From Convolutriloba macropyga (lineage: Eukaryota): 64,000 nucleotides of DNA. The position numbers were made by a program, and so were the translations under genes. This document shows positions 1 through 64,000 of the stretch, one piece after another (positions within the stretch are counted from its first letter, which is position 1; the number at the start of each line of letters is the position of its first letter). The stretch lies in assembly GCF_964194025.1 (NCBI RefSeq), contig NC_134479.1, positions 30,442,001 to 30,506,000 on the forward strand. Reading direction: 5' to 3'. The notes below the pieces were generated by a model. It saw nothing but the letters and a program-made list of their open reading frames with translations. It had not been told where the DNA came from and made no database searches.

Positions 1-3000
1 CAAGATAGCATATTAAAATTCCAAAGGCTGATTTGAATTGCGCTACATAGAAAATGTTTAACAAAAGAGAGGCTTTTGATAAAGGATAACTTTGTTGAAT
101 TCCGCCACTGAGAAGGCAAAGATCTCAATTTGTGAATTACGAAATTGTTGTCTATCTATCAATCATTCTCTGGACTTTTTCGTTAGTACATGTTTGGAGC
201 GTCTGTATGCAAATTGTTGTCCCAAAACGTTTATTTTAGCTTTTGTGTGTAAAGTTTCGGCACGTTATTTTGTTTCATTTGCAGCAGGTTATATTTGAGA
301 CGAAATGGGATCAGTAAGCGTACTTCTATCACTATAGTAGATAATAAACCTATCATAACACTCATCAACAGTTTTAAATGGTGAATTTCTTTAAAGAAGT
401 GCGGTAAAGTCAACTTGAACTAACACTTGCAACCGGAACTCGAGCAGTTGCCGGTCATCATGTATCCAGTTAACCAATTATTTTTGGTAATTTGCATAAC
501 AATCAATTGTTTTGGGTGCGATCAAGTTCACAATGAATTACCAGCACATTTTTCCATTCCTGCTCTTTTGCAAGTTATTAAGATAGACTATGTACTCCTT
601 TTTTCCCCGGTGGTCCAGTTCGTCTGTACCTACCCAGTTCCAATACTTAAAACAATTATAGGCATCTGATTCGCTAAAACTTGATGGAACTCTTTTCAAT
701 CTGTTCACACTTAAAATGTTACCAGGTTCAACACGAGAGGAGATGTGTGTAGTACTTATAGGAGAGTTGTGAACCACTGATGAGTGTGAATACATACTAA
801 AATTATAATGTATTTCATTGCCTGTACCCTGCAACTCAACGCTTCAACAAAAGTAATATAGAACTTTCAGTAAAGAGTAGTTTTTGTAATTGGCTGTTTT
901 CCTGCTTTATTTTACAAGGCGCTGTTTGATTAGGGGCGTCCATATTGATTTCCATCAGGATGAGAGCACTTGCAGTGAATAATTCTCCCAATCTATCAGA
1001 TCCGTCGTTGAAATCATCTGACGGAGCAACTTTCCTTTAAATATGATTTAAAAACGTTAACAAAGATAAAAGTCTAAAACATTTAGAAAACTTACTAGAT
1101 TAACAAAAGGGGGACTTCCGATCTTCCGGTATTTTTAAGCCTCCAAACTGGAGTTAACCGAGTAAATTTCTTGCAATTGAATAGTCCTAGACACGTCCAG
1201 TGAATGTTGCGGAATTGGTAACTGAAATAAAATTACATCAATCCGGCTTGATAAGGCGAGGAGGACTTTTTTGCTGCAGGTAGTTCTTGTGTTTCTAATA
1301 TTTTCATTGTTTTCTACTAATTTATTGCAGTTTTTGATATATGATAGGCCTTATTAGGCTGACATCTGGATTCCGTGTAAAAGTTTTGGCAGTTTGGAGA
1401 CATTGTGTTGAGCTTTCCAAGCTTTCCAAACGGATATTTCCTCCATAGATGCAGTAGGTGGCACCCAAAGAAGATCATGTATGCATAGCGGTTCATTGAA
1501 GGCAGACTTTTTCTCCATCTGCTGCAGTCATTTTCCACAATCAACTCTTTGTCATTCATCTACGCCTGAAGTTTAATTTCTAACCGTTTGACTTCTGCTG
1601 CCGTTTTTAAAACTTTTTTACGAGCTGTCTCCAGCTCCCCTTCGTTTTCAACGAGTGTTTTTTAAAGCTGTCTTTAGGTCCCCAGACAAAACTCGGCAAC
1701 TTGCCCTTTTAGCATATTCTTTTCTTGTTGAACATTTTTCAGTTGCTCTTGTATTTGTAGAGAAATAACTCCCAGCTTTTCGCTGTTTTCTACCCGGACT
1801 TTCATCCAATTCCATTCCTGAATATTAGTATTCGGTCAATGCCTCTGCCATGCTCTCCCACTTCTTGTTCTATGACGTTTCCTTAACAAAATGTATTAGA
1901 CATAATTAGGTAGACTGACATCATTCCAGAAGTTCCATTGATGTTGCAAAAATTTCTGGCTGAATTAGATTTGTTATTTTTTCTTGGCTAACAGCCCCCG
2001 GCTCATGTGCCATTTTGTTGATACCCGACGACTTGTTTACTTTTTTTTTCAACAATTCTTTTCAAGACATGATTTTGCTGCAACCGTTGGTTTTCCAGAA
2101 CGCTTATGTAATTAAATTCAATTAACGGGTTAATCGGCTGTAGTGCCAATTGCGGTTGAACACCTTCAAAAAAAATGTAGTGGATAAAATTATTCGTATG
2201 AAAAAACAAGAAATTGAGCAGTTAAAACAAATTTCATGAGATTCAAGTTCAATTCTCTCACCATGTGCCTAAATTTCGGAAAATAAATTTTCCCTATTGG
2301 TTTTATCCACGGAATTTCATGCCAATTCAAATCACTTGTGTATATGTTAAAAGCTAAGAGTTTTCCATTTGTAAACTTTTCAATTGCGCTCTTGAAAATT
2401 TCTCCTCCTGTTATTTTTCTTCGACTATGCCTGTACATTTGTGCTAGTCGATTTTCTCCTAATTGTTTCTCTGTAAATTAGCCATCAACCACTTTCCTAA
2501 AAATTTGAGTTTCAGTTTGTGGTTGTTCAAGATAAATCGAAATTTGCGGTGTATCTACTATCGTCACATTCTGTCCAAATGTCATCCAAGAATCATCACC
2601 TTTTTGAAACACATTAGGGAACAGAGGGTTTCATTTGATAAGCGTGTAATTTTTATAGAAAACTTTGGAATTTGGGTTGAAATAGCGCACATAGCTTTAA
2701 CTATCCTTTTGACTCACAATTATTGGTATCTCCTCAGTGCAACAGTTTACAGCTGTTAATTCCACTAATACTTTTGACAGTGTGTTTACAATTTATTACC
2801 TCTGCATGCAGTCCTAGGACACCCTCCTTACTTTTAAAAAAAGATTGATAATCCGCGTTCCCCTTTAGTTTCAGTGTATGTTGTTTCCATAGAAATTATA
2901 TCTAGATTTTATTGATAAAAATAAGCATTTTGATAGTTGTTTTTATTCATAACTACATGGTTTATTTTGGCTTCTCGGCTCAGAACGTGTAAGACAAATT

Positions 3001-3720
3001 TTCTTTCATGAATGGTCTCGTCCATCACATAGTGGTGATCACCCAATGCAATCAACTCTGCTGGGATTTGATTCAAGAACTCAGCTAGGTTGAAAACTGT
3101 TTTTATGTTTCTGATTTGGACTGTTTTTTGGATATAATTATTCTCAAAGTTATCTCCTCTCCGAAGAAAAATTTGTGGGTTTCCAAAATAACCTACGAAC
3201 CTAGTCTTTGGGATTCTGTTTGCAAAACTTCAATGTCAATTTTTCCAATGGTATTTTTGCTTTACTTACAATGTTCCCGATGATGTTTTGTTTCAGTGAG
3301 ATTTGCCAAGCTATTGGATACGCTATTTTCACACTTTTATTCTTGCCGCCCTTCATAAAAGCAATGGCTAATTTTGACTTTATTTCAGTTTCCGTTTCGG
3401 ACTCCTGTACCTTCCTCAATAGTATGTTTTCAAACATAAAACCTTCATTCCCGAATCCCGTTAAATTTAACGATATAGCTTCTAGCAATTTTCTACAAGA
3501 TTGACGGTTAAGTGGATAATTGTTGGGATTCAATTGAAAGCTTCCTTGAATAAAAACTGCATCGCTCCACCAACCACTTTTCTTGACGCCACTGACAGTG
3601 CATGTTTGTTGAATTACGCAAAAATTCTATTGGATTCTGCCACTCTCATGAAACAACACGTGTCCGGTAGATATCAGAGAATCATTTTTGTTTTTGTGTA
3701 CAACTTTTTTCTCAAAGAGG
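1..3720 (-). pseudogene. Decayed, unidentified coding sequence (several stop/frameshift-broken reading-frame patches)
   Basis: Minus-strand patches at 3201-3533, ~2900-3190, 2190-2438, ~1317-1960 (coiled-coil-like LQIQEQLKNVQQEKNML...) and 538-834 read like protein but are broken by stops and frameshifts; no motif recognised. Confidence 0.35.
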
Positions 3721-3959
3721 AAATCTAGACGTTTTTACAATATTTTCAAAACTATATGCAGTCATTTTTGCTTTTTTTGATTCTTAGGGACCCCAGGAGA
3801 ATGCCAACAACAAATGTCTTACCAAAAAATGAGATGGTATCCGCTGTCATCTTGTCAAAGCGGCTCTTACTAAAACAGTTGTTTTTTATTCTTCGTTTTT
3901 ATTTTTATAAAAGATAATCCTCAAATTTGCTGAGTTTAGATCGGTTGGCAACGAGTGGT

Positions 3960-6900
3960 GTATTTGGTTTTTCTGAATTTTTGACTGTTACTCGGCCTTG
4001 ACATGGTTTCCAGTAGGATTCTTTTTCTGGACATCTTGTATACTAGAGCTCTGTTTAACCCTTTTTTTAGCTACTTTGACTTTCACTCCGAAATTTTGTT
4101 GTACTGCTGCTCTGTTCCTGTGTTGCAGTTTTTGATTTACTAGACGTCTCCTTCGAAGGACTATCCAAATTTTTATTGGTATTGGTTGGTTGTGCTGGTT
4201 GGGTGGTTGTGCCATTCACGCCTCGATATCAGATTTGGGCTCCAACAAATTTTCATCGGATTGTCCTCCCTGTTGATCAACTTCGGTTTGAGTTGGGATC
4301 TCTTCTGTTTTAGTTTCATCGTCACATACTCCAGTATCCTGTTGCTCGACTTCAACTTCAATCAACACGTCCTCTCTCTCTCTCTCAACGCTATCAAATC
4401 TCTCAGCTTTTTTGTTTCGTTTTGTTTTACTTTTGAGCAAGGTCTGAGTTTCTTGAGTCCATCGTAGTGCAACTTTTGCTGATTTTGAGTTTTCAAGTCT
4501 CCTATGATAAAACATTAAGTCGTTCACTTTTCGTGTAACAGGAGGACCACCACAGAACGTTGATTTTTTCGTTTGCCATAGTTTTAGTGTTGAATTAAAC
4601 GAAAGGCTTAGTTACTCCGTTCGGTAATTCGGTCCAACATGTTTATGATCGTGGTAGATTTTTTGCTTCCTCTGCCCTACCTCCAAGTTTGCTCGTGCTA
4701 ATTCTTAGCAAAACTGCTATTTTTCAGGTTACCGATATAATCACTTGCAGTTCCAAAATCTTGGTTTTGGAGTGTTTTGTACATGCCACCAAAAGGTAAT
4801 GCACCAAACAACGCACCAAACATATTTCGTAACTGTGTGAACAAGAACTACGACATGCCATGATCAATTGAAGATGTTTACTACAGGGGTCGTTTTGCTT
4901 TCCTACGATTAATTCTCTTCAACCATTCAATTAGTTCTTTCAATGATTGCAGTTCCTTGACTGTGATATGTTGATGTAGAGCTGCGATCAATACCCAATT
5001 CCTTGCCCAAACTTTTAAAAAAGTTTGACATAAAAATTGTACCCATATCACTATGCAAGTTTGTGGGGCCTTCAAATTGTGAAAACCAACCACCTACAAA
5101 AGATTTTGCGACTGTTTTTGCTTCTTGATTTTGCATAGAAACTGTTTCGTACAATTTTGAAAATTGATCTCCTATGAGTAAAATATATTTGAAACCATCG
5201 CTTTTGGATAAAGTTACCATGATATTTAACGCCACCTGTCAAAAAAAATTGGTCGGTTCCCACACTGTTAGTTGTCGCCTGTGAGTTTGTTGAGGTTTTT
5301 TCTCCATTGAGCAATTAACGCAGCTATTTATCTAACCAGATACATCGCGCTTCATTCCAACACATTAAAAGCGTTCTTGAACTCTTTCAAGACTCTTTTG
5401 CATTCTTTTGTGCCCCCATGGATTCATGTAAGAGTGGTAGAATGACGTCCATTTTTATGATTGGTGTAAAACTATTTGCTGGACTTGGTAGATGTCTTCG
5501 GGCACTTTTTATTGCCAAAGCAGCCCTTGGCTGACATACATATTTTAAAACTCTGTCTAGAGTTTCCGTGTTGTTTTTGAAGCCCCAGTCAATTCTCTTT
5601 TTCAGTTTGTTTCTTTTGTTCCACCAACAGAAACACATGATGCGCGTTCTAATGATGCATTCAAATCTCTTCCCTCTGGTTTTCAAAAAAATCGGATCAG
5701 CTGTTTTGACTGGGTTGTTTGACTAGTACCTGAATTTTTTCTTCAACGTGAGACACATCCTCAATTGTGGATAAGAATCCGCATGAGGTGTCTTCTACTC
5801 TGCCTGGTTTTTCATTTCGGAACGAATTTGTCCCAGTTTTTCATTCTATCTCGCCAGCATTCCTTTGGGTTTCTTGAGGTAGTACGACCACGTAAGAGCA
5901 CAAGAGTACAATGATTTGGAGCAATGGTAAATTTTCTTCCCAGTAAATAATTCCGAAATTTATGTTTGAAATGAACAGTGGCATACAAATCTCTCTTTCC
6001 TGCCGAGCAGCTTTGTTGACCCTTATTCACATTTTTACTGGCTTAGGCGATTACTCTGTCCACCCAGCTCTGCTTCCGGGTAATGATTGCTCCTAGTTCA
6101 GTTGAAGAAGCCTCTGTTGTCAAAATAAAAGGTTCGGTATCGTATGGATAACCCAAAAATGGCTGTTTTCTTTAGTTTTAATATAAGTTGGTCCACAATT
6201 TCGCTACATTCTCTATTCCAAATAAATTTTTCAGATTTGTTCAACAAACGGTACACTGGTTCAACAATTTTACAAAAAAATGCCATGGATCGAAGATTAA
6301 ACCAGACCATTCCAAAACTTGCACGGAGCTTTGTCATTTTTGCCGGAGGTTTCATTTCACTTACTGTGGCTAAGATTTCAAGATCAGCATCCACGCCATC
6401 GTTTTTTATAATGTGACCTGGAAAATAATTCCGTTCTTGATAAAAGCGGCATGTTGAGCCTTTGAATATCAGACCGGCTTCTTTTATACGACAAAGCAAA
6501 AATTCAAGATTTGACAATAGTTTGTCTAAACAACTAACAAAATTGATTATGTTGGCAAAAAATATCAAAACTACGTAATATGAAATTCCCGCCGGGACTG
6601 ATTCCATCAAATTTTAGAAAACTCTTGGCGCTGAGGTTAAACCCATTGGCAACATCTACGTTTTCTACAAACCCCTAACATCAATGAACGCTGTCAGGTT
6701 TTGTGACTCTTCCCCTGAGGTCATTTCAGACGATATTTGAAAAGTAAACACTCTCCACCAATCAGTCTGTTACATCGTTTACTACAGGGGTCATTTTGCT
6801 TTCCTATGATAAACTCTCTTCAACCCTTCACTTAGTTCTTTCAATGATTGCAGTTCCCTGACTGTGATATGTTGATGTAGTGCTGCGATCACTTCCCAAT

Positions 6901-9900
6901 TCCTTGCTCAAACTTTTAAAAAGTTTTGACATAAAATTTGTACCCATTTCAATATGCACGTTTGTTGGGCCTTCAAATCGTGAAAACCAACCACCTAAGG
7001 GTTTTTCTGAATTTTTTACTGTTACTCGGCCTTGACATGGTTTCCAGTAGGATTCTTTTTTCTGGACATCTTGTATACTAGAGCTCTGTTTAACCCTTTT
7101 TTGAGCTACTTTGACTTTCACTCCGAAATTTTGTTGTACTGCTGCTCTGTTCTTGTGTTGCAGTTTTTGATTTACTAGACGTCTCCTTCGAAGGACTATT
7201 CAAATTTTTATTGGCATTGGTTGGTTGTGCTGGTTGGGTGGTTGTGCCATTCACGCCTCGATATCAGATTTGGGCTCCAACAAATTTTCATCGGATTGTC
7301 CTCCCTGTTGATCAACTTCGGTTTGAGTTGGGATCTCTTCTGTTTTAGTTTCATCGTCACATACTCCAGTATCCTGTTGCTCGACTGCAACTTCAATCAA
7401 CCCGTCCTCTCTCTCTCTCAACGCTATCAAATCTCTCAGCTTTTTTGTTTCGTTTTGTTTTACTTTTGAGCAAGGTCTGAGTTTCTTGAGTCCATCGTAG
7501 TGCAACTTTTGCTGATTTTGAGTTTTCAAGTCTCCTACGATAAAAAATTAAGTCGTTCACTTTTCGTATAACAGGAGGACCACCACAGAACGTTGATTTT
7601 TTCATTTGCCATAGTTTTAGTGTTGAATTAAACGAAAGGCTTAGTTCCTCCGTTCGGTAATTCGGTCCAACATGCTTATGATCGTGGTAGATTTTTTGCT
7701 TCCTCTGCCCTACCTCCAAGTTTGCTCGTGCTAGTTCTTAGCAAAACTGCTATTTTTCAGGTTACCGATATAATCACTTGCAGTTCCAAAATCTTGGTTT
7801 TGGAGTGTTTTGTACATGCCACCAAAAGGTAATGCACCAAACAACGCACCAAACATATTTCGTAACCCTGTGAACAAGAACTACGACATGCCATGATCAA
7901 TTGAAGATGTTTACTACAGGGGTCATTTTGCTTTCCTACGATTAATTCTCTTCAACCATTCAATTAGTTCTTTCAATGATTGCAGTTCCTTGACTGTGAT
8001 ATGTTGATGTAGAGCTGCGATCAATACCCAATTCCTTGCCCAAACTTTTAAAAAAGTTTGACATAAAATTTGTACCCATATCACTATGCAAGTTTGTGGG
8101 GCCTTCAAATCGTGAAAACCAACCACCTACAAAAGATTTTGCGACTGTTTTTGCTTCTTGGTTTTGCATAGAAACTGTTTCGTACAATTCTGAAAATTGA
8201 TCTCCTATGAGTAAAATATATTTTGACACCATCGCTTTTGCATAAGGTTACCATGATATTTAACGCCACCTGTCAAAAAAAATAGGTCGGTTCCCACACT
8301 GTTAGTGGTCGCCTGTGAGTTTGTTGAGGTTTTTTCAGCTTTGTTGACCCTTATTCACAGTTTTACTGGCTTAGGCGATTACTCTGTCCATCCAGCTCTG
8401 CTTCTGGGTAATGATTGCTCCTAGTTCAGTTGAAGAAGCATCTGTTGTCAAAGTGAAAGATTCGGTATCATACGGATAACCCAAAAATGGGTGTTTTCTG
8501 TAGTTTTAATTTAAGTTGGTCCACAGTTTTGCTGCATTCTCTATTCCAAATAAATTTTTCAGGTTTGTTCAACAAACGGTACACTGGTTCGAAAATTTTC
8601 CAAAAAACTGCCATGGATCGAAGATTAAACCAGTCTAGTCCAAAATTTGCACGGAGCTGTGTCATATTTGCCGGAGGTTTCATTTCACTTACTGTGGCTA
8701 AGATTTCAAGATCAGCATCCACGCCATCGTTTTTTATAATGTGACCTGGAAAATAATTCCGTTTTTGATAAAAGCGGCATGTTGAGCCTTTGAATATCAG
8801 ACCGGCTTCTTTTATACGACAAAGCAAAAATTCAAGATTTGACAATAGTTTGCCTAAACAACTAACAAAATTGATTATGTTGGCAAAAAATATCAAAACT
8901 ACGTAATATGAAATTCCCGCCGGGACTGATTCCATCAAATTTTAGAAAACTCTTGGCGCTGAGGTTAAACCCATTGGCAACATCTACGTTTTCTACAAAC
9001 CCCTAACATCAATGAACGCTGTCAGGTTTTGTGACTCTTCCCCTGAGGTCATTTCAGACGATATTTGAAAAGTAAACACTCTCCACCAATCAGTCTGTTA
9101 CATCGTTTACTACAGGGGTCATTTTGCTTTCCTATGATAAACTCTCTTCAACCCTTCACTTAGTTCTTTCAATGATTGCAGTTCCCTGACTGTGATATGT
9201 TGATGTAGTGCTGCGATCACTTCCCAATTCCTTGCTCAAACTTTTAAAAAGTTTTGACATAAAATTTGTACCCATTTCAATATGCACGTTTGTTGGGCCT
9301 TCAAATCGTGAAAACCAACCACCTACAAAAGATTTTGCGACTGTTTTTGCTTCTTGATTTTGTATAGGAACTGTTTCGTACACTTTTGAAAATTGATCTC
9401 CTATGAGTAAAATAAATTTTAAACCATCGCTTTTGGGTAAGGTTACCGTGATATTTAACGCCACCTGTCAAAAAAAAATGGTCGGTTTCCACACTGTTAG
9501 CGGTCGCCTGTGAGTTTGTTGAGGTTTTCTCTCCATTGAGCACTTCCACACTGTTAGTGGTCGCCTGTGACTTTGTTGAGGTTTTCTCTCCATTGAGCAC
9601 TTAACGCAGCTCTTTATCTAACCGGATACATCGCGCTTCATTCCAACACATTAAAAACGTTCTTGAACTCTTTCAAGACTCTTTTGCATTCTTTTGTGCC
9701 CCCATGGATTCATGTAAGAGTGACATCTATTTTTATGATTGGTGTAAAACTTTTTGCGGGACTTGGTAGATGTCTTCGGGCAATTTTTAATGCCAAAGCA
9801 GCCCTTGACTGACATACAAATTTTAAAACTCTGTCTAGAGTTTCCATGTTGTTTTTGAAGCCCCAGTCAATTCTTTTTTTTCAGTTTGTTTCTTTTGCTC

Positions 9901-12900
9901 TACCCACAGAAACACTTGATGCGCGTTCTAATAATGCATTCTAATCTCTTCCCTCTGGTTTCCAAAAACATCGGATCAGCTGTTTTGACTGGATTGTTTG
10001 ACTAGTACCTGAATTTTTTCTTTAACGCGAGACACATCCTCAACTGTGGATAGGAATCCGCATGAGGTGTCTTCTACACTGCCTGGTTTTTGATTTCGAA
10101 ACGAATTTGTCTCAGTTTTTCACTCTATCTCGCCAGCATTCCTTCGGGTTCCTTGAGGTAGTACGACCACGTAAGAGCACAAGAGCACAATGATTTGGTA
10201 CATTGGTAAATTTTCTTCCCAGTAAATAATTCCGAAATTTATGTTTGAATTGAACAATGTCAAAAAACTCTCTCTTTGTTGCCGAGCAGTTCTGTTGACC
10301 CTTATTTACAGTTTTACTGGCTAAGGCGATTGCTCTGTCCACCCAGCTCTGCTACTGGGTAATGGTTGCTCCTAGTTCAGTTGAAGAAGCCTCTGTTGTC
10401 AAAATAAAAGGTTCGGTATCGTATGGATAACCCAAAAATGGCTGTTTTCTTTAGTTTTAATATAAGTTGGTCCACAATTTCGCTACATTCTCTATTCCAA
10501 ATAAATTTTTCAGATTTGTTCAACAAACGGTACACTGGTTCAACAATTTTACAAAAAAATGCCATGGATCGAAGATTAAACCAGACCATTCCAAAACTTG
10601 CACGGAGCTTTGTCATTTTTGCCGGAGGTTTCATTTCACTTACTGTGGCTAAGATTTCCAGATCAGCTTCCACGCCCGCGTTTGATATAATGTGACCTAG
10701 AAAATGAATCAGTTTTTGATAAAAGCGGCATCTTGAGCCTATGAATATCAGACCGGCTTCTTTATACGACAAAGCAAAAATTCAAGTTGTGACAAAAGTG
10801 GTGATAAAGAACTAACAAAATTGATTATGTTGGCAAAAAATATCAAACTACCTCATATGAAATTCCCGCCGGGACTGATTCCGTCAAATTTTAGAAAACT
10901 CCTGTCGCTGAGGTTAAACTCTTTGGCAACATCTTCCTTTTCTACAAACCCATAAGATCAACGAAAGCTGTCAGGTTTTGTGACTCTTCCTCTGAGGCCA
11001 ATTCAGCCGGTATTCGAAAAAGTAAACATTTTCCACCAATCAGTCTGTTACATCGTTAATTCTTGGCAACGGCCAGCTTGTGTTTTTTAATTTGCTTAGC
11101 TAAACTCCTGTAGACTACTACCAGGCGAAATGTTCCATTCTTTTTTGACTAAATGGACCATGCGCCCCAATGAAATGAGTTGGTTTAACCAAGTTGTTTC
11201 TTTCCAATTTTTAGACAGTTTTTTTGCATTTCGGTTTTTCAAAGCTCATACTGCCATATGACAGCCGGAATGGTTTTGCATCCATTTCTAGCGTTTTTTT
11301 GTGCTTTCGTTTATTACAAAACCTCAAGCAGTTTCTGGAAAATACTTGATTGGTGCCCAATGAACATAGCAACCAATGGGTCTGACTGATTTATATAAAT
11401 TCTGTCCCTTCTAATGTAAAATGAGTCCTCGTCCGGAAAATTGTCAGATGTTTTGGTTTGGGAACAAACCGTTTACCTGTATGCGGTCATCACTGCTGAA
11501 AAATTCTCCTATTTTGTTATTTTTGAACAACTTGATTTCTTTTCTTGAGAGGTTAAGAAATCTCAATTGGCACTTGAGCCCTTTAAATAAACCAAATTTT
11601 CAGCCACTAATATACCAGTGCGACTTTCAATTTCTTTCAGCTTTTCAACTATGCCCTGAGTTTTCTTTGTTGACTCCAATTTGTAGTTTTCACCTATGAC
11701 TACCTCAGGTTTTGTGATTTGTCGGTATAATAAGTATGTTCAATAAAATAGCGTGTGAACTAATGTTGTCTATATTTTCAGAAATAATTGGAATACTAAC
11801 TTTATCTCGGCCGCAAAAGAAAATTTTTTCATTCAAATTCAGTATAGAATCTTGTTAATTAAAGATCTTTAAGCCTAGCGAAATTCAAAAATAATGAAAA
11901 AAAAACTCGTGGTGGAATTCGGGTTACCTGAGTTTCATTTGAACTAAAAACTCAAAGTTTCCTAGGATTTTATCTGATGTATTATTAACAGATAGAACTC
12001 TGTTGTTGTATTGCAAAATTTGATTCGCGACTCTTTTTTTTCAGCATTTTACTACTGATATGGGATACAATACAGCCACTATCATCCAGCCCCACTTCAA
12101 TTGACTTTGAACGACTATTTGTATATGGAAACATTTTGTTGTGCTGGTTCAACATTGGCTGTTTCTGCGGTTTGTTTGGGTTTTCTGTTAGAAGATTGGC
12201 GTTTTATATGTTGAGTACCTCCGCAGCAAAAACATTTTCCACGCTGTTTTATTCGGTGCCCTTTTTGTCCGCATCCACTACATGTATCAGTGGAGCCTCT
12301 ATTGAAGTTTTCCTCATTTTTGGTGAATCCGTTTCTGTCATTTCTGTCAAAGTCACTCTGCCTTTGTTTTGATTGAAATTGTTTTGTCACTTATAAGCGC
12401 GTCATGTGTCAACCCAGCCTTGGCTGATAGCCCCACTTTTCCTGGAATTAATATTAGAAATTTCCAATAATTTCTGAATAAAACCACTAATCGCCTCAAC
12501 AACGGACTTGTTTAGGCCGTGGTGTCTAATGGCAGCAGCTTGAAGAACTTGTTCCTCGTCCTCTAATGTTTTCTCGGCTTCCAAATCTAGCGCTATTTCT
12601 TGCGCTTTGTCCACAGTACTATCTTTATCTTTTAATTTTTTTCTTAGGTTTAAACTAACTTGACTTTGATGTATTTCCTCCATAAAACCCCGGACAAATA
12701 AGCGGTCACAGATGTCTTGTGACTCCTCTGGGAATGCGTTGTATGTTAAATGCTTCAAATCCCGGAGAAAATCCTTTAATTTTTTGCCTGGTTGCTAAAC
12801 ACAACGCGATTGGGTGTCCGCAGAAAACAACTGGTTTTTCGCTGCAATGCTTTTGAAAAGCTTTCACAGTATCATCGTAGCTATATCTCACGTTCTGCGT

Positions 12901-13620
12901 TAAGGTTCGATAAAACTCGATTGCTGACTTCTGTAAACGGAGCGCATGATACTGCGGTCGTTCATCTTTTTCTGGAGCCGCTCCTTCAGAGCTTGCAGGT
13001 TCGGTTCGTTTCTATTTTTGCAGCTCCGCCAGTAACTCAAATAATTCCAAGTAGCTTTCTAACTTATTGGAACCGGCAATAAAATTTTAGATACGGAACC
13101 TGCTGCCGTTTCGACTCAAATTAGTTTAGAATCTTTGGTACCTTTTAAATAATATTTTGCTAATGACATAAAGATAACTTTTATTTTGTCTTTTAGTCAA
13201 ATGCAATTATTGAAAAATAGAGAATTGATGTGTCTATTGCCTTTGGCGGAAAAAAGCAAGACCAAAACTATAATGAATAGTAAAACACACAACCTAATGG
13301 GTTCCTAGATTAATTGAACCGGAAACTGTTTTAAATTTGATACATACCGTGTTCCGATGAAAATTGAAAAATTTTGCCGCAGTTTCCAGTTGTTAAATTA
13401 AATATACAAAACTAACACAAATAGCACCTTTGTTTTGAAGTTACCTAAGACTTGTGATTTTTCGATGCGTCGCAGCTGTTCTCATTGGTACACTTTTCAA
13501 ATTACTGCTTTTAGGAAGATTTTGCACACTAAAGAAGCTCCACACAATCTCTGACCACTAAAACCACTTTGCACTAATGTCAGACAATCCCAGCAACTTG
13601 CTCTAATTCCGCTCGCTCCT
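3960..13620 (-). mobile_element. Decayed Ty3/Gypsy LTR retrotransposon with internal tandem duplications of pol segments
   Basis: Gag with two degenerate zinc knuckles (CSGCGQKGH, CFCCGGTQH; 12115-12390), RT (FLGHII; 10377-10772), RNase H (SATKRE...FRNYLLGRKF; 10112-10342) and integrase (GDQFSK, HSDMGTNF, YHSQGTAIIERTN). Domain order RT-RH-IN. Many stops and frameshifts; LTRs not resolved. Confidence 0.9.
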
Positions 13621-14216
13621 AAATATTAGGCACTCACAGGACTTCCTATTTTCCATGTGTTTCAGCTGCAGTGATCCTGTGATGTAGTCTCTGCCGTGCT
13701 TCCTCTAAAGAGATCTTCTTTCCTTTCCGTGCCGCTAAACCAAACTCTGACATCTGTTCCGAGCTTGTTGTTTTTTACTTTTGTAAACGAAAAACAATTT
13801 TCTGTCGTCAAAAAGGAATCCCTTTTATTTAAATGGTGTTCTAAAAACCTTCCGTATCCTTATGAGAAATTTGAAAGGTCTCAACTAATTGAATTCAGAT
13901 TTTACAAGAAAAACTTAGCTTGAAGAAAGATTATTTCAATTTAAGTTTAACAAAAACAAAACGTAAGGACGGCAGCTTCTGAAGTTGGTTAAAACTTATT
14001 ATGGATTGCGATACTCAATTTCTACCGATTTAGCCCTCGGTGTTATCTCTTTTTGCATTTACCAAGATAACTTGGTCCCAGAGGCCTTGCTCTGTTTGTC
14101 TTTCCCTAACACAGTATTTGGTCGCAAAGTTTGGACATCATAATTATTCTCTGACATAAGCTCAGTTCTGATGTTTGAACCAAAAATTTGTAAGACAAGT
14201 GGTTGAATATATAATG

Positions 14217-14217
<1 letters not shown>

Positions 14218-14261
<44 letters not shown>
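14218..14261. repeat. (TA)n microsatellite
   Basis: About 21 TA units with one interruption. Confidence 0.95.
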
Positions 14262-14889
14262 AATAATTAGCTATAAATCAGTTGTCACTTTCAAGAGCAT
14301 TTTGTTAAAAAAGTACTAAAAAATGTATGTTTTGCGCTTTTAAAAACTCGGGATCATCTTTAGTAGAGTTCATAGGGTCACTACAGACTGTTAAATTCTG
14401 ACGATGAAAATAATCCGAAGCTTTCTTTTTCTTTATATCAATTTTAGTTTTTCATTGACATTTCATTCTCTGCAGCTTTGACCAATGTCAATTCGATCTC
14501 TAATTGGCTCTGATTGTTTATATACAGCGTATAACATATTTGATTGTGATATTCAGATGTAGATTCGTATCAAATCCCAGAAACCGCTGAATATTCGGCT
14601 CTCACTCTCATTTTATAGCTTTCTGCTATGCACCCCTTGCTCTACCGGCAGCCTGCGATTGCATTGTAATAACAATTTTTTTTCTGAATTCGATGAAAAA
14701 TTCGCTTTTTCGGGTAAAGACAGCAAATTTGTACAATATCTTCAGCAGTACAACAGATTTAAAGAAAAGGTCAAAAAAGAATGGAAATGGATAACTAACA
14801 TTACTTACAATTCCCTAGGATGAAATTTTTAGAGAGCGACACCTTCACGCGCAGATTTTGCTGCCTATGCAATTACTATAGAAGCTAAT

Positions 14890-16460
14890 ATATTATGAAT
14901 CTAGTCTCACCTCCCGCACTATGACACTGCAAGAGCTATCAATGTCGGTCGGCCGTTTGGAACCACGGCACCATATGACACAAATGATAGCGCTGCGCAG
15001 AAGAGCAGAGTTTATTTCGCTTCTACGTACGTTATTACGTTAGAGTATGATTCGTCTTTCTTTTCAGCATTTTTACTAGCTAGTTGTTTTATGATGCGCT
15101 TTGCGGATGGTCCTGCATCCCCCCTATGCGGGAAAACACAAGCGTAACGAAGTTACACTTATCGACGTCGAGTAATCGTTGCTCATATTTCAGGCACTTA
15201 AACGACTGCTGATACTTGTACGCTTTTTATGGAGTTTTTTGGCCATGACCTGGCAAGTGGGTTAAAGGTCTTCACATCGAAGAAGTAATGGCTGGACCTC
15301 GACGCCCATATACCATTCGCTTCAATGTCTAGTCGCGCGTTTTCATCAGAGCTAGGAGTTCTGTGTATAACGGTCTCGCCTTGAAGCAACTGAAGAGTCG
15401 GCTCAACTTCCACTCCATAGCAAATGTCATGCATGATTTCAGCAAAAAACGTCTCGGATCTCGTTGTTTCTCACGTGTTTATATCCCCATTCGCACAGTG
15501 GAGAGCATGTGATAGTTTAAAGATTCCCCCTTATGGACAATTCATGGGCGTTTATTTGTCCCCAATGTTTTGTCTAAAGCAACGCCCGTCTCCTAATTTG
15601 GACTTCCTTAGTGGAAAATAGTAACGGTTAAGCGGTAGAGCTGTGAGCCAGTTCGAGGCTCCTTTTTGCGAGCAATTTCTATTACGTGGCTTTGCTCGTT
15701 CTGAAGTCTTGTCATAAGAACCTTCTTACGCGATCGAATAATTTTCAGGCGTGTGGATGTTTGGTCGTGCGTTATGCGTTCTTGGTCGAGATGAGCATTT
15801 GCTCGATCCTCATTTTCAAGAGGAGACATGTGGTTAGCGAAGCAGCGTCCTCCATTTCATAAGATATTGGCTCCCTGATGTTAAGTCTACCCTCCCGGGT
15901 TGGTAGCGAATATAATCTCCTTGCGGATTGAGACACCGGAGAGTCAAAGAACGACAGTGGGACGTGCATTTGAATGTAGGCATCTGCGTCTGTGAAAATT
16001 TTCCGTGAGTTTGGCGTTGTCTTGGGCACAAAATTTAATTTTTGTTGCGCGCCTTTTGTCAGGCATGGGTAAGCGTTCTGAGGAGATGATTCAGTTTCAA
16101 CTGGCGTCCCCTCAATCAACTTGAGGGCCTTGATCTTTGACGCCTCTTTTACTATTAATTGACTCTTCGGGGCGTTCACACTATGGCCAAAATAGCTACC
16201 ATGTTCAGTGAGTTGTTTGAAGAACAACAGTAAGTCCTCCGAACGTCCTGCTACGCTGCCGTCGCGTACTCTGGACAAGCCTGAGGAAGGGAAATGTTGC
16301 GGCTCCATACATAGCCATAGCAATGGGTGGCCTTGAGTTGTGCCCCCCAGAGACTGCAGTGTTTTACCTGCAACCTATAAATCTGACGGGGCTGAAAATA
16401 AATTTTCAACAACAAAACTCAAGGCAGGGCAAATTCTCTTGATGTTTTCAAGTGCTAAGT
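14890..16460 (-). mobile_element. 5'-truncated, decayed non-LTR retrotransposon with restriction-like endonuclease (CRE-like clade)
   Basis: RT remnant GTTQG(H)P/LAMAMYG near 16320, LYSLPTREGRLNI, and C-terminal RLE-type motifs HNEIRDVFA, VEVEPTLQ, ENARLDI, FFDVKTFNPLARS (15198-15434). Confidence 0.8.
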
Positions 16461-16688
16461 TACGTGCTAAGTTCTTTGCTTCTATTAGGAGAACAGCTTC
16501 ATTTGCTTAGAAGGTTTTTTTTCATTTGCTTAGAAGGAGAACAGTGTCTTGCTGAGAAGGTGTTTCAGATTGTTTACGTCGAACCTTTTTCAAATTCATC
16601 ATTTTTTTTGTTTTTGACTTACAGATCTAATTGATTAAGAATTGAACCTGATGCGGAGGAATACCACCCTGATATTTTCAGTTGTAAA

Positions 16689-16779
16689 ATGGAATCCGAT
16701 GTTAAAATCACCATGGAAGAATTTGTGTCTAAAGTCAATCTGTTGCTGAGGAAAGCTGAACAACATTTCGCTGCTTCAT
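16689..16779 (+). CDS. SELENOL: SelL coding exon 1 (MESDVKITMEEFVSKVNLLLRKAEQHFAAS-)
   Basis: ATG at 16689 in AAAATGG context; donor T|GTGAGC, phase 1 matches exon 2; helical N-terminus like SelL; candidate upstream acceptors at 16624 and 16681. Confidence 0.8.
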
Positions 16780-19700
16780 GTGAGCTAAATGTCCAATATA
16801 TCAATTGAGTTTTCGATTTTGCTGTTTAGTTAAAGGCTACAATATTTTATAGGCTCTGAAGAAAACTCCTTAGAAGTCATGAAATCACTGGGGCCATTCA
16901 TGTTTCCGATTATGGTCGCATATGCCGATATGTTTACAAAGTTAGTTCATAAAAGTGGTTTGAATTGTGGGCTTTCAGCAGAGACATCGGACCATCTGTT
17001 TAGATTGGAAGTTGACAGCGCATCATCATTCGAGGCAGTTGTTAGCAAGCAATACAGGTACGCTCGGTGATTACTCAAAGCATTAGTAGGATTTTAAATC
17101 CTTCATCATTCGCAATGATTTTGATTTAACGGTATTCGAAGTTGATTTCACATTGATCGCTCCCCTCAATCAGAGTGTCAGTCTATGTATATTAAGTGTA
17201 CAGACCATCCGATAAAGATTGATTGAGTGAATATTTTAGAATTTCCAAGACATGGGTGATTGAGCATCAATTTAAAGTACCAGCATTTTCCCCTCTAGCT
17301 CCATACTTGTTCAGCGATTTTTGAATCGTTGGCTGATCTCAATTTCACGGAAAACGCTATAAGTAGCACTTGAGCACAAATTTAAACAGCACGGCCTTTA
17401 TGCTTAAGGGGGCACAGAAAAAGGGTCAGTGAACGAAAGAGTGAGTTACAACGAAACAGACGTTCATTAATCGAAAGTGCTGATGAAGCAAGGTCAATCA
17501 TCAACAATGTGTTGATGCAATAAGTTAAACAAACCGAAAGAAAGCTGATGAAAGAAAGAAGGATCCTTGACCTTAGATCTTTGTTTGTTGCTAAACCCAA
17601 CAGTTGATGAAAAAGTGCTGCTCCAAAGAAATATGAACCTGTGAATTGATTGCCCTCGTTGAGTAAAGAGTTCATTGGAGCATGAACAAGTTGAAGAATG
17701 TACTGTGCATCCAAGTCGTTAACAAATAGTACTGTTATTGAAAACTGATGAGCAGCTCCCCTATGATTGCTGATGACACGTTGATCGAGATAAATCACCG
17801 GAAAAGTGGGGTTGTATGTTTGGTTTTGTGCATCTGGATTTGAGAAAGGTTTTAACTATTATTGGATAAAGTAGAACAGACTGGCTGTGGGCTGAAATAT
17901 CAGAGACTGAGACTGTAACTAACAGTTCATCAAGGATCACTCCTAGGACGTTTGATCTTCTGTTTTAATGATATTCCTAACCTAGCTCTCAGAAGGAGTC
18001 AAGCGTATGGATGTGCAGGTGATGCCAAATTTGTAGCAATGGATCGCAATCTTTTTAATGAAGATATAATTGCTGTTGAAGTTTGTGAAATTAACAAAAT
18101 GAAATTGAAAGTAAATCGTATCTGCTGATCAAAGAAGCTGAGACCTTAAACCAGAACCGCTCGAGGTTGTATCAGAGCAAAAAGTTAGCGGTTGAGTGCT
18201 AGCCAGTAAGTCAAACTGGAAGGTAATTGCAGAAGAAATGCAAAGCTTGGAAAGCATAATGCTTTCTGAAGCGGAAAGATTCCGAGCTGTCCAACCGTAG
18301 TATGCAACAGATTGCATTTAAGGGCTATGAAGTACCAGTAATCTCATCAGCATCTCAGATCTGGAAGCCAAAATATTCAAAAAATGAAAAATAAAGATCT
18401 ACAGAAAAGAAAGAGCAATGGCGTAAATAAAATGAAAATCATGGGAAATGAAACACTTTTTTTGAAGTATATATATATAAGGTCAATGTGATTGACTCCC
18501 ATCCCAATTCAAATATTTTGTTTTCAATATTTTTTGTTTTTGTAGGAAATTGAGTTGTTTAGAATTCAAACAATTTTAATACATTTAATGTGTTCATACT
18601 TTATCTCGATAATCGAAAGCAAACCAAAATGCATGCAAAAAAACAGCAGAAAGGGTTTCATCTCAGTAGTATAAAAAGCGGACGAGAACCTTAACGGGGG
18701 GGGGGGGCTCTCACTTTTTGCAACGCGATTTTTTTTCTGACTGACAGCAACGGATGGGTCACTTAATTTTCTTGAATCATTGTCAAAAATGCCCCCCCCC
18801 CCCCTATTTATGATGTTTTTGTTAGCTTTATGCCCAGAATAAGCCTGTTTTTAGTCACAACTGCAGATTCTTTATCACAACTCTAGAATTACTGTAAACT
18901 ACTGAAGCAAATCTGTTTAATTATTCGTTCAAATAATTTTAATTGAGATTAAAATTTTCACTCAAACGATAAAGGTGTTTGCAAATTGTTTGCTGAGCTA
19001 CGAATCTCTAAATGGATTGTAAATGGAATGAGTGAATTAAACTAGTCTACAGAAATCACAAAGGTTTCGCACAAACGTTGACTGAAAAAGCATAACATTA
19101 CGTGCCTTGAATGAAACACCTAAGAATTGATGAAATTACAGAACCGGTTACCTGTCTGATTTGATTAAGCGAACAGTTTCTTTTCAATAAATAAAAATTA
19201 TCAAATCATTTAAGAGAAAAACAAGGTAATGAAATGTATTAAAGTTTATGTTTTGGAGCTCTAGTTTGTCAAACGTTTGGAAAAATGTGGCTTAGCAGAA
19301 GATCAAAGCTTAGATCAGAGGTTACTATAATGCATGAAATTAGGGCAAAAATAGCATCTATTAAGTAGTGGCGTCACTAATAAATAATAACTACCTTTGG
19401 AAGTACCCTTGGAAGGAGACAACCACAGATAAATTTTTCAGAAAGACTAAGAAACACAAAAGTTTTTATAACATATTTGGGACGGACTAATAAATTACAC
19501 TTGTCACATTGACCGCCTTAAGTATACTCAGGAAATCATTTTGCCTATTTGAATTAATAATGATGATACAAGCGTTTAAGATAAATAAATCAGTTCTCAG
19601 TTTTTTAGTTTTTTGTGTGTCGAAATTCGACAGCTTTTCTTTGCTTCCTTTTGTTTTGTCACTTCTTCTCTTAACCATTGAAGGTCTGTTTCGGGCAAAG

Positions 19701-22700
19701 ATCCATAATAGTGCATAGATGTTCTCTAATTAATTGGGCATCAATGATGTATTGATGACATAGCCGGCCCCATTTGCAGGATTGCAAAGAATAGTAAAGT
19801 AAGTCCATAAAATTAAAGACAATTCTTGGTTGAAAATGCAAACTTGGTGACCCATTAACAAAGAAACAAGTTTCGAGATAAACGAATAACTGACGTTACG
19901 CAAGAAAATCAACTTACGGATTTCAATGAACGTTTTTGCGAAGATAAACGAAGTACGTGAGAATAAGCGGTTAAAAAGCGTAATAAACCGATAAACGCAA
20001 AAAAATAAAGTAAACATTTCGCAAAACTGCGGATCCGCAGAAAATTTAACGAGGAGGTCAAAATATAGATGTCAATGCTCTGAGGGGAGTGACAGGTTGC
20101 TACGGTGTAGCAATTTTCTACCCGCGCAGAAAAAGCAAAATTTGAGTACAAATTGTCATGAAAAAATTGTTCTTTTCCTAATACCAGAACTTACAAAGAG
20201 GCGAACCTTGTAAATTAGTGTTTGAATCATTGATAAAAATTAGTCAGCTAGAACTTTGCTTAATTTAACAACAGGGCGAATTTTTTCCCCAAATGCGGTT
20301 TTTAGTTTAACGGATCTGACAATTTGGTCCGAACTAGGATATACTTCAATGACTTTGGCCAGTGGCCAAAGACCTCGAGGCGTGAAATCCTCTAAAACCC
20401 AAACTAGATCGCCTACTTGTAAATTCGGACAACCTTTAGTCCATTTCGAACGTTTCTGCTGGTTTGGGATATATTCTCTAAGAAATCTGTTCCAGAAGTG
20501 TTCGGCCAAGTGTTGTGAAGTTCTCCAAGACTTTGAGATTGTAATCTTTCTCTCGAAAAAAACACCAGGTGGAAAATTAACAGTGGGTCTGCCCAAAAGA
20601 AAATGGTTTGGTGTTAGGGGAAGTGGATCATTAATGTCACTCGAAGTGTATGTGAGGGGACGAGAGTTCATGTTAGATTCTATTTCGCAAGTGAAGGTAG
20701 ACAACGTTTCATGTGTCAGTGTTCTTGATCCAATGACCTTGTACAAAGACAATTTGAACACCTGAATTAGCCTTTCCCAACTGCCACCAAAATGTGGTGC
20801 AAAGGGAGGATTAAACTTCCATTCAATTTCAATATCAAGAATATGGAGTTTTGAGGCAAATTCCTTTGATGCTCTGAGTGCTTCGATACCTTTCTTTAGT
20901 TCCGTACAAGAGCTGACAGAAGATTTCCCGTTGTCGGAGAGAAATTTTTTTGGCTTTCCGCGGCGACTAATGAATCTGCGGATGCAATTCATTGTTGAGT
21001 CTGTAGACAGGTTTTCTGCTATCTCCAAGTGAACTGCTCTTACCACCAAGCAGGTGAACAGAAGTACGTAGCGTGTAGCGTGTCTGCCGCATTGAGATAC
21101 GGGGAAAGGACCTATGAAGTCGAGTCCTGTCGTCGCAAAGACAAAGTGGTGCTCACTTGGTAACCGCTCGCATGGTAGATCAGACATTTGAGGTTGCTGG
21201 ATTTCCTGTATCATTCGCCGACAAGGAATGCATTGGCGGACTGTCTGCCTAACGACAGCTCGGCATTTCAAAATCCAATAGTATTGCATAAGGAGGCAGC
21301 GCGTTTGTTCAACTCCTGAGTGAGTGTTAGTAAGGTGAAAATTTTTGATGAGCAGCTTCACAATTGGGTTTAGACCATCCAGAATGATTGGGTGTCGGGC
21401 AGTCTCCAAAACCGTTGCCTTGGACAACCGACCTTTGGCGCGGAGCTGATCATTATTGTCAACATACGGACAAAGGTCTTTCAAACGACTTGATGCTGAA
21501 ATTTCCTTTCCCTTACGTAGAGCAGATATTTCGTCTGCAAAATTTTCAATCTGCGATACCTGGATCAGATACCTGTACGCAAAGGTATGATGAGAGAGAG
21601 CCAAATGTTTGCTTCGCTTCTTGCAAAGGTCGCGGAAAAAGAAGCAGTACGCAGTCACTCTTATCAACTGATTCCAGTTGCTAAAACGTGTAATATCCAT
21701 TACACACCCTTCAGTTGACGGTTTAGGGGCTTCCAATGGCTGTATTGAGAATACCAGTGGGTTATGCTTCAAGAGATCTTGACAAGGCCACTCTTTTTCT
21801 TCGGAGCGGAGAAATGATGGTCCACTCAACCAACGAGAAGTTGCATTACTCTGTCGAACCTCATAGCCTCTTGAGCCGTCATCAGCGGGATTATCAGAAG
21901 AAGCGATGTAGCGCCAATTGAGAGATGAAGAGACGTCGAGAATCTTTGCTAGTCTATTGGCAACGAAAATTCGATGCCGCATTTCTGGAGTTCTCAACCA
22001 ATGGAGTACAGTTGTACTATCGGACCAGAAAAAGTAATTTCCGATTTCCAAATCTTGCTGTTCTTTGATAAACTGAGCTAATTGCGCGCCATACACTGCC
22101 GCTTGCAACTCCAGGTTTGGAATAGTCATCCTCTTGATCGGAGCTACTCTGGCTTTGCCCATCATGAACACTACATCAACTGTTTTATCAACGTACTCAG
22201 TTCTTAGATAAGACACTGCTGATAGAGCATACTCTGAAGCGTCTGTGAACGTGTGAAGAGCTGTTGACTGAATTTTCGTGTTTCTACGGAAGAGAGCACG
22301 TGGAATGCTGATATTCTGATAAGTTGGAAGTTCGTTTTTGAATTGGAGAAAGTCTGGGAACTGCTGAACGTCCAGAGGTGCGTCCCATTGTGGACCTTTA
22401 TTCCAAATCGCTTGCAAAATTTTCCTCACTCTGATTGTTAAAGGGGCTATAACGCCAAGGGGATCAAAAATTGAAGCGACGAACTTCAAAAGTTTCCTCT
22501 GTGTTGTGAATTGATCATTGGGGAACCTTTTGAAAAGCCTTTTGTCAATGATGTACTCGTCCGTGCTCGCGTTCCACGGTAAACCCAAAACTTTTTGAGG
22601 TTGAGGTGATGGTAGATCAGGCTTCAAAAGATTTTCGTTTGCGACGTTTTTCAAGAACTCGTCTGAATTAGAGTTCCACTTTGTGAGGTTGAAACCACCA

Positions 22701-25700
22701 AGTGAAAGGCACTCTTTGGTGCTGTTCATAACGTTTACAGCACTTTCAACGTCTGCTGTCGAGATATATAGGTCATCCATGTAAACATTACGCTCAATGA
22801 CGTGCAAAACTTGAGGAAATTTGTCCTGATTGTCACGTGCTGAACGACGAAGAGCGTAGGACGCTATGCATGGGGAAGATGTTGCGCCGAAGATATGATG
22901 TGTGTATTGATACTCTTCGATTTTGCCATTGTGGTTCCAGAGAAACCGAAGAAACGCACGATCAGAGGGAGCAACTTTAATTTGCATAAACATTTGCTCA
23001 ATGTCTGCTGAAATTGCCACTTGTTGCTCGCGGAATGTTAATATGACTCCCACAAGATTACTCAACAAATCGGGTCCCTTCAAAAGGTTTGAATTCAAGG
23101 ATTGACCCTGAAAAACACTGGATGCATTGGTGACTCTCCTGATTTTTCCGGGTTTGTTTTCATTTGAAACGGGATGATGAAGAAGATAAGAACATGCTGT
23201 TTCTTTGTCTGTAGCTGGATCAACTTTGACAACAACCATTTTGAAGATCTTTCTGGAGCGTCTCTTCGTACTTACTTTGTAGATCTGGTTTTGTTGAGAG
23301 TTTTTTGTTTAATTGTTTTAACTGTTTTTCTGCTAGCCATCTGTTGTTTGGTAACTTGGCGTTTTCCTTCCAAAGAAGGCCTATTTCGTAGTGACCATCA
23401 GAAAAGTTTGTAGTCGACTCAAGGATTTGCAGAGATTTTTCATCATTTTTAGACATAGCCCTTTTTGATGAAGCTATACCGTAGTTCTCAATTTTCATCC
23501 ACTGTTGTACTTTTGTGAAGAGTTCATTGTCTAGATGAGGATGAGAGTTGATTTGTGTTTTGAACACTGGATTCTGTTCGTCTGCTGTGACGCTAGTTTT
23601 ACCTGCACATGTCCATCCTAGAGGAGTTTCTACAGCCCAGGGCGTGTTTTTTGGGCCTTTAATCACCTTACTGTAATGGATCAGTTCCAGATTGTCGATG
23701 CCAATGATTATTGAGACTTTATTTTCATCAACATTGGGGAACGAAATGTGATTGAGATGTTCAAATTTCTTGCAAAGCTTGTTCAGCTCATTAGTGTTAA
23801 CAGGGTTCATATTCAAATCGGGTACTGCCAAGACTTCGTTTACAAGGATTGGTGTCTTATTAGACTGATAAGGTTTAATTTTTAAAGACACTGGAGAACA
23901 ATCTATTTCTTTTGTTGTGTGGTAGCCACTAATAGGCATCTTGCCAAAAGTGTTCATATCAATACCTAGAATCAGAGCTGCAGATTGGAGGAGGAGGCTC
24001 TGGCAACTTCCGTTGTCGAGATAAGCATATGTCTCAAACGTTTTCTCCCGGTTAGACAGTTGAACTGGTAAGAAAGCAACTTGACCTGTTCCATGCAGTT
24101 GAACCGATTTAACTGTTGAAGAGGGTCGGATTGCTTGATTTTTTGCAATGAAGCTTTCATGGAGCATTGTGTGGTGCTTTTTGCCGCAGTCTGCAGAGCG
24201 ACAAACATTTTTTGATGTGCATTGCTGTACATGGTGACTACCAAAACAGTTGAAACATAGTTTCAATTTTTTCACGTGTTCTCGTCTATCGAGTGGAGAC
24301 AGATCTTGGAAATGAGAACATTTGTATAAATACTGACAGCTACCGTTGTTTGGACAAACGACACCTTTCGCAGAGCTTGGTTGAAAGCTATTTGACGGGT
24401 TTGTGCGTTGATCCTGGTGTGATCTGTTGGACGGACGGTTGAATTGGGTTTGCTGATTCGATTGCTTCCAAAGATGGTTAGAGGCCTTTGAATGAGTGCT
24501 TGGAGGTTGAGCTGATGCACAAGAGGTTGGTAAATCTCTGCAAGCCTTCGCATAGATTAGAAGCCACTCCGAAAGCTCTCTCAGAGATGGTTGAAGTAAA
24601 CTTCTTTCCAAAACGTGCTTATTCCATTCCAAGCGGACTGGTGTTGGAAGCTTGTTTAAGGCTTGATTGACATTTGTAGTGGAATGTATGTCATAGTTGA
24701 ATCCAAGTTGCTGAAATGTGTCCACAAGGGTTAAAAGGAAAGCAGTGAACTGCGTATAACTGTCTGGGATTGTCAGGTTAGGGGGTCTAAAATGTGACAG
24801 TTTTTCGAGGAAGGCATTGACAATCCTGTTCGGATTACCAAAATGTTATTCCATACGTGCTAAAGCGGGTGCGTACAGACTGCCATTGCAGCCATAGCCG
24901 TCAACCAGTGCTTTTGCTTCTCCAATCAGGAGCGATTGCAGATGAATCATTTTTTCTGCAGAGGACATTGGAGAACGATCAATTGTTGCTTGAAACACAC
25001 TGAACCACTTTAACCAACTTAATGGATCTCCATCAAACTTTGTTGCCTGTAACTTCGGAACCGATTTCTGAAAACAAGAAGACATTGAGCTAGGAGTCTG
25101 AGGCACAATACCAACTGTTGGAAGTGTAAAGGATGGTTGCGAAGTTCTGATTGGCGGATTTAAAGAAGAAGTTTGGGCCGCCTGATGAGAAACATGGAAT
25201 GAGGGAAATGCGCCGTCGATTTTTGCGGAAGTGGAATTGAAGCCACCAGAGGTAACTCCAGACAAGGCATTGTTGATGGTGCTGGTGCCTGATACGTCAG
25301 CAGATGTGGTGGTGAGTTGTTGCGACAAATTTGCCGGCGGCAAAATTGTGTTTGAATCTCCCATTAAGCTACTGGGTGCAGCATTGTTAAGGAAGGATTC
25401 ACTGTAAGAACTGTATTCAGCGGGTGCTGAGAAAATGTTGGTCGTTAGGGATGCCTCAGTATGAGTTTGATAACTGCTGTTGTCAAAGGTCACCCTCGGG
25501 ATGTTATTTGTTTGGTTGCTTTGTGTTGCGGACACAAGTTCCTTTTTGTATTTTCGGTATGCGGAAGTAATCTTCTGTATCTTGAATTTGAGTTTGCTCA
25601 AATGAGAGCATAGAGTTTCTGCATCAGATGATGGTGCTTTGTCTAAAAGTTCTTGAATTGTAAGTTCGTACTTCTCCTGAAGTTCCTTGATTTCAAGGAG

Positions 25701-28700
25701 AGTTTCCTCGACTGTTTCTGAGTCCTCGCCGCAGTCGATGCCGGATGTAATAAATTCGATGCACGACTCGATTTCACTTTCGTACATCAACTTTAAGTTG
25801 GTCAGACGTTTTAAATGGGGATCTTCAGAGACCTGCTCGTGACTTTCGGTGTTGTCGTCTTAGTATTGTGTCTGCGAATTTGAGGAGATCATTGTTTGGT
25901 TGTTACTTCCTGTGGATTTTCCAGTTCTAGTAAAAACCATCGGATTTCACCGGTCTAACAAAGACAGCTTCTTTCTTCGAAGCGCTGCGAAATTTTTTCA
26001 GCAAGTCTGTTAGATACTGCAAAACCTACCTGGTAAACCTACCTGAATACCTAAAAACCTACTAGATACCTACCTGAAACCTAACCAGAGACCAAATTGA
26101 AAACTACTTCAAAAAAAAACTAGCTGAATACCTAAAATCTACCAAATACCTACCTGGACCTACCTGCAACCTAACTGAAACCTACTCAAAAACCTACCGG
26201 ATACCACTGAAACCTACCTTATACCACCAGAGGAACCTACCTGAAAACCTAACCGATTACTTTAAAAAAAACCCTACCTGGATATGCCTACCTGGAACCT
26301 ACCTGCAACCTACCTGATATGTATTCAATAACCTACCAGATACTACCTAAACCTACCTGATAACACCAGAGAAAGCTACCCGAAAAACCGAAACCTACCT
26401 GAATACCCTACCAATGCCGACTCTACATAGCATTTGGAAAAAATATATAGTTCAGAATAAGGTCGTTGTTTTTCCGGACATAAAAACAAAGTGAATGCTG
26501 TTGAAACGTGTTTGGTGCGCTCGTGTGTGTTACGCTCGTTTCGTAAAATTGGGAACGGATATTAAAGCGCTCGGTCGGAATTACCGGAAAATGCAAGAAG
26601 GTAAAATTGTTGAAACATCGAAATTTTGTCAGTAATTTTTGGTCATATCCGGAAAAAATTCTCAGGTCGCAAGAAAGGGGTGATTAATCAAACGGGCGAA
26701 AAAACAACAGGGAAAGATAAATAATATTGAAATAAGAAAGCCCAGTTAAATATATGAAGCTCGTCTCGTGATGGAATGGGTGTTCTCCCGGGTGTTGGAT
26801 GGGATGGGTTTTTTTCTAAAATTTCCTTCTCTACCCTTTTTACGAGAAAAAAATCTTCGAGAAGGAAGTTTTAGATCCTTTGTCTTTTTCGTTGGGCGTC
26901 AGAATGTCACATTGACCGCCTTAAGTATACTCAGGAAATCATTTTGCTTTTTTGAATTAATAATGATGATACAAGCGTTTAAGATAAATAAATCAGTTCT
27001 CAGTTTTTTAGTTTTTTGTGTGTTGAAATTCGACTGCTTTTCTTTGCTTCCTTTTGTTTTGTCACTTCTTCTCTTAACCATTGAAGGTCTGTTTCGGGCA
27101 AAGATCCATAATAGCGCATAGATGTTCTCTAATTAATTGGACATCAATGATGTATTGATGACAACACTGAATATAAGCCAAGCTCAAAATTAAACAATTT
27201 CGAGAGCAAATGCTATCCATGTTTTTAAGCTAAGGTTCACTCCCTTTAAAAGGTTAAGTGTATGTGAGAATCATTGTTTTCAACAGGTAGTTTGATTTGT
27301 TTGAAATTATTAGCGAATTTGGCTGTCAAAATATCAATTTGGTTGTAAAAATATTTTTTCGTGCTTTTCTTGATAATCTAACAAACCCAATGAAATATTA
27401 CAAAAAGTTAACTTCGGGTTCAAAGGTTTCACCTCGCATTGTTTAGTAAAGCGTTCGCACCACAGCTTATTTTAAGCAATGAAATTTTGCTTCAGTTATG
27501 CAGCTTTTTGTTCTGTAAAATTGCTTTGTTATTTTGTCTTCATTTTTGGCTAGAAAATCTAACGGCCCGATGACGAAGTCTTTGCAACTTGTTTTCTGAG
27601 CACTGTCTCTTCAATTGCATAATAATTAGAATGAATGAACACAACTCAGGTGTAGATGTTGAAAACCGACCAAAGTAGGCGACAAACGATTTTTGAAGCG
27701 ATAAAAACATACCGGGACAAGCTCTGAACTGCCATGAAAAAGTTGAACAAAGAACAGAACTGGCTTTATGGCTGATTTAATTACCTGATGATTTTTTGTT
27801 CTTCCGCGGAAAAAAGTGGATGCCGAAACCCAAATCTTTGATTCAGTTGAATATTTGACCCTTCTGTCGTTTAGTATTTTCTGTTGCTGTCGTTCCTATT
27901 CCTGAATCCAATATATTTATGCAAAGCAATGGCTAAGCTTTCTACTCAATGATCTATAGCTCTTATACATATTAAGTTCTTTGTTCCTCATCGCATCAGT
28001 GGCTCGAAAGATGGATTCTCTAGTCTGTGGTCAAATCTTCTAGCTAGTATCAGATAATTCGTTTTCTTCCGAAGTGTGAATCAACTCCGATGCAAAAACA
28101 ACAGTTCTCGTTTTTCGCGGGAGCTAAGAATACGATCACTCAAAAACGCCATTTTGTGTTTGTTTATTTTTGCTTGATTCATGTTTTCTTGTCAAATTTT
28201 TTCGATGTTTCAAAATGATTCTGTTGGGAACTACGGTTCGTGGAGAAATCTGTTTTTTATTTAATTGAACGATTTATCTTTGTAAATTGCTCTCAAACAG
28301 TGTTTGCATCAATTGTATTAGTCTTATGGTCTTTTCAGAATTTATGCTGCTTGTGACCAATTGCTGTCTTTCAGAATTCATGCTGCTAACTTAATGCAAG
28401 GTTGTGTACTTAATTCAAGGTGGTGCAGTCTAATAACATGCGCTAAAATTGGTTCCATTTTTCAGTTTAAGTCGTATAAATGATCTTTGATAAGCTCTAG
28501 TACTATAATTTTGAGGCCCTATACAAGTACTTAATGTTAATTTTGTTCTAGGTAGTTTACTGCTAAAATTCAAATCCAGAGTGCACCAAAATTGGTTCTA
28601 TTTATCATTTTTTGCCTTAGAAGTGGTCCATTATAAGCTATAATACCTTAAATTTGAGCCTCTTGTCTCAATTATACTCTCTCCCTTGCTGAAGTAGGGA

Positions 28701-31700
28701 ACAATTAACCACCTTCTCTTTCGTTTCAGAGCATTTCGGGCTACCGTAGTAGGTTATTTTTCGCATTTTTTCCTTCACAAACTTATTTTGTTCCTCTCTA
28801 AATTTATACAAAGCATTGGCTCCGTTCTTCGAGCTTTCTGCTAATTGAGCTATAGTTGTCACTCCAATAGGCTGCCATTTTCTTAATAATTATAATAATA
28901 AATGATATAATTGATATAATAATTCTATGATATAATTTCCTTGTATAATATTTTCAAGAAAAGTATTGTGGTGTGTATTTATTCCGGATCTACAACAACT
29001 CTTTATAAAATGAACATATTTTGAGTCGAAATTAAGTATATAATTTAGCAATTTTCATATTCCTGTTCCAATTCTCTTTGGCTTGATACCAGTAAACTCA
29101 TTGCTAGGCTTTAGTTTCTTACTTCATTCTTAACTTCAATTTTATGTTCTCGCCTAATTGTTTTGGTTAAAATTTTGAAAAGCTCTTGAATATGTAGCTC
29201 TTTCGCCAGGAAGATTCCATATTTTTCCCGTTCTTTTGCTGTTGACTGATGACTGTTTCCTGAAAATAAGTCGCGCAATTTGTTTGATTTTATTTTTGAT
29301 AAACTTCAGGCTTGTCGTGTTTGCAGCTCCCTAAATAAGTACTTACTGTAATACCGGTTGAACAAAAGAATTATATAATAAAACTAAGATTTCATCAATT
29401 ATATGTTTTTTGAAATCCTGCGACGCTATTTATGTTTTTTGAAATCCAATTGGTTGTCCAGTAAAGCGCCTAACTACTTTACTTTGTTGCTTTTTTTAAG
29501 GCTTGCATGGTTCATTCTTAGATCATTCATCATAGTTTTCACACCAAAGTTTAGATTAATTTTTTTTTCAACATTGAACGTCAGTTTATTATCGTTTAAG
29601 TAGAGGCCGATTTTGTCAATATCACGTTGAAAAAGAACTTCATTTGCATCTTCTTGTGGCTGCAGAGCAGTATCGTCGGCATAGAGTGTTATTGTGGAGC
29701 AGTTGAATTGTTGTCTGATGTAATTGACGTATATGATGAAAAGTAGTGGTCCTAAAACTGAACAATGGGGCAGGCCAAAAGTAACTGTTCTCGGACTTGT
29801 TTTTCCAGCAGCATATCTAAGACTTTGTTTTCTGTCAGATAACTTAGATTGCTTAATTTCAAGCATTGGGCCTCTCAAACAATTTTTATGAAGTAAGTTA
29901 TGATCAACTGTGTCAAATAGTTTTTTTCAAATCTAGAAACAACCCTATCGAGTACTTTGACTGGTTTTCCAAAGTGTCCCTAACGTTTTCAACAAAATGC
30001 GCTAAAGCATCAATTGTTCTTCTTTGTAGTCTGAAACCATATTGTATTGCGTCCAGGAGATCAAAAACTTCCAAAAAATTAGATATTTTGTTGTACAAGT
30101 ATGTTTCAAAGAGTTTTGCAACATTCGGAGGTCGAGAAATTGGTCTGAAGTTAGATGGTTCCTGGACATCACCACTTTTATGTACTGCTACTATGAAGGC
30201 TTCTTTCAAGCACGGTAGAAAACGTCTTTCATCGATGCACTTTTTGATCAATTTTTTTACTATTGGCACAATAACACATTCGAGTTTCTTCAGAAAAAAA
30301 ACTGTTTAATTCAAACAGTCTGTGCTATATTTGGTTTGCATTTTATTTGTTATTTCCCGTACTTCTAGCAAAGTGGCCCGGATTAGTCGCATTGATTGTA
30401 CACTTATGCTACGGCTTTTTGATATATTCTCTTTTTTAGACTCAAAATTTGATTTAAAAACTAAGAAAAATAGTCTATGAATTTATCAGCTGTTTCTTTA
30501 TTATTCCTATCTTGCGTTGCAAATTTGCCTTTTAGTCTACTAATGCAGTCAAAAAAATGTTTTGAGTTTTTCTGACCATCTGCATTTATTATTCGCTGGT
30601 AATACGTCTTTTTTCTTCTGATCATTTTTTGCAGCTTGCTGCGTAATGCAGTGAATTTGAGCTGATCGATTTTGTCTTTTGTTTTCAACACATTTATTCA
30701 ACAGAAACTTAAAATTTTTCATGGCTTCTTCACATTTTAATTGATTAAGGGTTAGTGCACACTTCTGTAATTCAGGTTGCATATAAAATTGAAGCTTAAT
30801 ATTTGCATTACGTCATTAAGCCTTGTCCATATTTTAATGATACGATCTTCAACCTTTTCTTTTCATAAATGATTGTTTTTGTTACGAGAATTGTTGATCA
30901 TTTTTTTTAGTATTGGCACAATAACACATTCGAGTTTCTTCAGAAAAGAACTGTTCAATTCAAGCAATCTGTGCTATATTTGGTTTGCATTTTATTTGTT
31001 ATTTCCCGTGCTTCTAGCCAAGTGGCCCGGGTTAGTCGCATTGATTGTACAATACTACGGCTTTTTGATATATTCTCTTTTTTAGACTCAAAATTTGATT
31101 TAAAAAGTGTTTACCAACTGAAGAAAAATAGTCTATGAATTTATCAGCTGTTTCTTTATTATTCCTATCTTGCGTTGCAAATTTGCTCAAATTCACATTC
31201 GAGTTTCTTCAGAAAAGAACTGTTCAATTCAAACAATCTGTGCTATATTTGGTTTGCATTTTATTTGTTATTTCCCGTACTTCTAGCAAAGTGGCCCGGG
31301 TTAGTCGCATTGATTGTACACTTATACTACGGCTTTTTGATATATTCTCTTTTCTAGACTCAAAGTTTGATTTAAAAAGTGTTTAGCAACTGAAGAAAAA
31401 TAGTCTATGAATTTATCAGCTGTTTCTTTATTATTCCTATCTTGCGTTGCAAATTTGCCTTTTAGTCTACTAATGCAATCAAAAAAATCTGAGTTTTTCT
31501 GACCATCTGCATTTATTAATTGCTGGTAATACTTCTCTTTTCTTCTGATAATTTTTTGCAGCTTGTTGCGTAATGCAGTGAATATGAGCTGATCGATTTT
31601 GTCTTTTGTTCTCATAAATTTTTGGTTTTGTTGTCGTTTTTTGTTTTATCTTGTTGTCAACCCACAATTTATTTTTTGTACCTTTACAAATTTTCGTAGG

Positions 31701-34700
31701 AACAAGTTTTTTTAACACATTTATTCAACAGAAACTGAAAATTTTTCATGGCTTCTTCACAACTTAATTGATCAAGGGTTAGTGCACACTTCTGTAATTC
31801 AGGTTGCACATAAAATTGAAGCTTAATATTTGCATTACGTCATTAAGCTTTGTCCATATTTTAATGATACGATCTTCAACTTTTTCTTTTTCTAAATGAT
31901 TGTTTTTGTTCCGAGAATTCAAAAAAGAGCGCATAATGATCTGTTAGCGTAGTTGGTGACACTTTCGAATCATTTTTAACGTTGGAATACACGACATCAC
32001 TACAAGAATTACTAGTCTTTGTTTCTCTAGTGCAGTTCGCATTTTCTACATAATGCAGATAAAAAGACGAAACGGTGTGACCACATATATTAAAATCCCC
32101 ACATATAACCGACATATAGTCTTCCGGAAGAACACTTTTCTCAAAATGGTTTCCTAAGCTTGTGCTTAGTTTTCGTTGGTCGTGTTTGGTTTGACGTATA
32201 TTGTAGTTAAAAAACATTAAAATTATTATAGCAAAATTTCAGTGACAAAATTTGACACTCATTGCTGGTGTGTTTGCTTACTGTTTCGAACCTTATTTTG
32301 TTTTTCAAAAAAATACCAACTCCTCTAATTTTTTTACCCCTGCTGACAGTGACAATTTTTTGTCTAGTCCATGTAGTGACCGTCTAGTTGCAAACAAGCT
32401 GTGTCATACTCTTCATTTATCCAGGGTTATGTTAGGCAGACGTTGCAAACAAGCTGTGTCATAATCTGCTTTTATCCAGGGTTATGTTAGGCAGACGGCT
32501 AAGGGTAAACTTTCTAAACTGTTTACTAGAATTTCTTCATGATTTGTTCAATGCGAGTATTGGAATCAAAGACGTTGAATTTTCTATTGTCTTAGTGGTA
32601 AAATTATCAAACGAGTTTTTGTAACTCGTTACCTTCAGAAATGTGCATCAATTTATGTGAAAAAATTAACTTGATTGTTTTTCGTGCGAGCTAAAAATGC
32701 CAGTGCTTTTCCGTCAGTTAATCAATGTTGTAATTTCTGTAATAATAAAATCTGATATGAACGATGAAATGGTTTTTGTAAATTTGTAGATTACTTTAAG
32801 AATTTTTTTGATTCTCTTTACTCGAGTATAAAATGCTTATCCCATCTGCGAAATTTTCCGACATGGTTCGGAATCTTATTGATGACACAGTACTGTTATT
32901 CGCTATAAGCAATTATTTTAGGTGAAAAATGTTTATTAATCATCAAGTATTAGCGCCTGGCAAAACTATAAAACATCAAATATGATTGATAAAAATTGAA
33001 TCATTAGTAATGCTGCATGACCATTTTTTATGGTTTCAGGTAATGAGGTAAGTATTAAGCAGATGACCTTGAGGAACTTCAAAGCATAGAATATTCGTCT
33101 TGTAAACAAATCGAAAAATGTCCCATGTGAAGAACATTTTTGTTCTTACATTATCGGCTGAAGCAAGTTTTCCATTTTCACTGGCCTACATAGCCTAGCT
33201 TTCTGCTGCAGGAAGGGGGAGGAAACATTTTAGAAAGCGGTTTGTAGCCGAGGCCCATATTCGGCGCATATCCATCGTTTTTCTCTGCAAATAACGTGTC
33301 GTTTGAACCAGTCGTAAGTGATCAAAAATACCAAATTGTGTCCATGAACAGAGTAGAAACTGTCCGACATTCCCAGATAGTTAGGTCTATGTACAATAGT
33401 GATGTCCATTCGATGTTTGAGATTTGATCGAAATCATACATTGGCACGAACTTACTTCACGCCCTTAAGCTAAGCTAAGCTGACATACCCAATTATAATG
33501 TCATGCAGCGACACCTTTATTGTTCCGACCCCCACTTTAGTGGGGAGGGAGGAACTAAATACTCAACTGGGTTTTTTTGGTTCAGTCAATATTGGCCGAT
33601 CGATATATTCATCGTAGAGAATTTTGAGTAGTATCATTGAAAAGCTCGTCCAGCGTAGAATACGGAATTAAAAATATGTTTTCGATTTTCGTTTTTTACA
33701 GGAACTTATCGAGGTTTAAAGTTTTGTGAACATTCGGCTGTTTATGTTCACATTTTCAGTATTTTTTGCTAAAATTTGACACAATTTCGCTAATTTAATT
33801 CAAAATAAAATAACATTTTTAACGGCAGAGTGTTGTTGTTACCGTTAGAGATAGAAGAGCGTTGCTGAATTGTTTGATTGAAGTTTATTTTGGCTAAAAA
33901 TTTTTGATTTTCAAAATTCAAACTTTCATCAAAAATAGCACAAAATATGCTTTTTTGGTCCACTGTTAAAGTTTGCCAGAGTTAGTGACCTAGAAACCTT
34001 AAAACAGACTCCCTAATCTCAAAAAGAGCGCTAGTTTCAATTAGGCGCCGTATGAAAGTCTTCTGAAAATGCATCGTTCTTTTTTATATATTTTAAGAAG
34101 TCCACGCAACCATTGGTCTAATTCGCAAACACTTGCAACACTTGGTCGGTTTGCTGGGCGCGCGACCAAATCAGGGAAAGGTTCGACAATATGGATTCTT
34201 AGAATCAGAGGCGTTTTGTTTTTTTTTTCAAAAAATTTTGCTTTTGTTTTTTAATGTTAAGTACTGACAATATGTTTTATTGATGGCTCATTTATTGACA
34301 GCTCCAATTTTGCGTAAATTTGAGGCCGAATGTAGATACAGTTTGTTTTCAGAGAACCAAAGGGTTTTTATGGCTTTGAGGAAGAGTTTCAGTAAAATTT
34401 AACTGAATTCTTGTCCTTGGCATTCAATTGTTACTCTTTTGGCAGTCTGATTTTTAAGTTTAACCACCCAAAGATCTCATTTTTCTCTCAAGAGGTGCAA
34501 GTGAAACTTTTCTATTCATTCGGTTGTTACCTAATGTTTCTTTTGTTCTTGAATGTATTTGTTTTAAGAAAATTTGGTGATTTTTTGAACTTGTCAATTT
34601 TTTATATTATTTTAGTCAACATTTTGCCTATTCGCAGTAAATTCAGGTTAACCTTTCATCCGTGTAGAATACAAACTAATTTTGTGGCCGATTGTTTTAA

Positions 34701-37700
34701 TAGAAGATTTTCTTGCTTTTGGTACTACGAGTTTTCATGCAAAATTTTCTGATTTTTGTTCATAATTTGCCATTTTTGCTGTTGTCTTTGTTTCTTTTGT
34801 AAATTGTAACATTATTTAACAATCTAACTGTAAAAAACCTAGCAACATTTGAAATTGAACATTTTTGTTCATAACATATGGTTTGAAGGGCTGCGACACC
34901 GTTCTCTTGCAGAAATTGGTAGTTTTCTATTTTCGTTTTGTTGTTAATTTTTGTTGTCATATGCCAAATATTGTGTAATTAAAGGTCTCAGTGGCCAACT
35001 ATAGACAAAACAAATGAACTTAATAAACGATATCGGTATATAGCTAGTGGTTGTTTTGACTTGCGATTTGAATTTCTAAAAAAAAGAGTAATCGTTTTCT
35101 TCAACTTAAACCTTTTTGTTCTGGTTTGCGTTTTTCGTATTTTACAATGTATCATTTTCGTAAATTAGCCTCATTCTTTATAGCTCTTTTTAATGTTTTG
35201 TTGAATCACACAATAATTTTTCTGTTGTTTAAACGTCTTCGGGGCTTAGACAATTTGTTTCAGAAGAATTTTGTGAAGTTTAGATACTTTTCAGTTTTTG
35301 TGGTTCTTTTGTTGTCATTTTCTGATAGGCGTTTTACAAAAAGAGGTTATGATGGTCAAAGGAGACGCAAATGAAGATGTTATATTCTCGCGGTTAATAT
35401 CTTAGAAATTTAACGGCTTCAAAACTGGGGTTTCGTAAAGTTGTTTGTGAAACTTATTAGATCAGCTTGTATTGAATGTTATTTTATAGTGTTATGATTT
35501 TGTCTCATTAATAACAGTCGCAATTAATTTTCCGAGGAGTCGCAAGACAAACTGTCTACTCTTTTAGTCGAAAGCTTTTGTTGGCTATGAATTTCGAAAA
35601 TATTTGTTTTTAATAAAAAAAGATAGATTTTGAGATCTGCCAATTTTATTTCTGTCAAATTGTAGCTAAGCATCTCTATATACAATTCACATTATATATC
35701 TATTGAAATACAATTTGCTCTTCATAACGGTTTTCTTTTCCTCAAGTAATCTTTCTTCTTGGAACAACCAGTTTTCATAAAACCAATTATCATGATTTTT
35801 GCATATTTGCCCCTTTTTTGTAGGTCTTTGTTTTCTTTTCATAGTATCACAATAATGGGTGTAATTTGATTTACAAATGTTGCTACCTTCAGAAAATGCA
35901 AACGAAGACTTTTATTGTTTTTAGTGATCAGCTTAATATTTAATTGATTGGGGGACATCGTTTTCGTGCATTATTTTTCGTGCAATTTTTTAGTTTTTGT
36001 CTGTATTTGCCGTTCTTTTTTGTAGTCGTATGACATATCCTGGATCATGAAAGGCCTCAGTCGCTCTCTATTGAGGTATAAATGACTCTCTCAATGATTT
36101 CATTCGATGCGTTATGTTTCTAATCAGTTCGAATTTAATTCTTTTTTTTAAAGAGTTTTGGTCGTAATTAATATTTGTGACTATTTGATTTTTATTGCCG
36201 TCTTTTCTGGTAGTCATATAATGGTAGCCACAGGTCTCATAGGCCCTCTAGAGTAGATTGTTTTATTGTTTTAGTAGTTTGTTGAACGATATGTTGATAT
36301 GTTAATTTTTTTGATACGATCTTCAACTTTTTCTTTTTCTAAATGATTGTTTTTGTTCCGAGAATTCAAAAAAGAGCGCATAATGATCTGTTAGCGTAGT
36401 TGGTGACACTTTCGAATCATTTTTAACGTTGGAATACACGACATCACTACAAGAATTACTAGTCTTTGTTTCTCTAGTGCAGTTCGCATTTTCTACATAA
36501 TGCAGATAAAAAGACGAAACGGTGTGACCACATATATTAAAATCCCCACATATAACCGACATATAGTCTTCCGGAAGAACACTTTTCTCAAAATGGTTTC
36601 CTAAGCTTGTGCTTAGTTTTCGTTGGTCGTGTTTGGTTTGACGTATATTGTAGTTAAAAAACATTAAAATTATTATAGCAAAATTTCAGTGACAAAATTT
36701 GACACTCATTGCTGGTGTGTTTGCTTACTGTTTCGAACCTTATTTTGTTTTTCAAAAAAATACCAACTCCTCTAATTTTTTTACCCCTGCTGACAGTGAC
36801 AATTTTTTGTCTAGTCCATGTAGTGACCGTCTAGTTGCAAACAAGCTGTGTCATACTCTTCATTTATCCAGGGTTATGTTAGGCAGACGTTGCAAACAAG
36901 CTGTGTCATAATCTGCTTTTATCCAGGGTTATGTTAGGCAGACGGCTAAGGGTAAACTTTCTAAACTGTTTACTAGAATTTCTTCATGATTTGTTCAATG
37001 CGAGTATTGGAATCAAAGACGTTGAATTTTCTATTGTCTTAGTGGTAAAATTATCAAACGAGTTTTTGTAACTCGTTACCTTCAGAAATGTGCATCAATT
37101 TATGTGAAAAAATTAACTTGATTGTTTTTCGTGCGAGCTAAAAATGCCAGTGCTTTTCCGTCAGTTAATCAATGTTGTAATTTCTGTAATAATAAAATCT
37201 GATATGAACGATGAAATGGTTTTTGTAAATTTGTAGATTACTTTAAGAATTTTTTTGATTCTCTTTACTCGAGTATAAAATGCTTATCCCATCTGCGAAA
37301 TTTTCCGACATGGTTCGGAATCTTATTGATGACACAGTACTGTTATTCGCTATAAGCAATTATTTTAGGTGAAAAATGTTTATTAATCATCAAGTATTAG
37401 CGCCTGGCAAAACTATAAAACATCAAATATGATTGATAAAAATTGAATCATTAGTAATGCTGCATGACCATTTTTTATGGTTTCAGGTAATGAGGTAAGT
37501 ATTAAGCAGATGACCTTGAGGAACTTCAAAGCATAGAATATTCGTCTTGTAAACAAATCGAAAAATGTCCCATGTGAAGAACATTTTTGTTCTTACATTA
37601 TCGGCTGAAGCAAGTTTTCCATTTTCACTGGCCTACATAGCCTAGCTTTCTGCTGCAGGAAGGGGGAGGAAACATTTTAGAAAGCGGTTTGTAGCCGAGG

Positions 37701-40700
37701 CCCATATTCGGCGCATATCCATCGTTTTTCTCTGCAAATAACGTGTCGTTTGAACCAGTCGTAAGTGATCAAAAATACCAAATTGTGTCCATGAACAGAG
37801 TAGAAACTGTCCGACATTCCCAGATAGTTAGGTCTATGTACAATAGTGATGTCCATTCGATGTTTGAGATTTGATCGAAATCATACATTGGCACGAACTT
37901 ACTTCACGCCCTTAAGCTAAGCTAAGCTGACATACCCAATTATAATGTCATGCAGCGACACCTTTATTGTTCCGACCCCCACTTTAGTGGGGAGGGAGGA
38001 ACTAAATACTCAACTGGGTTTTTTTGGTTCAGTCAATATTGGCCGATCGATATATTCATCGTAGAGAATTTTGAGTAGTATCATTGAAAAGCTCGTCCAG
38101 CGTAGAATACGGAATTAAAAATATGTTTTCGATTTTCGTTTTTTACAGGAACTTATCGAGGTTTAAAGTTTTGTGAACATTCGGCTGTTTATGTTCACAT
38201 TTTCAGTATTTTTTGCTAAAATTTGACACAATTTCGCTAATTTAATTCAAAATAAAATAACATTTTTAACGGCAGAGTGTTGTTGTTACCGTTAGAGATA
38301 GAAGAGCGTTGCTGAATTGTTTGATTGAAGTTTATTTTGGCTAAAAATTTTTGATTTTCAAAATTCAAACTTTCATCAAAAATAGCACAAAATATGCTTT
38401 TTTGGTCCACTGTTAAAGTTTGCCAGAGTTAGTGACCTAGAAACCTTAAAACAGACTCCCTAATCTCAAAAAGAGCGCTAGTTTCAATTAGGCGCCGTAT
38501 GAAAGTCTTCTGAAAATGCATCGTTCTTTTTTATATATTTTAAGAAGTCCACGCAACCATTGGTCTAATTCGCAAACACTTGCAACACTTGGTCGGTTTG
38601 CTGGGCGCGCGACCAAATCAGGGAAAGGTTCGACAATATGGATTCTTAGAATCAGAGGCGTTTTGTTTTTTTTTTCAAAAAATTTTGCTTTTGTTTTTTA
38701 ATGTTAAGTACTGACAATATGTTTTATTGATGGCTCATTTATTGACAGCTCCAATTTTGCGTAAATTTGAGGCCGAATGTAGATACGGTTTGTTTTCAGA
38801 GAACCAAAGGGTTTTTATGGCTTTGAGGAAGAGTTTCAGTAAAATTTAACTGAATTCTTGTCCTTGGCATTCAATTGTTACTCTTTTGGCAGTCTGATTT
38901 TTAAGTTTAACCACCCAAAGATCTCATTTTTCTCTCAAGAGGTGCAAGTGAAACTTTTCTATTCATTCGGTTGTTACCTAATGTTTCTTTTGTTCTTGAA
39001 TGTATTTGTTTTAAGAAAATTTGGTGATTTTTTGAACTTGTCAATTTTTTATATTATTTTAGTCAACATTTTGCCTATTCGCAGTAAATTCAGGTTAACC
39101 TTTCATCCGTGTAGAATACAAACTAATTTTGTGGCCGATTGTTTTAATAGAAGATTTTCTTGCTTTTGGTACTACGAGTTTTCATGCAAAATTTTCTGAT
39201 TTTTGTTCATAATTTGCCATTTTTGCTGTTGTCTTTGTTTCTTTTGTAAATTGTAACATTATTTAACAATCTAACTGTAAAAAACCTAGCAACATTTGAA
39301 ATTGAACATTTTTGTTCATAACATATGGTTTGAAGGGCTGCGACACCGTTCTCTTGCAGAAATTGGTAGTTTTCTATTTTCGTTTTGTTGTTAATTTTTG
39401 TTGTCATATGCCAAATATTGTGTAATTAAAGGTCTCAGTGGCCAACTATAGACAAAACAAATGAACTTAATAAACGATATCGGTATATAGCTAGTGGTTG
39501 TTTTGACTTGCGATTTGAATTTCTAAAAAAAAGAGTAATCGTTTTCTTCAACTTAAACCTTTTTGTTCTGGTTTGCGTTTTTCGTATTTTACAATGTATC
39601 ATTTTCGTAAATTAGCCTCATTCTTTATAGCTCTTTTTAATGTTTTGTTGAATCACACAATAATTTTTCTGTTGTTTAAACGTCTTCGGGGCTTAGACAA
39701 TTTGTTTCAGAAGAATTTTGTGAAGTTTAGATACTTTTCAGTTTTTGTGGTTCTTTTGTTGTCATTTTCTGATAGGCGTTTTACAAAAAGAGGTTATGAT
39801 GGTCAAAGGAGACGCAAATGAAGATGTTATATTCTCGCGGTTAATATCTTAGAAATTTAACGGCTTCAAAACTGGGGTTTCGTAAAGTTGTTTGTGAAAC
39901 TTATTAGATCAGCTTGTATTGAATGTTATTTTATAGTGTTATGATTTTGTCTCATTAATAACAGTCGCAATTAATTTTCCGAGGAGTCGCAAGACAAACT
40001 GTCTACTCTTTTAGTCGAAAGCTTTTGTTGGCTATGAATTTCGAAAATATTTGTTTTTAATAAAAAAAGATAGATTTTGAGATCTGCCAATTTTATTTCT
40101 GTCAAATTGTAGCTAAGCATCTCTATATACAATTCACATTATATATCTATTGAAATACAATTTGCTCTTCATAACGGTTTTCTTTTCCTCAAGTAATCTT
40201 TCTTCTTGGAACAACCAGTTTTCATAAAACCAATTATCATGATTTTTGCATATTTGCCCCTTTTTTGTAGGTCTTTGTTTTCTTTTCATAGTATCACAAT
40301 AATGGGTGTAATTTGATTTACAAATGTTGCTACCTTCAGAAAATGCAAACGAAGACTTTTATTGTTTTTAGTGATCAGCTTAATATTTAATTGATTGGGG
40401 GACATCGTTTTCGTGCATTATTTTTCGTGCAATTTTTTAGTTTTTGTCTGTATTTGCCGTTCTTTTTTGTAGTCGTATGACATATCCTGGATCATGAAAG
40501 GCCTCAGTCGCTCTCTATTGAGGTATAAATGACTCTCTCAATGATTTCATTCGATGCGTTATGTTTCTAATCAGTTCGAATTTAATTCTTTTTTTTAAAG
40601 AGTTTTGGTCGTAATTAATATTTGTGACTATTTGATTTTTATTGCCGTCTTTTCTGGTAGTCATATAATGGTAGCCACAGGTCTCATAGGCCCTCTAGAG

Positions 40701-43700
40701 TAGATTGTTTTATTGTTTTAGTAGTTTGTTGAACGATATGTTGATATGTTAATTTTTTTTTATCTCTTACTCATTTGGTAGACAATTAAGTGAAAAATGT
40801 AGATGAGCGGGGTCGGAACTTAATGTGCGAACGCACATTACCGAGCCTCCTTGTTTAACTTATAAATACCTTTGAATGCGTTTCAAGTGAAAACTCGAGT
40901 CTTTGTGTTGTGCTAAGAATTTTCGGGAATCGTTCCTAGAGAAAAGGGTAGATATTTTTGAAACTAACTGCTTCTAAGAAGCTCCGCCTACTTTTGTTTC
41001 CAGTTTTTGTTGGTTCAAGAAGTAAGCTTCAGGTTGATGAGTCTACTTGTTCAAAAATAACCGGATGATGATTTTTGAAACAAATTTTGCGCTCTAATTT
41101 TGGAGAAATCTGCTCGCTGTCTTGGTAATTTTAATTTTTTGGACAATTACAGCGATCCACCGTTTTCATCTTTGTGTTTTTATTGTTTATTATGTTGCAT
41201 GTTTTCCTGTTTTATTGTCATGGACATCACTGTAAAATTGGCAATGTATGCAGTGAATTCTTGTTCACACCCACATCTTCTGCGACATATTTCAACTGGC
41301 CAGTTCCAAAGCCGACTGCTGTAATTCGGCTGCGTCCGCACTTGTCCAAACCAACACTCACGTAGTTCAGCTTTGTTTTCGTAGCTGATGTAAAGTCGGT
41401 AGCTCAAAATTGTCAAGAGTTTTGGTTGACAAACTTCTCGTTAATAAAGTCTTTATTGCAATTAAACAGATATTTTTTGTTTTCAAAAACGCTTGGAAAT
41501 AATTTCAATTGATCAATTGCTCTCGAACGAAGGTGAAGTTTGAAGTAATTCCTGTAGTCATGCAGGAAAGCTTTATTAATCAATTTCAGTTTTTGAATTG
41601 TCTAGCTGATCTAAATTGTTCTTGTTCGCAAATTTAAGCTGTTGCACTATTAACAATTACATTAGAAGTCCAAAATTGTTGTTTTAACCTTTAATAAGCT
41701 CCAATTACGTCTTTTGAAGCCCCATGATAATTTATTACCCTCCCTTTGCTGAAGAAGAGGGGCCTGTAGCTTCAACATGCTTAAATAGAATCGAGGCCTG
41801 CCTGTCGCTCGAGAGCAGTCGTCTGATAATAATCGGTTATTTTGACAACTAAGAACAATTTTCCGCATCTATTTGGAGAAATGTATCTTTGTTAACAGCC
41901 GCTATCATCTACTCAAACGGTTATTAATTTTGTTTAAAATCTCTGAATTTGTTTCAGTATTTATCAATGGAACTGTAACGTTTTATGCTGAGATGATTGA
42001 ATTTAAGTATTTCTTCTTTTGGTTTGAAAACCTCGTTCTTTTGGTTTGATTTGTCTGTCCACCATTGAGGCATATTCAATTAACCTCTAATGTAGTATTC
42101 AATTGGAGATAGTCCTTTGTTTCTGCCATTTTCGATGAACAGCTGGGTTTGAAAACTGCAACACTTGACAATAGAATTTGAAAGGTCGTAGCTGTTTTCG
42201 TTTCCAAGTGCGAACCAGTTGAAATGTTCATAATTTCTGCTTATAATAATCTCGAAGACTGTACTGTATCTAAAAGAGGTCAAGCATGCCTTTTAGAAGT
42301 GTGTTGAAAGACGATGTTTCTAGCAATAGTAATAGGTAATATTTTATAGTATATTTAATAGTCACTTCAATGCAGTTTTAACATTTAAAATTTTCATTTT
42401 AGATCCATTTTTTGAGGATTATTAAAAAGTTACTGGACAAATCAATTTAACCTAAACGGCTGTTTTTCAACATTATTCGTTTTTAACTTTTTGATTATTA
42501 GTTACTTTCATTTGAAATAGAATGAAAAACTAATTAGAATCGCCAAAAATTATAACCTCGGTCTGTTTGCTCTTATAGTTTTATGTTCATGGTTGCTGGG
42601 CGTGATATGAATCTATCGCAACCAAACATAAGAATTTATTTAACGTTTGCATGTCAAGACGAAATTTGGTGAATGAAATGCCGATCGAGTTGCCAATCCG
42701 AATTGAGAAAAGTTGTCTCAACCCTCCGTGGTGACAAGTTCAACCTTTAACTGAACCGGTCGTTGTTCGATACCCCTCCCCAGGGGGGTCTATAATTGTA
42801 TAATTTTTACCTGTCTTGCCATTTGTATTGTCTCTGGTTGTTCTCGACAAGATATCCATACAGGCAGAAGTTTGTGCTGAGCATTGCACATCTTCTATTC
42901 AACTCATTGCCATTTTTGTCAGAGAGAATGAACACTGAAGTTCAGTTGCAATAAATATACCAGGGGAAGTGTTAACAGTGGTTGCCAAGTAAATGGAGTC
43001 GAATATATTCTTGTGCATTAAGATTCCTATGCATTTGGTAGATTGAGTAGTTTGAACATATTGGTTAGCAAGATATATAAAGTAACTTTCAATTTTATCC
43101 CGAACTTATTTGGCGTGATATGTGGCGTGATAGCCGAGAGGTAAGGTGTGTGGGTCACACGCCAATAATTGAGAGTTCAATCCCCTGCCTCCGTGAAGCT
43201 TTCTGTGTAAGGATGAGCTCTTACTTAACCATAGCTTCAGGTTGACCATAGCCTGACCAATGTTGGCTGCAATGATGGTACCACGTGAAAGTTTCAGACG
43301 CAAAAAAAGTGGCTAAAGCCACCAAAAAAAGAGCAATGCTGCTCATAAAAAGAACAGTCTGAAATGTGGGGAATAATAAGAAAAAGGGCAGCTGAAAACA
43401 GGCTACTGTAGGCCTAATGCTGTTCCACTGCGATTACGCAGAAACCACAATTAATTATTGTTGGCTGAATGTTTGAGATGACCAATTTTTTTGTTAGCTC
43501 AACGTCATTATGGTACAGAGATTTTGCTTCCGCCTCCACTAAATATAATTATAGCATATAAATATATAAAATATAAATATAGCATATAAATATATAAAAT
43601 ATAAATATAGCATATAAATATATAAAATATAGATATAGCATATAAATAAAATTATAGCATATAAATATAACCTATTTTTGGTTTGAAATGGTAAGTCTTC

Positions 43701-46700
43701 GCCTATATTTAAAAGGATTTTTTTGATATAGTTAATTGAAATCACCAATTACTGACTTAAATCGAGGCTCATCTCAAATTTTGATCAAATTTGAATCAAA
43801 TGAGGCTTTCTAAATTGATAGTTTTAGTTATGTAAATAGTTTTCCATTTAATGGCTTCTTTTCTAATATGAATTGATTTTTACTGTCACTAAATATCAAA
43901 ATGGTAAGAGTTCCTCTATTTCCAAAGAACCGCCGTTGCTTTGAGTCTTTAATGATCGTCTATTTTTTTGCAGGAATCTAATTGTGTCCAGTATATTGGT
44001 TTGAACTTATCTTCAGTTTTTGAGTTTATTGATCAAAAGTTTTTTTATTTTATTTATCAAAAATGCATTGGTGTTTGACAGTAGCTGTACTTCAGCTCAT
44101 CAAAAGGTCTCGGTAATCGTTCACGAAAAGTTATAAATGTGTGCTTCTCGTGGGATGTAAGTATAACGAGAGGTGTGCCACGAGGAGCTGTATGAAGTTC
44201 TCTAATTTTCCTGTACTTTATTTTACCTTTTATTATATGATGTGGTATATCCGAAATATCTTGAACTGTAATTACTGACATCAGACCGTGGCATCCGAAA
44301 ACTGCTGAAAACAAAGCTTTTTTGTTTAATAGCTGCCCTCAGCCTCTCAACGGCGGTTATTTAAGCGCTCTCCCTTTCTTAAATTCAAAGAATTTGAGTT
44401 GTATTGGAGCGCTGTCTTTTTACAATACAAAAATTTCAATTGTATTGGAGCGCTGTCTTTTTACAATACAAAAATGTGAATTGTATTGGGGCGATGTCTT
44501 TTTTTCAGATCTGTTCACACATTTTCATGATTTTTGAAGTGAAATTGGAGTAGTGATTTTAGTCACGCCGAAACAGGAAGTGGAGCGAAAAAGCGAGTGG
44601 TTTTGCGACGTGAAATTTTTTCGCTCTAAATTTAAAGTAGAGTGAGTGTTTGAACAAAAATTCGCTTTCTCGCTAGTGGTTTTTTGTTCACATGCGTCAG
44701 TTTCACTTTGGTTTTTACTGTTTTTTTTGATATTTTATCAGATTTTTTCTAAATGGTTTTCCCTATTCACTCATAGTCCGTACAAGGTCTAGTTATTTTG
44801 GTCAATGAAATTTCTTTGAGTTGTACGTCAGGACTTGTCCTGCCTGCTGTTTTTTTTAGCTCGCTTTACCTTTTGATCACGGTTTTCGTTTTACATAGGT
44901 CACGATTTCCACGTTTGACTTCTGATTTACTTCAATCACTGTTTCAACTGAATCGATTTTAAATTATTTCACGCATTTAATTACGCAATGTGAATACGGT
45001 CAATATCAAAAGAGCAAAACAAAAGAGGCGGGCTAAACCGATGAAGCCGAAGCCCGATCATTAAGTCACAGTGCATTAGGTTATCAAAGTTCATTATAGT
45101 GTTTGCTAGCTGACATTGGTAATAAGTTTGTTGGCTTTCAGTTTAGAAGCTGAATCAAGTATTTTTTTAGAATATAACTGAAACTGCTCGCCAAATTAGA
45201 ACAGTTTTTACACTGAAAAATTGATTCGGTTAGTTCTCTTCTTTTTTCCCTTTCTGTTTCAATCCCGATGTGCATCAAGCGCGTCAACGGCGGCTATTTT
45301 CTGGCAATATGCCGGCTATGTTTTAGAATATCTACACCGTTGAGGTTATAATCGGTTGTTAAACACTAAATAAATCTCGAAGTAAACTGCTCCATCTTAT
45401 TGACTTCGACATAGCATTCTTTCCATGGAAATTGAATACCACAAAATATCAAAGACGGGTTGGTGTTTTTTCTCATTTTTGGTTGAGAGTGATCATAATC
45501 GGAGACTGACTACCCTCAACTATATTATATTCGTTGCGGCTGTCATCTCTGGTCTATTTGGTTTCAAAAGGAAATACTGCCGTCTTTCATTCTATTGGTT
45601 GAAACCATAGATAAAAGTTCAAATGCAAAAGGCGGATTTTTGCTAAACACTCGACACTAAAATTAGCAGCGGAATATCCATTTAATGGTGAATATTTACT
45701 CCGCTGTGATCAAGTTCTTCAAAAAGTAATTGCGAAGATGTTTAGATATTTTCTAAATGAATCTGAAAAGCAGATAGCACTAAATTAGTCCTTGTTCCTC
45801 CATTGTATATATTTTCAAATTTTGCATATTATGAACGTGTTGAGAATGGCTTTTTTTAACAAAGTTCAGCAATCATTTTAGGCCTGCTGGTCTTTACGGA
45901 ATTTTTCATATTAGCAATTTTTCCTGATGGTTTTTTCGTCTGCCCTGCAAATTATTATTACATTTCTGGAGAAATGTAATAAACTGGTAAAGCCTGAAGT
46001 CATTAAGAAAGGGCAGTTAATTATTATTACAGTTCTGGAGAAATGTAATAAACTGGTAAAGCCTGAAGTCATTAAGAAAGGGAAAAAGCCGAGAAAACCG
46101 ATGGTAGAAAGTTGAGGTGCAGTGTGTAGTCGTGTGTGTCTTTTTCAAACGGTTTTGTTGGTCCTTGACATTCAATCCAGTTATTTCAATCAATCAAGTT
46201 TCCGACATTTTGAATTTTAATTGTTCTCTTTCACACTTTCAAGTACCTGAGCTTAATTTGCGGCAGTTTACTATGAATATGAAATGAAAAGTGCACCAAA
46301 AGTGGATGGTTTTTAAAGTCAGTTTTCTTAATAATGGTCTGTAACTTCTGGGATCTTTTCCGTTTGTGCCGTTTGCGAGCCACCTTACCCTTTTTCGACT
46401 TAAGCAAGCTACATTTTATTAATCTACCAGGCAGTCATTCAAGAGAAAAGCTTCCGACCTTTCTTGTATTCCCGTTCTTCATTAAATTGCGCAAACACTG
46501 ACGAACAAGTTAACACTTTCCCTGTGACTTCCAATCGTCTGAATGGCCATATGTAGTTGTTGACAAGACTGAAAAATTAGTGAATTGCGACATATTATGA
46601 AGTGTTAGAGCGAATTTCACCCTAAAGTTAAATTAAATTTGTTTCTCTGACGTTGAAGCAAATATTTTCATAGGACTGAAGTCCCGTTTCGAAAACCAAA

Positions 46701-49700
46701 TTTTTGCACTATCGCCCAAAATAAATAATTGAGTGATACGACGATTTATTTGGAGCGATGGTTTTCTCCTGTCATATTATGAATTGTGGTACCATTAGCC
46801 TCTATTATTAGCCATTTCTGTCTTCTTGAGAGCACTGCTATGCATAGTTGTTAATGCGTTTCAGATTATTTCAAAAATTATTTTTAATTCCAAAGATTAA
46901 GTTAAATTTTAATTTTTACTATCGTTGGGGGTGTGAATGATAAGTGTTTAAAGTGTTTAATACTCACCGAAAATGAAGCTGAAAGCTAAGATATACAACA
47001 AGCTCTGCATGGCCATTATTGAGGTTGGATATGTTCATTAAGTTCAGTAGATTCAGAAAGTAACCTTTGAAATGTCTCGTTTCTTAATTATTATTAGTTC
47101 ATCCCCTTTTGCTAACAAAAGCAAAGTTCACCAAGGCATTTCGAATAATTTAGTACAATGAAATGAAAAGGCAGTGTTTGACAAAAGTATTTGCATACTT
47201 TGAGGTACTAAAGTTCTGAATGTCTAAGAAAGGTAGCTGATAGGTTTTAAGAATAACGCACAGGAGCGCTAATATGCTTGCGGACATTGTTCCAACTCAT
47301 TTAAAAAAGTATGTAAATATAAAACTTGTTCAACACACATTTCTATGATCGGCTACGCATTGAAAAATAAAAAAGATAGACTCCTGAAGGTCAGTATCAT
47401 AGTTGCATTCTTTTTTCTAGCAAAAACTACTATTGAAAAATATTTGAAATAACTCTTGTTTCAAAAGAATACCTTTTGCCATTCGCCGTCTTGCTGCCTT
47501 CAATATGACCCTGGGTCCCTTATCGTAAGAAGTAAAGAAATGTGTCAGAGAAAAATCTTGATGGAGAAACTGGCTTTTATGTAAATAGTAGTCGAACAAA
47601 AAATATGTTTTCATAGACACTATGAGTAAAATTTTTAACAGACTGTAAAGCACGCCCGTTTTAATAAAGGAAACTGCCGGGAACATGCGAGCTGAAATTA
47701 ATTAAAATGGATTCAGTTGTTGAAACCATGTCCCACTGTTGAAAAAAATCGAAGAACTGCTGTGTTCGACGTGTTGACTGTTCTAAAGGTCTAACTATTC
47801 CTGAAGCCTGAAATTTTCTATACATATTGGTCGTATGGGTGAACCAATACCTTTTATATTTACCTTCTACCTTTTTTAAAGGCAAAAGTCATCGATCGAC
47901 GAAAAGTTGCTCAGCAAAAAAAATGTGAGGCCTGCATAAAGTTCCCAACTATATTGGGAACTTTATAAGTTGGAACCATAAGTTCGGTAAATTTTTTGTA
48001 TCTGAAAAATACCTAACATAGTAATTATGTCACAAATTCGGCTCTTGTTGATCGATCTTTCGACTGAAACAAATTTCCCTTGAACACAAGTTGAAGTGAA
48101 TTGAATGTTAGAGAATTGAATTATTAAATGTGGTGAGATGACTGATTTTGTTTCAGAAATGCGGGAGTTCGCGAGGCATACGAAAGCGTCCTCGAATTTG
48201 AAGTTAGTCTTGTATCATTTTTGCAACTGTATCCATAAAAATATAAGGGGTTTTAATTTCACTTTTCGGAGCTCACAATTTTCTTTACACGGCGAAAGTA
48301 AATCTGCAGTCCTCTAAATTTGAACCATTTTTTTTAACTATTGGAACTTAAGTGATATCTTCAGACGTTGCTCTGGCGCCGGGTCTTTAATGGAAATTTA
48401 TGCAGTTTTCAACGATGTGGCTGTGTTTAAAATCCATGTGATAAATTAGTGTTTTGAATAATATATTTTCTTGAATGATCTGATGCTTGGCATTTAACTT
48501 CTTCGACCCGTGTTCCAACTAAGTTAACGATTTAGGACGAGCTGAATAACTTTTCCGCGGAAGTCGACAGGCAATGTACGAAAGGATCGTCAGTGAAAGA
48601 ATCGGGAAGCTCCTATGAACCAATTCAGGGCGAGAAACTTGACGGATCCTTGCGATTGTGCATGCTTACTGGGCCTAATCCGTTAGTAGCCTTGTCAAAC
48701 TAACAGAAATGACTTCCGAGGATTTTACAAGCTTGTTGTCAATAGTTTCTGTTGAGTTTTAGCGGCACTTAGATCTCGACCTTCAACAAGATGAGTTTTC
48801 TCTAAACTCATGTAATCTGGTTTGAGGAAACGTTGCATTATCAAATACCGTTAATTTATTTTGCTGTGCTCTTGAGTCCCATGACAAAAAGGCTAATAGA
48901 AATTTTTTGTCAATTTTATCGTTTCGTTTTTAAATTTAGCGACGTAAAACTTCAATCTATTTCATCAGAGGACTTAGCTATTTTATTAGGATGCCGATAA
49001 GGTTGAGTTGCATTAATTTGAAATATTTTGGGAGCAAAAATTTAGCAAGGCGAAAACCCGCAATAGATTGATCATTGTTTTCGTTTGAGAAAAGAAAACA
49101 GATTCTATTTGTTTAAATATGTTTTTGGTCCATGCACAATTTTGTTATTTAGAGGCGACGAAATTGAAGTGTCACTGTCACAAATCTTCAGTGATTGTCG
49201 TATCCTAAGGAACCTCTTTGGGGAACCGAGCGGCGGTCAAGGTGACTCTATAGACTGGAAACAAACCGAAGGACAAAAACCCAGTCTATGCATTGATAAC
49301 AATAGCGTTCAGAGATCTAGCGAAGATAGTCTGAATGTTTCTGAATCGGTTTATGAAGCTGATGATAATATCTCCGGCCAGGGGAAATCACTGAGAGCTG
49401 AGAATCGTGATCAAGATGAAGTTCAAGCAACGTCTGAAGTGTTTACGTTGTTTGTGCTCCTCCGGCACTTTGCCTGACTACCGTGACGTAACCACATCCA
49501 CCATTTGATCGCGCCAGAAGCACAGGTATAACTAATTTATTTTTTGGCAAAACTCTGGATTACTACCTCGTTTACGTGATCGAAATAGAACTTATGGTGA
49601 TCATCTGTACTTTGAACACCTGTTTGCTCTGAACAGAAATGTTGGCAATTTTTTAGTGTTATATTTCTGATGTAATTTTTTGAGGTAATAGAGCTTTACC

Positions 49701-52700
49701 AGTCTTTTTTTCACCCAAACGCCAAGAAGGCATAAAATCATGGTGTAAATTTTGACAGTTTTAGACAACCTACACGCCCTCCGCATTTTACCTCCCTTTC
49801 TTGCATAATGAGCCTGAATGACTTTTTGTCTTATTGTACGCTTAACACGTCAAACATTTTCAAGTTTTTAAACTGACAGCTTCTGCTTAGAACATATATA
49901 TGAAAAAAGAATTCCTGTCATCTCGAAGTTGCTGGGTGAATGAGCGGTCTGTATAAAGGAACGATCAAATGTTCTTTTAAAAGCAAGATAAGTTTTTGCC
50001 TGTCAAGATAACAACTGGGAAAAGTCGATTTTGTTTTGAAACAAAATCTGCACCCTCATTTTTAACATTGACAATAGCAGATTACGCATTTGTTCTTTTC
50101 TTATAATGAAGCAGTTTTATTTCAAGAACTTGAGAGCAATTCGCCCGACGTTAGTCGGTATGTTCTAATATCTGTGCACTTTTTCCGACTTCAATGAGAT
50201 GTAAAATTTATGTCGTGGTTTTTGTTGCTCTGAAGTATAAAAGAAGCGAAAAGTGAGCTTTTGAGACGTGAAATCTTCTCGCGCTGTATTAAGTGGTTTG
50301 ACCAAACTGTGTTTCAACCATTTTTCAATTTTGGAGATTTTTGCTCGTGCAAAAATTTAACCTGTTTTTGCTTGTTAATAGCCCCCTTCATCTTCTCAGC
50401 CGGCTATTATAGCGCTCCTATTTTTTTTACAATTCAAAGAATTTGAATTGTATTGGGGCGCTGTCTTTTTTTAAGATCTGTTCACACATTTTCATGATTT
50501 TTGACGTCAAATTGGAGTAGTGATTTTGGTCACGCCGAAACAGGAAATGGAGCGAAAAAGCGACTGGTTTTGCGGCGTGAATTTTTTTCGCTCTAATTTT
50601 GAAGTAGAGTGCGAAAATGGTATTTGAACAAAAATTCGGTTTCTCGGTAGTGGTTTTTTGTTCACATGCGGCAATTTCACTGATTTTTAATGTTTTGCGA
50701 TTTTTTGGATCGGATTTTTTTCTAAATGGTTTTCCCAATCCATTGACAGCTTATTCTAGGTCTAGTTTTTTGTTTGAAATAAATTTTCATTTCTCGCTAG
50801 TGGTTTTTTTGTTCACATGCGGCATTTTGACTTTGATTTTTTGTTTTTTTTTATCTGATTTTTAAAAAATGGTTTTCTCATTGCACTCATAGTCCATTTT
50901 AGGTCTAGTTTTTCTGTTTAGTCAATGAAAATTCTTTGAATTGTACGTCAGGACTCGTCCTGCTATGTTTTTTTTACTTCGTCGAACAAAAGAAATGTTT
51001 CGCTTTACCTCATTTTGTCGCTTTTTCAACATTTTGCGTGAAATATTTTTGACTTCTCTAGGCTAGTTTCTCTCTTCTCTCATTCTGTTAAAAGTGATTT
51101 TGAACATCAGTTGCTCAGTAAAGCAATTCAAAATGAACAGAGTCAATATAAAAAATTGAAGTCAGAAACAGAAACGGGATAAACCCATAAAGCCCAATTT
51201 TAGATGCCCGCTATTTGAACGTCGTTCCTATAAGTCTTAGTTAACATCTCTAATGCTTACTGGTTATGATTGCATCCCCTGTAGCCTCTCTCTAAGAAAC
51301 AGAAGTATGTTCAACTACGAAATACCATCAAAATAAATCGGACTTAAAAAATGTTTTTGTACAAAAATCTTTTTTTTTTCAATATCTTCTATTCTTTCAA
51401 TCCCAATCATGCTTATTGGAATCAACGACGGCTATTTTTCGGCAATCTGCCGGGTATGTTTCTGATAAGTGCATTCAATATTTTTTGGGGTATTTGAGAA
51501 CTTGAACTTCTACGTAGTTTTTTGTTCCGTAGTCTTCGGTTTGTTTTTTACTAATACAATTTTTTTTCTTCGTGCCTCACCGTAAACCTGAATACATCAG
51601 TTTTGTTCACCTTTTCTGACCATTCTAACTGCTTTTACGTATCTGTCCGTCATTGGTTAAACTCAGTAGCTTTGTGTTGTAGCTGAAGTCGGCGACGATT
51701 TTTTAAATATCATAAATGAAATTCGAATGAGTTTTGGAAAAATAGTTATCTTCGCATCTCGGTTTACTCATTTGCTCCAGGAGACAAACGCTTGGGGTGA
51801 CACTAATTGTTATTGTCAAGTGGATTGTTAATTCTCAGTGTTTTAATCGGTTTTCCTCCTCAAATGAAAGTTGAAGTTTTTGCCTCACGTCTACAAAATT
51901 TTGCGACCTGATGTCTATAATCGAGTTTCCGACTAATATCCTTATTCTAAGTTCCGACTTATCTTACTCTATAAATGACTTTTTTTACTTCAATGTCAAG
52001 GTTCTCAAGTTTTTCAAGGTCAACACAGGACTCTTATGTAACGAAGGCTGTTACTAATAAAGTATCGCAACTAAAGAAATAATTAGGAGTGGTTTTCCAA
52101 AATAAATCGTTTACTAAGAAAATTCCGAATTTTTTAAATAGGTTTTTTAGATGGCGTCAACGACTCATCTACTATTCTGTATCTATATTCTATGGCAAGC
52201 AAATCTATTTCGCAATGTAAAAGGAAGACCAGGATGAGGATGAAGACCAAGTCTACCCTCCTCCGCCTGGCGGTTTGAACCCCCCCCCCCCTCTTCCTCT
52301 CTCGTCCAACCCCACCACCCTACATGCTTGCATCTCTGAGCCCCAGCTGTGTACTACCGAAGCCAAACGCTCGTTGGTCGTTTGAGAGCAATTCGCTCGA
52401 CGTAGACGGTTATGTTTGATAACTATGATCCTACGCGTTCTTGGATTTTAGCGTTAGGCATTCTGACTTGATTTCATCAAGCGATGTTTCATGTTTACAG
52501 GCCATATGGCGTGATCTGAGGGTGCGGTTAGTCATTGTGTCTTTTGGATCACCGAAAGGTCTTAGACTGTGGCAAAAAGACATGGAAATCCCAGACGCAA
52601 ATGTTTACGGATGTACTGTACAAAGACTCGAAAAGAATGATCTAGAAGTTAAGACAGAAAACAAAGCTGGTCAAGACGACAGAATCATTCTATGCACAGA

Positions 52701-55700
52701 CCAGCCACGCGTGGTGAGCGGATTTTCTTGAGAAATGGGTTTTTTCTATCTCTTAGTAGTTTATACTCTGTATTAGATCAAATTAAGAGATGAAATGAAT
52801 TTTAACTCAAAATGACGATATTACTCTACTTTGTAATAAAAGAAGTTTTTAGATCTAGTAACAGAACTTCCATTGTTTACAATTGTTGGTTAAGAATCAG
52901 TTGTGTGTTCGACTATTTGCATAAATTGGCTAATAAAATTTATTTTGCTTTATTTACCAACTGCATCTGGTCACTCACTGCTCGTCCTGACAATTTTTTG
53001 AACTTTTTTCCGTCTATTGTGCCCGTTATATTAGTGGGCATATAACTTGCTACCCCACGAGCACGTGCTACCTTTGTACATAGTAACGTTCTATATAGCT
53101 CAAGGGGAGGCAAAACAGTACAGACCCGTCTCTCTTCATGATTTCAGAGTAGAGAATAATTTCTACCAATTTGAGTAATAAAAAGACAAGGAGGCTCGTT
53201 AATATGCGTTCGCACATGATATTCGGACCCGAGCTCATCTACATTTTTGAATTAATTGACAACCAAAAGAAGAGATAACACAAATACATGTTTGAGTTTA
53301 AAACAATCGTTACACAACCTATTACAGCCTCATTACAGCGCCAATCAGATCTGACATTAAAGAGACTACGAGACGAAAAAAAAACAAACAACAAAATTAG
53401 CAAAAACAAAAATTTCACGGCAAAAACAATATCTAAATTTGGAAGCACATTGTAACAACGTCATAATGCAGTCAGATAAAACCTTAACTACTCAAAATCA
53501 CTTTCTCCTATCTATACAACAGATGGAAAGTTTTTTAAATGAGACTAAGTAACAAGTCAACAACGAGAACGAACAATGAGGCGAAATTCAAAAATTAATC
53601 AACATTTTTTAAACCAAGAAATTTCAAGTCTTAAAAATCATCAGTTTTTAACCAACTAATCCTTGATGAGTTACTAAAAAGTCATTACAAAACCAAGAGG
53701 ACTTGTCTTTGGGTAGACTAAATCATATAAATGAACTAAAGAAAATCTTAAAAAATACAAACGTTTTGCGAAAGCACAAACTTTTGCTACCATTAAAATC
53801 ATTAGCTATTATCTGATTATTGTATTTTTAATTCAATTCTTATTTCTACTAATTCAGCTGAAGGAATTATACTGAGAGATTAAATAAGTGTATTTGGGCG
53901 ACATTTGAAAACCACTGGGATCTATTACTACGCGATCGTTCTGAAAGAGGAGAAAAAGGAACGCAAAAGCAGCAAATTCAAGAAAAAATTGAGCGAGAAA
54001 TGTGTCGAAGGCATTAAAAATTGAATTTTTAACTAAAAACTTTTGAATGTTCAATAAATTTTTTAACAGCAAGCTGATATCTCTTTTTTATCAATATAAC
54101 TTCAGAAAATCAAATCTGAGGTAATACATTAGAACCACGAAATTTTTGAGAAAACTCGGGGATATCAAGGCCATTAAATTCATTAGCTTTCTTTCAACGG
54201 AAGCCACTGAATACGCTAAATTATGCCTCGATTGGACAACATGTTTGTTTGCCATTGATATTTCCTCAATAAGACCTCACAACAAGTTTTTGACGATGAA
54301 AACGACAACAAAGACAGGCAAAAACCAAAAATTCAGTAGAAAAGTGCCAGAAGAAAGTGTCGAAGCAATTTAAATCATAATCTCTTCTCCGAAAACTTTA
54401 TCTATGATCCGTTGAACGTCTTCCCTAAACGAATGAGAACTATTAGTAATAGTATGATGTGATAAGATTTCAAAAGAATCCAAAAATAAAAATTTATCCG
54501 AAAATTTACATTTATATGAAAACTCGTGGCATTGAAGTTTTAAAACTAATAGGTATAAGATAAAACCGCTAACCAGATTAATTTTGGCTGCAGTAGGAAA
54601 GAAAGCCTGTAGGTACTAAGACTGACTAAAAGTTCACGAAAAAGGTTTAGGATTAGTTAATTTTCAAAAAATATTTCAAAAAACTGTTTTTAAAGTCTTT
54701 AACAGTCATTAATCTCAAAAGCACAGTCATTAAAGTCATGTTTTTCATGCATAGATAATCAATAAGACATCACAATAGGTCTCAAGACTACAAAAACAAC
54801 AACAAAAGCAATCGAGAACCAAAATTCAGTAGAAAATGCGAGAAGAAATGTCGAAGCATTTAAACCATTAGCTTTTCTCTGAAACCTTTTATCTGTGAGC
54901 GACTGAATGCCTTCTCTAAGCCAATGGGATTAAAATAATATTTGGATAATGTGTATAATATTTGGATAATGTGTGTAATATTTGGATAATGTGATAAGAG
55001 TTCAAAAGTAACCAATAATACAAAAATATCCAAAAAAAATCTTTAAAAACTTTGAAATCTTGTGTGATTGAAGTCATATAACTAAAAGTTAGAAGATAAA
55101 AGCGCTGACCAGTTTAATTTTAGTTGCAGTAGAATGCAAATGGGTCCTGTCAATACTGCGACTCACTAACAGTTCACGAAAAAAGTTTAAGATTGGTTAA
55201 TGTTCGAAAAAAATATCGAAAAATTATCTTTAAATTCTTAACAGCCATTAAATTCAATAGCTTTCAACGGGGTCAATAAATATGCGCAAATATGACCCGA
55301 TGTGAGTACAGGGATGTTTTTGATGCATAGATGATCAATAAGACATCACAACAAGTCTTATGACTATGAAAACGAAAACAAAATCAGGCAAATACAAAAA
55401 ATTCAGTAGAAAAGTGCGAGAAAATGTCGAAGCAATTCAAACCATAAGATTTTCTCTGAAAACTTTATCTGTGATCCACTGAACGTCTTCTTTAAGCTAA
55501 TGAGATTAGAACAAAATTTGGATAATGTGATTAATATTTGGATAATGTGATAAGAGTTCAAAAATAACCAATAATACGAAAATATCCAAAAAATTTTTAA
55601 AAAGTTAAATCTTGTGTCATTGAAGCCATATAACCAAAATTTTGAAGATAAAACCGCTGACCAGATTAAATTTATTTGCAGTAGAAATTAAATGGGTGCT

Positions 55701-58700
55701 GTCAATACTGAGACTGACTAACAGTTCACGAAAAAAGTTTAAGATTGCCTATTATTCAAAAAAATTTTCGAAAATTTATCCTTAATTTCTTAACAGCCAT
55801 TAAATTCAATAACTTTCAACGGAAGTCAACGAATACGCTCAAATATAACCCTATGGGAGTATGGGGACGTTTTTCATGCATAGGTGATCAATAAGACATC
55901 ACAACAATTCTTATGACTATGAAAACGAAAACAAAATTAGGCAAATACAAAAAATTCAGTAGAAAAGTGCGAGAAAATGTCGAAGCCATTCAAACCATAA
56001 GATTTTCTCTGAAAACTTTATCTGTGATCCACTGAACGTCCTCTTTAAGCTAATGAGACTAGAACAAAATTTGGATAATGTGATTAATATTTGGATAATG
56101 TGATAAGAGTTCAAAAGTAACCAATAATACGAAAATATCCAAAAAATTTTTAAAAAGTTAAATCTTGTGTCATTGAAGCCATATAACCAAAAGTTTGAAG
56201 ATAAAACCGCTGACCAGATTAAATTTATTTGCAGTAGAAATTAAATGGGTGCTGTCAATACTGAGACTGACTAACAGTTCACGAAAAAAGTTTAAGATTG
56301 CCTATTATTCAAAAAAAATTTCGAAAATTTATCCTTAATTTCTTAACAGCCATTAAATTCAATAACTTTCAACGGAAGTCAACGAATACGCTCAAATATA
56401 ACCCTATGGGAGTATGGGGACGGTTTTCATGCATAGGTGATCAATAAGACATCACAACAATTCTTATGACTATGAAAACGAAAACAAAATTAGGCAAATA
56501 CAAAAAATTCAGTAGAAAAGTGCGAGAAAATGTCGAAGCCATTCAAACCATAAGATTTTCTCTGAAAACTTTATCTGTGATCCACTGAACGTCTTCTTTA
56601 AGCTAATGAGATTAGAACAAAATTTGGATAATTTGATTAATATTTGGATAATGTGATAAGAGTTCAAAAATAACCAATAATACGAAAATATCCAAAAAAT
56701 TTTTAAAAAGTTAAATCTTGTGTCATTGAAGCCATATAACCAAAAATTTGAAGATAAAACCGCTGACCAGATTAAATTTATTTGCAGTAGAAATTAAATG
56801 GGTGCTGTCAATACTGAGACTGACTAACAGTTCACGAAAAAAGTTTAAGATTGCCTATTATTCAAAAAAATTTTCGAAAATTTATCCTTAATTTCTTAAC
56901 AGCCATTAAATTCAATAACTTTCAACGGAAGTCAACGAATACGCTCAAATATAACCCTATGGGAGTATGGGGACGTTTTTCATGCATAGGTGATCAATAA
57001 GACATCACAACAAGTCTTATAACTATGAAAACAACAACAAAAACAAGCAGAAACCAAAAATTCAGTAGAAAAGTACGAGAAAATGTCGAAGCCATTTTAA
57101 CCATATGGTTTACTCTAAAAACTTTATCTGTGATCCACTGAACGTCTTCTTTAAGCCAATAGGAGCTATCAGTTTGAGGATAATGTGATAAGGTTTAAAA
57201 GTAACGAATAATACGGAAATGTCAAAAATTTTTTGAAATCTTGTGTCATTGAAGTGTCATTATAACTAAAAGTTAGAAGATAAAACCGCTAGTCAGATTA
57301 AATTTGGTCACAGTAGGACGGAAGAGGGTGCTGTGACCACTGAGACTGACTTTTAGTTCACGATAATAAGTTTATGATTGGTTATTGTTCAAAAAAAAAT
57401 TTTTCGATATATTTTTAAAGTCCTAACAGCCATTGGCTGTCCACTCAAAGCACTAGATATGTTCACCTAATGCTCATTACGGAACAAATTGCACGGTTAG
57501 TCAATGAGTTTATGCCATAAGATTCCAGAAAAATAGTAAAACCTCAAAAAGAAATAAAGAAATTCAAAATTTCATTTAAAATTACGAGTCGAAGCCAAAA
57601 AAAAACATGAGCAATTCCTTGAGAACATTTTTTTTGCTCATTCGACTGTAAAGGAGGTTTGTCATTAACGGAACCGGGATGTGAAAAGTGACTTGTCTCT
57701 AGGTGACTTAAAAAAGCAAAAAAAAGTAGAAAATTTTTATAGAAAAAGAGCTCTCAAAGAGTTTTTGATAGTGAACTTCCCTATGAAACCAGAAATAGTC
57801 TTTTTAATCGCTTTTAGTCTATTAGGAACACAAATTTGGTTCATTTTTTGGCGTGAAATTCAATTTTGAAATACTATTTTAGAAAATATCTTAATTTGAA
57901 GAAAAATCGCTTTAAAAGTAAACAAATATCGAGTGTTCACACAAAACTTCAATCCTCGATAACTCCTCGAAAAAAACGGAAATCAAAAAAATCTGTTTAA
58001 TTTTGAATTCTACGCTGGACCAGATTTTTAATGATACCACTCACATTTCTCTGCGATGAATATATCGATCGGCCAAAATTGTCTGAACAAAAAAACCCAT
58101 TTTAGTATATAGTTCCTCCCCCCCCCCCCCCCGCAAGTGGGGTCGGAACAAAAATTTAACTTACTTATTGGAAGCAACGTAGTTAAGGGATATTCGGTGT
58201 TTTAGATCTACAATTGGTTGGGTCTCCAGGTGTCATTTCGGAAAGTGTGGGTTAGTGAGACGATGAAATACTATGCGGGACAGAAACAACAGGGTGTGAA
58301 GTTCCCTCGACCGTTCGAGAACATCGAAGATGATACACTTCAGGTTCTGCCATACTTAATGGTGTTTTGATGCTACCGTTAAGTTTAGCAGTGCTACAGA
58401 TCGCTTTTGTAGGAAAGCATCCAGAAATGAAATTGTTTGTGCGGTATAAGATCAACTAGTTCAAAAGTAACTTATGAACATATATTAACAGAATTATTAA
58501 GAAAAGCATGAGAATATGCCATTGAACGAAAAGCTGGGACCATTTATGTCCTACTTATACGTATAAAAAAGAACAGCCTAATGTGAGTTGTCCATATACA
58601 TTAAATTTTAAAATGATACTATGATTTGATTCATATGGACTGACATCTAAGTGTATAACCTTTGGATGTAGTCGTGCAATTTGCAGCTTTGAAAAAAGTT

Positions 58701-59083
58701 AAGCAGACGACGCTTTGCAAATAGCGATCATTGTACAAAGCTGAAGTTTTGAAAATATAAAAATTTTGATGAAGCAAAATTTTATTCATTGGTACTAAAC
58801 TCAAAAGATGAAGCCGTAATATGATCCAAAGTTTTTGTAATAGTTAAAGAGCCGAATTCGTCTAGATCTGGGCAATATCTTAACCTGCTCTATTATGTTA
58901 TGGTTCAAACTTTAGATGGCTGGTGACTATTTGGTTGACCAGAATGGCACTCTGATTCTGTCTCACCCTCAGAAAACAGTTGCTGATAGACCGACTATTG
59001 ATGACATTGTCATGAGCGTCAAGAGAGCACTTGACTCGAAGAGGGATCAGAATGTGAGAAAAGAGATGGGCGCTGCTTCTTAA
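16689..59083 (+). CDS. SELENOL: Selenoprotein L (thioredoxin-like fold, UxxU); spliced CDS join(16689-16779,16853-16940,17004-17057,48157-48202,48536-48681,49153-49525,52501-52713,58206-58343,58916-59083), 1317 nt, 438 aa, Sec250 and Sec253
   Basis: All 8 introns are GT-AG with matching phases (1,2,2,0,2,0,0,0). The only in-frame stops are two TGA in LLRHFA-U-LP-U-RNH. SelL/AhpC-TSA-type motifs LVIVSFGS, D.PRVIYNWLGL, EDDTLQMAGDYLVD and DRPTIDDI are present, and a SECIS lies downstream. Confidence 0.93.
16853..16940 (+). CDS. SELENOL: SelL coding exon 2 (C-SEENSLEVMKSLGPFMFPIMVAYADMFT-K)
   Basis: Acceptor ttttatAG, donor AA|GTTAGT; ..AYADMF.. resembles the SelL N-terminal domain. Confidence 0.85.
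17004..17057 (+). CDS. SELENOL: SelL coding exon 3 (K-LEVDSASSFEAVVSKQY-R)
   Basis: Acceptor tgtttAG, donor AG|GTACGC; phase 2 joins exon 4 to give ...KQYRNAGVRE... Confidence 0.85.
17300..18380 (+). mobile_element. Old, heavily decayed LINE (CR1/L2-like) RT fragment
   Basis: QGSLLGRLIFC..NDIP...YGCAGDAKF (17930-18040) is a degenerate PQGSxLGPxLF...YADD RT core. Confidence 0.65.
19502..19760 (-). repeat. 3' LTR of BEL/Pao element
   Basis: TGTCAC...GATGACA; about 6 substitutions versus the 5' LTR; preceded on the minus strand by the purine-rich tract AAATGGGGCCGGCTA (19761-19775). Confidence 0.95.
20240..25940 (-). pseudogene. BEL/Pao gag-pol polyprotein with two nonsense codons (25860-25862, 24846-24848) and one frameshift (~23235)
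   Basis: ATG at 25940; gag FDGDPLSW and Cys-His knuckles (CFNCFGSHHVQQC, CRSADCGKKHHTMLH); protease YLDNGS; RT VYMDDLY; RNase H FTDAS; integrase HSG..C..C, GLDFIGP, SDNG, WERL. Confidence 0.95.
26020..26410 (-). repeat. Degenerate tandem array of ~11-bp AAACCTACCTG units in the BEL 5' leader
   Basis: About 12 exact CCTACCTG plus about 10 variants; higher-order ~140-bp repeat (26160-26250 versus 26300-26390). Confidence 0.9.
26890..26901 (-). promoter_or_regulatory. Primer-binding site (tRNA-Lys type)
   Basis: TGACGCCCAACG, 3 nt inside the 5' LTR; 11/12 match to the tRNA-Lys PBS TGGCGCCCAACG. Confidence 0.75.
26905..27163 (-). repeat. 5' LTR of BEL/Pao element
   Basis: Direct repeat of 19502-19760, followed by TSD ACACT. 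Confidence 0.95.
28885..33100 (-). mobile_element. Decayed CR1/L2-type LINE (ORF1 remnant, APE endonuclease, RT) with internal duplications
   Basis: APE motifs ICGDFNI and TDHYA (31876-32217); RT motifs NFRPIS, QYGFR, FLDLKK, GLPHCSVLGPLLF, LYADDT (29474-30269); AT-rich tail at ~28890. The 30240-31910 segment is present in 2-3 overlapping copies. Confidence 0.88.
31865..40758. repeat. Near-perfect tandem duplication of a 4447-bp unit (31865-36311 / 36312-40758)
   Basis: Six ORFs recur identically at +4447 (e.g. 31876/36323, 35126/39573); only one mismatch spotted by eye (34340 A versus 38787 G). Confidence 0.97.
33519..36311. mobile_element. Truncated duplicate of the Helentron-like (HINE) element at 37966-40854
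   Basis: Same left end (TTGTTCCGACCCCCACTTTAGTGGG); lacks the hairpin end because the duplication breakpoint cuts it. Confidence 0.7.
37966..40854. mobile_element. Non-autonomous Helentron-associated (DINE-1/HINE-like) element, ~2.9 kb
   Basis: Subterminal inverted repeat TTCCGACCCC (37970-37979) / GGGGTCGGAA (40809-40818); perfect hairpin TAATGTGCG-AA-CGCACATTA (40821-40840); end ...CCTTGT into a T run; no TSD; both ends match 53186-58154 in reverse complement. Confidence 0.78.
43123..43330 (+). mobile_element. tRNA-derived SINE
   Basis: A-box TAGCCGAGAGG (43131-43141), B-box GTTCAATCC (43175-43183), unrelated body, 3' hairpin GTGGC-TAAA-GCCAC and A tail. Confidence 0.7.
43541..43670. repeat. 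AT-rich minisatellite, ~28-bp unit (ATAGCATATAAATATATAAAATATAAAT) x ~4.5
   Basis: Direct reading of tandem units. Confidence 0.9.
44325..45400. mobile_element. ~1.1-kb non-coding interspersed repeat (MITE-like), copy 1
   Basis: Shares GATCTGTTCACACATTTTCATGATTTTTG...GTCACGCCGAAACAGG with 50375-51480, 61565-62460 and 62460-62830; AATAGC(C/T)GCC / GGCGGCTATT inverted motifs near the ends. Confidence 0.7.
45949..46082. repeat. 69-bp tandem duplication containing a 13-bp-arm palindrome
   Basis: TTATTACATTTCT-GG-AGAAATGTAATAA at 45955-45982, repeated at +69 with one mismatch. Confidence 0.9.
47400..48060 (-). mobile_element. Highly decayed piggyBac-like transposase fragment
   Basis: EQLFVD..LLPLK, PIR..GFR and F.DYY remnants in the order expected for piggyBac LSVDE.M.PFKG / KPIRFGFK / FDNYF; frameshifted. 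Confidence 0.45.
48157..48202 (+). CDS. SELENOL: SelL coding exon 4 (R-NAGVREAYESVLEFE)
   Basis: Acceptor tgtttcAG, donor GAA|GTTAGT; VRE..E..LE.E pattern. Confidence 0.88.
48536..48681 (+). CDS. SELENOL: SelL coding exon 5 (DELNNFSAEVDRQ...LTGPN-P)
   Basis: Acceptor gatttAG, donor CC|GTTAGT, phase 2 matches exon 6. Confidence 0.88.
49153..49525 (+). CDS. SELENOL: SelL coding exon 6, containing both Sec codons (TGA 49475-49477 and 49484-49486)
   Basis: TTT GCC TGA CTA CCG TGA CGT AAC CAC = FA-U-L-P-U-RNH; acceptor ttatttAG, donor CAG|GTATAA. Confidence 0.95.
50375..51480. mobile_element. ~1.1-kb interspersed repeat (MITE-like), copy 2
   Basis: Collinear similarity to 44325-45400. Confidence 0.7.
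52501..52713 (+). CDS. SELENOL: SelL coding exon 7 (AIWRDLRVRLVIVSFGSPKGLRLW...CTDQPRV)
   Basis: Acceptor gtttacAG, donor GTG|GTGAGC; VIVSFG motif. Confidence 0.93.
53186..58154. mobile_element. Helentron-associated (DINE-1/HINE-like) element, ~5 kb, carrying an internal satellite; opposite orientation to 37966-40854
   Basis: Starts ACAAGGAGGCTCG + degenerate hairpin + TTCGGACCC; ends GTGGGGTCGGAACAAAAA (subTIR 58139-58148); 57920-58150 is the reverse complement of 37966-38190. Confidence 0.78.
54150..57435. repeat. Satellite array, ~553-bp unit x ~6
   Basis: Anchor TCAATAAGAC at 54266, 54759, 55335, 55888, 56441 and 56994 (spacings 493, 576, 553, 553, 553); internal subrepeat TAATATTTGGATAATGTG. 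Confidence 0.95.
58206..58343 (+). CDS. SELENOL: SelL coding exon 8 (IYNWLGLQVSFRKVW...EDDTLQ)
   Basis: Acceptor gttttAG, donor CAG|GTTCTG; Y..LGL..S..KVW motif. Confidence 0.93.
58916..59083 (+). CDS. SELENOL: SelL terminal coding exon 9 (MAGDYLVDQNG...DRPTIDDI...AAS*)
   Basis: Acceptor actttAG; Q|MAGDY matches the family QxGGDF motif; DRP motif; TAA at 59081-59083. Confidence 0.93.
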   Translation: MAGDYLVDQNGTLILSHPQKTVADRPTIDDIVMSVKRALDSKRDQNVRKEMGAAS

Positions 59084-59287
59084 ACTCGGAAGTCTGAATT
59101 TAAGGACAGGATTGCAGACGTAGTTATTTATCTAATCACTGCAGAATAGACGAAATCAATGCGAAAGCAACCATTTTTTTCTCGTTTTGTAGTTGACGTG
59201 TTATTTTTAAAAATCGAAAAAAAAACGAAATGAATTCTGATAGTTCACTGGGACATTGATTGTCTTATGCCGTATTTTTCTCCTGAA

Positions 59288-59415
59288 ATGTGTTAATATA
59301 GCGAATGACGACTGTGTGGAAAACCAATAAATCAGCTCTTTTCAGTTTGTCCAATCAAAATTGAGCATTCTGTTTTGAGCGTGGATCTGCCAGTCTGACA
59401 TGTTTTATAGCACAT
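59288..59415 (+). promoter_or_regulatory. SECIS element (type II-like, long apical extension)
   Basis: Helix I ATGTGTTA(59288-95)/TAGCACAT(59408-15); core ATGAC(59305-09)/TGAC(59396-99); helix II GACTG-T-GTGGA(59310-20)/TCTGC-CAGTC(59386-95); unpaired AAA 59321-23; ~205 nt after the stop codon. Confidence 0.85.
59326..59331 (+). promoter_or_regulatory. Candidate polyadenylation hexamer AATAAA inside the SECIS
   Basis: The only AATAAA I found between the stop codon and ~60770; U/GU-rich sequence follows at 59368-59384. Confidence 0.35.
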
Positions 59416-61564
59416 ATCAATTTATCTTTGTTGTGGACCAATTTATGAAGATTGCGAGATATAAACTCACACGTGATTTATGTAAATTTAAATTATTTTA
59501 AATGTAATCAGTGTTTAAGTAGATTTAATCGGATTTTTACCCCATTGTATTTAAGTTGGATCCTTCCTATATTACATACCATATTGTGCTGTTATCTCTC
59601 TAATATCAAAAATTATTCTTATCTATGCCTCACTAAAATTTTACTTTTTTTACAACTGAAGTTTTCAGCTAAATCAATTCGGGAGTGTTGCGTAGGCTTT
59701 GCTAGTGCTCTTACTGGTTCTAAAATATTGTCGTATTCAGTTTTGTCTCAATTTTCAGGGCAGATAAGTTACCATTGATGCGTGAAGGAATCATTTAAAA
59801 GATGGCCTGATGCTTGTATTGTTGAACAGGTGTACTTTGCCTGTGTTTAATCAAAAACATCAAAGAAGTCAAGACCCAGTTGACAGTCTTTAAAGGGAAA
59901 ATCAAACTACAAGATGCCACAATGAAGAAGCATTCATGCGCAATGTGTGCCAAAAGAAATCTTAGGTTTGAAGAATTGAAGGACATCAACCACTGGGCCG
60001 CAAAGTTGGTGATACGGCAACTCATTTAGTAAGACCTAAAGACGTAATACGATCAATCCGATCCGAGTGAACTGGACCCTTTAAAGGGAAGCTTATGAAG
60101 CTAGGTTGTAATTTTTAATAGCTGCCTTCATGTTAGCAGGCTATTATTGCCCTCATATATTTTTTAATAGCCGCCTCTGAACGTCTATTAATTAGACGTC
60201 TCCTTTTTTACAATCATATGATCTTCACGCTTCCGGATTTTTCACATCAGTGAGAAGTCAATTAGAGTGGTGCTTTTAGTTACGCTGATGTACTATAGGG
60301 AGCTAAAATTGGAGACATGGTGTGAAGCAGCCCCCCCCCCCCCCAACAGCAGCTCACTTCACCCCCCCCCCTCTCCTGCACATCGTTCAGGCCGTAAGCA
60401 CCCCGTTTCTGATTTCTTATAAGTGAGCGAGCAAGAAAACCGCAAGTTCAGGGATTGAATATACTTTGAAAAATTTGTTTCAATGAACAAAATTGAATAG
60501 CAGAGAAAAGACAGTGTTTCTTTTGTTCATGCCTTCTTTTGAAACAGCGAGAAATGTACCAAGCAATTTTTCTTTGAATTTCGACAATATTGCAGAAAAT
60601 TGACAATTTAATTTGAGTTTTTAAATTTATTTCGAAATTAGAGATGCTTTTGTGCTTTTTTTGTGTTGTGCAAATTAGTTTGAGCAATGAAGTTGGCTCG
60701 ATTACTTGAAATATTGTTTTCACTTTGTATTTGTAAAGAGAGGGAAGCAAGAAAACCGGAAGTTCAGGAGTGAATAAAGTGTAAAAAAATGGTTTTGGTG
60801 AACAAATTCGGAGAGCAGAGAAAAGAAAGAGTGGTTCTTTTTTTCATGCTTTCTTTTAAAGCAGCGGCAGAAAAGTAGGCGTGACAATTTTTTTTGCAAA
60901 GCGTGCTATTTTTCTTTGTTCATGTGGCTTTTCAAGCTTTTTTGTTTGAAAATTCTACGTCTGATTGGTTGTAATAGTCTTAGGGTATATTTTTTGGCTG
61001 TTTTGATAGCGTTTCAAAAGTTTTTGTTAATTAAACAAGTTTTATAATACTTTAATGGTTTTTCAACGAGTTCTCCGGTTTTATGTCTTTAGCTATTTTT
61101 GGTCCAGTATTTTTTATTGCTTTTTACTTGTTGCTGAATGGAAGCATAATGCTCGTGGGCAGTTTCTTTTACAAAATAAAAACACGTTCTTTGGTACCAA
61201 GCAATTTTTTGTCTTTGACTAAATTTTGACTGCAAAATGCAAAAAAAATGAAATTTTTCTTCATTTCTTTAGAGTTTTTCGCTTAAATTCAAAATTAGAG
61301 ATTTTTTGTGCTTATATTGGCTCGTCTGATTTTGTGCGAGCAATGAAGTAGTCTCAATTACTTGAAAGTTTGTTCTCTTTGTTTTCGTACTTGAACAAAA
61401 TAAAAAATGTAGAATTTTTTTCTTTTAATTACTTTAGTTAAATTTCCTTTTTCATTTAATATAGTCTTCTCTCTTATCTTCACTGCCATCAGACATCAGA
61501 AACAAGTCTTTCGACAGACTGCTTCTTGGCAAAGACATCTTTGAGTCTTTTTTTTTCGGAATTC

Positions 61565-62830
61565 TTCCGGCTATGTTTTTTTCAAAGATCTGTTCACACT
61601 TGAAAATTGGAGCGGAAAATCCACGGCATGAAATTTTTCAATCTATTTTGTAAGTAGAGTGAGAAAACAGTGTATGAACAACAATTTGCTTTCTCGCTAG
61701 TGGTTTTCTTTTTTCACATGCAGCCTTTTCGCTTTGATTTTACTTTTCGATTTTCGATCGGATTTTTTTCTAAATTATTCCAATCCTGTCATAGTACATT
61801 CTAGGTCTAACGTCCTTTGATAACGTCCTTTTTTTACGTAAGTGACGACTTTGACGCTTGAATTCTGACTTACTTCATTGTTTCAATTGAATGGATTTTA
61901 AATACTTTCACGAACTGAATTACGTAATGTAGTTAATACGGTCAAACTAGTCTGGAAGTATGCAATTCACAGAAACCGTTTTGAAACTTAAACTTATGGT
62001 GTGAAGGGCGGTTCTTAGAGGTTGACCCACCTCCGCCTCCCCACAACAATCCCCCACAGCAACCCACTCTCACTTCATCCCACCCCTTCACATCGTTCAG
62101 GCCATAAGGGCCAAAAACTGCACTCCCACCGTTGCCGCTGATACCCAAACGTGGCTAGCTACTGACAAAGTCAACCGCTCGCTAAAGAAACGTGAAATCC
62201 CGGCCATTAAGTCATAATGCATTAGGTTATCAAAGTTTATTAAAGCGATTGACAGGTGGCGTTAGTATTATGCTTAAAAGCCTTCAGTTTATAAGCTTAA
62301 TTAAGTGTAATTTTAGAGTCTAACCTAATATGCAGAATTTACGCACCAAATAAGAACACTTTGACACTTTTGTTTCTCTGATTTTTTTCTGTTTCAATCC
62401 CAATGTGCGTGAAGCGGGTCAGCGGCTGCTATTTTCGAACAATTTGCAAGCTATGTTTTAGAATTCAAAGAAATAGAATTGTTTTGGGGCACTGACTTTT
62501 CAAGATCTGTTAACACATTTTCATGATTTTTGCAGTGGAATTTGCGAAGAAATTTTTGGTCACGCCGAAACAGGGTTGAAGAAGCGAGTGGTTTTGAAAC
62601 TATTTTTTTCACTTAATAGAAAATCGAGTTCAAACAAAATTTGATTTCTCGATTGTTCGGTTTCTTATTGTTCACGTGTGGCAATTTGACCTTCTTTTCT
62701 ATTTAAGTTTTTTGATCGCATTTTTTGTAAGCTGTTTATTTTATTGTAAGCAATTCTTTTATTGTCCTTTCTAGGTCTAGTTTATTGCCCAGTCAATGAA
62801 AGTTTGTTCAATTTTAGATCAGGGTTTGTC
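61565..62830. mobile_element. Further fragmented copies of the ~1.1-kb interspersed repeat
   Basis: GATCTGTT(C/A)ACAC and GGTCACGCCGAAACAGG motifs; ATTAAGTCA..GCATTAGGTTATCAAAGTT shared with ~45060; one copy is split by an insertion at ~61945-62200. Confidence 0.65.
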
Positions 62831-64000
62831 CTTTTATGTTGTATGGCATCAAGATTTTTGTAACCACTATGTGGCGCTATACGATCCCGTAAATCTGCTT
62901 TTTGTTCCTTCAATCATGCAATTCTAACTGAATTGCGTGCGTAACTACCGCTTTTAACTCTCAGTAGAGCGAGTTGTTTGTGCTTTTGTCTGATTAAGTT
63001 GCATCACACGAGACTACCTCTCTCTTAAACATGACTTTTCATATGCGCACACATATAACGGTAACACAGAATTAAATGACTGTAAAGCGTTTTCGGCTGT
63101 CTTGGTCTCATGAAATGTGCAATTATCTCGACTGGAAAAGTCTTTTCTGAATTGCTTGAAAACTAGCGCTTTTATTTTCAGGATAAAACGCGAAACCAAA
63201 TTCTCTTTTGAGCTTTTTTAGGTTCTATGATTTTTTACAATAGAAAACATTTGGTGGAGACTCATTATACGACTCGTAGAGAAACGCTGGTGAAGCGTCT
63301 TTTTAACGGAAGTTTCTTGGAGTGTAGTTAGAACAGAATAAAAAAGTCAACGCCATATGTGAAAACGGTCTTTAGGTCAAACGGCTGAACGAATTGAAGA
63401 GCAGAGAGAAGAGAGTGGTTTTCTGAATATATCGTGTTTAGAGAAAGAGAAAAAGAAAATAGTTGAGGCAGAAATTTACTAAGCGAGCGGAACTTTTTTG
63501 ACACCTGCAGTTTTTTTTCGAGACAGATTATATTTTTACTAGAATTTTCAAATCAAAGGTGTTTTTCTCAATTACCTGAAACATTAACCATCTGAATGAA
63601 ATTTTTATAGCCATTTTTTTGCTCTTTTAACCACTTTGCCATGTTTTAAGCTATTTTAGCAGTTTTGTGTTCTTGTGTTTGTGTGGGAGTTGTGAAGCTG
63701 TTCTAGCAGGTTAAATTATCTTTCAGAATGACTAATTTTGTATTACGAGGTATTTTTGTTGAAGCAAATTGAGTAAATTTTAACAAATTTCAGCCCATTT
63801 TTGTCTGTTTAATCTGAGTTCATTCTTCTCGCTCTAGTTCTTTTGGTCATTTTTTAAAAAGCTGTTCTACAGGTGTTGCTACTATGAAGTGACAGTCGAA
63901 GGCTAGTCATGGCACTCTCCACTGAAATAAATTTTACGATTTTCTAATTTTTCGTTCTGTTAATATTTTAATGGTTGTTTAATATTTCTGAGACAAGTAT

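Follow-up and report, generated by a model that had tools for sequence, protein, structure and literature searches.

A probable SelL family selenoprotein gene with twin in-frame UGA codons and two candidate recoding hairpins in Convolutriloba macropyga

Results

A probable further SelL-type gene with two UGA codons at the redox motif

We analyzed a stretch of 64,000 nucleotides of the Convolutriloba macropyga genome (hereafter the window; NC_134479.1, positions 30,442,001 to 30,506,000) and found on its forward strand what is very probably a gene of the SelL (SELENOL) selenoprotein family, with four 3' exons (49153-59083) in which the two active-site cysteines are replaced by selenocysteine (Sec). 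SelL is already on record for most groups of marine invertebrates, and the C. macropyga copy is thus a further member of a known family. The motif TGA-CTA-CCG-TGA lies at 49475-49486 (+) and would be translated as U-L-P-U where the redox domain has its CxxC; a motif search returned this single occurrence in the window, with 0 expected. The surrounding frame is open for 136 codons upstream. The exons, numbered here as in the nine-exon model discussed below, are all on the (+) strand. Exon 6 (49153-49525) carries the UxxU motif and has its best acceptor at 49153 and a GTATAA donor at 49526. Exon 7 (52501-52713, 71 codons, phase 0 to 0) follows an AG at 52499-52500 and ends at a GTGAGC donor, exon 8 (58206-58343, 46 codons, phase 0 to 0) lies between a ttttag acceptor and a GTTCTG donor, and exon 9 (58916-59083), the last coding exon, consists of 55 codons (58916-59080) and a TAA (59081-59083). 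All four have AG/GT borders, keep phase 0 throughout, and join in frame, so that 13+71+46+55 = 185 residues follow the second TGA. An earlier note on this DNA had described the two TGAs as the sole internal stops, and this holds in the reconstructed spliced frame.

Within exon 6, homology support is limited to 49436-49525. The head of the exon (49153-49435) encodes a polar stretch of ~75 amino acids without sign of constraint. We rejected an intron inside this head, where the in-phase acceptors all lack a pyrimidine tract, and a scan of exon 6 revealed no good acceptor nearer to the UxxU core than 49153. Comparison with the second haplotype separated the two parts of the exon. Both TGAs are retained in the second haplotype, and the haplotypes are identical over 49419-49563, inside a block with 3.4% differences; the exon 6 head has 14 SNPs, 12 of them nonsynonymous, which equals the neutral expectation. 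Proteins derived from the locus are represented in the database only by an ORF ending at the first TGA and a 49-amino-acid fragment of exon 7, which fits the earlier expectation that standard annotation would truncate or split the gene.

The spliced product matches a SelL-related family on both sides of the motif

We compared peptides from single exons and exon junctions with family models. The NCBIfam model NF040769 ('SelL-related redox protein') was the sole NCBIfam match for each of four peptides, in colinear order, the queries being independent or overlapping pieces of the spliced protein and not the whole. Towards the C terminus, exon 9 alone matched profile positions 139-171 (E 2.9e-4), and the exon 8/9 junction peptide matched positions 132-170 (E 1e-7, 31.8 bits) in an alignment that crosses the junction and includes the last 7 residues of exon 8. 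At the motif, the UxxU core peptide with X at both Sec positions matched positions 24-48 (E 3.9e-3). The exon 6/7 junction peptide matched positions 26-75 (E 1.6e-5) with 24.6 bits, where the exon 6 core by itself reached 16.8 bits, so that the first 24 residues of exon 7 extend the match. Two separate parts of the spliced product thus match only the SelL-related family, in agreement with the identity first proposed for the gene.

Placing Cys at both TGA positions raised the exon 6/7 match from 24.6 to 39.6 bits (+15; E 4e-10), whereas an Ala control at the same positions reached 26.8 bits (+2). Because Cys adds 15 bits and Ala only 2, both TGAs lie on the CxxC cysteines preferred by the profile, which supports the double-Sec reading put forward previously. 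Between the two matched blocks, 86 residues stand against 56 profile positions, indicating one insert of ~30 amino acids, which is carried by exon 7. The middle of the profile (positions 76-131) had no detectable match, and the scores of the pieces, 39.6 (Cys form) and 31.8 bits, are to be read against a curated whole-protein cut-off of 120 bits. With an insert-deleted test peptide, the alignment reached profile position 11 at a gain of only 1 bit, and hence the N-terminal strands are not confirmed. Orthology with animal SelL is putative.

Other searches added little. Neither the exon 7/8 junction peptide nor the exon 5/6 peptide matched NCBIfam, exon 7 alone had no homology support, and the exon and junction peptides, in the Cys form as well, were without a Pfam match at E<=10. 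A PDB search with single exons returned nothing. An exhaustive phmmer search of 1.84 billion representatives with exon 7 returned only the same-species ORF fragment and repeat proteins. In word-indexed searches, exon 9 and the exon 2 ORF yielded no candidate and the exon 6 ORF found only the other haplotype; exon 9 gave pattern matches only, with zero confirmed, in bacterial and archaeal genomes and JGI metagenomes. Language-model features of exon 9 resembled AhpC-TSA_2 and other thioredoxin-fold clusters (0.81-0.83 for the PF13911 clusters, taken as a lead only), and there were no useful look-alikes for exon 7 or exon 2.

A SECIS-like hairpin in the 3' UTR

A SECIS downstream of the coding region had been claimed previously. 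We found a SECIS-like hairpin in the 3' UTR within 59285-59420 (+), a segment with a predicted fold of -37.3 kcal/mol (z -2.9). The hairpin itself (59305-59398) begins 222 nt past the stop codon; in the mRNA, it lies 791 nt after the first UGA. It is the top SECIS-like candidate on both strands of the window (128 kb), with 0.025 expected per shuffled window at its own stringency, under strict criteria that were fixed after the candidate had been seen. Its 5' core is AUGA (59305-59308), and AUGAC fits the consensus for the 5' side of the kink-turn core with its tandem G.A pairs. Eukaryotic SECIS elements were taken to have a helix II of ~9-13 bp followed by an unpaired AA; here, helix II pairs 59310-59320 with 59386-59395 (10 bp, one bulged U) and is followed by an unpaired AAA (59321-59323), 12 nt after the AUGA. 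Helix I is long. The apex is a 62-nt extension (59324-59385), far beyond the usual length, and the 3' core is UGAC (59396-59399), with K, G, and A correct and C in place of W of the KGAW consensus (PMC3753652). Rfam SECIS models gave no match at the gathering score, and none at E<=10 on either 5 kb or 241 nt of sequence. The claim is thus borne out only in part: the best SECIS-like hairpin of the window lies at this place, but Rfam does not recognize it as a SECIS. A match to the U7 model in Rfam at 59325-59353 (14 bits) was noise.

Type II eukaryotic SECIS elements have a UGAN/KGAW core, an unpaired AA, and an extra helix 3 (PMC3753652). The candidate resembles them in its AUGA...GA core, 10-bp helix II, AAA bulge, helix above the bulge, and long helix I. 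It differs in that helix 3 and its loops comprise 62 nt, the 3' core ends in C instead of A or U, an AAUAAA lies inside the structure, and Rfam SECIS models do not score it. This hexamer (AATAAA at 59326) is situated in the apex and is followed by a GU-rich stretch; were it used for polyadenylation, the hairpin would be severed.

A splice-dependent hairpin starts at the second UGA

A second structure is formed by the coding sequence. Its 5' arm, a candidate Sec redefinition element (SRE), is at 49483-49525 (+) and starts at the second UGA, and its 3' arm lies in the next exon (52501-52536, +), so that the core stem (GAUCGCGCCA paired with UGGCGUGAUC) spans the exon 6-7 junction. In the spliced mRNA, the 79 nt from the second UGA fold with -36.3 kcal/mol (z -5.4), and none of 500 dinucleotide shuffles was as stable; this is the most stable window of the whole mRNA. 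Among synonymous recodings, all 1000 uniform ones and 999 of the 1000 weighted by usage were less stable than the hairpin. The unspliced continuation after the second UGA reaches only -9.5 kcal/mol, and hence the hairpin requires the joining of exons 6 and 7. Both haplotypes are identical across the hairpin region.

The SREs in SELENON and SELENOP mRNAs are likewise stable stem-loops in coding sequence that abut or overlap the Sec codon (PMC5727441, PMC3541580), and the C. macropyga hairpin is such a stem-loop beside a Sec UGA, with synonymous sites that appear tuned for pairing. In contrast to the known SREs, its arms are in separate exons, so that it exists after splicing alone, and it sits at a pair of UGAs.

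The 5' end of the gene

The earlier note had proposed nine exons over 42 kb, encoding 438 codons from ATG 16689 to 59083. The four 3' exons of that model and their 185 residues, which agree with its U253 and its length of 438, are retained here, but its 5' half is not. Exons 1 and 2 (16689-17057, +; 16689-16779 and 16853-17057) look real, with a putative link to the SelL exons. ATG 16689 has the context AAAATGG, 7 nt past an unpaired TTTCAG, the exon 1 and exon 2 donors are GTGAGC and GTACGC, and the two exons hold a 98-codon open frame. GC skew becomes positive at 16 kb and stays so across the supposed 31-kb intron. Exons 1 and 2 had no family, no homologue, and low protein-likeness, and exon 2 showed no recognizable protein features. 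A DUF7320 match of exon 1 (E 0.039) disappeared on the longer ORF and was dropped.

The earlier note listed no coordinates for its exons; to reach 438 codons, two tiny exons totalling 67 nt are needed between exon 2 and the exon at 48940. In the 31-kb gap, 83,773 GT-AG mini-exon pairs keep the frame open, and with exon 4 fixed 58 or 35 candidates remain for exon 3. Since 83,773 pairs fit equally, joining in phase carries no weight for the 5' half. An 8-exon join without a micro-exon is also in frame and gives 431 codons with U243/U246.

Closer to the domain, we identified two candidate exons on the (+) strand. The segment 48940-49001 has a strong T-rich acceptor and lies within a SNP-free run (48869-49015) of the block with 3.4% differences; ATG 48991, the first ATG past this acceptor, shares the frame of the domain, carries an A at -3, and is preceded by an in-frame TAG just upstream. 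No homology support was found for this candidate exon. The 46-nt segment 48157-48202, which could be an internal exon or mark a trans-splice acceptor, would in the first case link exon 2 to 48940 in frame; it lies within another SNP-free run (48135-48254); its TTTCAG acceptor is 2 nt ahead of ATG 48159, and a donor is present at 48206. A minus-strand ORF (47417-47686), considered as a divergent neighbor gene, was rejected as AT-rich junk.

These sites lead to two accounts of the 5' end. One is the nine-exon gene, with a novel N terminus of ~240 residues before U250. The good signals and open frame of exons 1 and 2, the sign switch of the GC skew at 16 kb and its persistence through the supposed intron, the phase of exon 2, which suits the strong 48157 acceptor and leaves the join via 48157-48202 open, and the presence of acceptors at 48157 and 48940 that call for something upstream all speak for it. 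We nonetheless consider it improbable: the mini-exons that make up 438 codons are arbitrary and the 8-exon version needs none, family and protein searches with exons 1 and 2 were negative, and exon 2 was scored unrecognizable. In addition, splicing of exon 2 to 17390 gives a stop after 14 codons and would make a separate small gene, and unpaired acceptors need no upstream exon if the genome trans-splices. The other account is a short gene with a leader trans-spliced at 48157 or 48940, exons 1 and 2 belonging to another transcript, and we regard this as about evenly balanced between right and wrong. With the leader at 48157, translation would start at ATG 48159 and the donor at 48206 would be used (333 codons, U145/U148), consistent with the close spacing of TTTCAG and ATG and with the finding that the sites before ATG 48159 and ATG 16689 are the two start-like (+)-strand sites with the longest ORFs. 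The 48206 donor (GTCTTG) is weak, however, and the stronger donor, GTTAGT at 48203, does not fit the phase of this ATG. With the leader at 48940, the protein would start at ATG 48991 (300 codons, U112/U115), favored by the position, frame, A at -3, and upstream in-frame TAG of this codon; transcription from ~48.1 kb would instead put two upstream ATGs ahead of it. The bacterial NF040769 has merely 36 residues before the first Cys, so that a long N terminus is unneeded. For the 5' end itself, 8 exons from ATG 16689 (431 codons), a start at ATG 48159 (333), and a start at ATG 48991 (300) are equally possible.

Discussion

Our analysis points to a SelL family gene. The four 3' exons would encode a peroxiredoxin-like thioredoxin-fold domain in which the active-site Cys pair becomes Sec via UGA-CUA-CCG-UGA. 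A single SECIS-type hairpin ~220 nt into the 3' UTR may recode both UGAs, and the splice-dependent hairpin of exons 6 and 7 that starts at the second UGA probably assists in this, in the manner of a Sec redefinition element. The encoded protein would act in redox chemistry, and its U-x-x-U pair could close into a diselenide, by analogy with zebrafish SelL. Sec insertion and the enzymology of the product are putative, as are the function of the SECIS-like element and the role of the hairpin.

Other readings of the protein seem far less plausible. The gene might belong, as a variant with UxxU, not to SelL proper but to another peroxiredoxin-like-2 family (SelU/PRXL2A-C, Pfam PF13911, AhpC-TSA_2), which is of the same broad fold class. 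AhpC-TSA_2 came first among the named clusters in the exon 9 feature search, and the R-H-F-x-C-x-x-C-[KR] context presumably resembles that of PRXL2C. SelU proteins have one Sec (UxxC), whereas two are encoded here, and hmmscan gave no match to AhpC-TSA_2, AhpC-TSA, or Redoxin for the peptides matching NF040769, even with Cys at both positions, although these peptides reach 31.8 and 39.6 bits against the SelL-related model; we therefore judge this reading very improbable. It is still harder to believe that a peroxiredoxin-like gene of the Cys type is decaying here, with the TGAs as ordinary stops and the 3' hairpin as a product of chance. The lack of a SECIS match in Rfam, the poly(A) signal inside the hairpin, and the neutral evolution of the exon 6 head would suit a dead gene. 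But both stops are TGA and fall exactly on two conserved Cys positions, the 185 downstream codons, interrupted by three introns whose splice sites are intact, remain open and retain the family match, and the core is identical in both haplotypes within a highly polymorphic block. Moreover, the SECIS-like and UGA-adjacent hairpins are both present, well beyond chance.

Within the preferred SelL reading, recoding could be of an unusual kind, combining a SECIS with a 62-nt helix 3 and an AAUAAA that acts as a poly(A) switch of Sec decoding with the splice-made hairpin at the second UGA. We consider this doubtful. If true, the choice of poly(A) site could turn Sec decoding on or off, and the splice-made hairpin may help to insert two adjacent selenocysteines.

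To our knowledge, SelL is the sole natural family with a Sec-x-x-Sec pair able to form a diselenide, and its function is open. SelL of fishes and marine invertebrates goes back to Shchedrina et al. (2007), as cited in PMC3316567, PMC4989117, and PMC13134290. A single SECIS serves its two UGAs, which are two codons apart (PMC3316567, PMC4989117). The distribution of the family, called patchy in the earlier note, is broader than that term suggests: among six invertebrate phyla surveyed, five have SelL, and so do almost all vertebrates other than tetrapods (PMC3473315, PMC13134290). The C. macropyga gene shares with SelL the peroxiredoxin-like thioredoxin fold, a pair of Sec at the CxxC position with two residues between them, the expectation of one 3' UTR SECIS for both UGAs, and a marine animal host. 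It differs in two large inserts (~75 amino acids before the redox strand and ~30 in exon 7), a possible added N-terminal region, and a SECIS candidate that has UGAC as its 3' core and an apical extension of 62 nt. With the bacterial NF040769 proteins (173 profile positions), it shares the colinear match at positions 24-75 and 132-171 and the positions of the two TGAs, where these relatives have conserved Cys; in contrast to them, it is a longer eukaryotic gene with introns and with Sec in place of Cys.

Gene callers usually miss or truncate SelL, and good Ensembl annotation exists for less than 1% of SELENOL genes (PMC12822975); the present locus is a further case of ordinary gene calling losing SelL-type genes. 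Its SECIS candidate was missed by Rfam and would probably also fail the apical-length filter of SECISearch3 as described (PMC3753652). If the host is an acoel, a lineage for which we found no selenoproteome report in the literature searched, the range of SelL would be extended modestly. A real 5' join from 16689 would mean that SelL is fused here to a new N-terminal region of ~130 residues. The finding is solid but ordinary, and the known picture of the SelL family is unchanged by the C. macropyga copy. The two RNA structures are the more useful leads, and the hairpin at the twin UGAs is a lead as a possible helper of tandem Sec insertion.

The UxxU motif and the exons 3' of it

The sequence TGA-CTA-CCG-TGA is found at 49475-49486 on the plus strand and occurs only once in the window, with 0 occurrences expected. 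When both TGA codons are read as Sec it encodes U-L-P-U (UxxU). The frame is open over 136 codons upstream of the motif and runs downstream to a GT donor at 49526. Three exons follow this UxxU exon (exon 6), all on the plus strand with AG/GT borders and in phase 0: exon 7 at 52501-52713, exon 8 at 58206-58343, and exon 9 at 58916-59080, which is followed by TAA. An earlier note on this DNA had proposed a nine-exon selenoprotein L (SelL) gene of 438 codons with Sec at positions 250 and 253. Past the second TGA our exons encode 13+71+46+55 = 185 residues, which reproduces both U253 and the total of 438, hence the last four exons of that model are the four described here; its statement that the frame has no internal stop besides the two TGAs also holds in our reconstruction. 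Between exons 7 and 8 a large part of the intron consists of a tandem array of ∼555-bp units (54266-57434, ∼5.5 copies, 75-90% identity), which Tandem Repeats Finder missed because the period exceeds 500.

We searched family databases with single exons and with short peptides of 39-55 residues, each testing one junction or motif, so that the family scores refer to pieces of the protein. In the NCBIfam searches, exon 9 alone matched NF040769, a bacterial family of SelL-related redox proteins (E 2.9e-4, positions 139-171 of the 173 in the profile), and a 48-aa peptide joining the tail of exon 8 to the head of exon 9 matched the same family (E 1e-7, 31.8 bits), with the alignment reaching seven residues back past the junction. 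With both Sec residues written as X, the UxxU core aligned to profile positions 24-48 (E 3.9e-3), and its extension over the exon 6/7 junction to positions 26-75 (E 1.6e-5, 24.6 bits). NF040769 was the sole family in every one of these searches, and the matched blocks follow the order of the profile. They are separated by 86 residues here and by 56 positions in the profile, which points to one insert of ∼30 aa. Placing Cys at both TGA positions raised the score to 39.6 bits (E 4e-10), far above an Ala control (26.8 bits), showing that the family has strongly conserved cysteines exactly at both TGAs. The earlier note had named, as grounds for refuting the gene, a lack of TGA or Cys at these codons in relatives; the cysteines of the profile answer that check in favour of the gene.

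Homology supports two of the three junctions, exon 6/7 and exon 8/9; a peptide across exon 7/8 had no match. Single exons matched nothing in Pfam or PDB, and the junction and core peptides, including the Cys form, had no Pfam match, including to AhpC-TSA_2 (the SelU/PRXL2 family), AhpC-TSA and Redoxin. With exon 9 as query, a language-model search returned AhpC-TSA_2 and other thioredoxin-fold clusters, with scores that serve as a lead only. Few selenoprotein genes are as badly annotated as that of SelL (PMC12822975), and misannotation had been anticipated for this locus: it is represented by just two database proteins, one ORF that terminates at the first TGA and a 49-aa ORF fragment from exon 7. 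The latter, from the same species, was the only match to exon 7 apart from repeat proteins in an exhaustive phmmer search of 1.84 billion representative proteins.

A splice-dependent hairpin at the second UGA

A segment of 79 nt of the spliced mRNA (49483-49525 joined to 52501-52536), whose first base immediately precedes the second UGA, folds into a hairpin of -36.3 kcal/mol (z -5.4), and none of 500 dinucleotide shuffles was equally stable. No other 79-nt window of the mRNA is as stable (mean of windows -15.3, sd 4.6), and the unspliced continuation of the same start reaches only -9.5 kcal/mol. Against synonymous recodings of its peptide, the native sequence was the more stable in all 1000 uniform draws and in 999 of 1000 usage-weighted ones. 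In the core stem ten bases of exon 6 pair with ten of exon 7, which provides independent support for this junction. The hairpin resembles the Sec redefinition elements beside UGA codons of some selenoprotein mRNAs, which raise recoding but are dispensable for it (PMC5727441, PMC3541580), and by analogy we infer that it may act as an element of this type.

A second haplotype

The exon 7 ORF fragment led to a contig of an ENA assembly (L001), which represents a second haplotype of the same species. The contig is identical to the window over 42.6-47.9 kb and 99.98% identical over 49.7-62.7 kb, and between them lies a 1.8-kb block (47862-49688) with 63 differing sites (3.4%) and a terminal 47-nt indel. 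This block spans the 5' part of the SelL gene, and both TGAs, which lie inside it, are kept. Candidate exons or the UxxU core fall within three of its four long SNP-free runs (48135-48254, 48869-49015 and 49419-49563). The fourth, of 160 nt (48268-48428), is outside all exons of our reconstruction and could be either a regulatory element or an alternative exon whose acceptor is at 48365. The polar head of exon 6 (∼75 aa) shows no constraint between haplotypes: 12 of the 14 SNPs at 49196-49418 are nonsynonymous, with a neutral expectation of 79%. We retained it as coding solely for want of an acceptor nearer to the core that is in phase and has a pyrimidine tract.

The 5' half of the gene

The earlier note lists no exon coordinates. 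Counting from exons 1 and 2 (16689-16779 and 16853-17057, +) through 48940-49001 to the exon at 49153, a protein of 438 codons would need two extra exons totalling 67 nt. As many as 83,773 GT-AG exon pairs in the gap leave the frame open, so an in-phase join is uninformative there, and the 5' part of the nine-exon model is not borne out. A single 46-nt exon at 48157-48202 (acceptor ttttgtttcag, donor GTTAGT) joins exon 2 to 48940 in frame, making an eight-exon gene of 431 codons possible, but we estimate the chance of such a fit at about one in ten. Both exon 1 and exon 2 have the look of genuine exons: the ATG stands in the context AAAATGG, the donors are good, and GC skew switches at 16 kb. 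Searches with them returned neither a family nor a protein, and exon 2 scored as unrecognisable. The supposed 31-kb intron contains an LTR retrotransposon, a 4.4-kb tandem duplication and further repeats.

Equally, the gene may be shorter. An unpaired TTTCAG acceptor lies just 5' of an ATG at nine sites on the plus strand of the window, and those with the longest ORFs are at 16676 (ATG 16689, 7 nt apart) and 48151 (ATG 48159, 2 nt apart). If a spliced leader were added by trans-splicing at 48157, the ATG at 48159 and a donor at 48206 would give a gene of 333 codons; one of 300 codons would result from a leader at 48940 and its first ATG at 48991. A long N-terminus is not required, given that the first Cys of the bacterial family follows just 36 residues.

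The LTR retrotransposon (19502-27163, minus strand) is apparently young; its LTRs (19502-19760 and 26905-27163) are 97.7% identical and enclose three long ORFs on that strand (314, 501 and 999 aa), gag-like first and then protease/RT/integrase-like. The tandem duplication (4,455 bp, 31858-36312 and 36305-40759, 99.9% identity) is either a very recent event or an assembly artefact. Several copies of one fragment of a reverse-transcriptase-bearing element (90-98% identical, each with ORFs of 131-170 aa) lie on the minus strand at 3966-11057, and a 350-bp repeat is present in the same orientation in two introns of the locus (44458-44800 and 50424-50772, 86% identity).

A SECIS candidate downstream of the stop codon

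The region 59280-59425 folds as one long hairpin (-37.3 kcal/mol, z -2.9) with the layout of a SECIS: a long helix I, a 5' core AUGA (59305-59308, +), a helix II of 10 bp with one bulge, an unpaired AAA 12 nt past the core, 62 nt above the AAA, and a 3' core UGA (59396-59398, +). It was the best candidate in our custom scan of both strands and by far the best within 5 kb 3' of the stop. Shuffled windows gave 0.025 such matches per 128 kb at the strict setting, a figure that flatters the candidate because the thresholds were fixed after it was seen; a looser scan gave 12 matches, with ∼6 expected. Rfam searches detected no SECIS, either at the gathering score or, with the threshold relaxed to E≤10, in 59000-64000; a slice of 241 nt was likewise negative. 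The last base of the 3' core, UGAC, is off the consensus KGAW (PMC3753652). A canonical AATAAA at 59326-59331, followed by GU-rich sequence, lies in an internal loop of the hairpin, and the next is at 60773; poly(A) use at 59326 would cost the hairpin its 3' half. The SECIS previously reported downstream is therefore upheld in part: the scan favours this hairpin, but the Rfam result, the UGAC core, the large apex and the internal AATAAA speak against it. We consider it somewhat more likely than not that it is the working SECIS, and for the selenoprotein status of the gene the codons carry more weight.

Place within the SelL family

SelL, a selenoprotein of peroxiredoxin-like type, contains two Sec residues close together that can form a diselenide, and a single SECIS serves both (PMC13134290, PMC3316567, PMC4989117). 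It has been found in Amphimedon, Trichoplax, Nematostella, Capitella and Branchiostoma but not in Lottia (PMC3473315), occurs in nearly all non-tetrapod vertebrates (PMC13134290), and is lacking in flatworms (PMC3828610). The C. macropyga gene is probably an orthologue of animal SelL rather than a broader SelL-related protein. It is a further member of this already known family, with lineage-specific inserts, an atypical SECIS candidate and a hairpin adjacent to the second UGA.

What the first reader, a model, noticed from the sequence alone, without database searches (positions are those of the whole stretch)
59288..59415. SECIS with an exceptionally long (~62-nt) apical extension serving two UGAs
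Seen: canonical helix I, AUGA/GA core, ~10-bp helix II and AAA, but 59324-59385 replaces the usual short mini-stem. It closes with CCA/TGG and can form alternative helices (GCTC/GAGC twice, TCAAAA/TTTTGA). I found no second SECIS. Established: type II mini-stems are normally a few bp, so default SECIS searches may miss this one. Inference: the extension may aid decoding of two UGAs three codons apart, or carry regulation.
Basis: partly seen in the sequence, partly recalled or inferred. Interest (0 to 1): 0.72.

Follow-up and report, generated by a model that had tools for sequence, protein, structure and literature searches.

The report
Selenoprotein L SECIS with inserted hairpin
This is the genuine selenocysteine-insertion RNA signal of a selenoprotein L gene, and its odd 60-base tip is a hairpin inserted only in this lineage, because relatives with the same two-selenocysteine motif have ordinary short tips.

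Summary
Window 59288-59415 folds as a type II SECIS: AUGA 59305-08, a 10-bp helix II, unpaired AAA 59321-23 and a 3' GA at 59397-98. Its apex (59324-59385) is 62 nt instead of about 10-20 nt.

It lies 222 nt after the stop codon of a selenoprotein L gene. That gene has a Prx-like2 (AhpC-TSA_2) fold and the motif RHFA-U-LP-U, with TGA codons at 49475 and 49484.

A covariance model built only from SelL SECIS elements of other organisms picks this site as the best hit in the 64 kb (26.9 bits, E about 1e-3). The model places a 52-nt insertion in the apical loop. All 10 helix II pairs covary across 8 sequences.

Eight other SelL loci have short apices. They include the acoel Symsagittifera roscoffensis, a polyadenylated metatranscriptome mRNA and fishes; six show the same U-LP-U motif, and the two fish contigs hold only the last exon. 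Two other SECIS elements of this same genome, from a TR-like gene and a GPx gene, are also short.

The extension is therefore a gene- and lineage-specific insertion that folds on its own (z = -3.0). It is not needed to decode two UGAs.

It most likely is a tolerated extension of helix III. It does expose an AAUAAA hexamer followed by a U/GU-rich stretch. No RNA data exist to test whether that hexamer is used.

The scan had already noted this hexamer on this same stretch (s1-259027).

The parts
49475..49486 (+). UxxU redox motif: TGA-CTA-CCG-TGA (U-L-P-U) inside ...LLRHFA-U-LP-U-RNHI...; this exon ends at 49525 (donor GT at 49526)
   Evidence: The same motif occurs in L002, L007, L013, L014, L006 and L008.
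52501..52713 (+). SelL coding exon (AIWRDLRVRLVIVSFGS...TDQPRV), phase 0 at both ends
   Evidence: tblastn with the L002 protein gives 52% identity.
58206..58343 (+). Penultimate SelL coding exon (IYNWLGLQVSFRKVW...EDDTLQ)
   Evidence: It is 73-74% identical to P0001/L002.
58916..59083 (+). Last SelL coding exon (MAGDYLVDQNG...), stop TAA at 59081-83
   Evidence: phmmer against P0001 gives 53% identity, E = 4.8e-6. tblastn.
59288..59302 (+). SECIS helix I, 5' strand
   Evidence: pair probability 0.53-0.99.
59305..59308 (+). SECIS 5' core AUGA (kink-turn quartet)
   Evidence: These columns are invariant in the alignments of the other SelL SECIS elements, and the model aligns the window to them.
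59310..59320 (+). SECIS helix II, 5' strand (U59315 bulged)
   Evidence: pair probability 0.97-1.0. Covariation.
59321..59323 (+). Unpaired AAA (AAR motif), 12 nt after the core
   Evidence: unpaired probability at least 0.98.
59324..59385 (+). 62-nt apical extension: the CCA/UGG stem shared with relatives plus a lineage-specific inner hairpin of about 52-55 nt
   Evidence: (52-nt insertion relative to the model). No other copy in the genome.
59326..59331 (+). AAUAAA hexamer, mostly unpaired, followed by a U/GU-rich stretch at 59339-59350
   Evidence: Also noted earlier by the scan as s1-259027.
59386..59395 (+). SECIS helix II, 3' strand
59396..59399 (+). SECIS 3' core U-GA-C. The C after GA is shared with the L002 and L008 SelL elements; the full UGAC form is shared with the TR-like and GPx SECIS of this genome.
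59402..59415 (+). SECIS helix I, 3' strand

Best explanation
**What it is.** The element is the orthologous type II SECIS of a selenoprotein L gene. SelL is a Prx-like2 protein with a U-L-P-U redox motif.

**How it works.** As in other eukaryotic SECIS elements, the AUGA/GA kink-turn and helix II recruit the SECIS-binding protein. Together with the unpaired AAA they direct Sec insertion at both UGAs, about 730 nt upstream in the spliced mRNA.

**What is different.** In this lineage about 50 nt were inserted into the apical loop, between the conserved CCA and UGG of the mini-stem. The inserted RNA folds on itself and extends helix III. The core, the helix II length and the AAA bulge are left untouched.

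**Most likely reading.** The extension is a tolerated, probably near-neutral addition in the part of the SECIS that constrains recoding least. It is not a device for decoding two UGAs.

**Shown:** homology of the SECIS, the place and size of the insertion, its fold, its absence from relatives and from two other SECIS elements of this genome, and an intact, constrained coding sequence after the UGAs.

**Inferred:** that the element still works, and that the insertion is functionally neutral.
For: **Gene identity**
- The exons after the UGAs match P0001/L002 at 52-74% identity.
- P0001 passes the Pfam AhpC-TSA_2 cut-off: 33.2 bits against 27.
- RHFA-U-LP-U is conserved in six other loci.

**SECIS homology**
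- Model R1 was built from five SelL SECIS elements without the window.
- It hits 59291-59412 over its full length: 26.9 bits, E about 1e-3, the best hit in the window, with a 52-nt insertion in the 6-nt loop.
- Across 8 sequences all 10 helix II pairs show changes on both sides. 86.8% of cells are paired, against 31-53% when the partner is slid. 0 of 500 shuffles reach the observed score.

**Short apices elsewhere**
- UGA-to-GA spans: L002 45, L006 (S. roscoffensis) 44, L008 42, L003/L004 44, L005 44-45 read from the sequence, L013 37, L014 35. L007 is also short, about 43 nt as read from the model alignment.
- In the same genome the TR-like SECIS spans 39 nt and the GPx SECIS 50 nt.

**The extension itself**
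- It is a stable, self-contained hairpin: z = -3.0, pair probabilities 0.77-1.0.

**Constraint on the coding sequence after the UGAs**
- dN is about 0.24 and dS is saturated; dN/dS is about 0.16.
- Third codon positions are 44% identical, first and second positions 75-83%.

**Literature**
- The apical loop is a minor determinant of recoding efficiency (PMC2761289).
- Long mini-stems exist in functional SECIS elements of Ostreococcus, Chlamydomonas and Dictyostelium (PMC2375036).
Against: - There is no RNA evidence for this species. Only DNA runs were found, so neither expression nor the 3' end of the transcript is known.
- No functional test of Sec insertion was possible.
- The age of the insertion is unknown, because no closer relative is in the databases. 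The constraint measured against L002 may therefore largely predate the insertion.
- The exposed AAUAAA followed by a U/GU-rich stretch could cut the SECIS in two.
- The E-value of the model hit is only rough (shortened calibration).
- Only two other SECIS elements of this genome were examined.
Confidence: 0.7

Rival explanations
1. Alternative-polyadenylation switch. The insertion brought a usable poly(A) site (AAUAAA at 59326-31 plus the U/GU-rich 59339-50). Cleavage there would remove the 3' half of the SECIS. It would give SECIS-less mRNAs that terminate at the first UGA, so SelL output would be tuned or reduced.
For: - The hexamer is mostly unpaired: probability 0.89-1.0 for 5 of its 6 bases.
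- It is the only canonical AAUAAA between the stop codon and 60773.
- A related mRNA (L002) ends about 15 nt after an AUUAAA, so this group appears to use canonical signals.
Against: - An AAUAAA in a 62-nt AT-rich stretch is expected by chance about 6% of the time (my own estimate from base composition).
- The coding exons after the UGAs are intact and constrained, so SECIS-containing transcripts must be made.
- There are no RNA data.
- A variant hexamer, UAUAAA at 59460, lies just downstream of the SECIS.
Confidence: 0.12
2. The insertion has weakened or inactivated the SECIS. SelL in this lineage would then be made poorly, or be on its way to loss or to conversion to Cys.
For: - The AA-to-GA distance is about twice the maximum seen in standard SECIS descriptors (PMC2375036).
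- No relative shares the insertion.
- The age of the insertion is unknown.
Against: - Both TGA codons and all four downstream reading frames and splice sites examined are intact.
- The core, helix II and AAA are unchanged, and the insertion folds away from them.
- Long mini-stems occur in SECIS elements of known selenoprotein genes in other eukaryotes (PMC2375036).
Confidence: 0.1
3. One reading: the long apex is an adaptation that helps the ribosome decode two closely spaced UGAs.
For: Only the co-occurrence of both features in this one gene.
Against: - Six other SelL genes or mRNAs with the identical U-LP-U motif use short, ordinary SECIS apices.
- Decoding of both SelL Sec residues by one SECIS is described without such a feature (PMC3316567).
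Confidence: 0.03
4. A chance look-alike or an assembly artefact.
For: Rfam SECIS models give no hit.
Against: - Rfam also misses the canonical orthologous SECIS elements.
- The independent model hit and the covariation support it.
- Its position is right, just after the stop codon of a UxxU gene.
- Contigs from four DNA runs of two samples are identical to the window here.
Confidence: 0.02

Closest known systems
Eukaryotic type II (form 2) SECIS element
   Same: - AUGA/GA kink-turn quartet.
- Helix II that places an unpaired AAA 12 nt after the core.
- AAA in a bulge followed by a further helix (helix III).
- Helix I below an internal loop.
- Location in the 3'UTR of a selenoprotein mRNA.
   Different: - Helix III plus loop is 62 nt, against about 10-22 nt in the relatives and in two other SECIS elements of this genome.
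- AA-to-GA is about 75 nt, against the 15-39 nt of the SECISearch descriptor.
- The base after the 3' GA is C rather than the A/U consensus. L002, L008 and this genome's TR-like and GPx elements share that C.
SECIS elements with long mini-stems (Ostreococcus, Chlamydomonas, the Dictyostelium deiodinase-like gene; PMC2375036)
   Same: A type II architecture whose apical mini-stem is much longer than usual.
   Different: - In Ostreococcus it is a genome-wide lineage trait of protists. Here it is a single gene in an animal-type genome whose other SECIS elements are short.
- Here the origin as an insertion into a short ancestral apex can be seen directly from the orthologues.
Selenoprotein L (SelL; UxxU Prx-like protein of fish, invertebrates and marine bacteria)
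   Same: - Two Sec residues separated by two residues in place of the CxxC of a Prx-like2/AhpC-TSA_2 fold.
- One SECIS serves both.
- The C-terminal GGDF-type motif region is shared.
   Different: - The window's own exon pieces are too short to pass Pfam on their own.
- Membership therefore rests on the orthologue P0001 and on the conserved motif.

Membership tests
Eukaryotic SECIS, type II | AUGA ... GA non-Watson-Crick quartet | tested here: met
   AUGA at 59305-08 and G59397-A59398. These columns are invariant in the alignments of the other SelL SECIS elements, and model R1 aligns the window's bases to them.
Eukaryotic SECIS, type II | Helix II that sets an unpaired AA(R) 10-13 nt after the core | tested here: met
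   10 bp plus one bulge. AAA starts 12 nt after the core and is unpaired with probability at least 0.98. All 10 pairs covary.
Eukaryotic SECIS, type II | AAR in a bulge followed by a mini-stem (helix III) and a small apical loop | tested here: met
   CCA/UGG closes a further helix. The helix-plus-loop is 62 nt rather than about 10-20 nt.
Eukaryotic SECIS, type II | AA-to-GA distance within the standard descriptor (15-39 nt; PMC2375036) | tested here: not met
   About 75 nt (59321-23 to 59397). The relatives are about 25-30 nt. This is a limit of a search tool, not a demonstrated functional limit.
Eukaryotic SECIS, type II | Lies in the 3'UTR of a gene with an in-frame UGA | tested here: met
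   It lies 222 nt after the TAA at 59081-83 of the UxxU gene. That it is part of the 3'UTR is inferred; there are no RNA data.
Eukaryotic SECIS, type II | Rfam SECIS_1 (RF00031) gathering score | tested here: not met
   No hit even at E <= 10. The same search also missed the canonical SelL SECIS elements of six other loci, so it is uninformative.
Eukaryotic SECIS, type II | Binds SBP2 and supports Sec insertion | not testable with these tools
   Needs a binding assay, a reporter or 75Se labelling.
Selenoprotein L | UxxU motif at the CxxC position of the redox fold | tested here: met
   LLRHFA-U-LP-U-RNHI at 49475-86. It is identical in six other loci.
Selenoprotein L | Prx-like2 / AhpC-TSA_2 domain | tested here: inconclusive
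   The window's exon pieces alone give no Pfam hit. The orthologue P0001, 52-74% identical to those exons, scores 33.2 bits against a cut-off of 27. 32 of the 34 homologues found carry PF13911.
Selenoprotein L | A single SECIS serves both Sec codons | tested here: met
   There is only one credible candidate downstream of the stop codon.

The most novel reading that the evidence does not exclude
The inserted hairpin is a functional module, not neutral. Its exposed AAUAAA plus U/GU-rich stretch would form a poly(A) site inside the SECIS. The choice between folding and SBP2 binding on one hand and cleavage on the other would then decide whether the mRNA can decode its two UGAs. That would be a built-in switch between full-length SelL and a truncated product or decaying mRNA.
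Probability: 0.1. Interest if true: 0.7.

Novelty: new member of a known kind. Interest (0 to 1): 0.38.

Why it matters
- **A natural insertion experiment.** About 50 nt added to the apex of an otherwise unchanged SECIS, in a gene that still looks constrained, suggests how much the apical region can tolerate.
- **A concrete case that search tools miss.** Standard SECIS descriptors (AA-to-GA of at most 39 nt, and filters against long apical loops) would skip a real selenoprotein gene here.
- **Annotation.** SelL genes are split at the UGA in current annotation. In S. roscoffensis the gene is called as two uncharacterised proteins.
- **Evolutionary reach.** The U-LP-U SelL is extended to an acoel-related lineage.
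- **Limits.** The mechanism itself is ordinary. The proposed link to decoding two UGAs does not hold.

Tried and rejected
- **Rfam cmscan** at gathering and at E <= 10 on the window and on six related loci gave no SECIS hit anywhere, including the canonical elements. The tool is insensitive here.
- **Genome-wide RF00031 search** of the window's genome scored only 129 of about 21,900 candidates and found none. Uninformative.
- **Pfam on single exon pieces:** no hit because they are too short.
- **The search for homologous proteins with the last exon:** no candidates, because of the length window.
- **Protein atlas on one exon:** no family.
- **Sequencing runs:** only DNA runs of the same organism. 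Nothing can be said about expression, splicing or 3' ends.
- **U7 snRNA lead.** There is a weak U7-like match inside the extension (14.3 bits, E = 3.4). The genome's best U7 candidate (28.7 bits, below the cut-off) shares nothing specific with the extension. Rejected as chance.
- **Origin of the insert.** No other copy was found in the 1.18-Gb genome. No internal tandem or direct repeat explains it. The origin stays unknown.
- **A 35-nt GT...AG segment (59345-59379) as a mini-intron.** Considered and set aside, because this gene's introns are 572-5492 nt. Untested without RNA.
They are not favoured in the ensemble.
- **First crude pattern scan.** It was replaced by the fold-based scans.

Full report
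**1. The observation**

- helix I: 59288-59302 with 59402-59415
- AUGA at 59305-08
- helix II: 10 bp, 59310-59320 with 59386-59395, with U59315 bulged
- an unpaired AAA at 59321-23, 12 nt after the core
- CCA/UGG (59324-26 with 59382-84) closing an imperfect hairpin made of GCUC/GAGC, CAG/CUG, UGU/GCA and CAAU/AUUG
- a 3' core U-GA-C at 59396-99

The whole element folds at -37.3 kcal/mol (z = -2.86 against 200 shuffles). The 61-nt apex alone folds at -15 kcal/mol (z = -3.0).

In the Boltzmann ensemble of 59250-59450:
- helix II pairs have probability 0.97-1.0
- the helices of the inner hairpin have 0.77-1.0, and CCA/UGG 0.69-0.90
- the AAA is unpaired with probability at least 0.98

**2. The gene it belongs to**

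The + strand upstream carries a multi-exon gene:
- an exon ending at 49525 that contains TGA-CTA-CCG-TGA at 49475-86, read as LLRHFA-U-LP-U-RNHI
- exons 52501-52713 and 58206-58343
- a last exon 58916-59083 with stop TAA at 59081-83
- two further upstream exon matches near 48152-48220 and 48536-48670

An exhaustive phmmer search with the last exon found three relatives. The best is P0001, encoded on a 1466-nt polyadenylated metatranscriptome contig, L002. P0001 passes Pfam AhpC-TSA_2 (33.2 bits, cut-off 27). It is 52-74% identical to the window's three post-UGA exons.

L002 carries the same FLRHFA-U-LP-U-RNHI. So do L007, L013 and L014 (all transcripts), L006 (chromosome of the acoel Symsagittifera roscoffensis, GCA_963678635.1) and L008.

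This is selenoprotein L. Its two Sec residues, two residues apart, are known to be inserted with a single SECIS (PMC3316567). The gene is single-copy in the window's 1.18-Gb genome.

Over 88 aligned codons after the UGAs, window against L002:
- dN is about 0.24 and dS is saturated
- dN/dS is about 0.16
- third codon positions are 44% identical, first and second positions 75-83%

The part of the protein that can only be made by reading through both UGAs has therefore been under purifying selection.

**3. Is the element the real SECIS?**

Rfam is no help. It reports nothing in the window. It also reports nothing for the plainly canonical SECIS elements of six related loci.

I therefore used three independent lines.

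(a) A fold-based pattern scan, allowing up to 150 nt between the two core halves, returns the expected single SECIS in L002, L006, L008 and L003. In the window it returns 59305 as the only AUGA-type candidate between the stop codon and 61000. It is also the best of 9 candidates on both strands of the whole window.

(b) Covariance model R1 was built from five SelL SECIS elements of other organisms, without the window. It hits 59291-59412 over its full length with 26.9 bits and E about 1e-3, the best hit in the window. It aligns GCGAAUGACGACUG...AAAACC and UGGAUCUGCCAGUCUGAC to the consensus. It places 52 extra nucleotides where the model has a 6-nt loop. The held-out elements of L007 and L013 were found too.

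(c) On the 8-sequence alignment all 10 helix II pairs show changes on both sides. 86.8% of cells are paired, against 31-53% when the partner is slid by 1-3 columns. No shuffle out of 500 reaches the observed covariation.

The element is therefore the orthologue of the SelL SECIS, not a look-alike.

**4. The extension is lineage- and gene-specific**

Distances from the 5' UGA to the 3' GA:

| Locus | Span (nt) |
|---|---|
| L002 | 45 |
| L006 (S. roscoffensis) | 44 |
| L008 | 42 |
| fish L003/L004 | 44 |
| L013 | 37 |
| L014 | 35 |
| L007 | about 43, short, as read from the model alignment |
| window | 91 |

L005 was located only by eye in the sequence. AUGA at 453-456 and GA at 498-499 give about 44-45 nt.

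- In S. roscoffensis the apex is AAAA-CCAU-GUUUUU-AUGG.
- In L002 it is AAA-CCU...UGG with an 11-nt loop.
- The window keeps AAAA-CCA...UGG but has about 50 nt in between.

Two other selenoprotein genes of the same genome have ordinary apices:
- a TR-like gene ending ...GGGA-U-G-stop, SECIS span 39 nt (L016)
- an intronless GPx with NTASK-U-GK, SECIS span 50 nt (L025)

The long apex is therefore not a genome-wide habit like the long mini-stems of Ostreococcus (PMC2375036). It is one insertion in one gene.

Its source is unknown:
- there is no second copy in the genome
- there are no internal repeats
- a faint U7-like match is chance

DNA contigs from four runs of two samples agree with the window letter for letter.

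**5.

Six other SelL genes or mRNAs with the identical U-LP-U motif use short apices. The extension therefore cannot be required for decoding two UGAs three codons apart, and that inference is not supported.

The most likely reading is a tolerated insertion. It sits distal to every element known to matter (quartet, helix II length, AAR bulge). It folds on itself, so these are undisturbed. Chimera experiments on human SECIS elements found the apical loop to be a minor determinant of efficiency (PMC2761289). Long mini-stems occur in functional SECIS elements of some protists (PMC2375036). That the element still works is inferred from the intact, constrained reading frame, not shown.

**6. What remains open**

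The insertion contains AAUAAA (59326-31). The hexamer is largely unpaired and is followed by a U/GU-rich stretch. It is the only canonical hexamer between the stop codon and 60773. The related mRNA L002 ends about 15 nt after an AUUAAA.

Cleavage at this site would halve the SECIS.

No RNA run of this organism could be found, so this cannot be tested here. I rate it at about 0.1. A recently acquired, impairing insertion is a further rival at about 0.1, because the age of the insertion cannot be determined without closer relatives.

**7. Comparison with what is known, and novelty**

By function the element is an ordinary type II SECIS of a known selenoprotein family. One SECIS for the UxxU pair is textbook for SelL.

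What is unusual is quantitative. The AA-to-GA distance is about 75 nt, roughly twice the 39-nt ceiling of the SECISearch descriptor (PMC2375036). It is of the kind SECISearch3 filters out as "apical loop too long" (PMC3753652).

I file it as a new member of a known kind, with an extreme but precedented long mini-stem. Interest is moderate to low. Its value is as a natural insertion experiment, and as a warning for selenoprotein annotation.

Noticed in passing
L006:1-8847 (S. roscoffensis OY783236.1): The public annotation splits SelL at the first UGA. An upstream 'gene' of 157 aa ends at 3645, exactly at ...LLRHFA-TGA. LOC134841739 (136 aa, 'uncharacterized protein') is the post-UGA fragment. 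The canonical SECIS lies at about 8884-8930.
   Followed up: partly
window:54700-57200 (intron between exons 52501-52713 and 58206-58343): The same about 46-aa ORF pattern recurs at 55342, 55895, 56448 and 57001, a period of 553 nt, so this looks like a tandem repeat. DNA read depth over 57000-58287 is hundreds to tens of thousands of times the single-copy level, so the intron carries high-copy repeats.
   Followed up: no
window:32400-41500: Identical translated stretches recur 4447 nt apart on both strands (for example 33866/38313 on + and 36862/32415 and 40549/36102 on -). This suggests a tandem duplication of about 4.4 kb.
   Followed up: no
window:4400-9600: Near-identical stretches occur at 4445/7478 and at 5282/8316/9511. 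This is a further repeated unit of about 3 kb.
   Followed up: no
L016 (G000:C2:41987759-41991085, - strand): A thioredoxin-reductase-like gene sits in one long open frame. Its tail ...SGCGGGA-TGA-GGT-TAA (U-G-stop) is not the usual GCUG. A short type II SECIS lies about 120 nt downstream.
   Followed up: partly
L025 (G000:C5:60998082-61001399): An apparently intronless GPx gene has an in-frame TGA (NTASK-U-GKATENF). A SECIS starts at locus position 2059. Its 3' core UGAC is the same as in the SelL and TR-like elements.
   Followed up: partly
window:58118-58133: A run of about 15 C, next to repeats that assemble poorly. Contigs of the DNA runs break at 58122, and C-run length differences are seen at 60330.
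   Followed up: no
L003:312-386, L005:439-513 (fish SelL): The fish SelL SECIS elements have no AA at the usual position of the unpaired AAR. L003 has CC there; L005 reads CACAC with no CC doublet. The invertebrate SelL elements have AAA.
   Followed up: no

Follow-up and report, generated by a model that had tools for sequence, protein, structure and literature searches.

An AATAAA hexamer within the candidate SECIS of a predicted selenoprotein L gene in Convolutriloba macropyga

The selenoprotein L locus and its surroundings

The window (the whole 64-kb stretch of Convolutriloba macropyga DNA that was analysed, in which there are no runs of N) carries on its + strand the four 3′ exons of a gene that appears to be selenoprotein L, a peroxiredoxin-like protein with a UxxU redox motif (Table 1). 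The two in-frame TGA codons of this motif lie three codons apart and upstream of three introns, and the string RHFAULPURNHI, which includes both UGAs, recurs in the transcript contig L001. A full-library protein search with the last exon returned distant relatives only, among them P0001, a 161-aa protein encoded on L001; exon 58209–58343 is 78% identical to it. P0001 and a second relative, P0004, carry the PF13911 (AhpC/TSA_2) domain, and the nearest named relative of P0001 is from the acoel Symsagittifera roscoffensis. The window exons themselves are too short for such an assignment and gave no match to Pfam; word searches of the protein collections that took the last exon and exon 3 as queries, and an exact look-up, gave no match from the same species. 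L001 is a Logan contig of 1466 nt from run ERR1712226 and is a near full-length polyadenylated selenoprotein L mRNA, with at least 190 residues ahead of its first UGA, both UGAs, a compact SECIS at 1258–1306, an ATTAAA at 1426 (120 nt past the SECIS and ∼15 nt before the A-tail) and the A-tail itself.

The assembled sequence at the 3′ end of the gene agrees with that in four sequencing runs (two samples from one study), the only ones that a search for runs containing this stretch returned; it gave no RNA run. Contigs from these runs are unbroken from 58122 to 60344 or beyond, and since they cross the intron at flat depth the four runs must be of DNA. They show no differing letters, the hexamer and the expansion described below included, so that neither is an assembly artefact; one of the two samples may be the assembly's own source.

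A tandem array with a unit of ∼553 bp occupies window positions 55340–57160, in an intron between selenoprotein L exons, and its open reading frame strings repeat at 55342, 55895, 56448, and 57001; Tandem Repeats Finder misses this array because the longest period it considered was 500. A short repeat of very high copy number fills 57900–58200, just upstream of exon 58209, where the summed word depth in the four DNA runs is 2e5 to 1.8e6 vs 29–53 in the single-copy flank. On the other side of the gene end, 60324–60830 is a moderately repeated stretch, and at 60330 the contigs from the DNA runs differ in the length of a poly-C tract, with 2 or 6 extra C. Upstream of the exon with the selenocysteine codons, 36003–36339 and 40441–40786 contain identical open reading frame strings at a distance of ∼4.4 kb, suggesting a local segmental duplication.

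Table 1. Features of the predicted selenoprotein L gene and of its 3′ region (window positions)
Feature	Position	Strand	Basis or remark
Downstream exons	∼49153–49524, 52501–∼52700, 58209–58343, 58916–59083	+	Edges placed by eye from splice motifs
UxxU redox motif, in-frame TGA 49475–77 and 49484–86	49475–49486	+	Context RHFA-U-LP-U-RNHI
Last coding exon, stop TAA 59081–83	58916–59083	+	53% identical to P0001
Candidate SECIS, type-2 layout, 95 nt from AUGA to GA	59285–59415	+	Fold, candidate ranking, core alignment with relatives
SECIS 5′ core AUGA	59305–59308	+	Invariant in alignment with relatives
Helix II	59310–20 with 59386–95	+	Ten pairs, one bulge
Unpaired AAAA (AAR motif)	59320–59323	+	11–12 nt above core
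Mini-stem, three pairs	CCA 59324–26 with UGG 59382–84	+	Fold
AATAAA hexamer	59326–59331	+	Sequence reading
Apical loop expansion, lineage-specific, hairpin-forming, ∼55 nt	59327–59381	+	Missing in L001, L005, L006, L007
Zone of presumed cleavage if AATAAA were used	59341–59361	+	CA at 59343, 59352, 59356
U/GU-rich stretch, candidate downstream element	59368–59384	+	+37 to +53 from hexamer
SECIS 3′ core UGAC (GA 59397–98)	59396–59399	+	Faces AUGA 59305–08
GU-rich run adjoining SECIS 3′ side	59421–59436	+	Sequence; putative function
Variant hexamers nearest 3′ of SECIS: TATAAA 59460–65, TGTAAA 59481–86 (TTTAAA 59487, 59497)	59460–59486	+	Candidate true poly(A) signals
Next canonical AATAAA	60773–60778	+	Within repeated DNA; depth raised across 60728–60828

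The candidate SECIS and its counterparts in relatives

A hairpin that begins ∼220 nt past the stop codon of this UxxU gene has the organization of a type-2 SECIS, with an AUGA/GA core quartet, a helix II, an unpaired AA(R) and then a further stem. The segment 59285–59410 forms a long hairpin with a folding energy of −31 kcal/mol (z = −2.25). When candidates of the form AUGA..AA..GA were scored by duplex energy, the element with its AUGA at 59305 ranked first on either strand within 59000–60100, and it is one of three candidates that reach this score on the + strand of the 64-kb window. A search for a second SECIS in 59084–62000 gave weak candidates only, with poor helix II, and the 59285–59415 hairpin thus appears to be the only credible SECIS for the putative selenoprotein L gene. 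The Rfam SECIS covariance models did not match it at gathering score or at E values up to 10. They likewise miss the compact selenoprotein L SECISes of all the relatives, fish included, at E up to 1; because the same library misses these, its blank says little about the identity of the hairpin and was rejected as evidence against a SECIS.

For comparison, 3′ regions were taken from two transcript contigs (L001 and L006), the S. roscoffensis chromosome locus (L005), a genomic scaffold (L007/L008) and two fish sequences (L002 and L004). A metagenome scan for more relatives added one new locus, which is without a 3′UTR, and an alignment of nine sequences was too diverse for scanning. The SECIS is compact in L001, L005, L007, and the two fish, where AUGA to GA spans 46–51 nt; for L006 the choice among the best candidates, of 49–82 nt, is ambiguous. 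In a three-way alignment of the compact elements the helix II pairing is kept through changes on both sides. In L001, L005, L007, and the fish, as in the window, the element follows the stop codon of a gene of the same family and has AUGA, an AAA motif, a CC(A)/UGG mini-stem and GA as its 3′ core; the relatives' elements differ from that of the window in their length and in having no hexamer, whereas the window element is 95 nt long and carries the hexamer on an extra hairpin. Neither AAUAAA nor AUUAAA occurs inside the SECIS regions of L001, L005, L006, L007, L002, or L004. Conservation of the hexamer in relatives, which an earlier note on this DNA had named as a check, is not seen: the hexamer is absent, together with the whole ∼55-nt expansion, from all four of L001, L005, L006, and L007, which are distant relatives (53–78% amino-acid identity per exon).

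The alignment with S. roscoffensis locates the expansion precisely. The core common to the two is GAAAACCA ... UGGAUCU.CC; in S. roscoffensis a short U-rich loop separates GAAAACCA from UGGAUCU.CC, whereas in the window ∼55 nt lie between the same CCA and UGG. The UGUUUU of the candidate downstream element matches part of the S. roscoffensis SECIS apical loop, so that this part of what was read earlier as a downstream element corresponds to part of the ancestral apical loop. As its closing base the mini-stem uses the first A of the hexamer, whose remaining five bases open an 8-nt internal loop. The hexamer thus lies right at the 5′ junction of an expansion that is specific to this lineage, and it is not conserved within the SECIS family.

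The 61-nt stretch 59324–59384, which includes the expansion, folds well by itself (−15 kcal/mol, z = −3.0; 2 of 200 shuffles fold equally well). No second copy of the expansion occurs in the window, and its depth in the DNA runs is that of single-copy sequence, so that it cannot be called a repeat or a mobile element; an origin as a MITE is likewise unsupported. The 5′ arm of the extension, 59325–59353, resembles the 5′ part of U7 snRNA (a CAGCUCUUUU run and then UUUGUC), a likeness that was treated as chance (Rfam RF00066, 14.3 bits, E = 3.8, with the 3′ hairpin absent). Near the relatives' genes, S. roscoffensis L005 6689–6790 and 7519–7623 and L007 3071–3191 are near-perfect, MITE-like hairpins of ∼100 nt, which match miRNA models from plants and animals with scores under the gathering cutoffs.

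Context and predicted pairing of the hexamer

The earlier note had pointed to an AATAAA in the apical extension, followed by CA dinucleotides and U/GU-rich sequence, and all of these are present in the sequence where it placed them. The CAs are at 59343–44, 59352–53, and 59356–57 (+12, +21, and +25), and the hexamer, the CAs and the U/GU-rich run all lie within the best SECIS candidate. At the level of sequence the parts of a functional poly(A) site are thus found here: an AAUAAA, a CA 10–30 nt downstream of it, and a U/GU-rich element no more than ∼40 nt from the CA. The weak variants that the note listed downstream, TATAAA at 59460 and ACTAAA at 59632 (+ strand), are also there. Between 57553 and 60773 on the + strand the 59326 hexamer is the only AATAAA or ATTAAA. 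However, the missing downstream canonical hexamer is weak evidence for use of the internal one, because the relatives are also without nearby canonical hexamers; past the stop codon the first such hexamer comes at +485 in L005 and at +1471 in L007, and the 553 nt of 3′UTR in the L006 transcript contain none.

The caution in the same note that AATAAA is common by chance holds for this window, where 62 copies lie on the + strand (0.97 per kb); the probability of at least one by chance is ∼5% in the 62-nt extension and ∼11% in the 128-nt element. All 149 AATAAA sequences on both strands of the window, most of which are without function, served as a comparison set. A CA lies at +10 to +30 from 77% of them, and 18% do as well as the 59326 site when CA, GU-richness, and GU motif are taken jointly. 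The poly(A)-like context of the 59326 hexamer is therefore decent but non-diagnostic, and the combination of hexamer and context is uncommon (∼1–2%), yet within chance for a feature that was chosen post hoc.

The geometry of a cut at this site is as had been proposed. Cleavage 10–30 nt past the hexamer would remove the 3′ arm of the SECIS, that is, the 3′ strands of the mini-stem and of helix II and the 3′ GA core (59382–59399 in all), and without that arm both UGAs would act as premature stops. The suggestion that folding could mask the site fared less well. Partition-function folding was performed in the full 3′UTR context and with nascent RNAs that end at successive points; in the folded state the mean probability of being unpaired is 0.86 for the hexamer (0.31, 0.94, 0.89, 1.0, 1.0, and 0.98 for its successive bases), so the hexamer is not predicted to be hidden by pairing. 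Only the presumed cleavage zone (0.46) and the GU-rich element (0.40) are predicted to be partly paired.

Interpretation of the embedded hexamer

Several readings of this arrangement can be set beside one another. One functional reading is leaky premature polyadenylation, in which a sizeable share of transcripts would be constitutively cut at the site, as an unregulated cost and not as a switch; the outcome would be mRNAs without a SECIS that stop at the first UGA, and hence NMD or an N-terminal fragment. The canonical hexamer with CA at +12 to +26 and a GU-rich run at +37 to +53, its predicted single-strandedness and the distance of 1.4 kb to the next canonical signal all fit such use, but a hairpin with z = −3 half buries both the cleavage zone and the downstream element, and a cost of this kind is removable by one point mutation; leaky use is considered unlikely. 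The regulated switch that the earlier note had in mind, in which use of the internal site would vary with selenium supply, SECIS folding or SBP2 occupancy and so set the level of mRNA competent for selenocysteine insertion, seems very unlikely. SBP2 binds the SECIS core and helix II, not the apical extension, nothing links the site to selenium, and the hexamer and extension are missing in all four relatives. In its favour are the geometry and the precedent of SELENOP, where the choice of poly(A) site removes a SECIS (PMC5133445). On the functional side, then, the evidence leans against a switch.

It is also conceivable that the hexamer is the real poly(A) signal of the gene and that the folded SECIS brings it near a cleavage site just 3′ of the hairpin, leaving the SECIS intact at the mRNA end. 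The hexamer is the only canonical one near the gene end, CA at 59413–59418 and a good GU-rich run (59421–59436) lie directly past the SECIS, and HTLV-1 provides a precedent (PMC3694450). But the bridge itself is conjectural, the 3′ strand of helix I would be at or beyond the cut, and L001 has an ordinary ATTAAA 120 nt past its compact SECIS, all of which make such an arrangement highly improbable. A working embedded signal whose outcome is set by the folding of the SECIS would combine these possibilities, being cut inside the hairpin with loss of recoding when the SECIS is unfolded, and bypassed or bridged 3′ when it is folded; the chance that it operates here is judged to be very small. Very little weight, finally, is given to a decaying gene, a young pseudogene whose SECIS was disabled by the 55-nt insertion and in which the hexamer is without consequence. 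In favour of decay, the apical extension has about twice the usual length, but the gene keeps open reading frames and sequence conservation in its four 3′ exons (78% and 53% identity to L001), and neither the two UGAs nor the SECIS core, helix II, or the AAR spacing is disrupted.

The AATAAA is probably best understood as a cryptic and mostly bypassed hexamer, a by-product of the ∼55-nt expansion of the apical loop. The SECIS apical loop in this lineage would have grown by ∼55 AU-rich nt that form an extra imperfect hairpin, and the hexamer would have arisen across the junction, with its first A coming from the ancestral CCA/UGG mini-stem and its other five bases from the start of the expansion. 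Productive mRNAs would then have to read through it, because both in-frame UGAs are conserved and the gene offers no other credible SECIS. Transcription completes the entire 3′ side of this element no more than ∼80 nt past the hexamer, and for this reason bypass may be the usual outcome: the SECIS rod probably closes before the cleavage machinery commits. In the folded rod the presumed cleavage zone and GU-rich element would be about half paired, and the hexamer would be a poor substrate, enclosed in an 8-by-1 internal loop and with a downstream element next to it that is partly paired. The true 3′ end of the mRNA probably lies further downstream, at a non-canonical hexamer. Against bypass stand the predicted unpaired state of the hexamer (0.86), the presence of only weak variants 3′ of the SECIS, and the position of the hexamer as the only canonical one over ∼3.2 kb of + strand, with a respectable CA and GU-rich context that resembles that of a used site.

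The belief expressed in the earlier note that a coupling of alternative polyadenylation to selenocysteine recoding had not been described holds only in part. Human and rhesus SELENOP have a well-supported poly(A) site between SECIS 1 and SECIS 2, and 10–25% of the human mRNA is without SECIS 2 (PMC5133445), so removal of a SECIS by choice of poly(A) site is known; there, as would be the case here, a poly(A) site upstream of a recoding structure gives mRNAs that lack a SECIS, so that site choice affects UGA redefinition. The SELENOP site, however, lies between two complete SECISes, one of which is left, and its use is proven by 3′-end data, whereas the worm selenoprotein L hexamer, known here from sequence alone, is within the only SECIS, and its use would abolish recoding altogether. 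The transcript variants of SELENOS arise by alternative 3′UTR processing and are not known to depend on a signal inside a hairpin. They differ in the number of SECIS elements (PMC5133445), and alternative SelS transcripts governing selenocysteine incorporation are the subject of PMC3628699; the likeness is that isoforms differ in SECIS presence and hence in their capacity for selenocysteine insertion, and the difference is that SELENOS is a mammalian gene with experimental support. The Rex-responsive element of HTLV-1 bridges an AAUAAA and its downstream element (PMC3694450). In HTLV-1 and foamy virus, as may be the case in the worm gene, the hexamer is in or beside a large RNA structure whose fold decides if and where cleavage takes place (PMC3694450), but the viral cases are in an LTR context and have experimental proof, while that of the worm is read from its DNA. 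The part of the claim that may stand is the placement: no paper that describes a poly(A) hexamer within the hairpin of a SECIS came up in a search of the literature outside the subscription journals, and a general polyadenylation review does not treat masking by structure.

If the hexamer is used, the transcript would lose its only SECIS, and the mRNA, instead of giving an enzyme with two selenocysteines, would be subject to NMD or yield an N-terminal stub; were this true, it would be a very direct tie of 3′-end choice to redefinition of the genetic code, tighter than that in SELENOP. For now the locus is chiefly of use as a natural test case, in which a candidate SECIS accommodates 55 nt inserted at its apex and the gene must read through a canonical hexamer.
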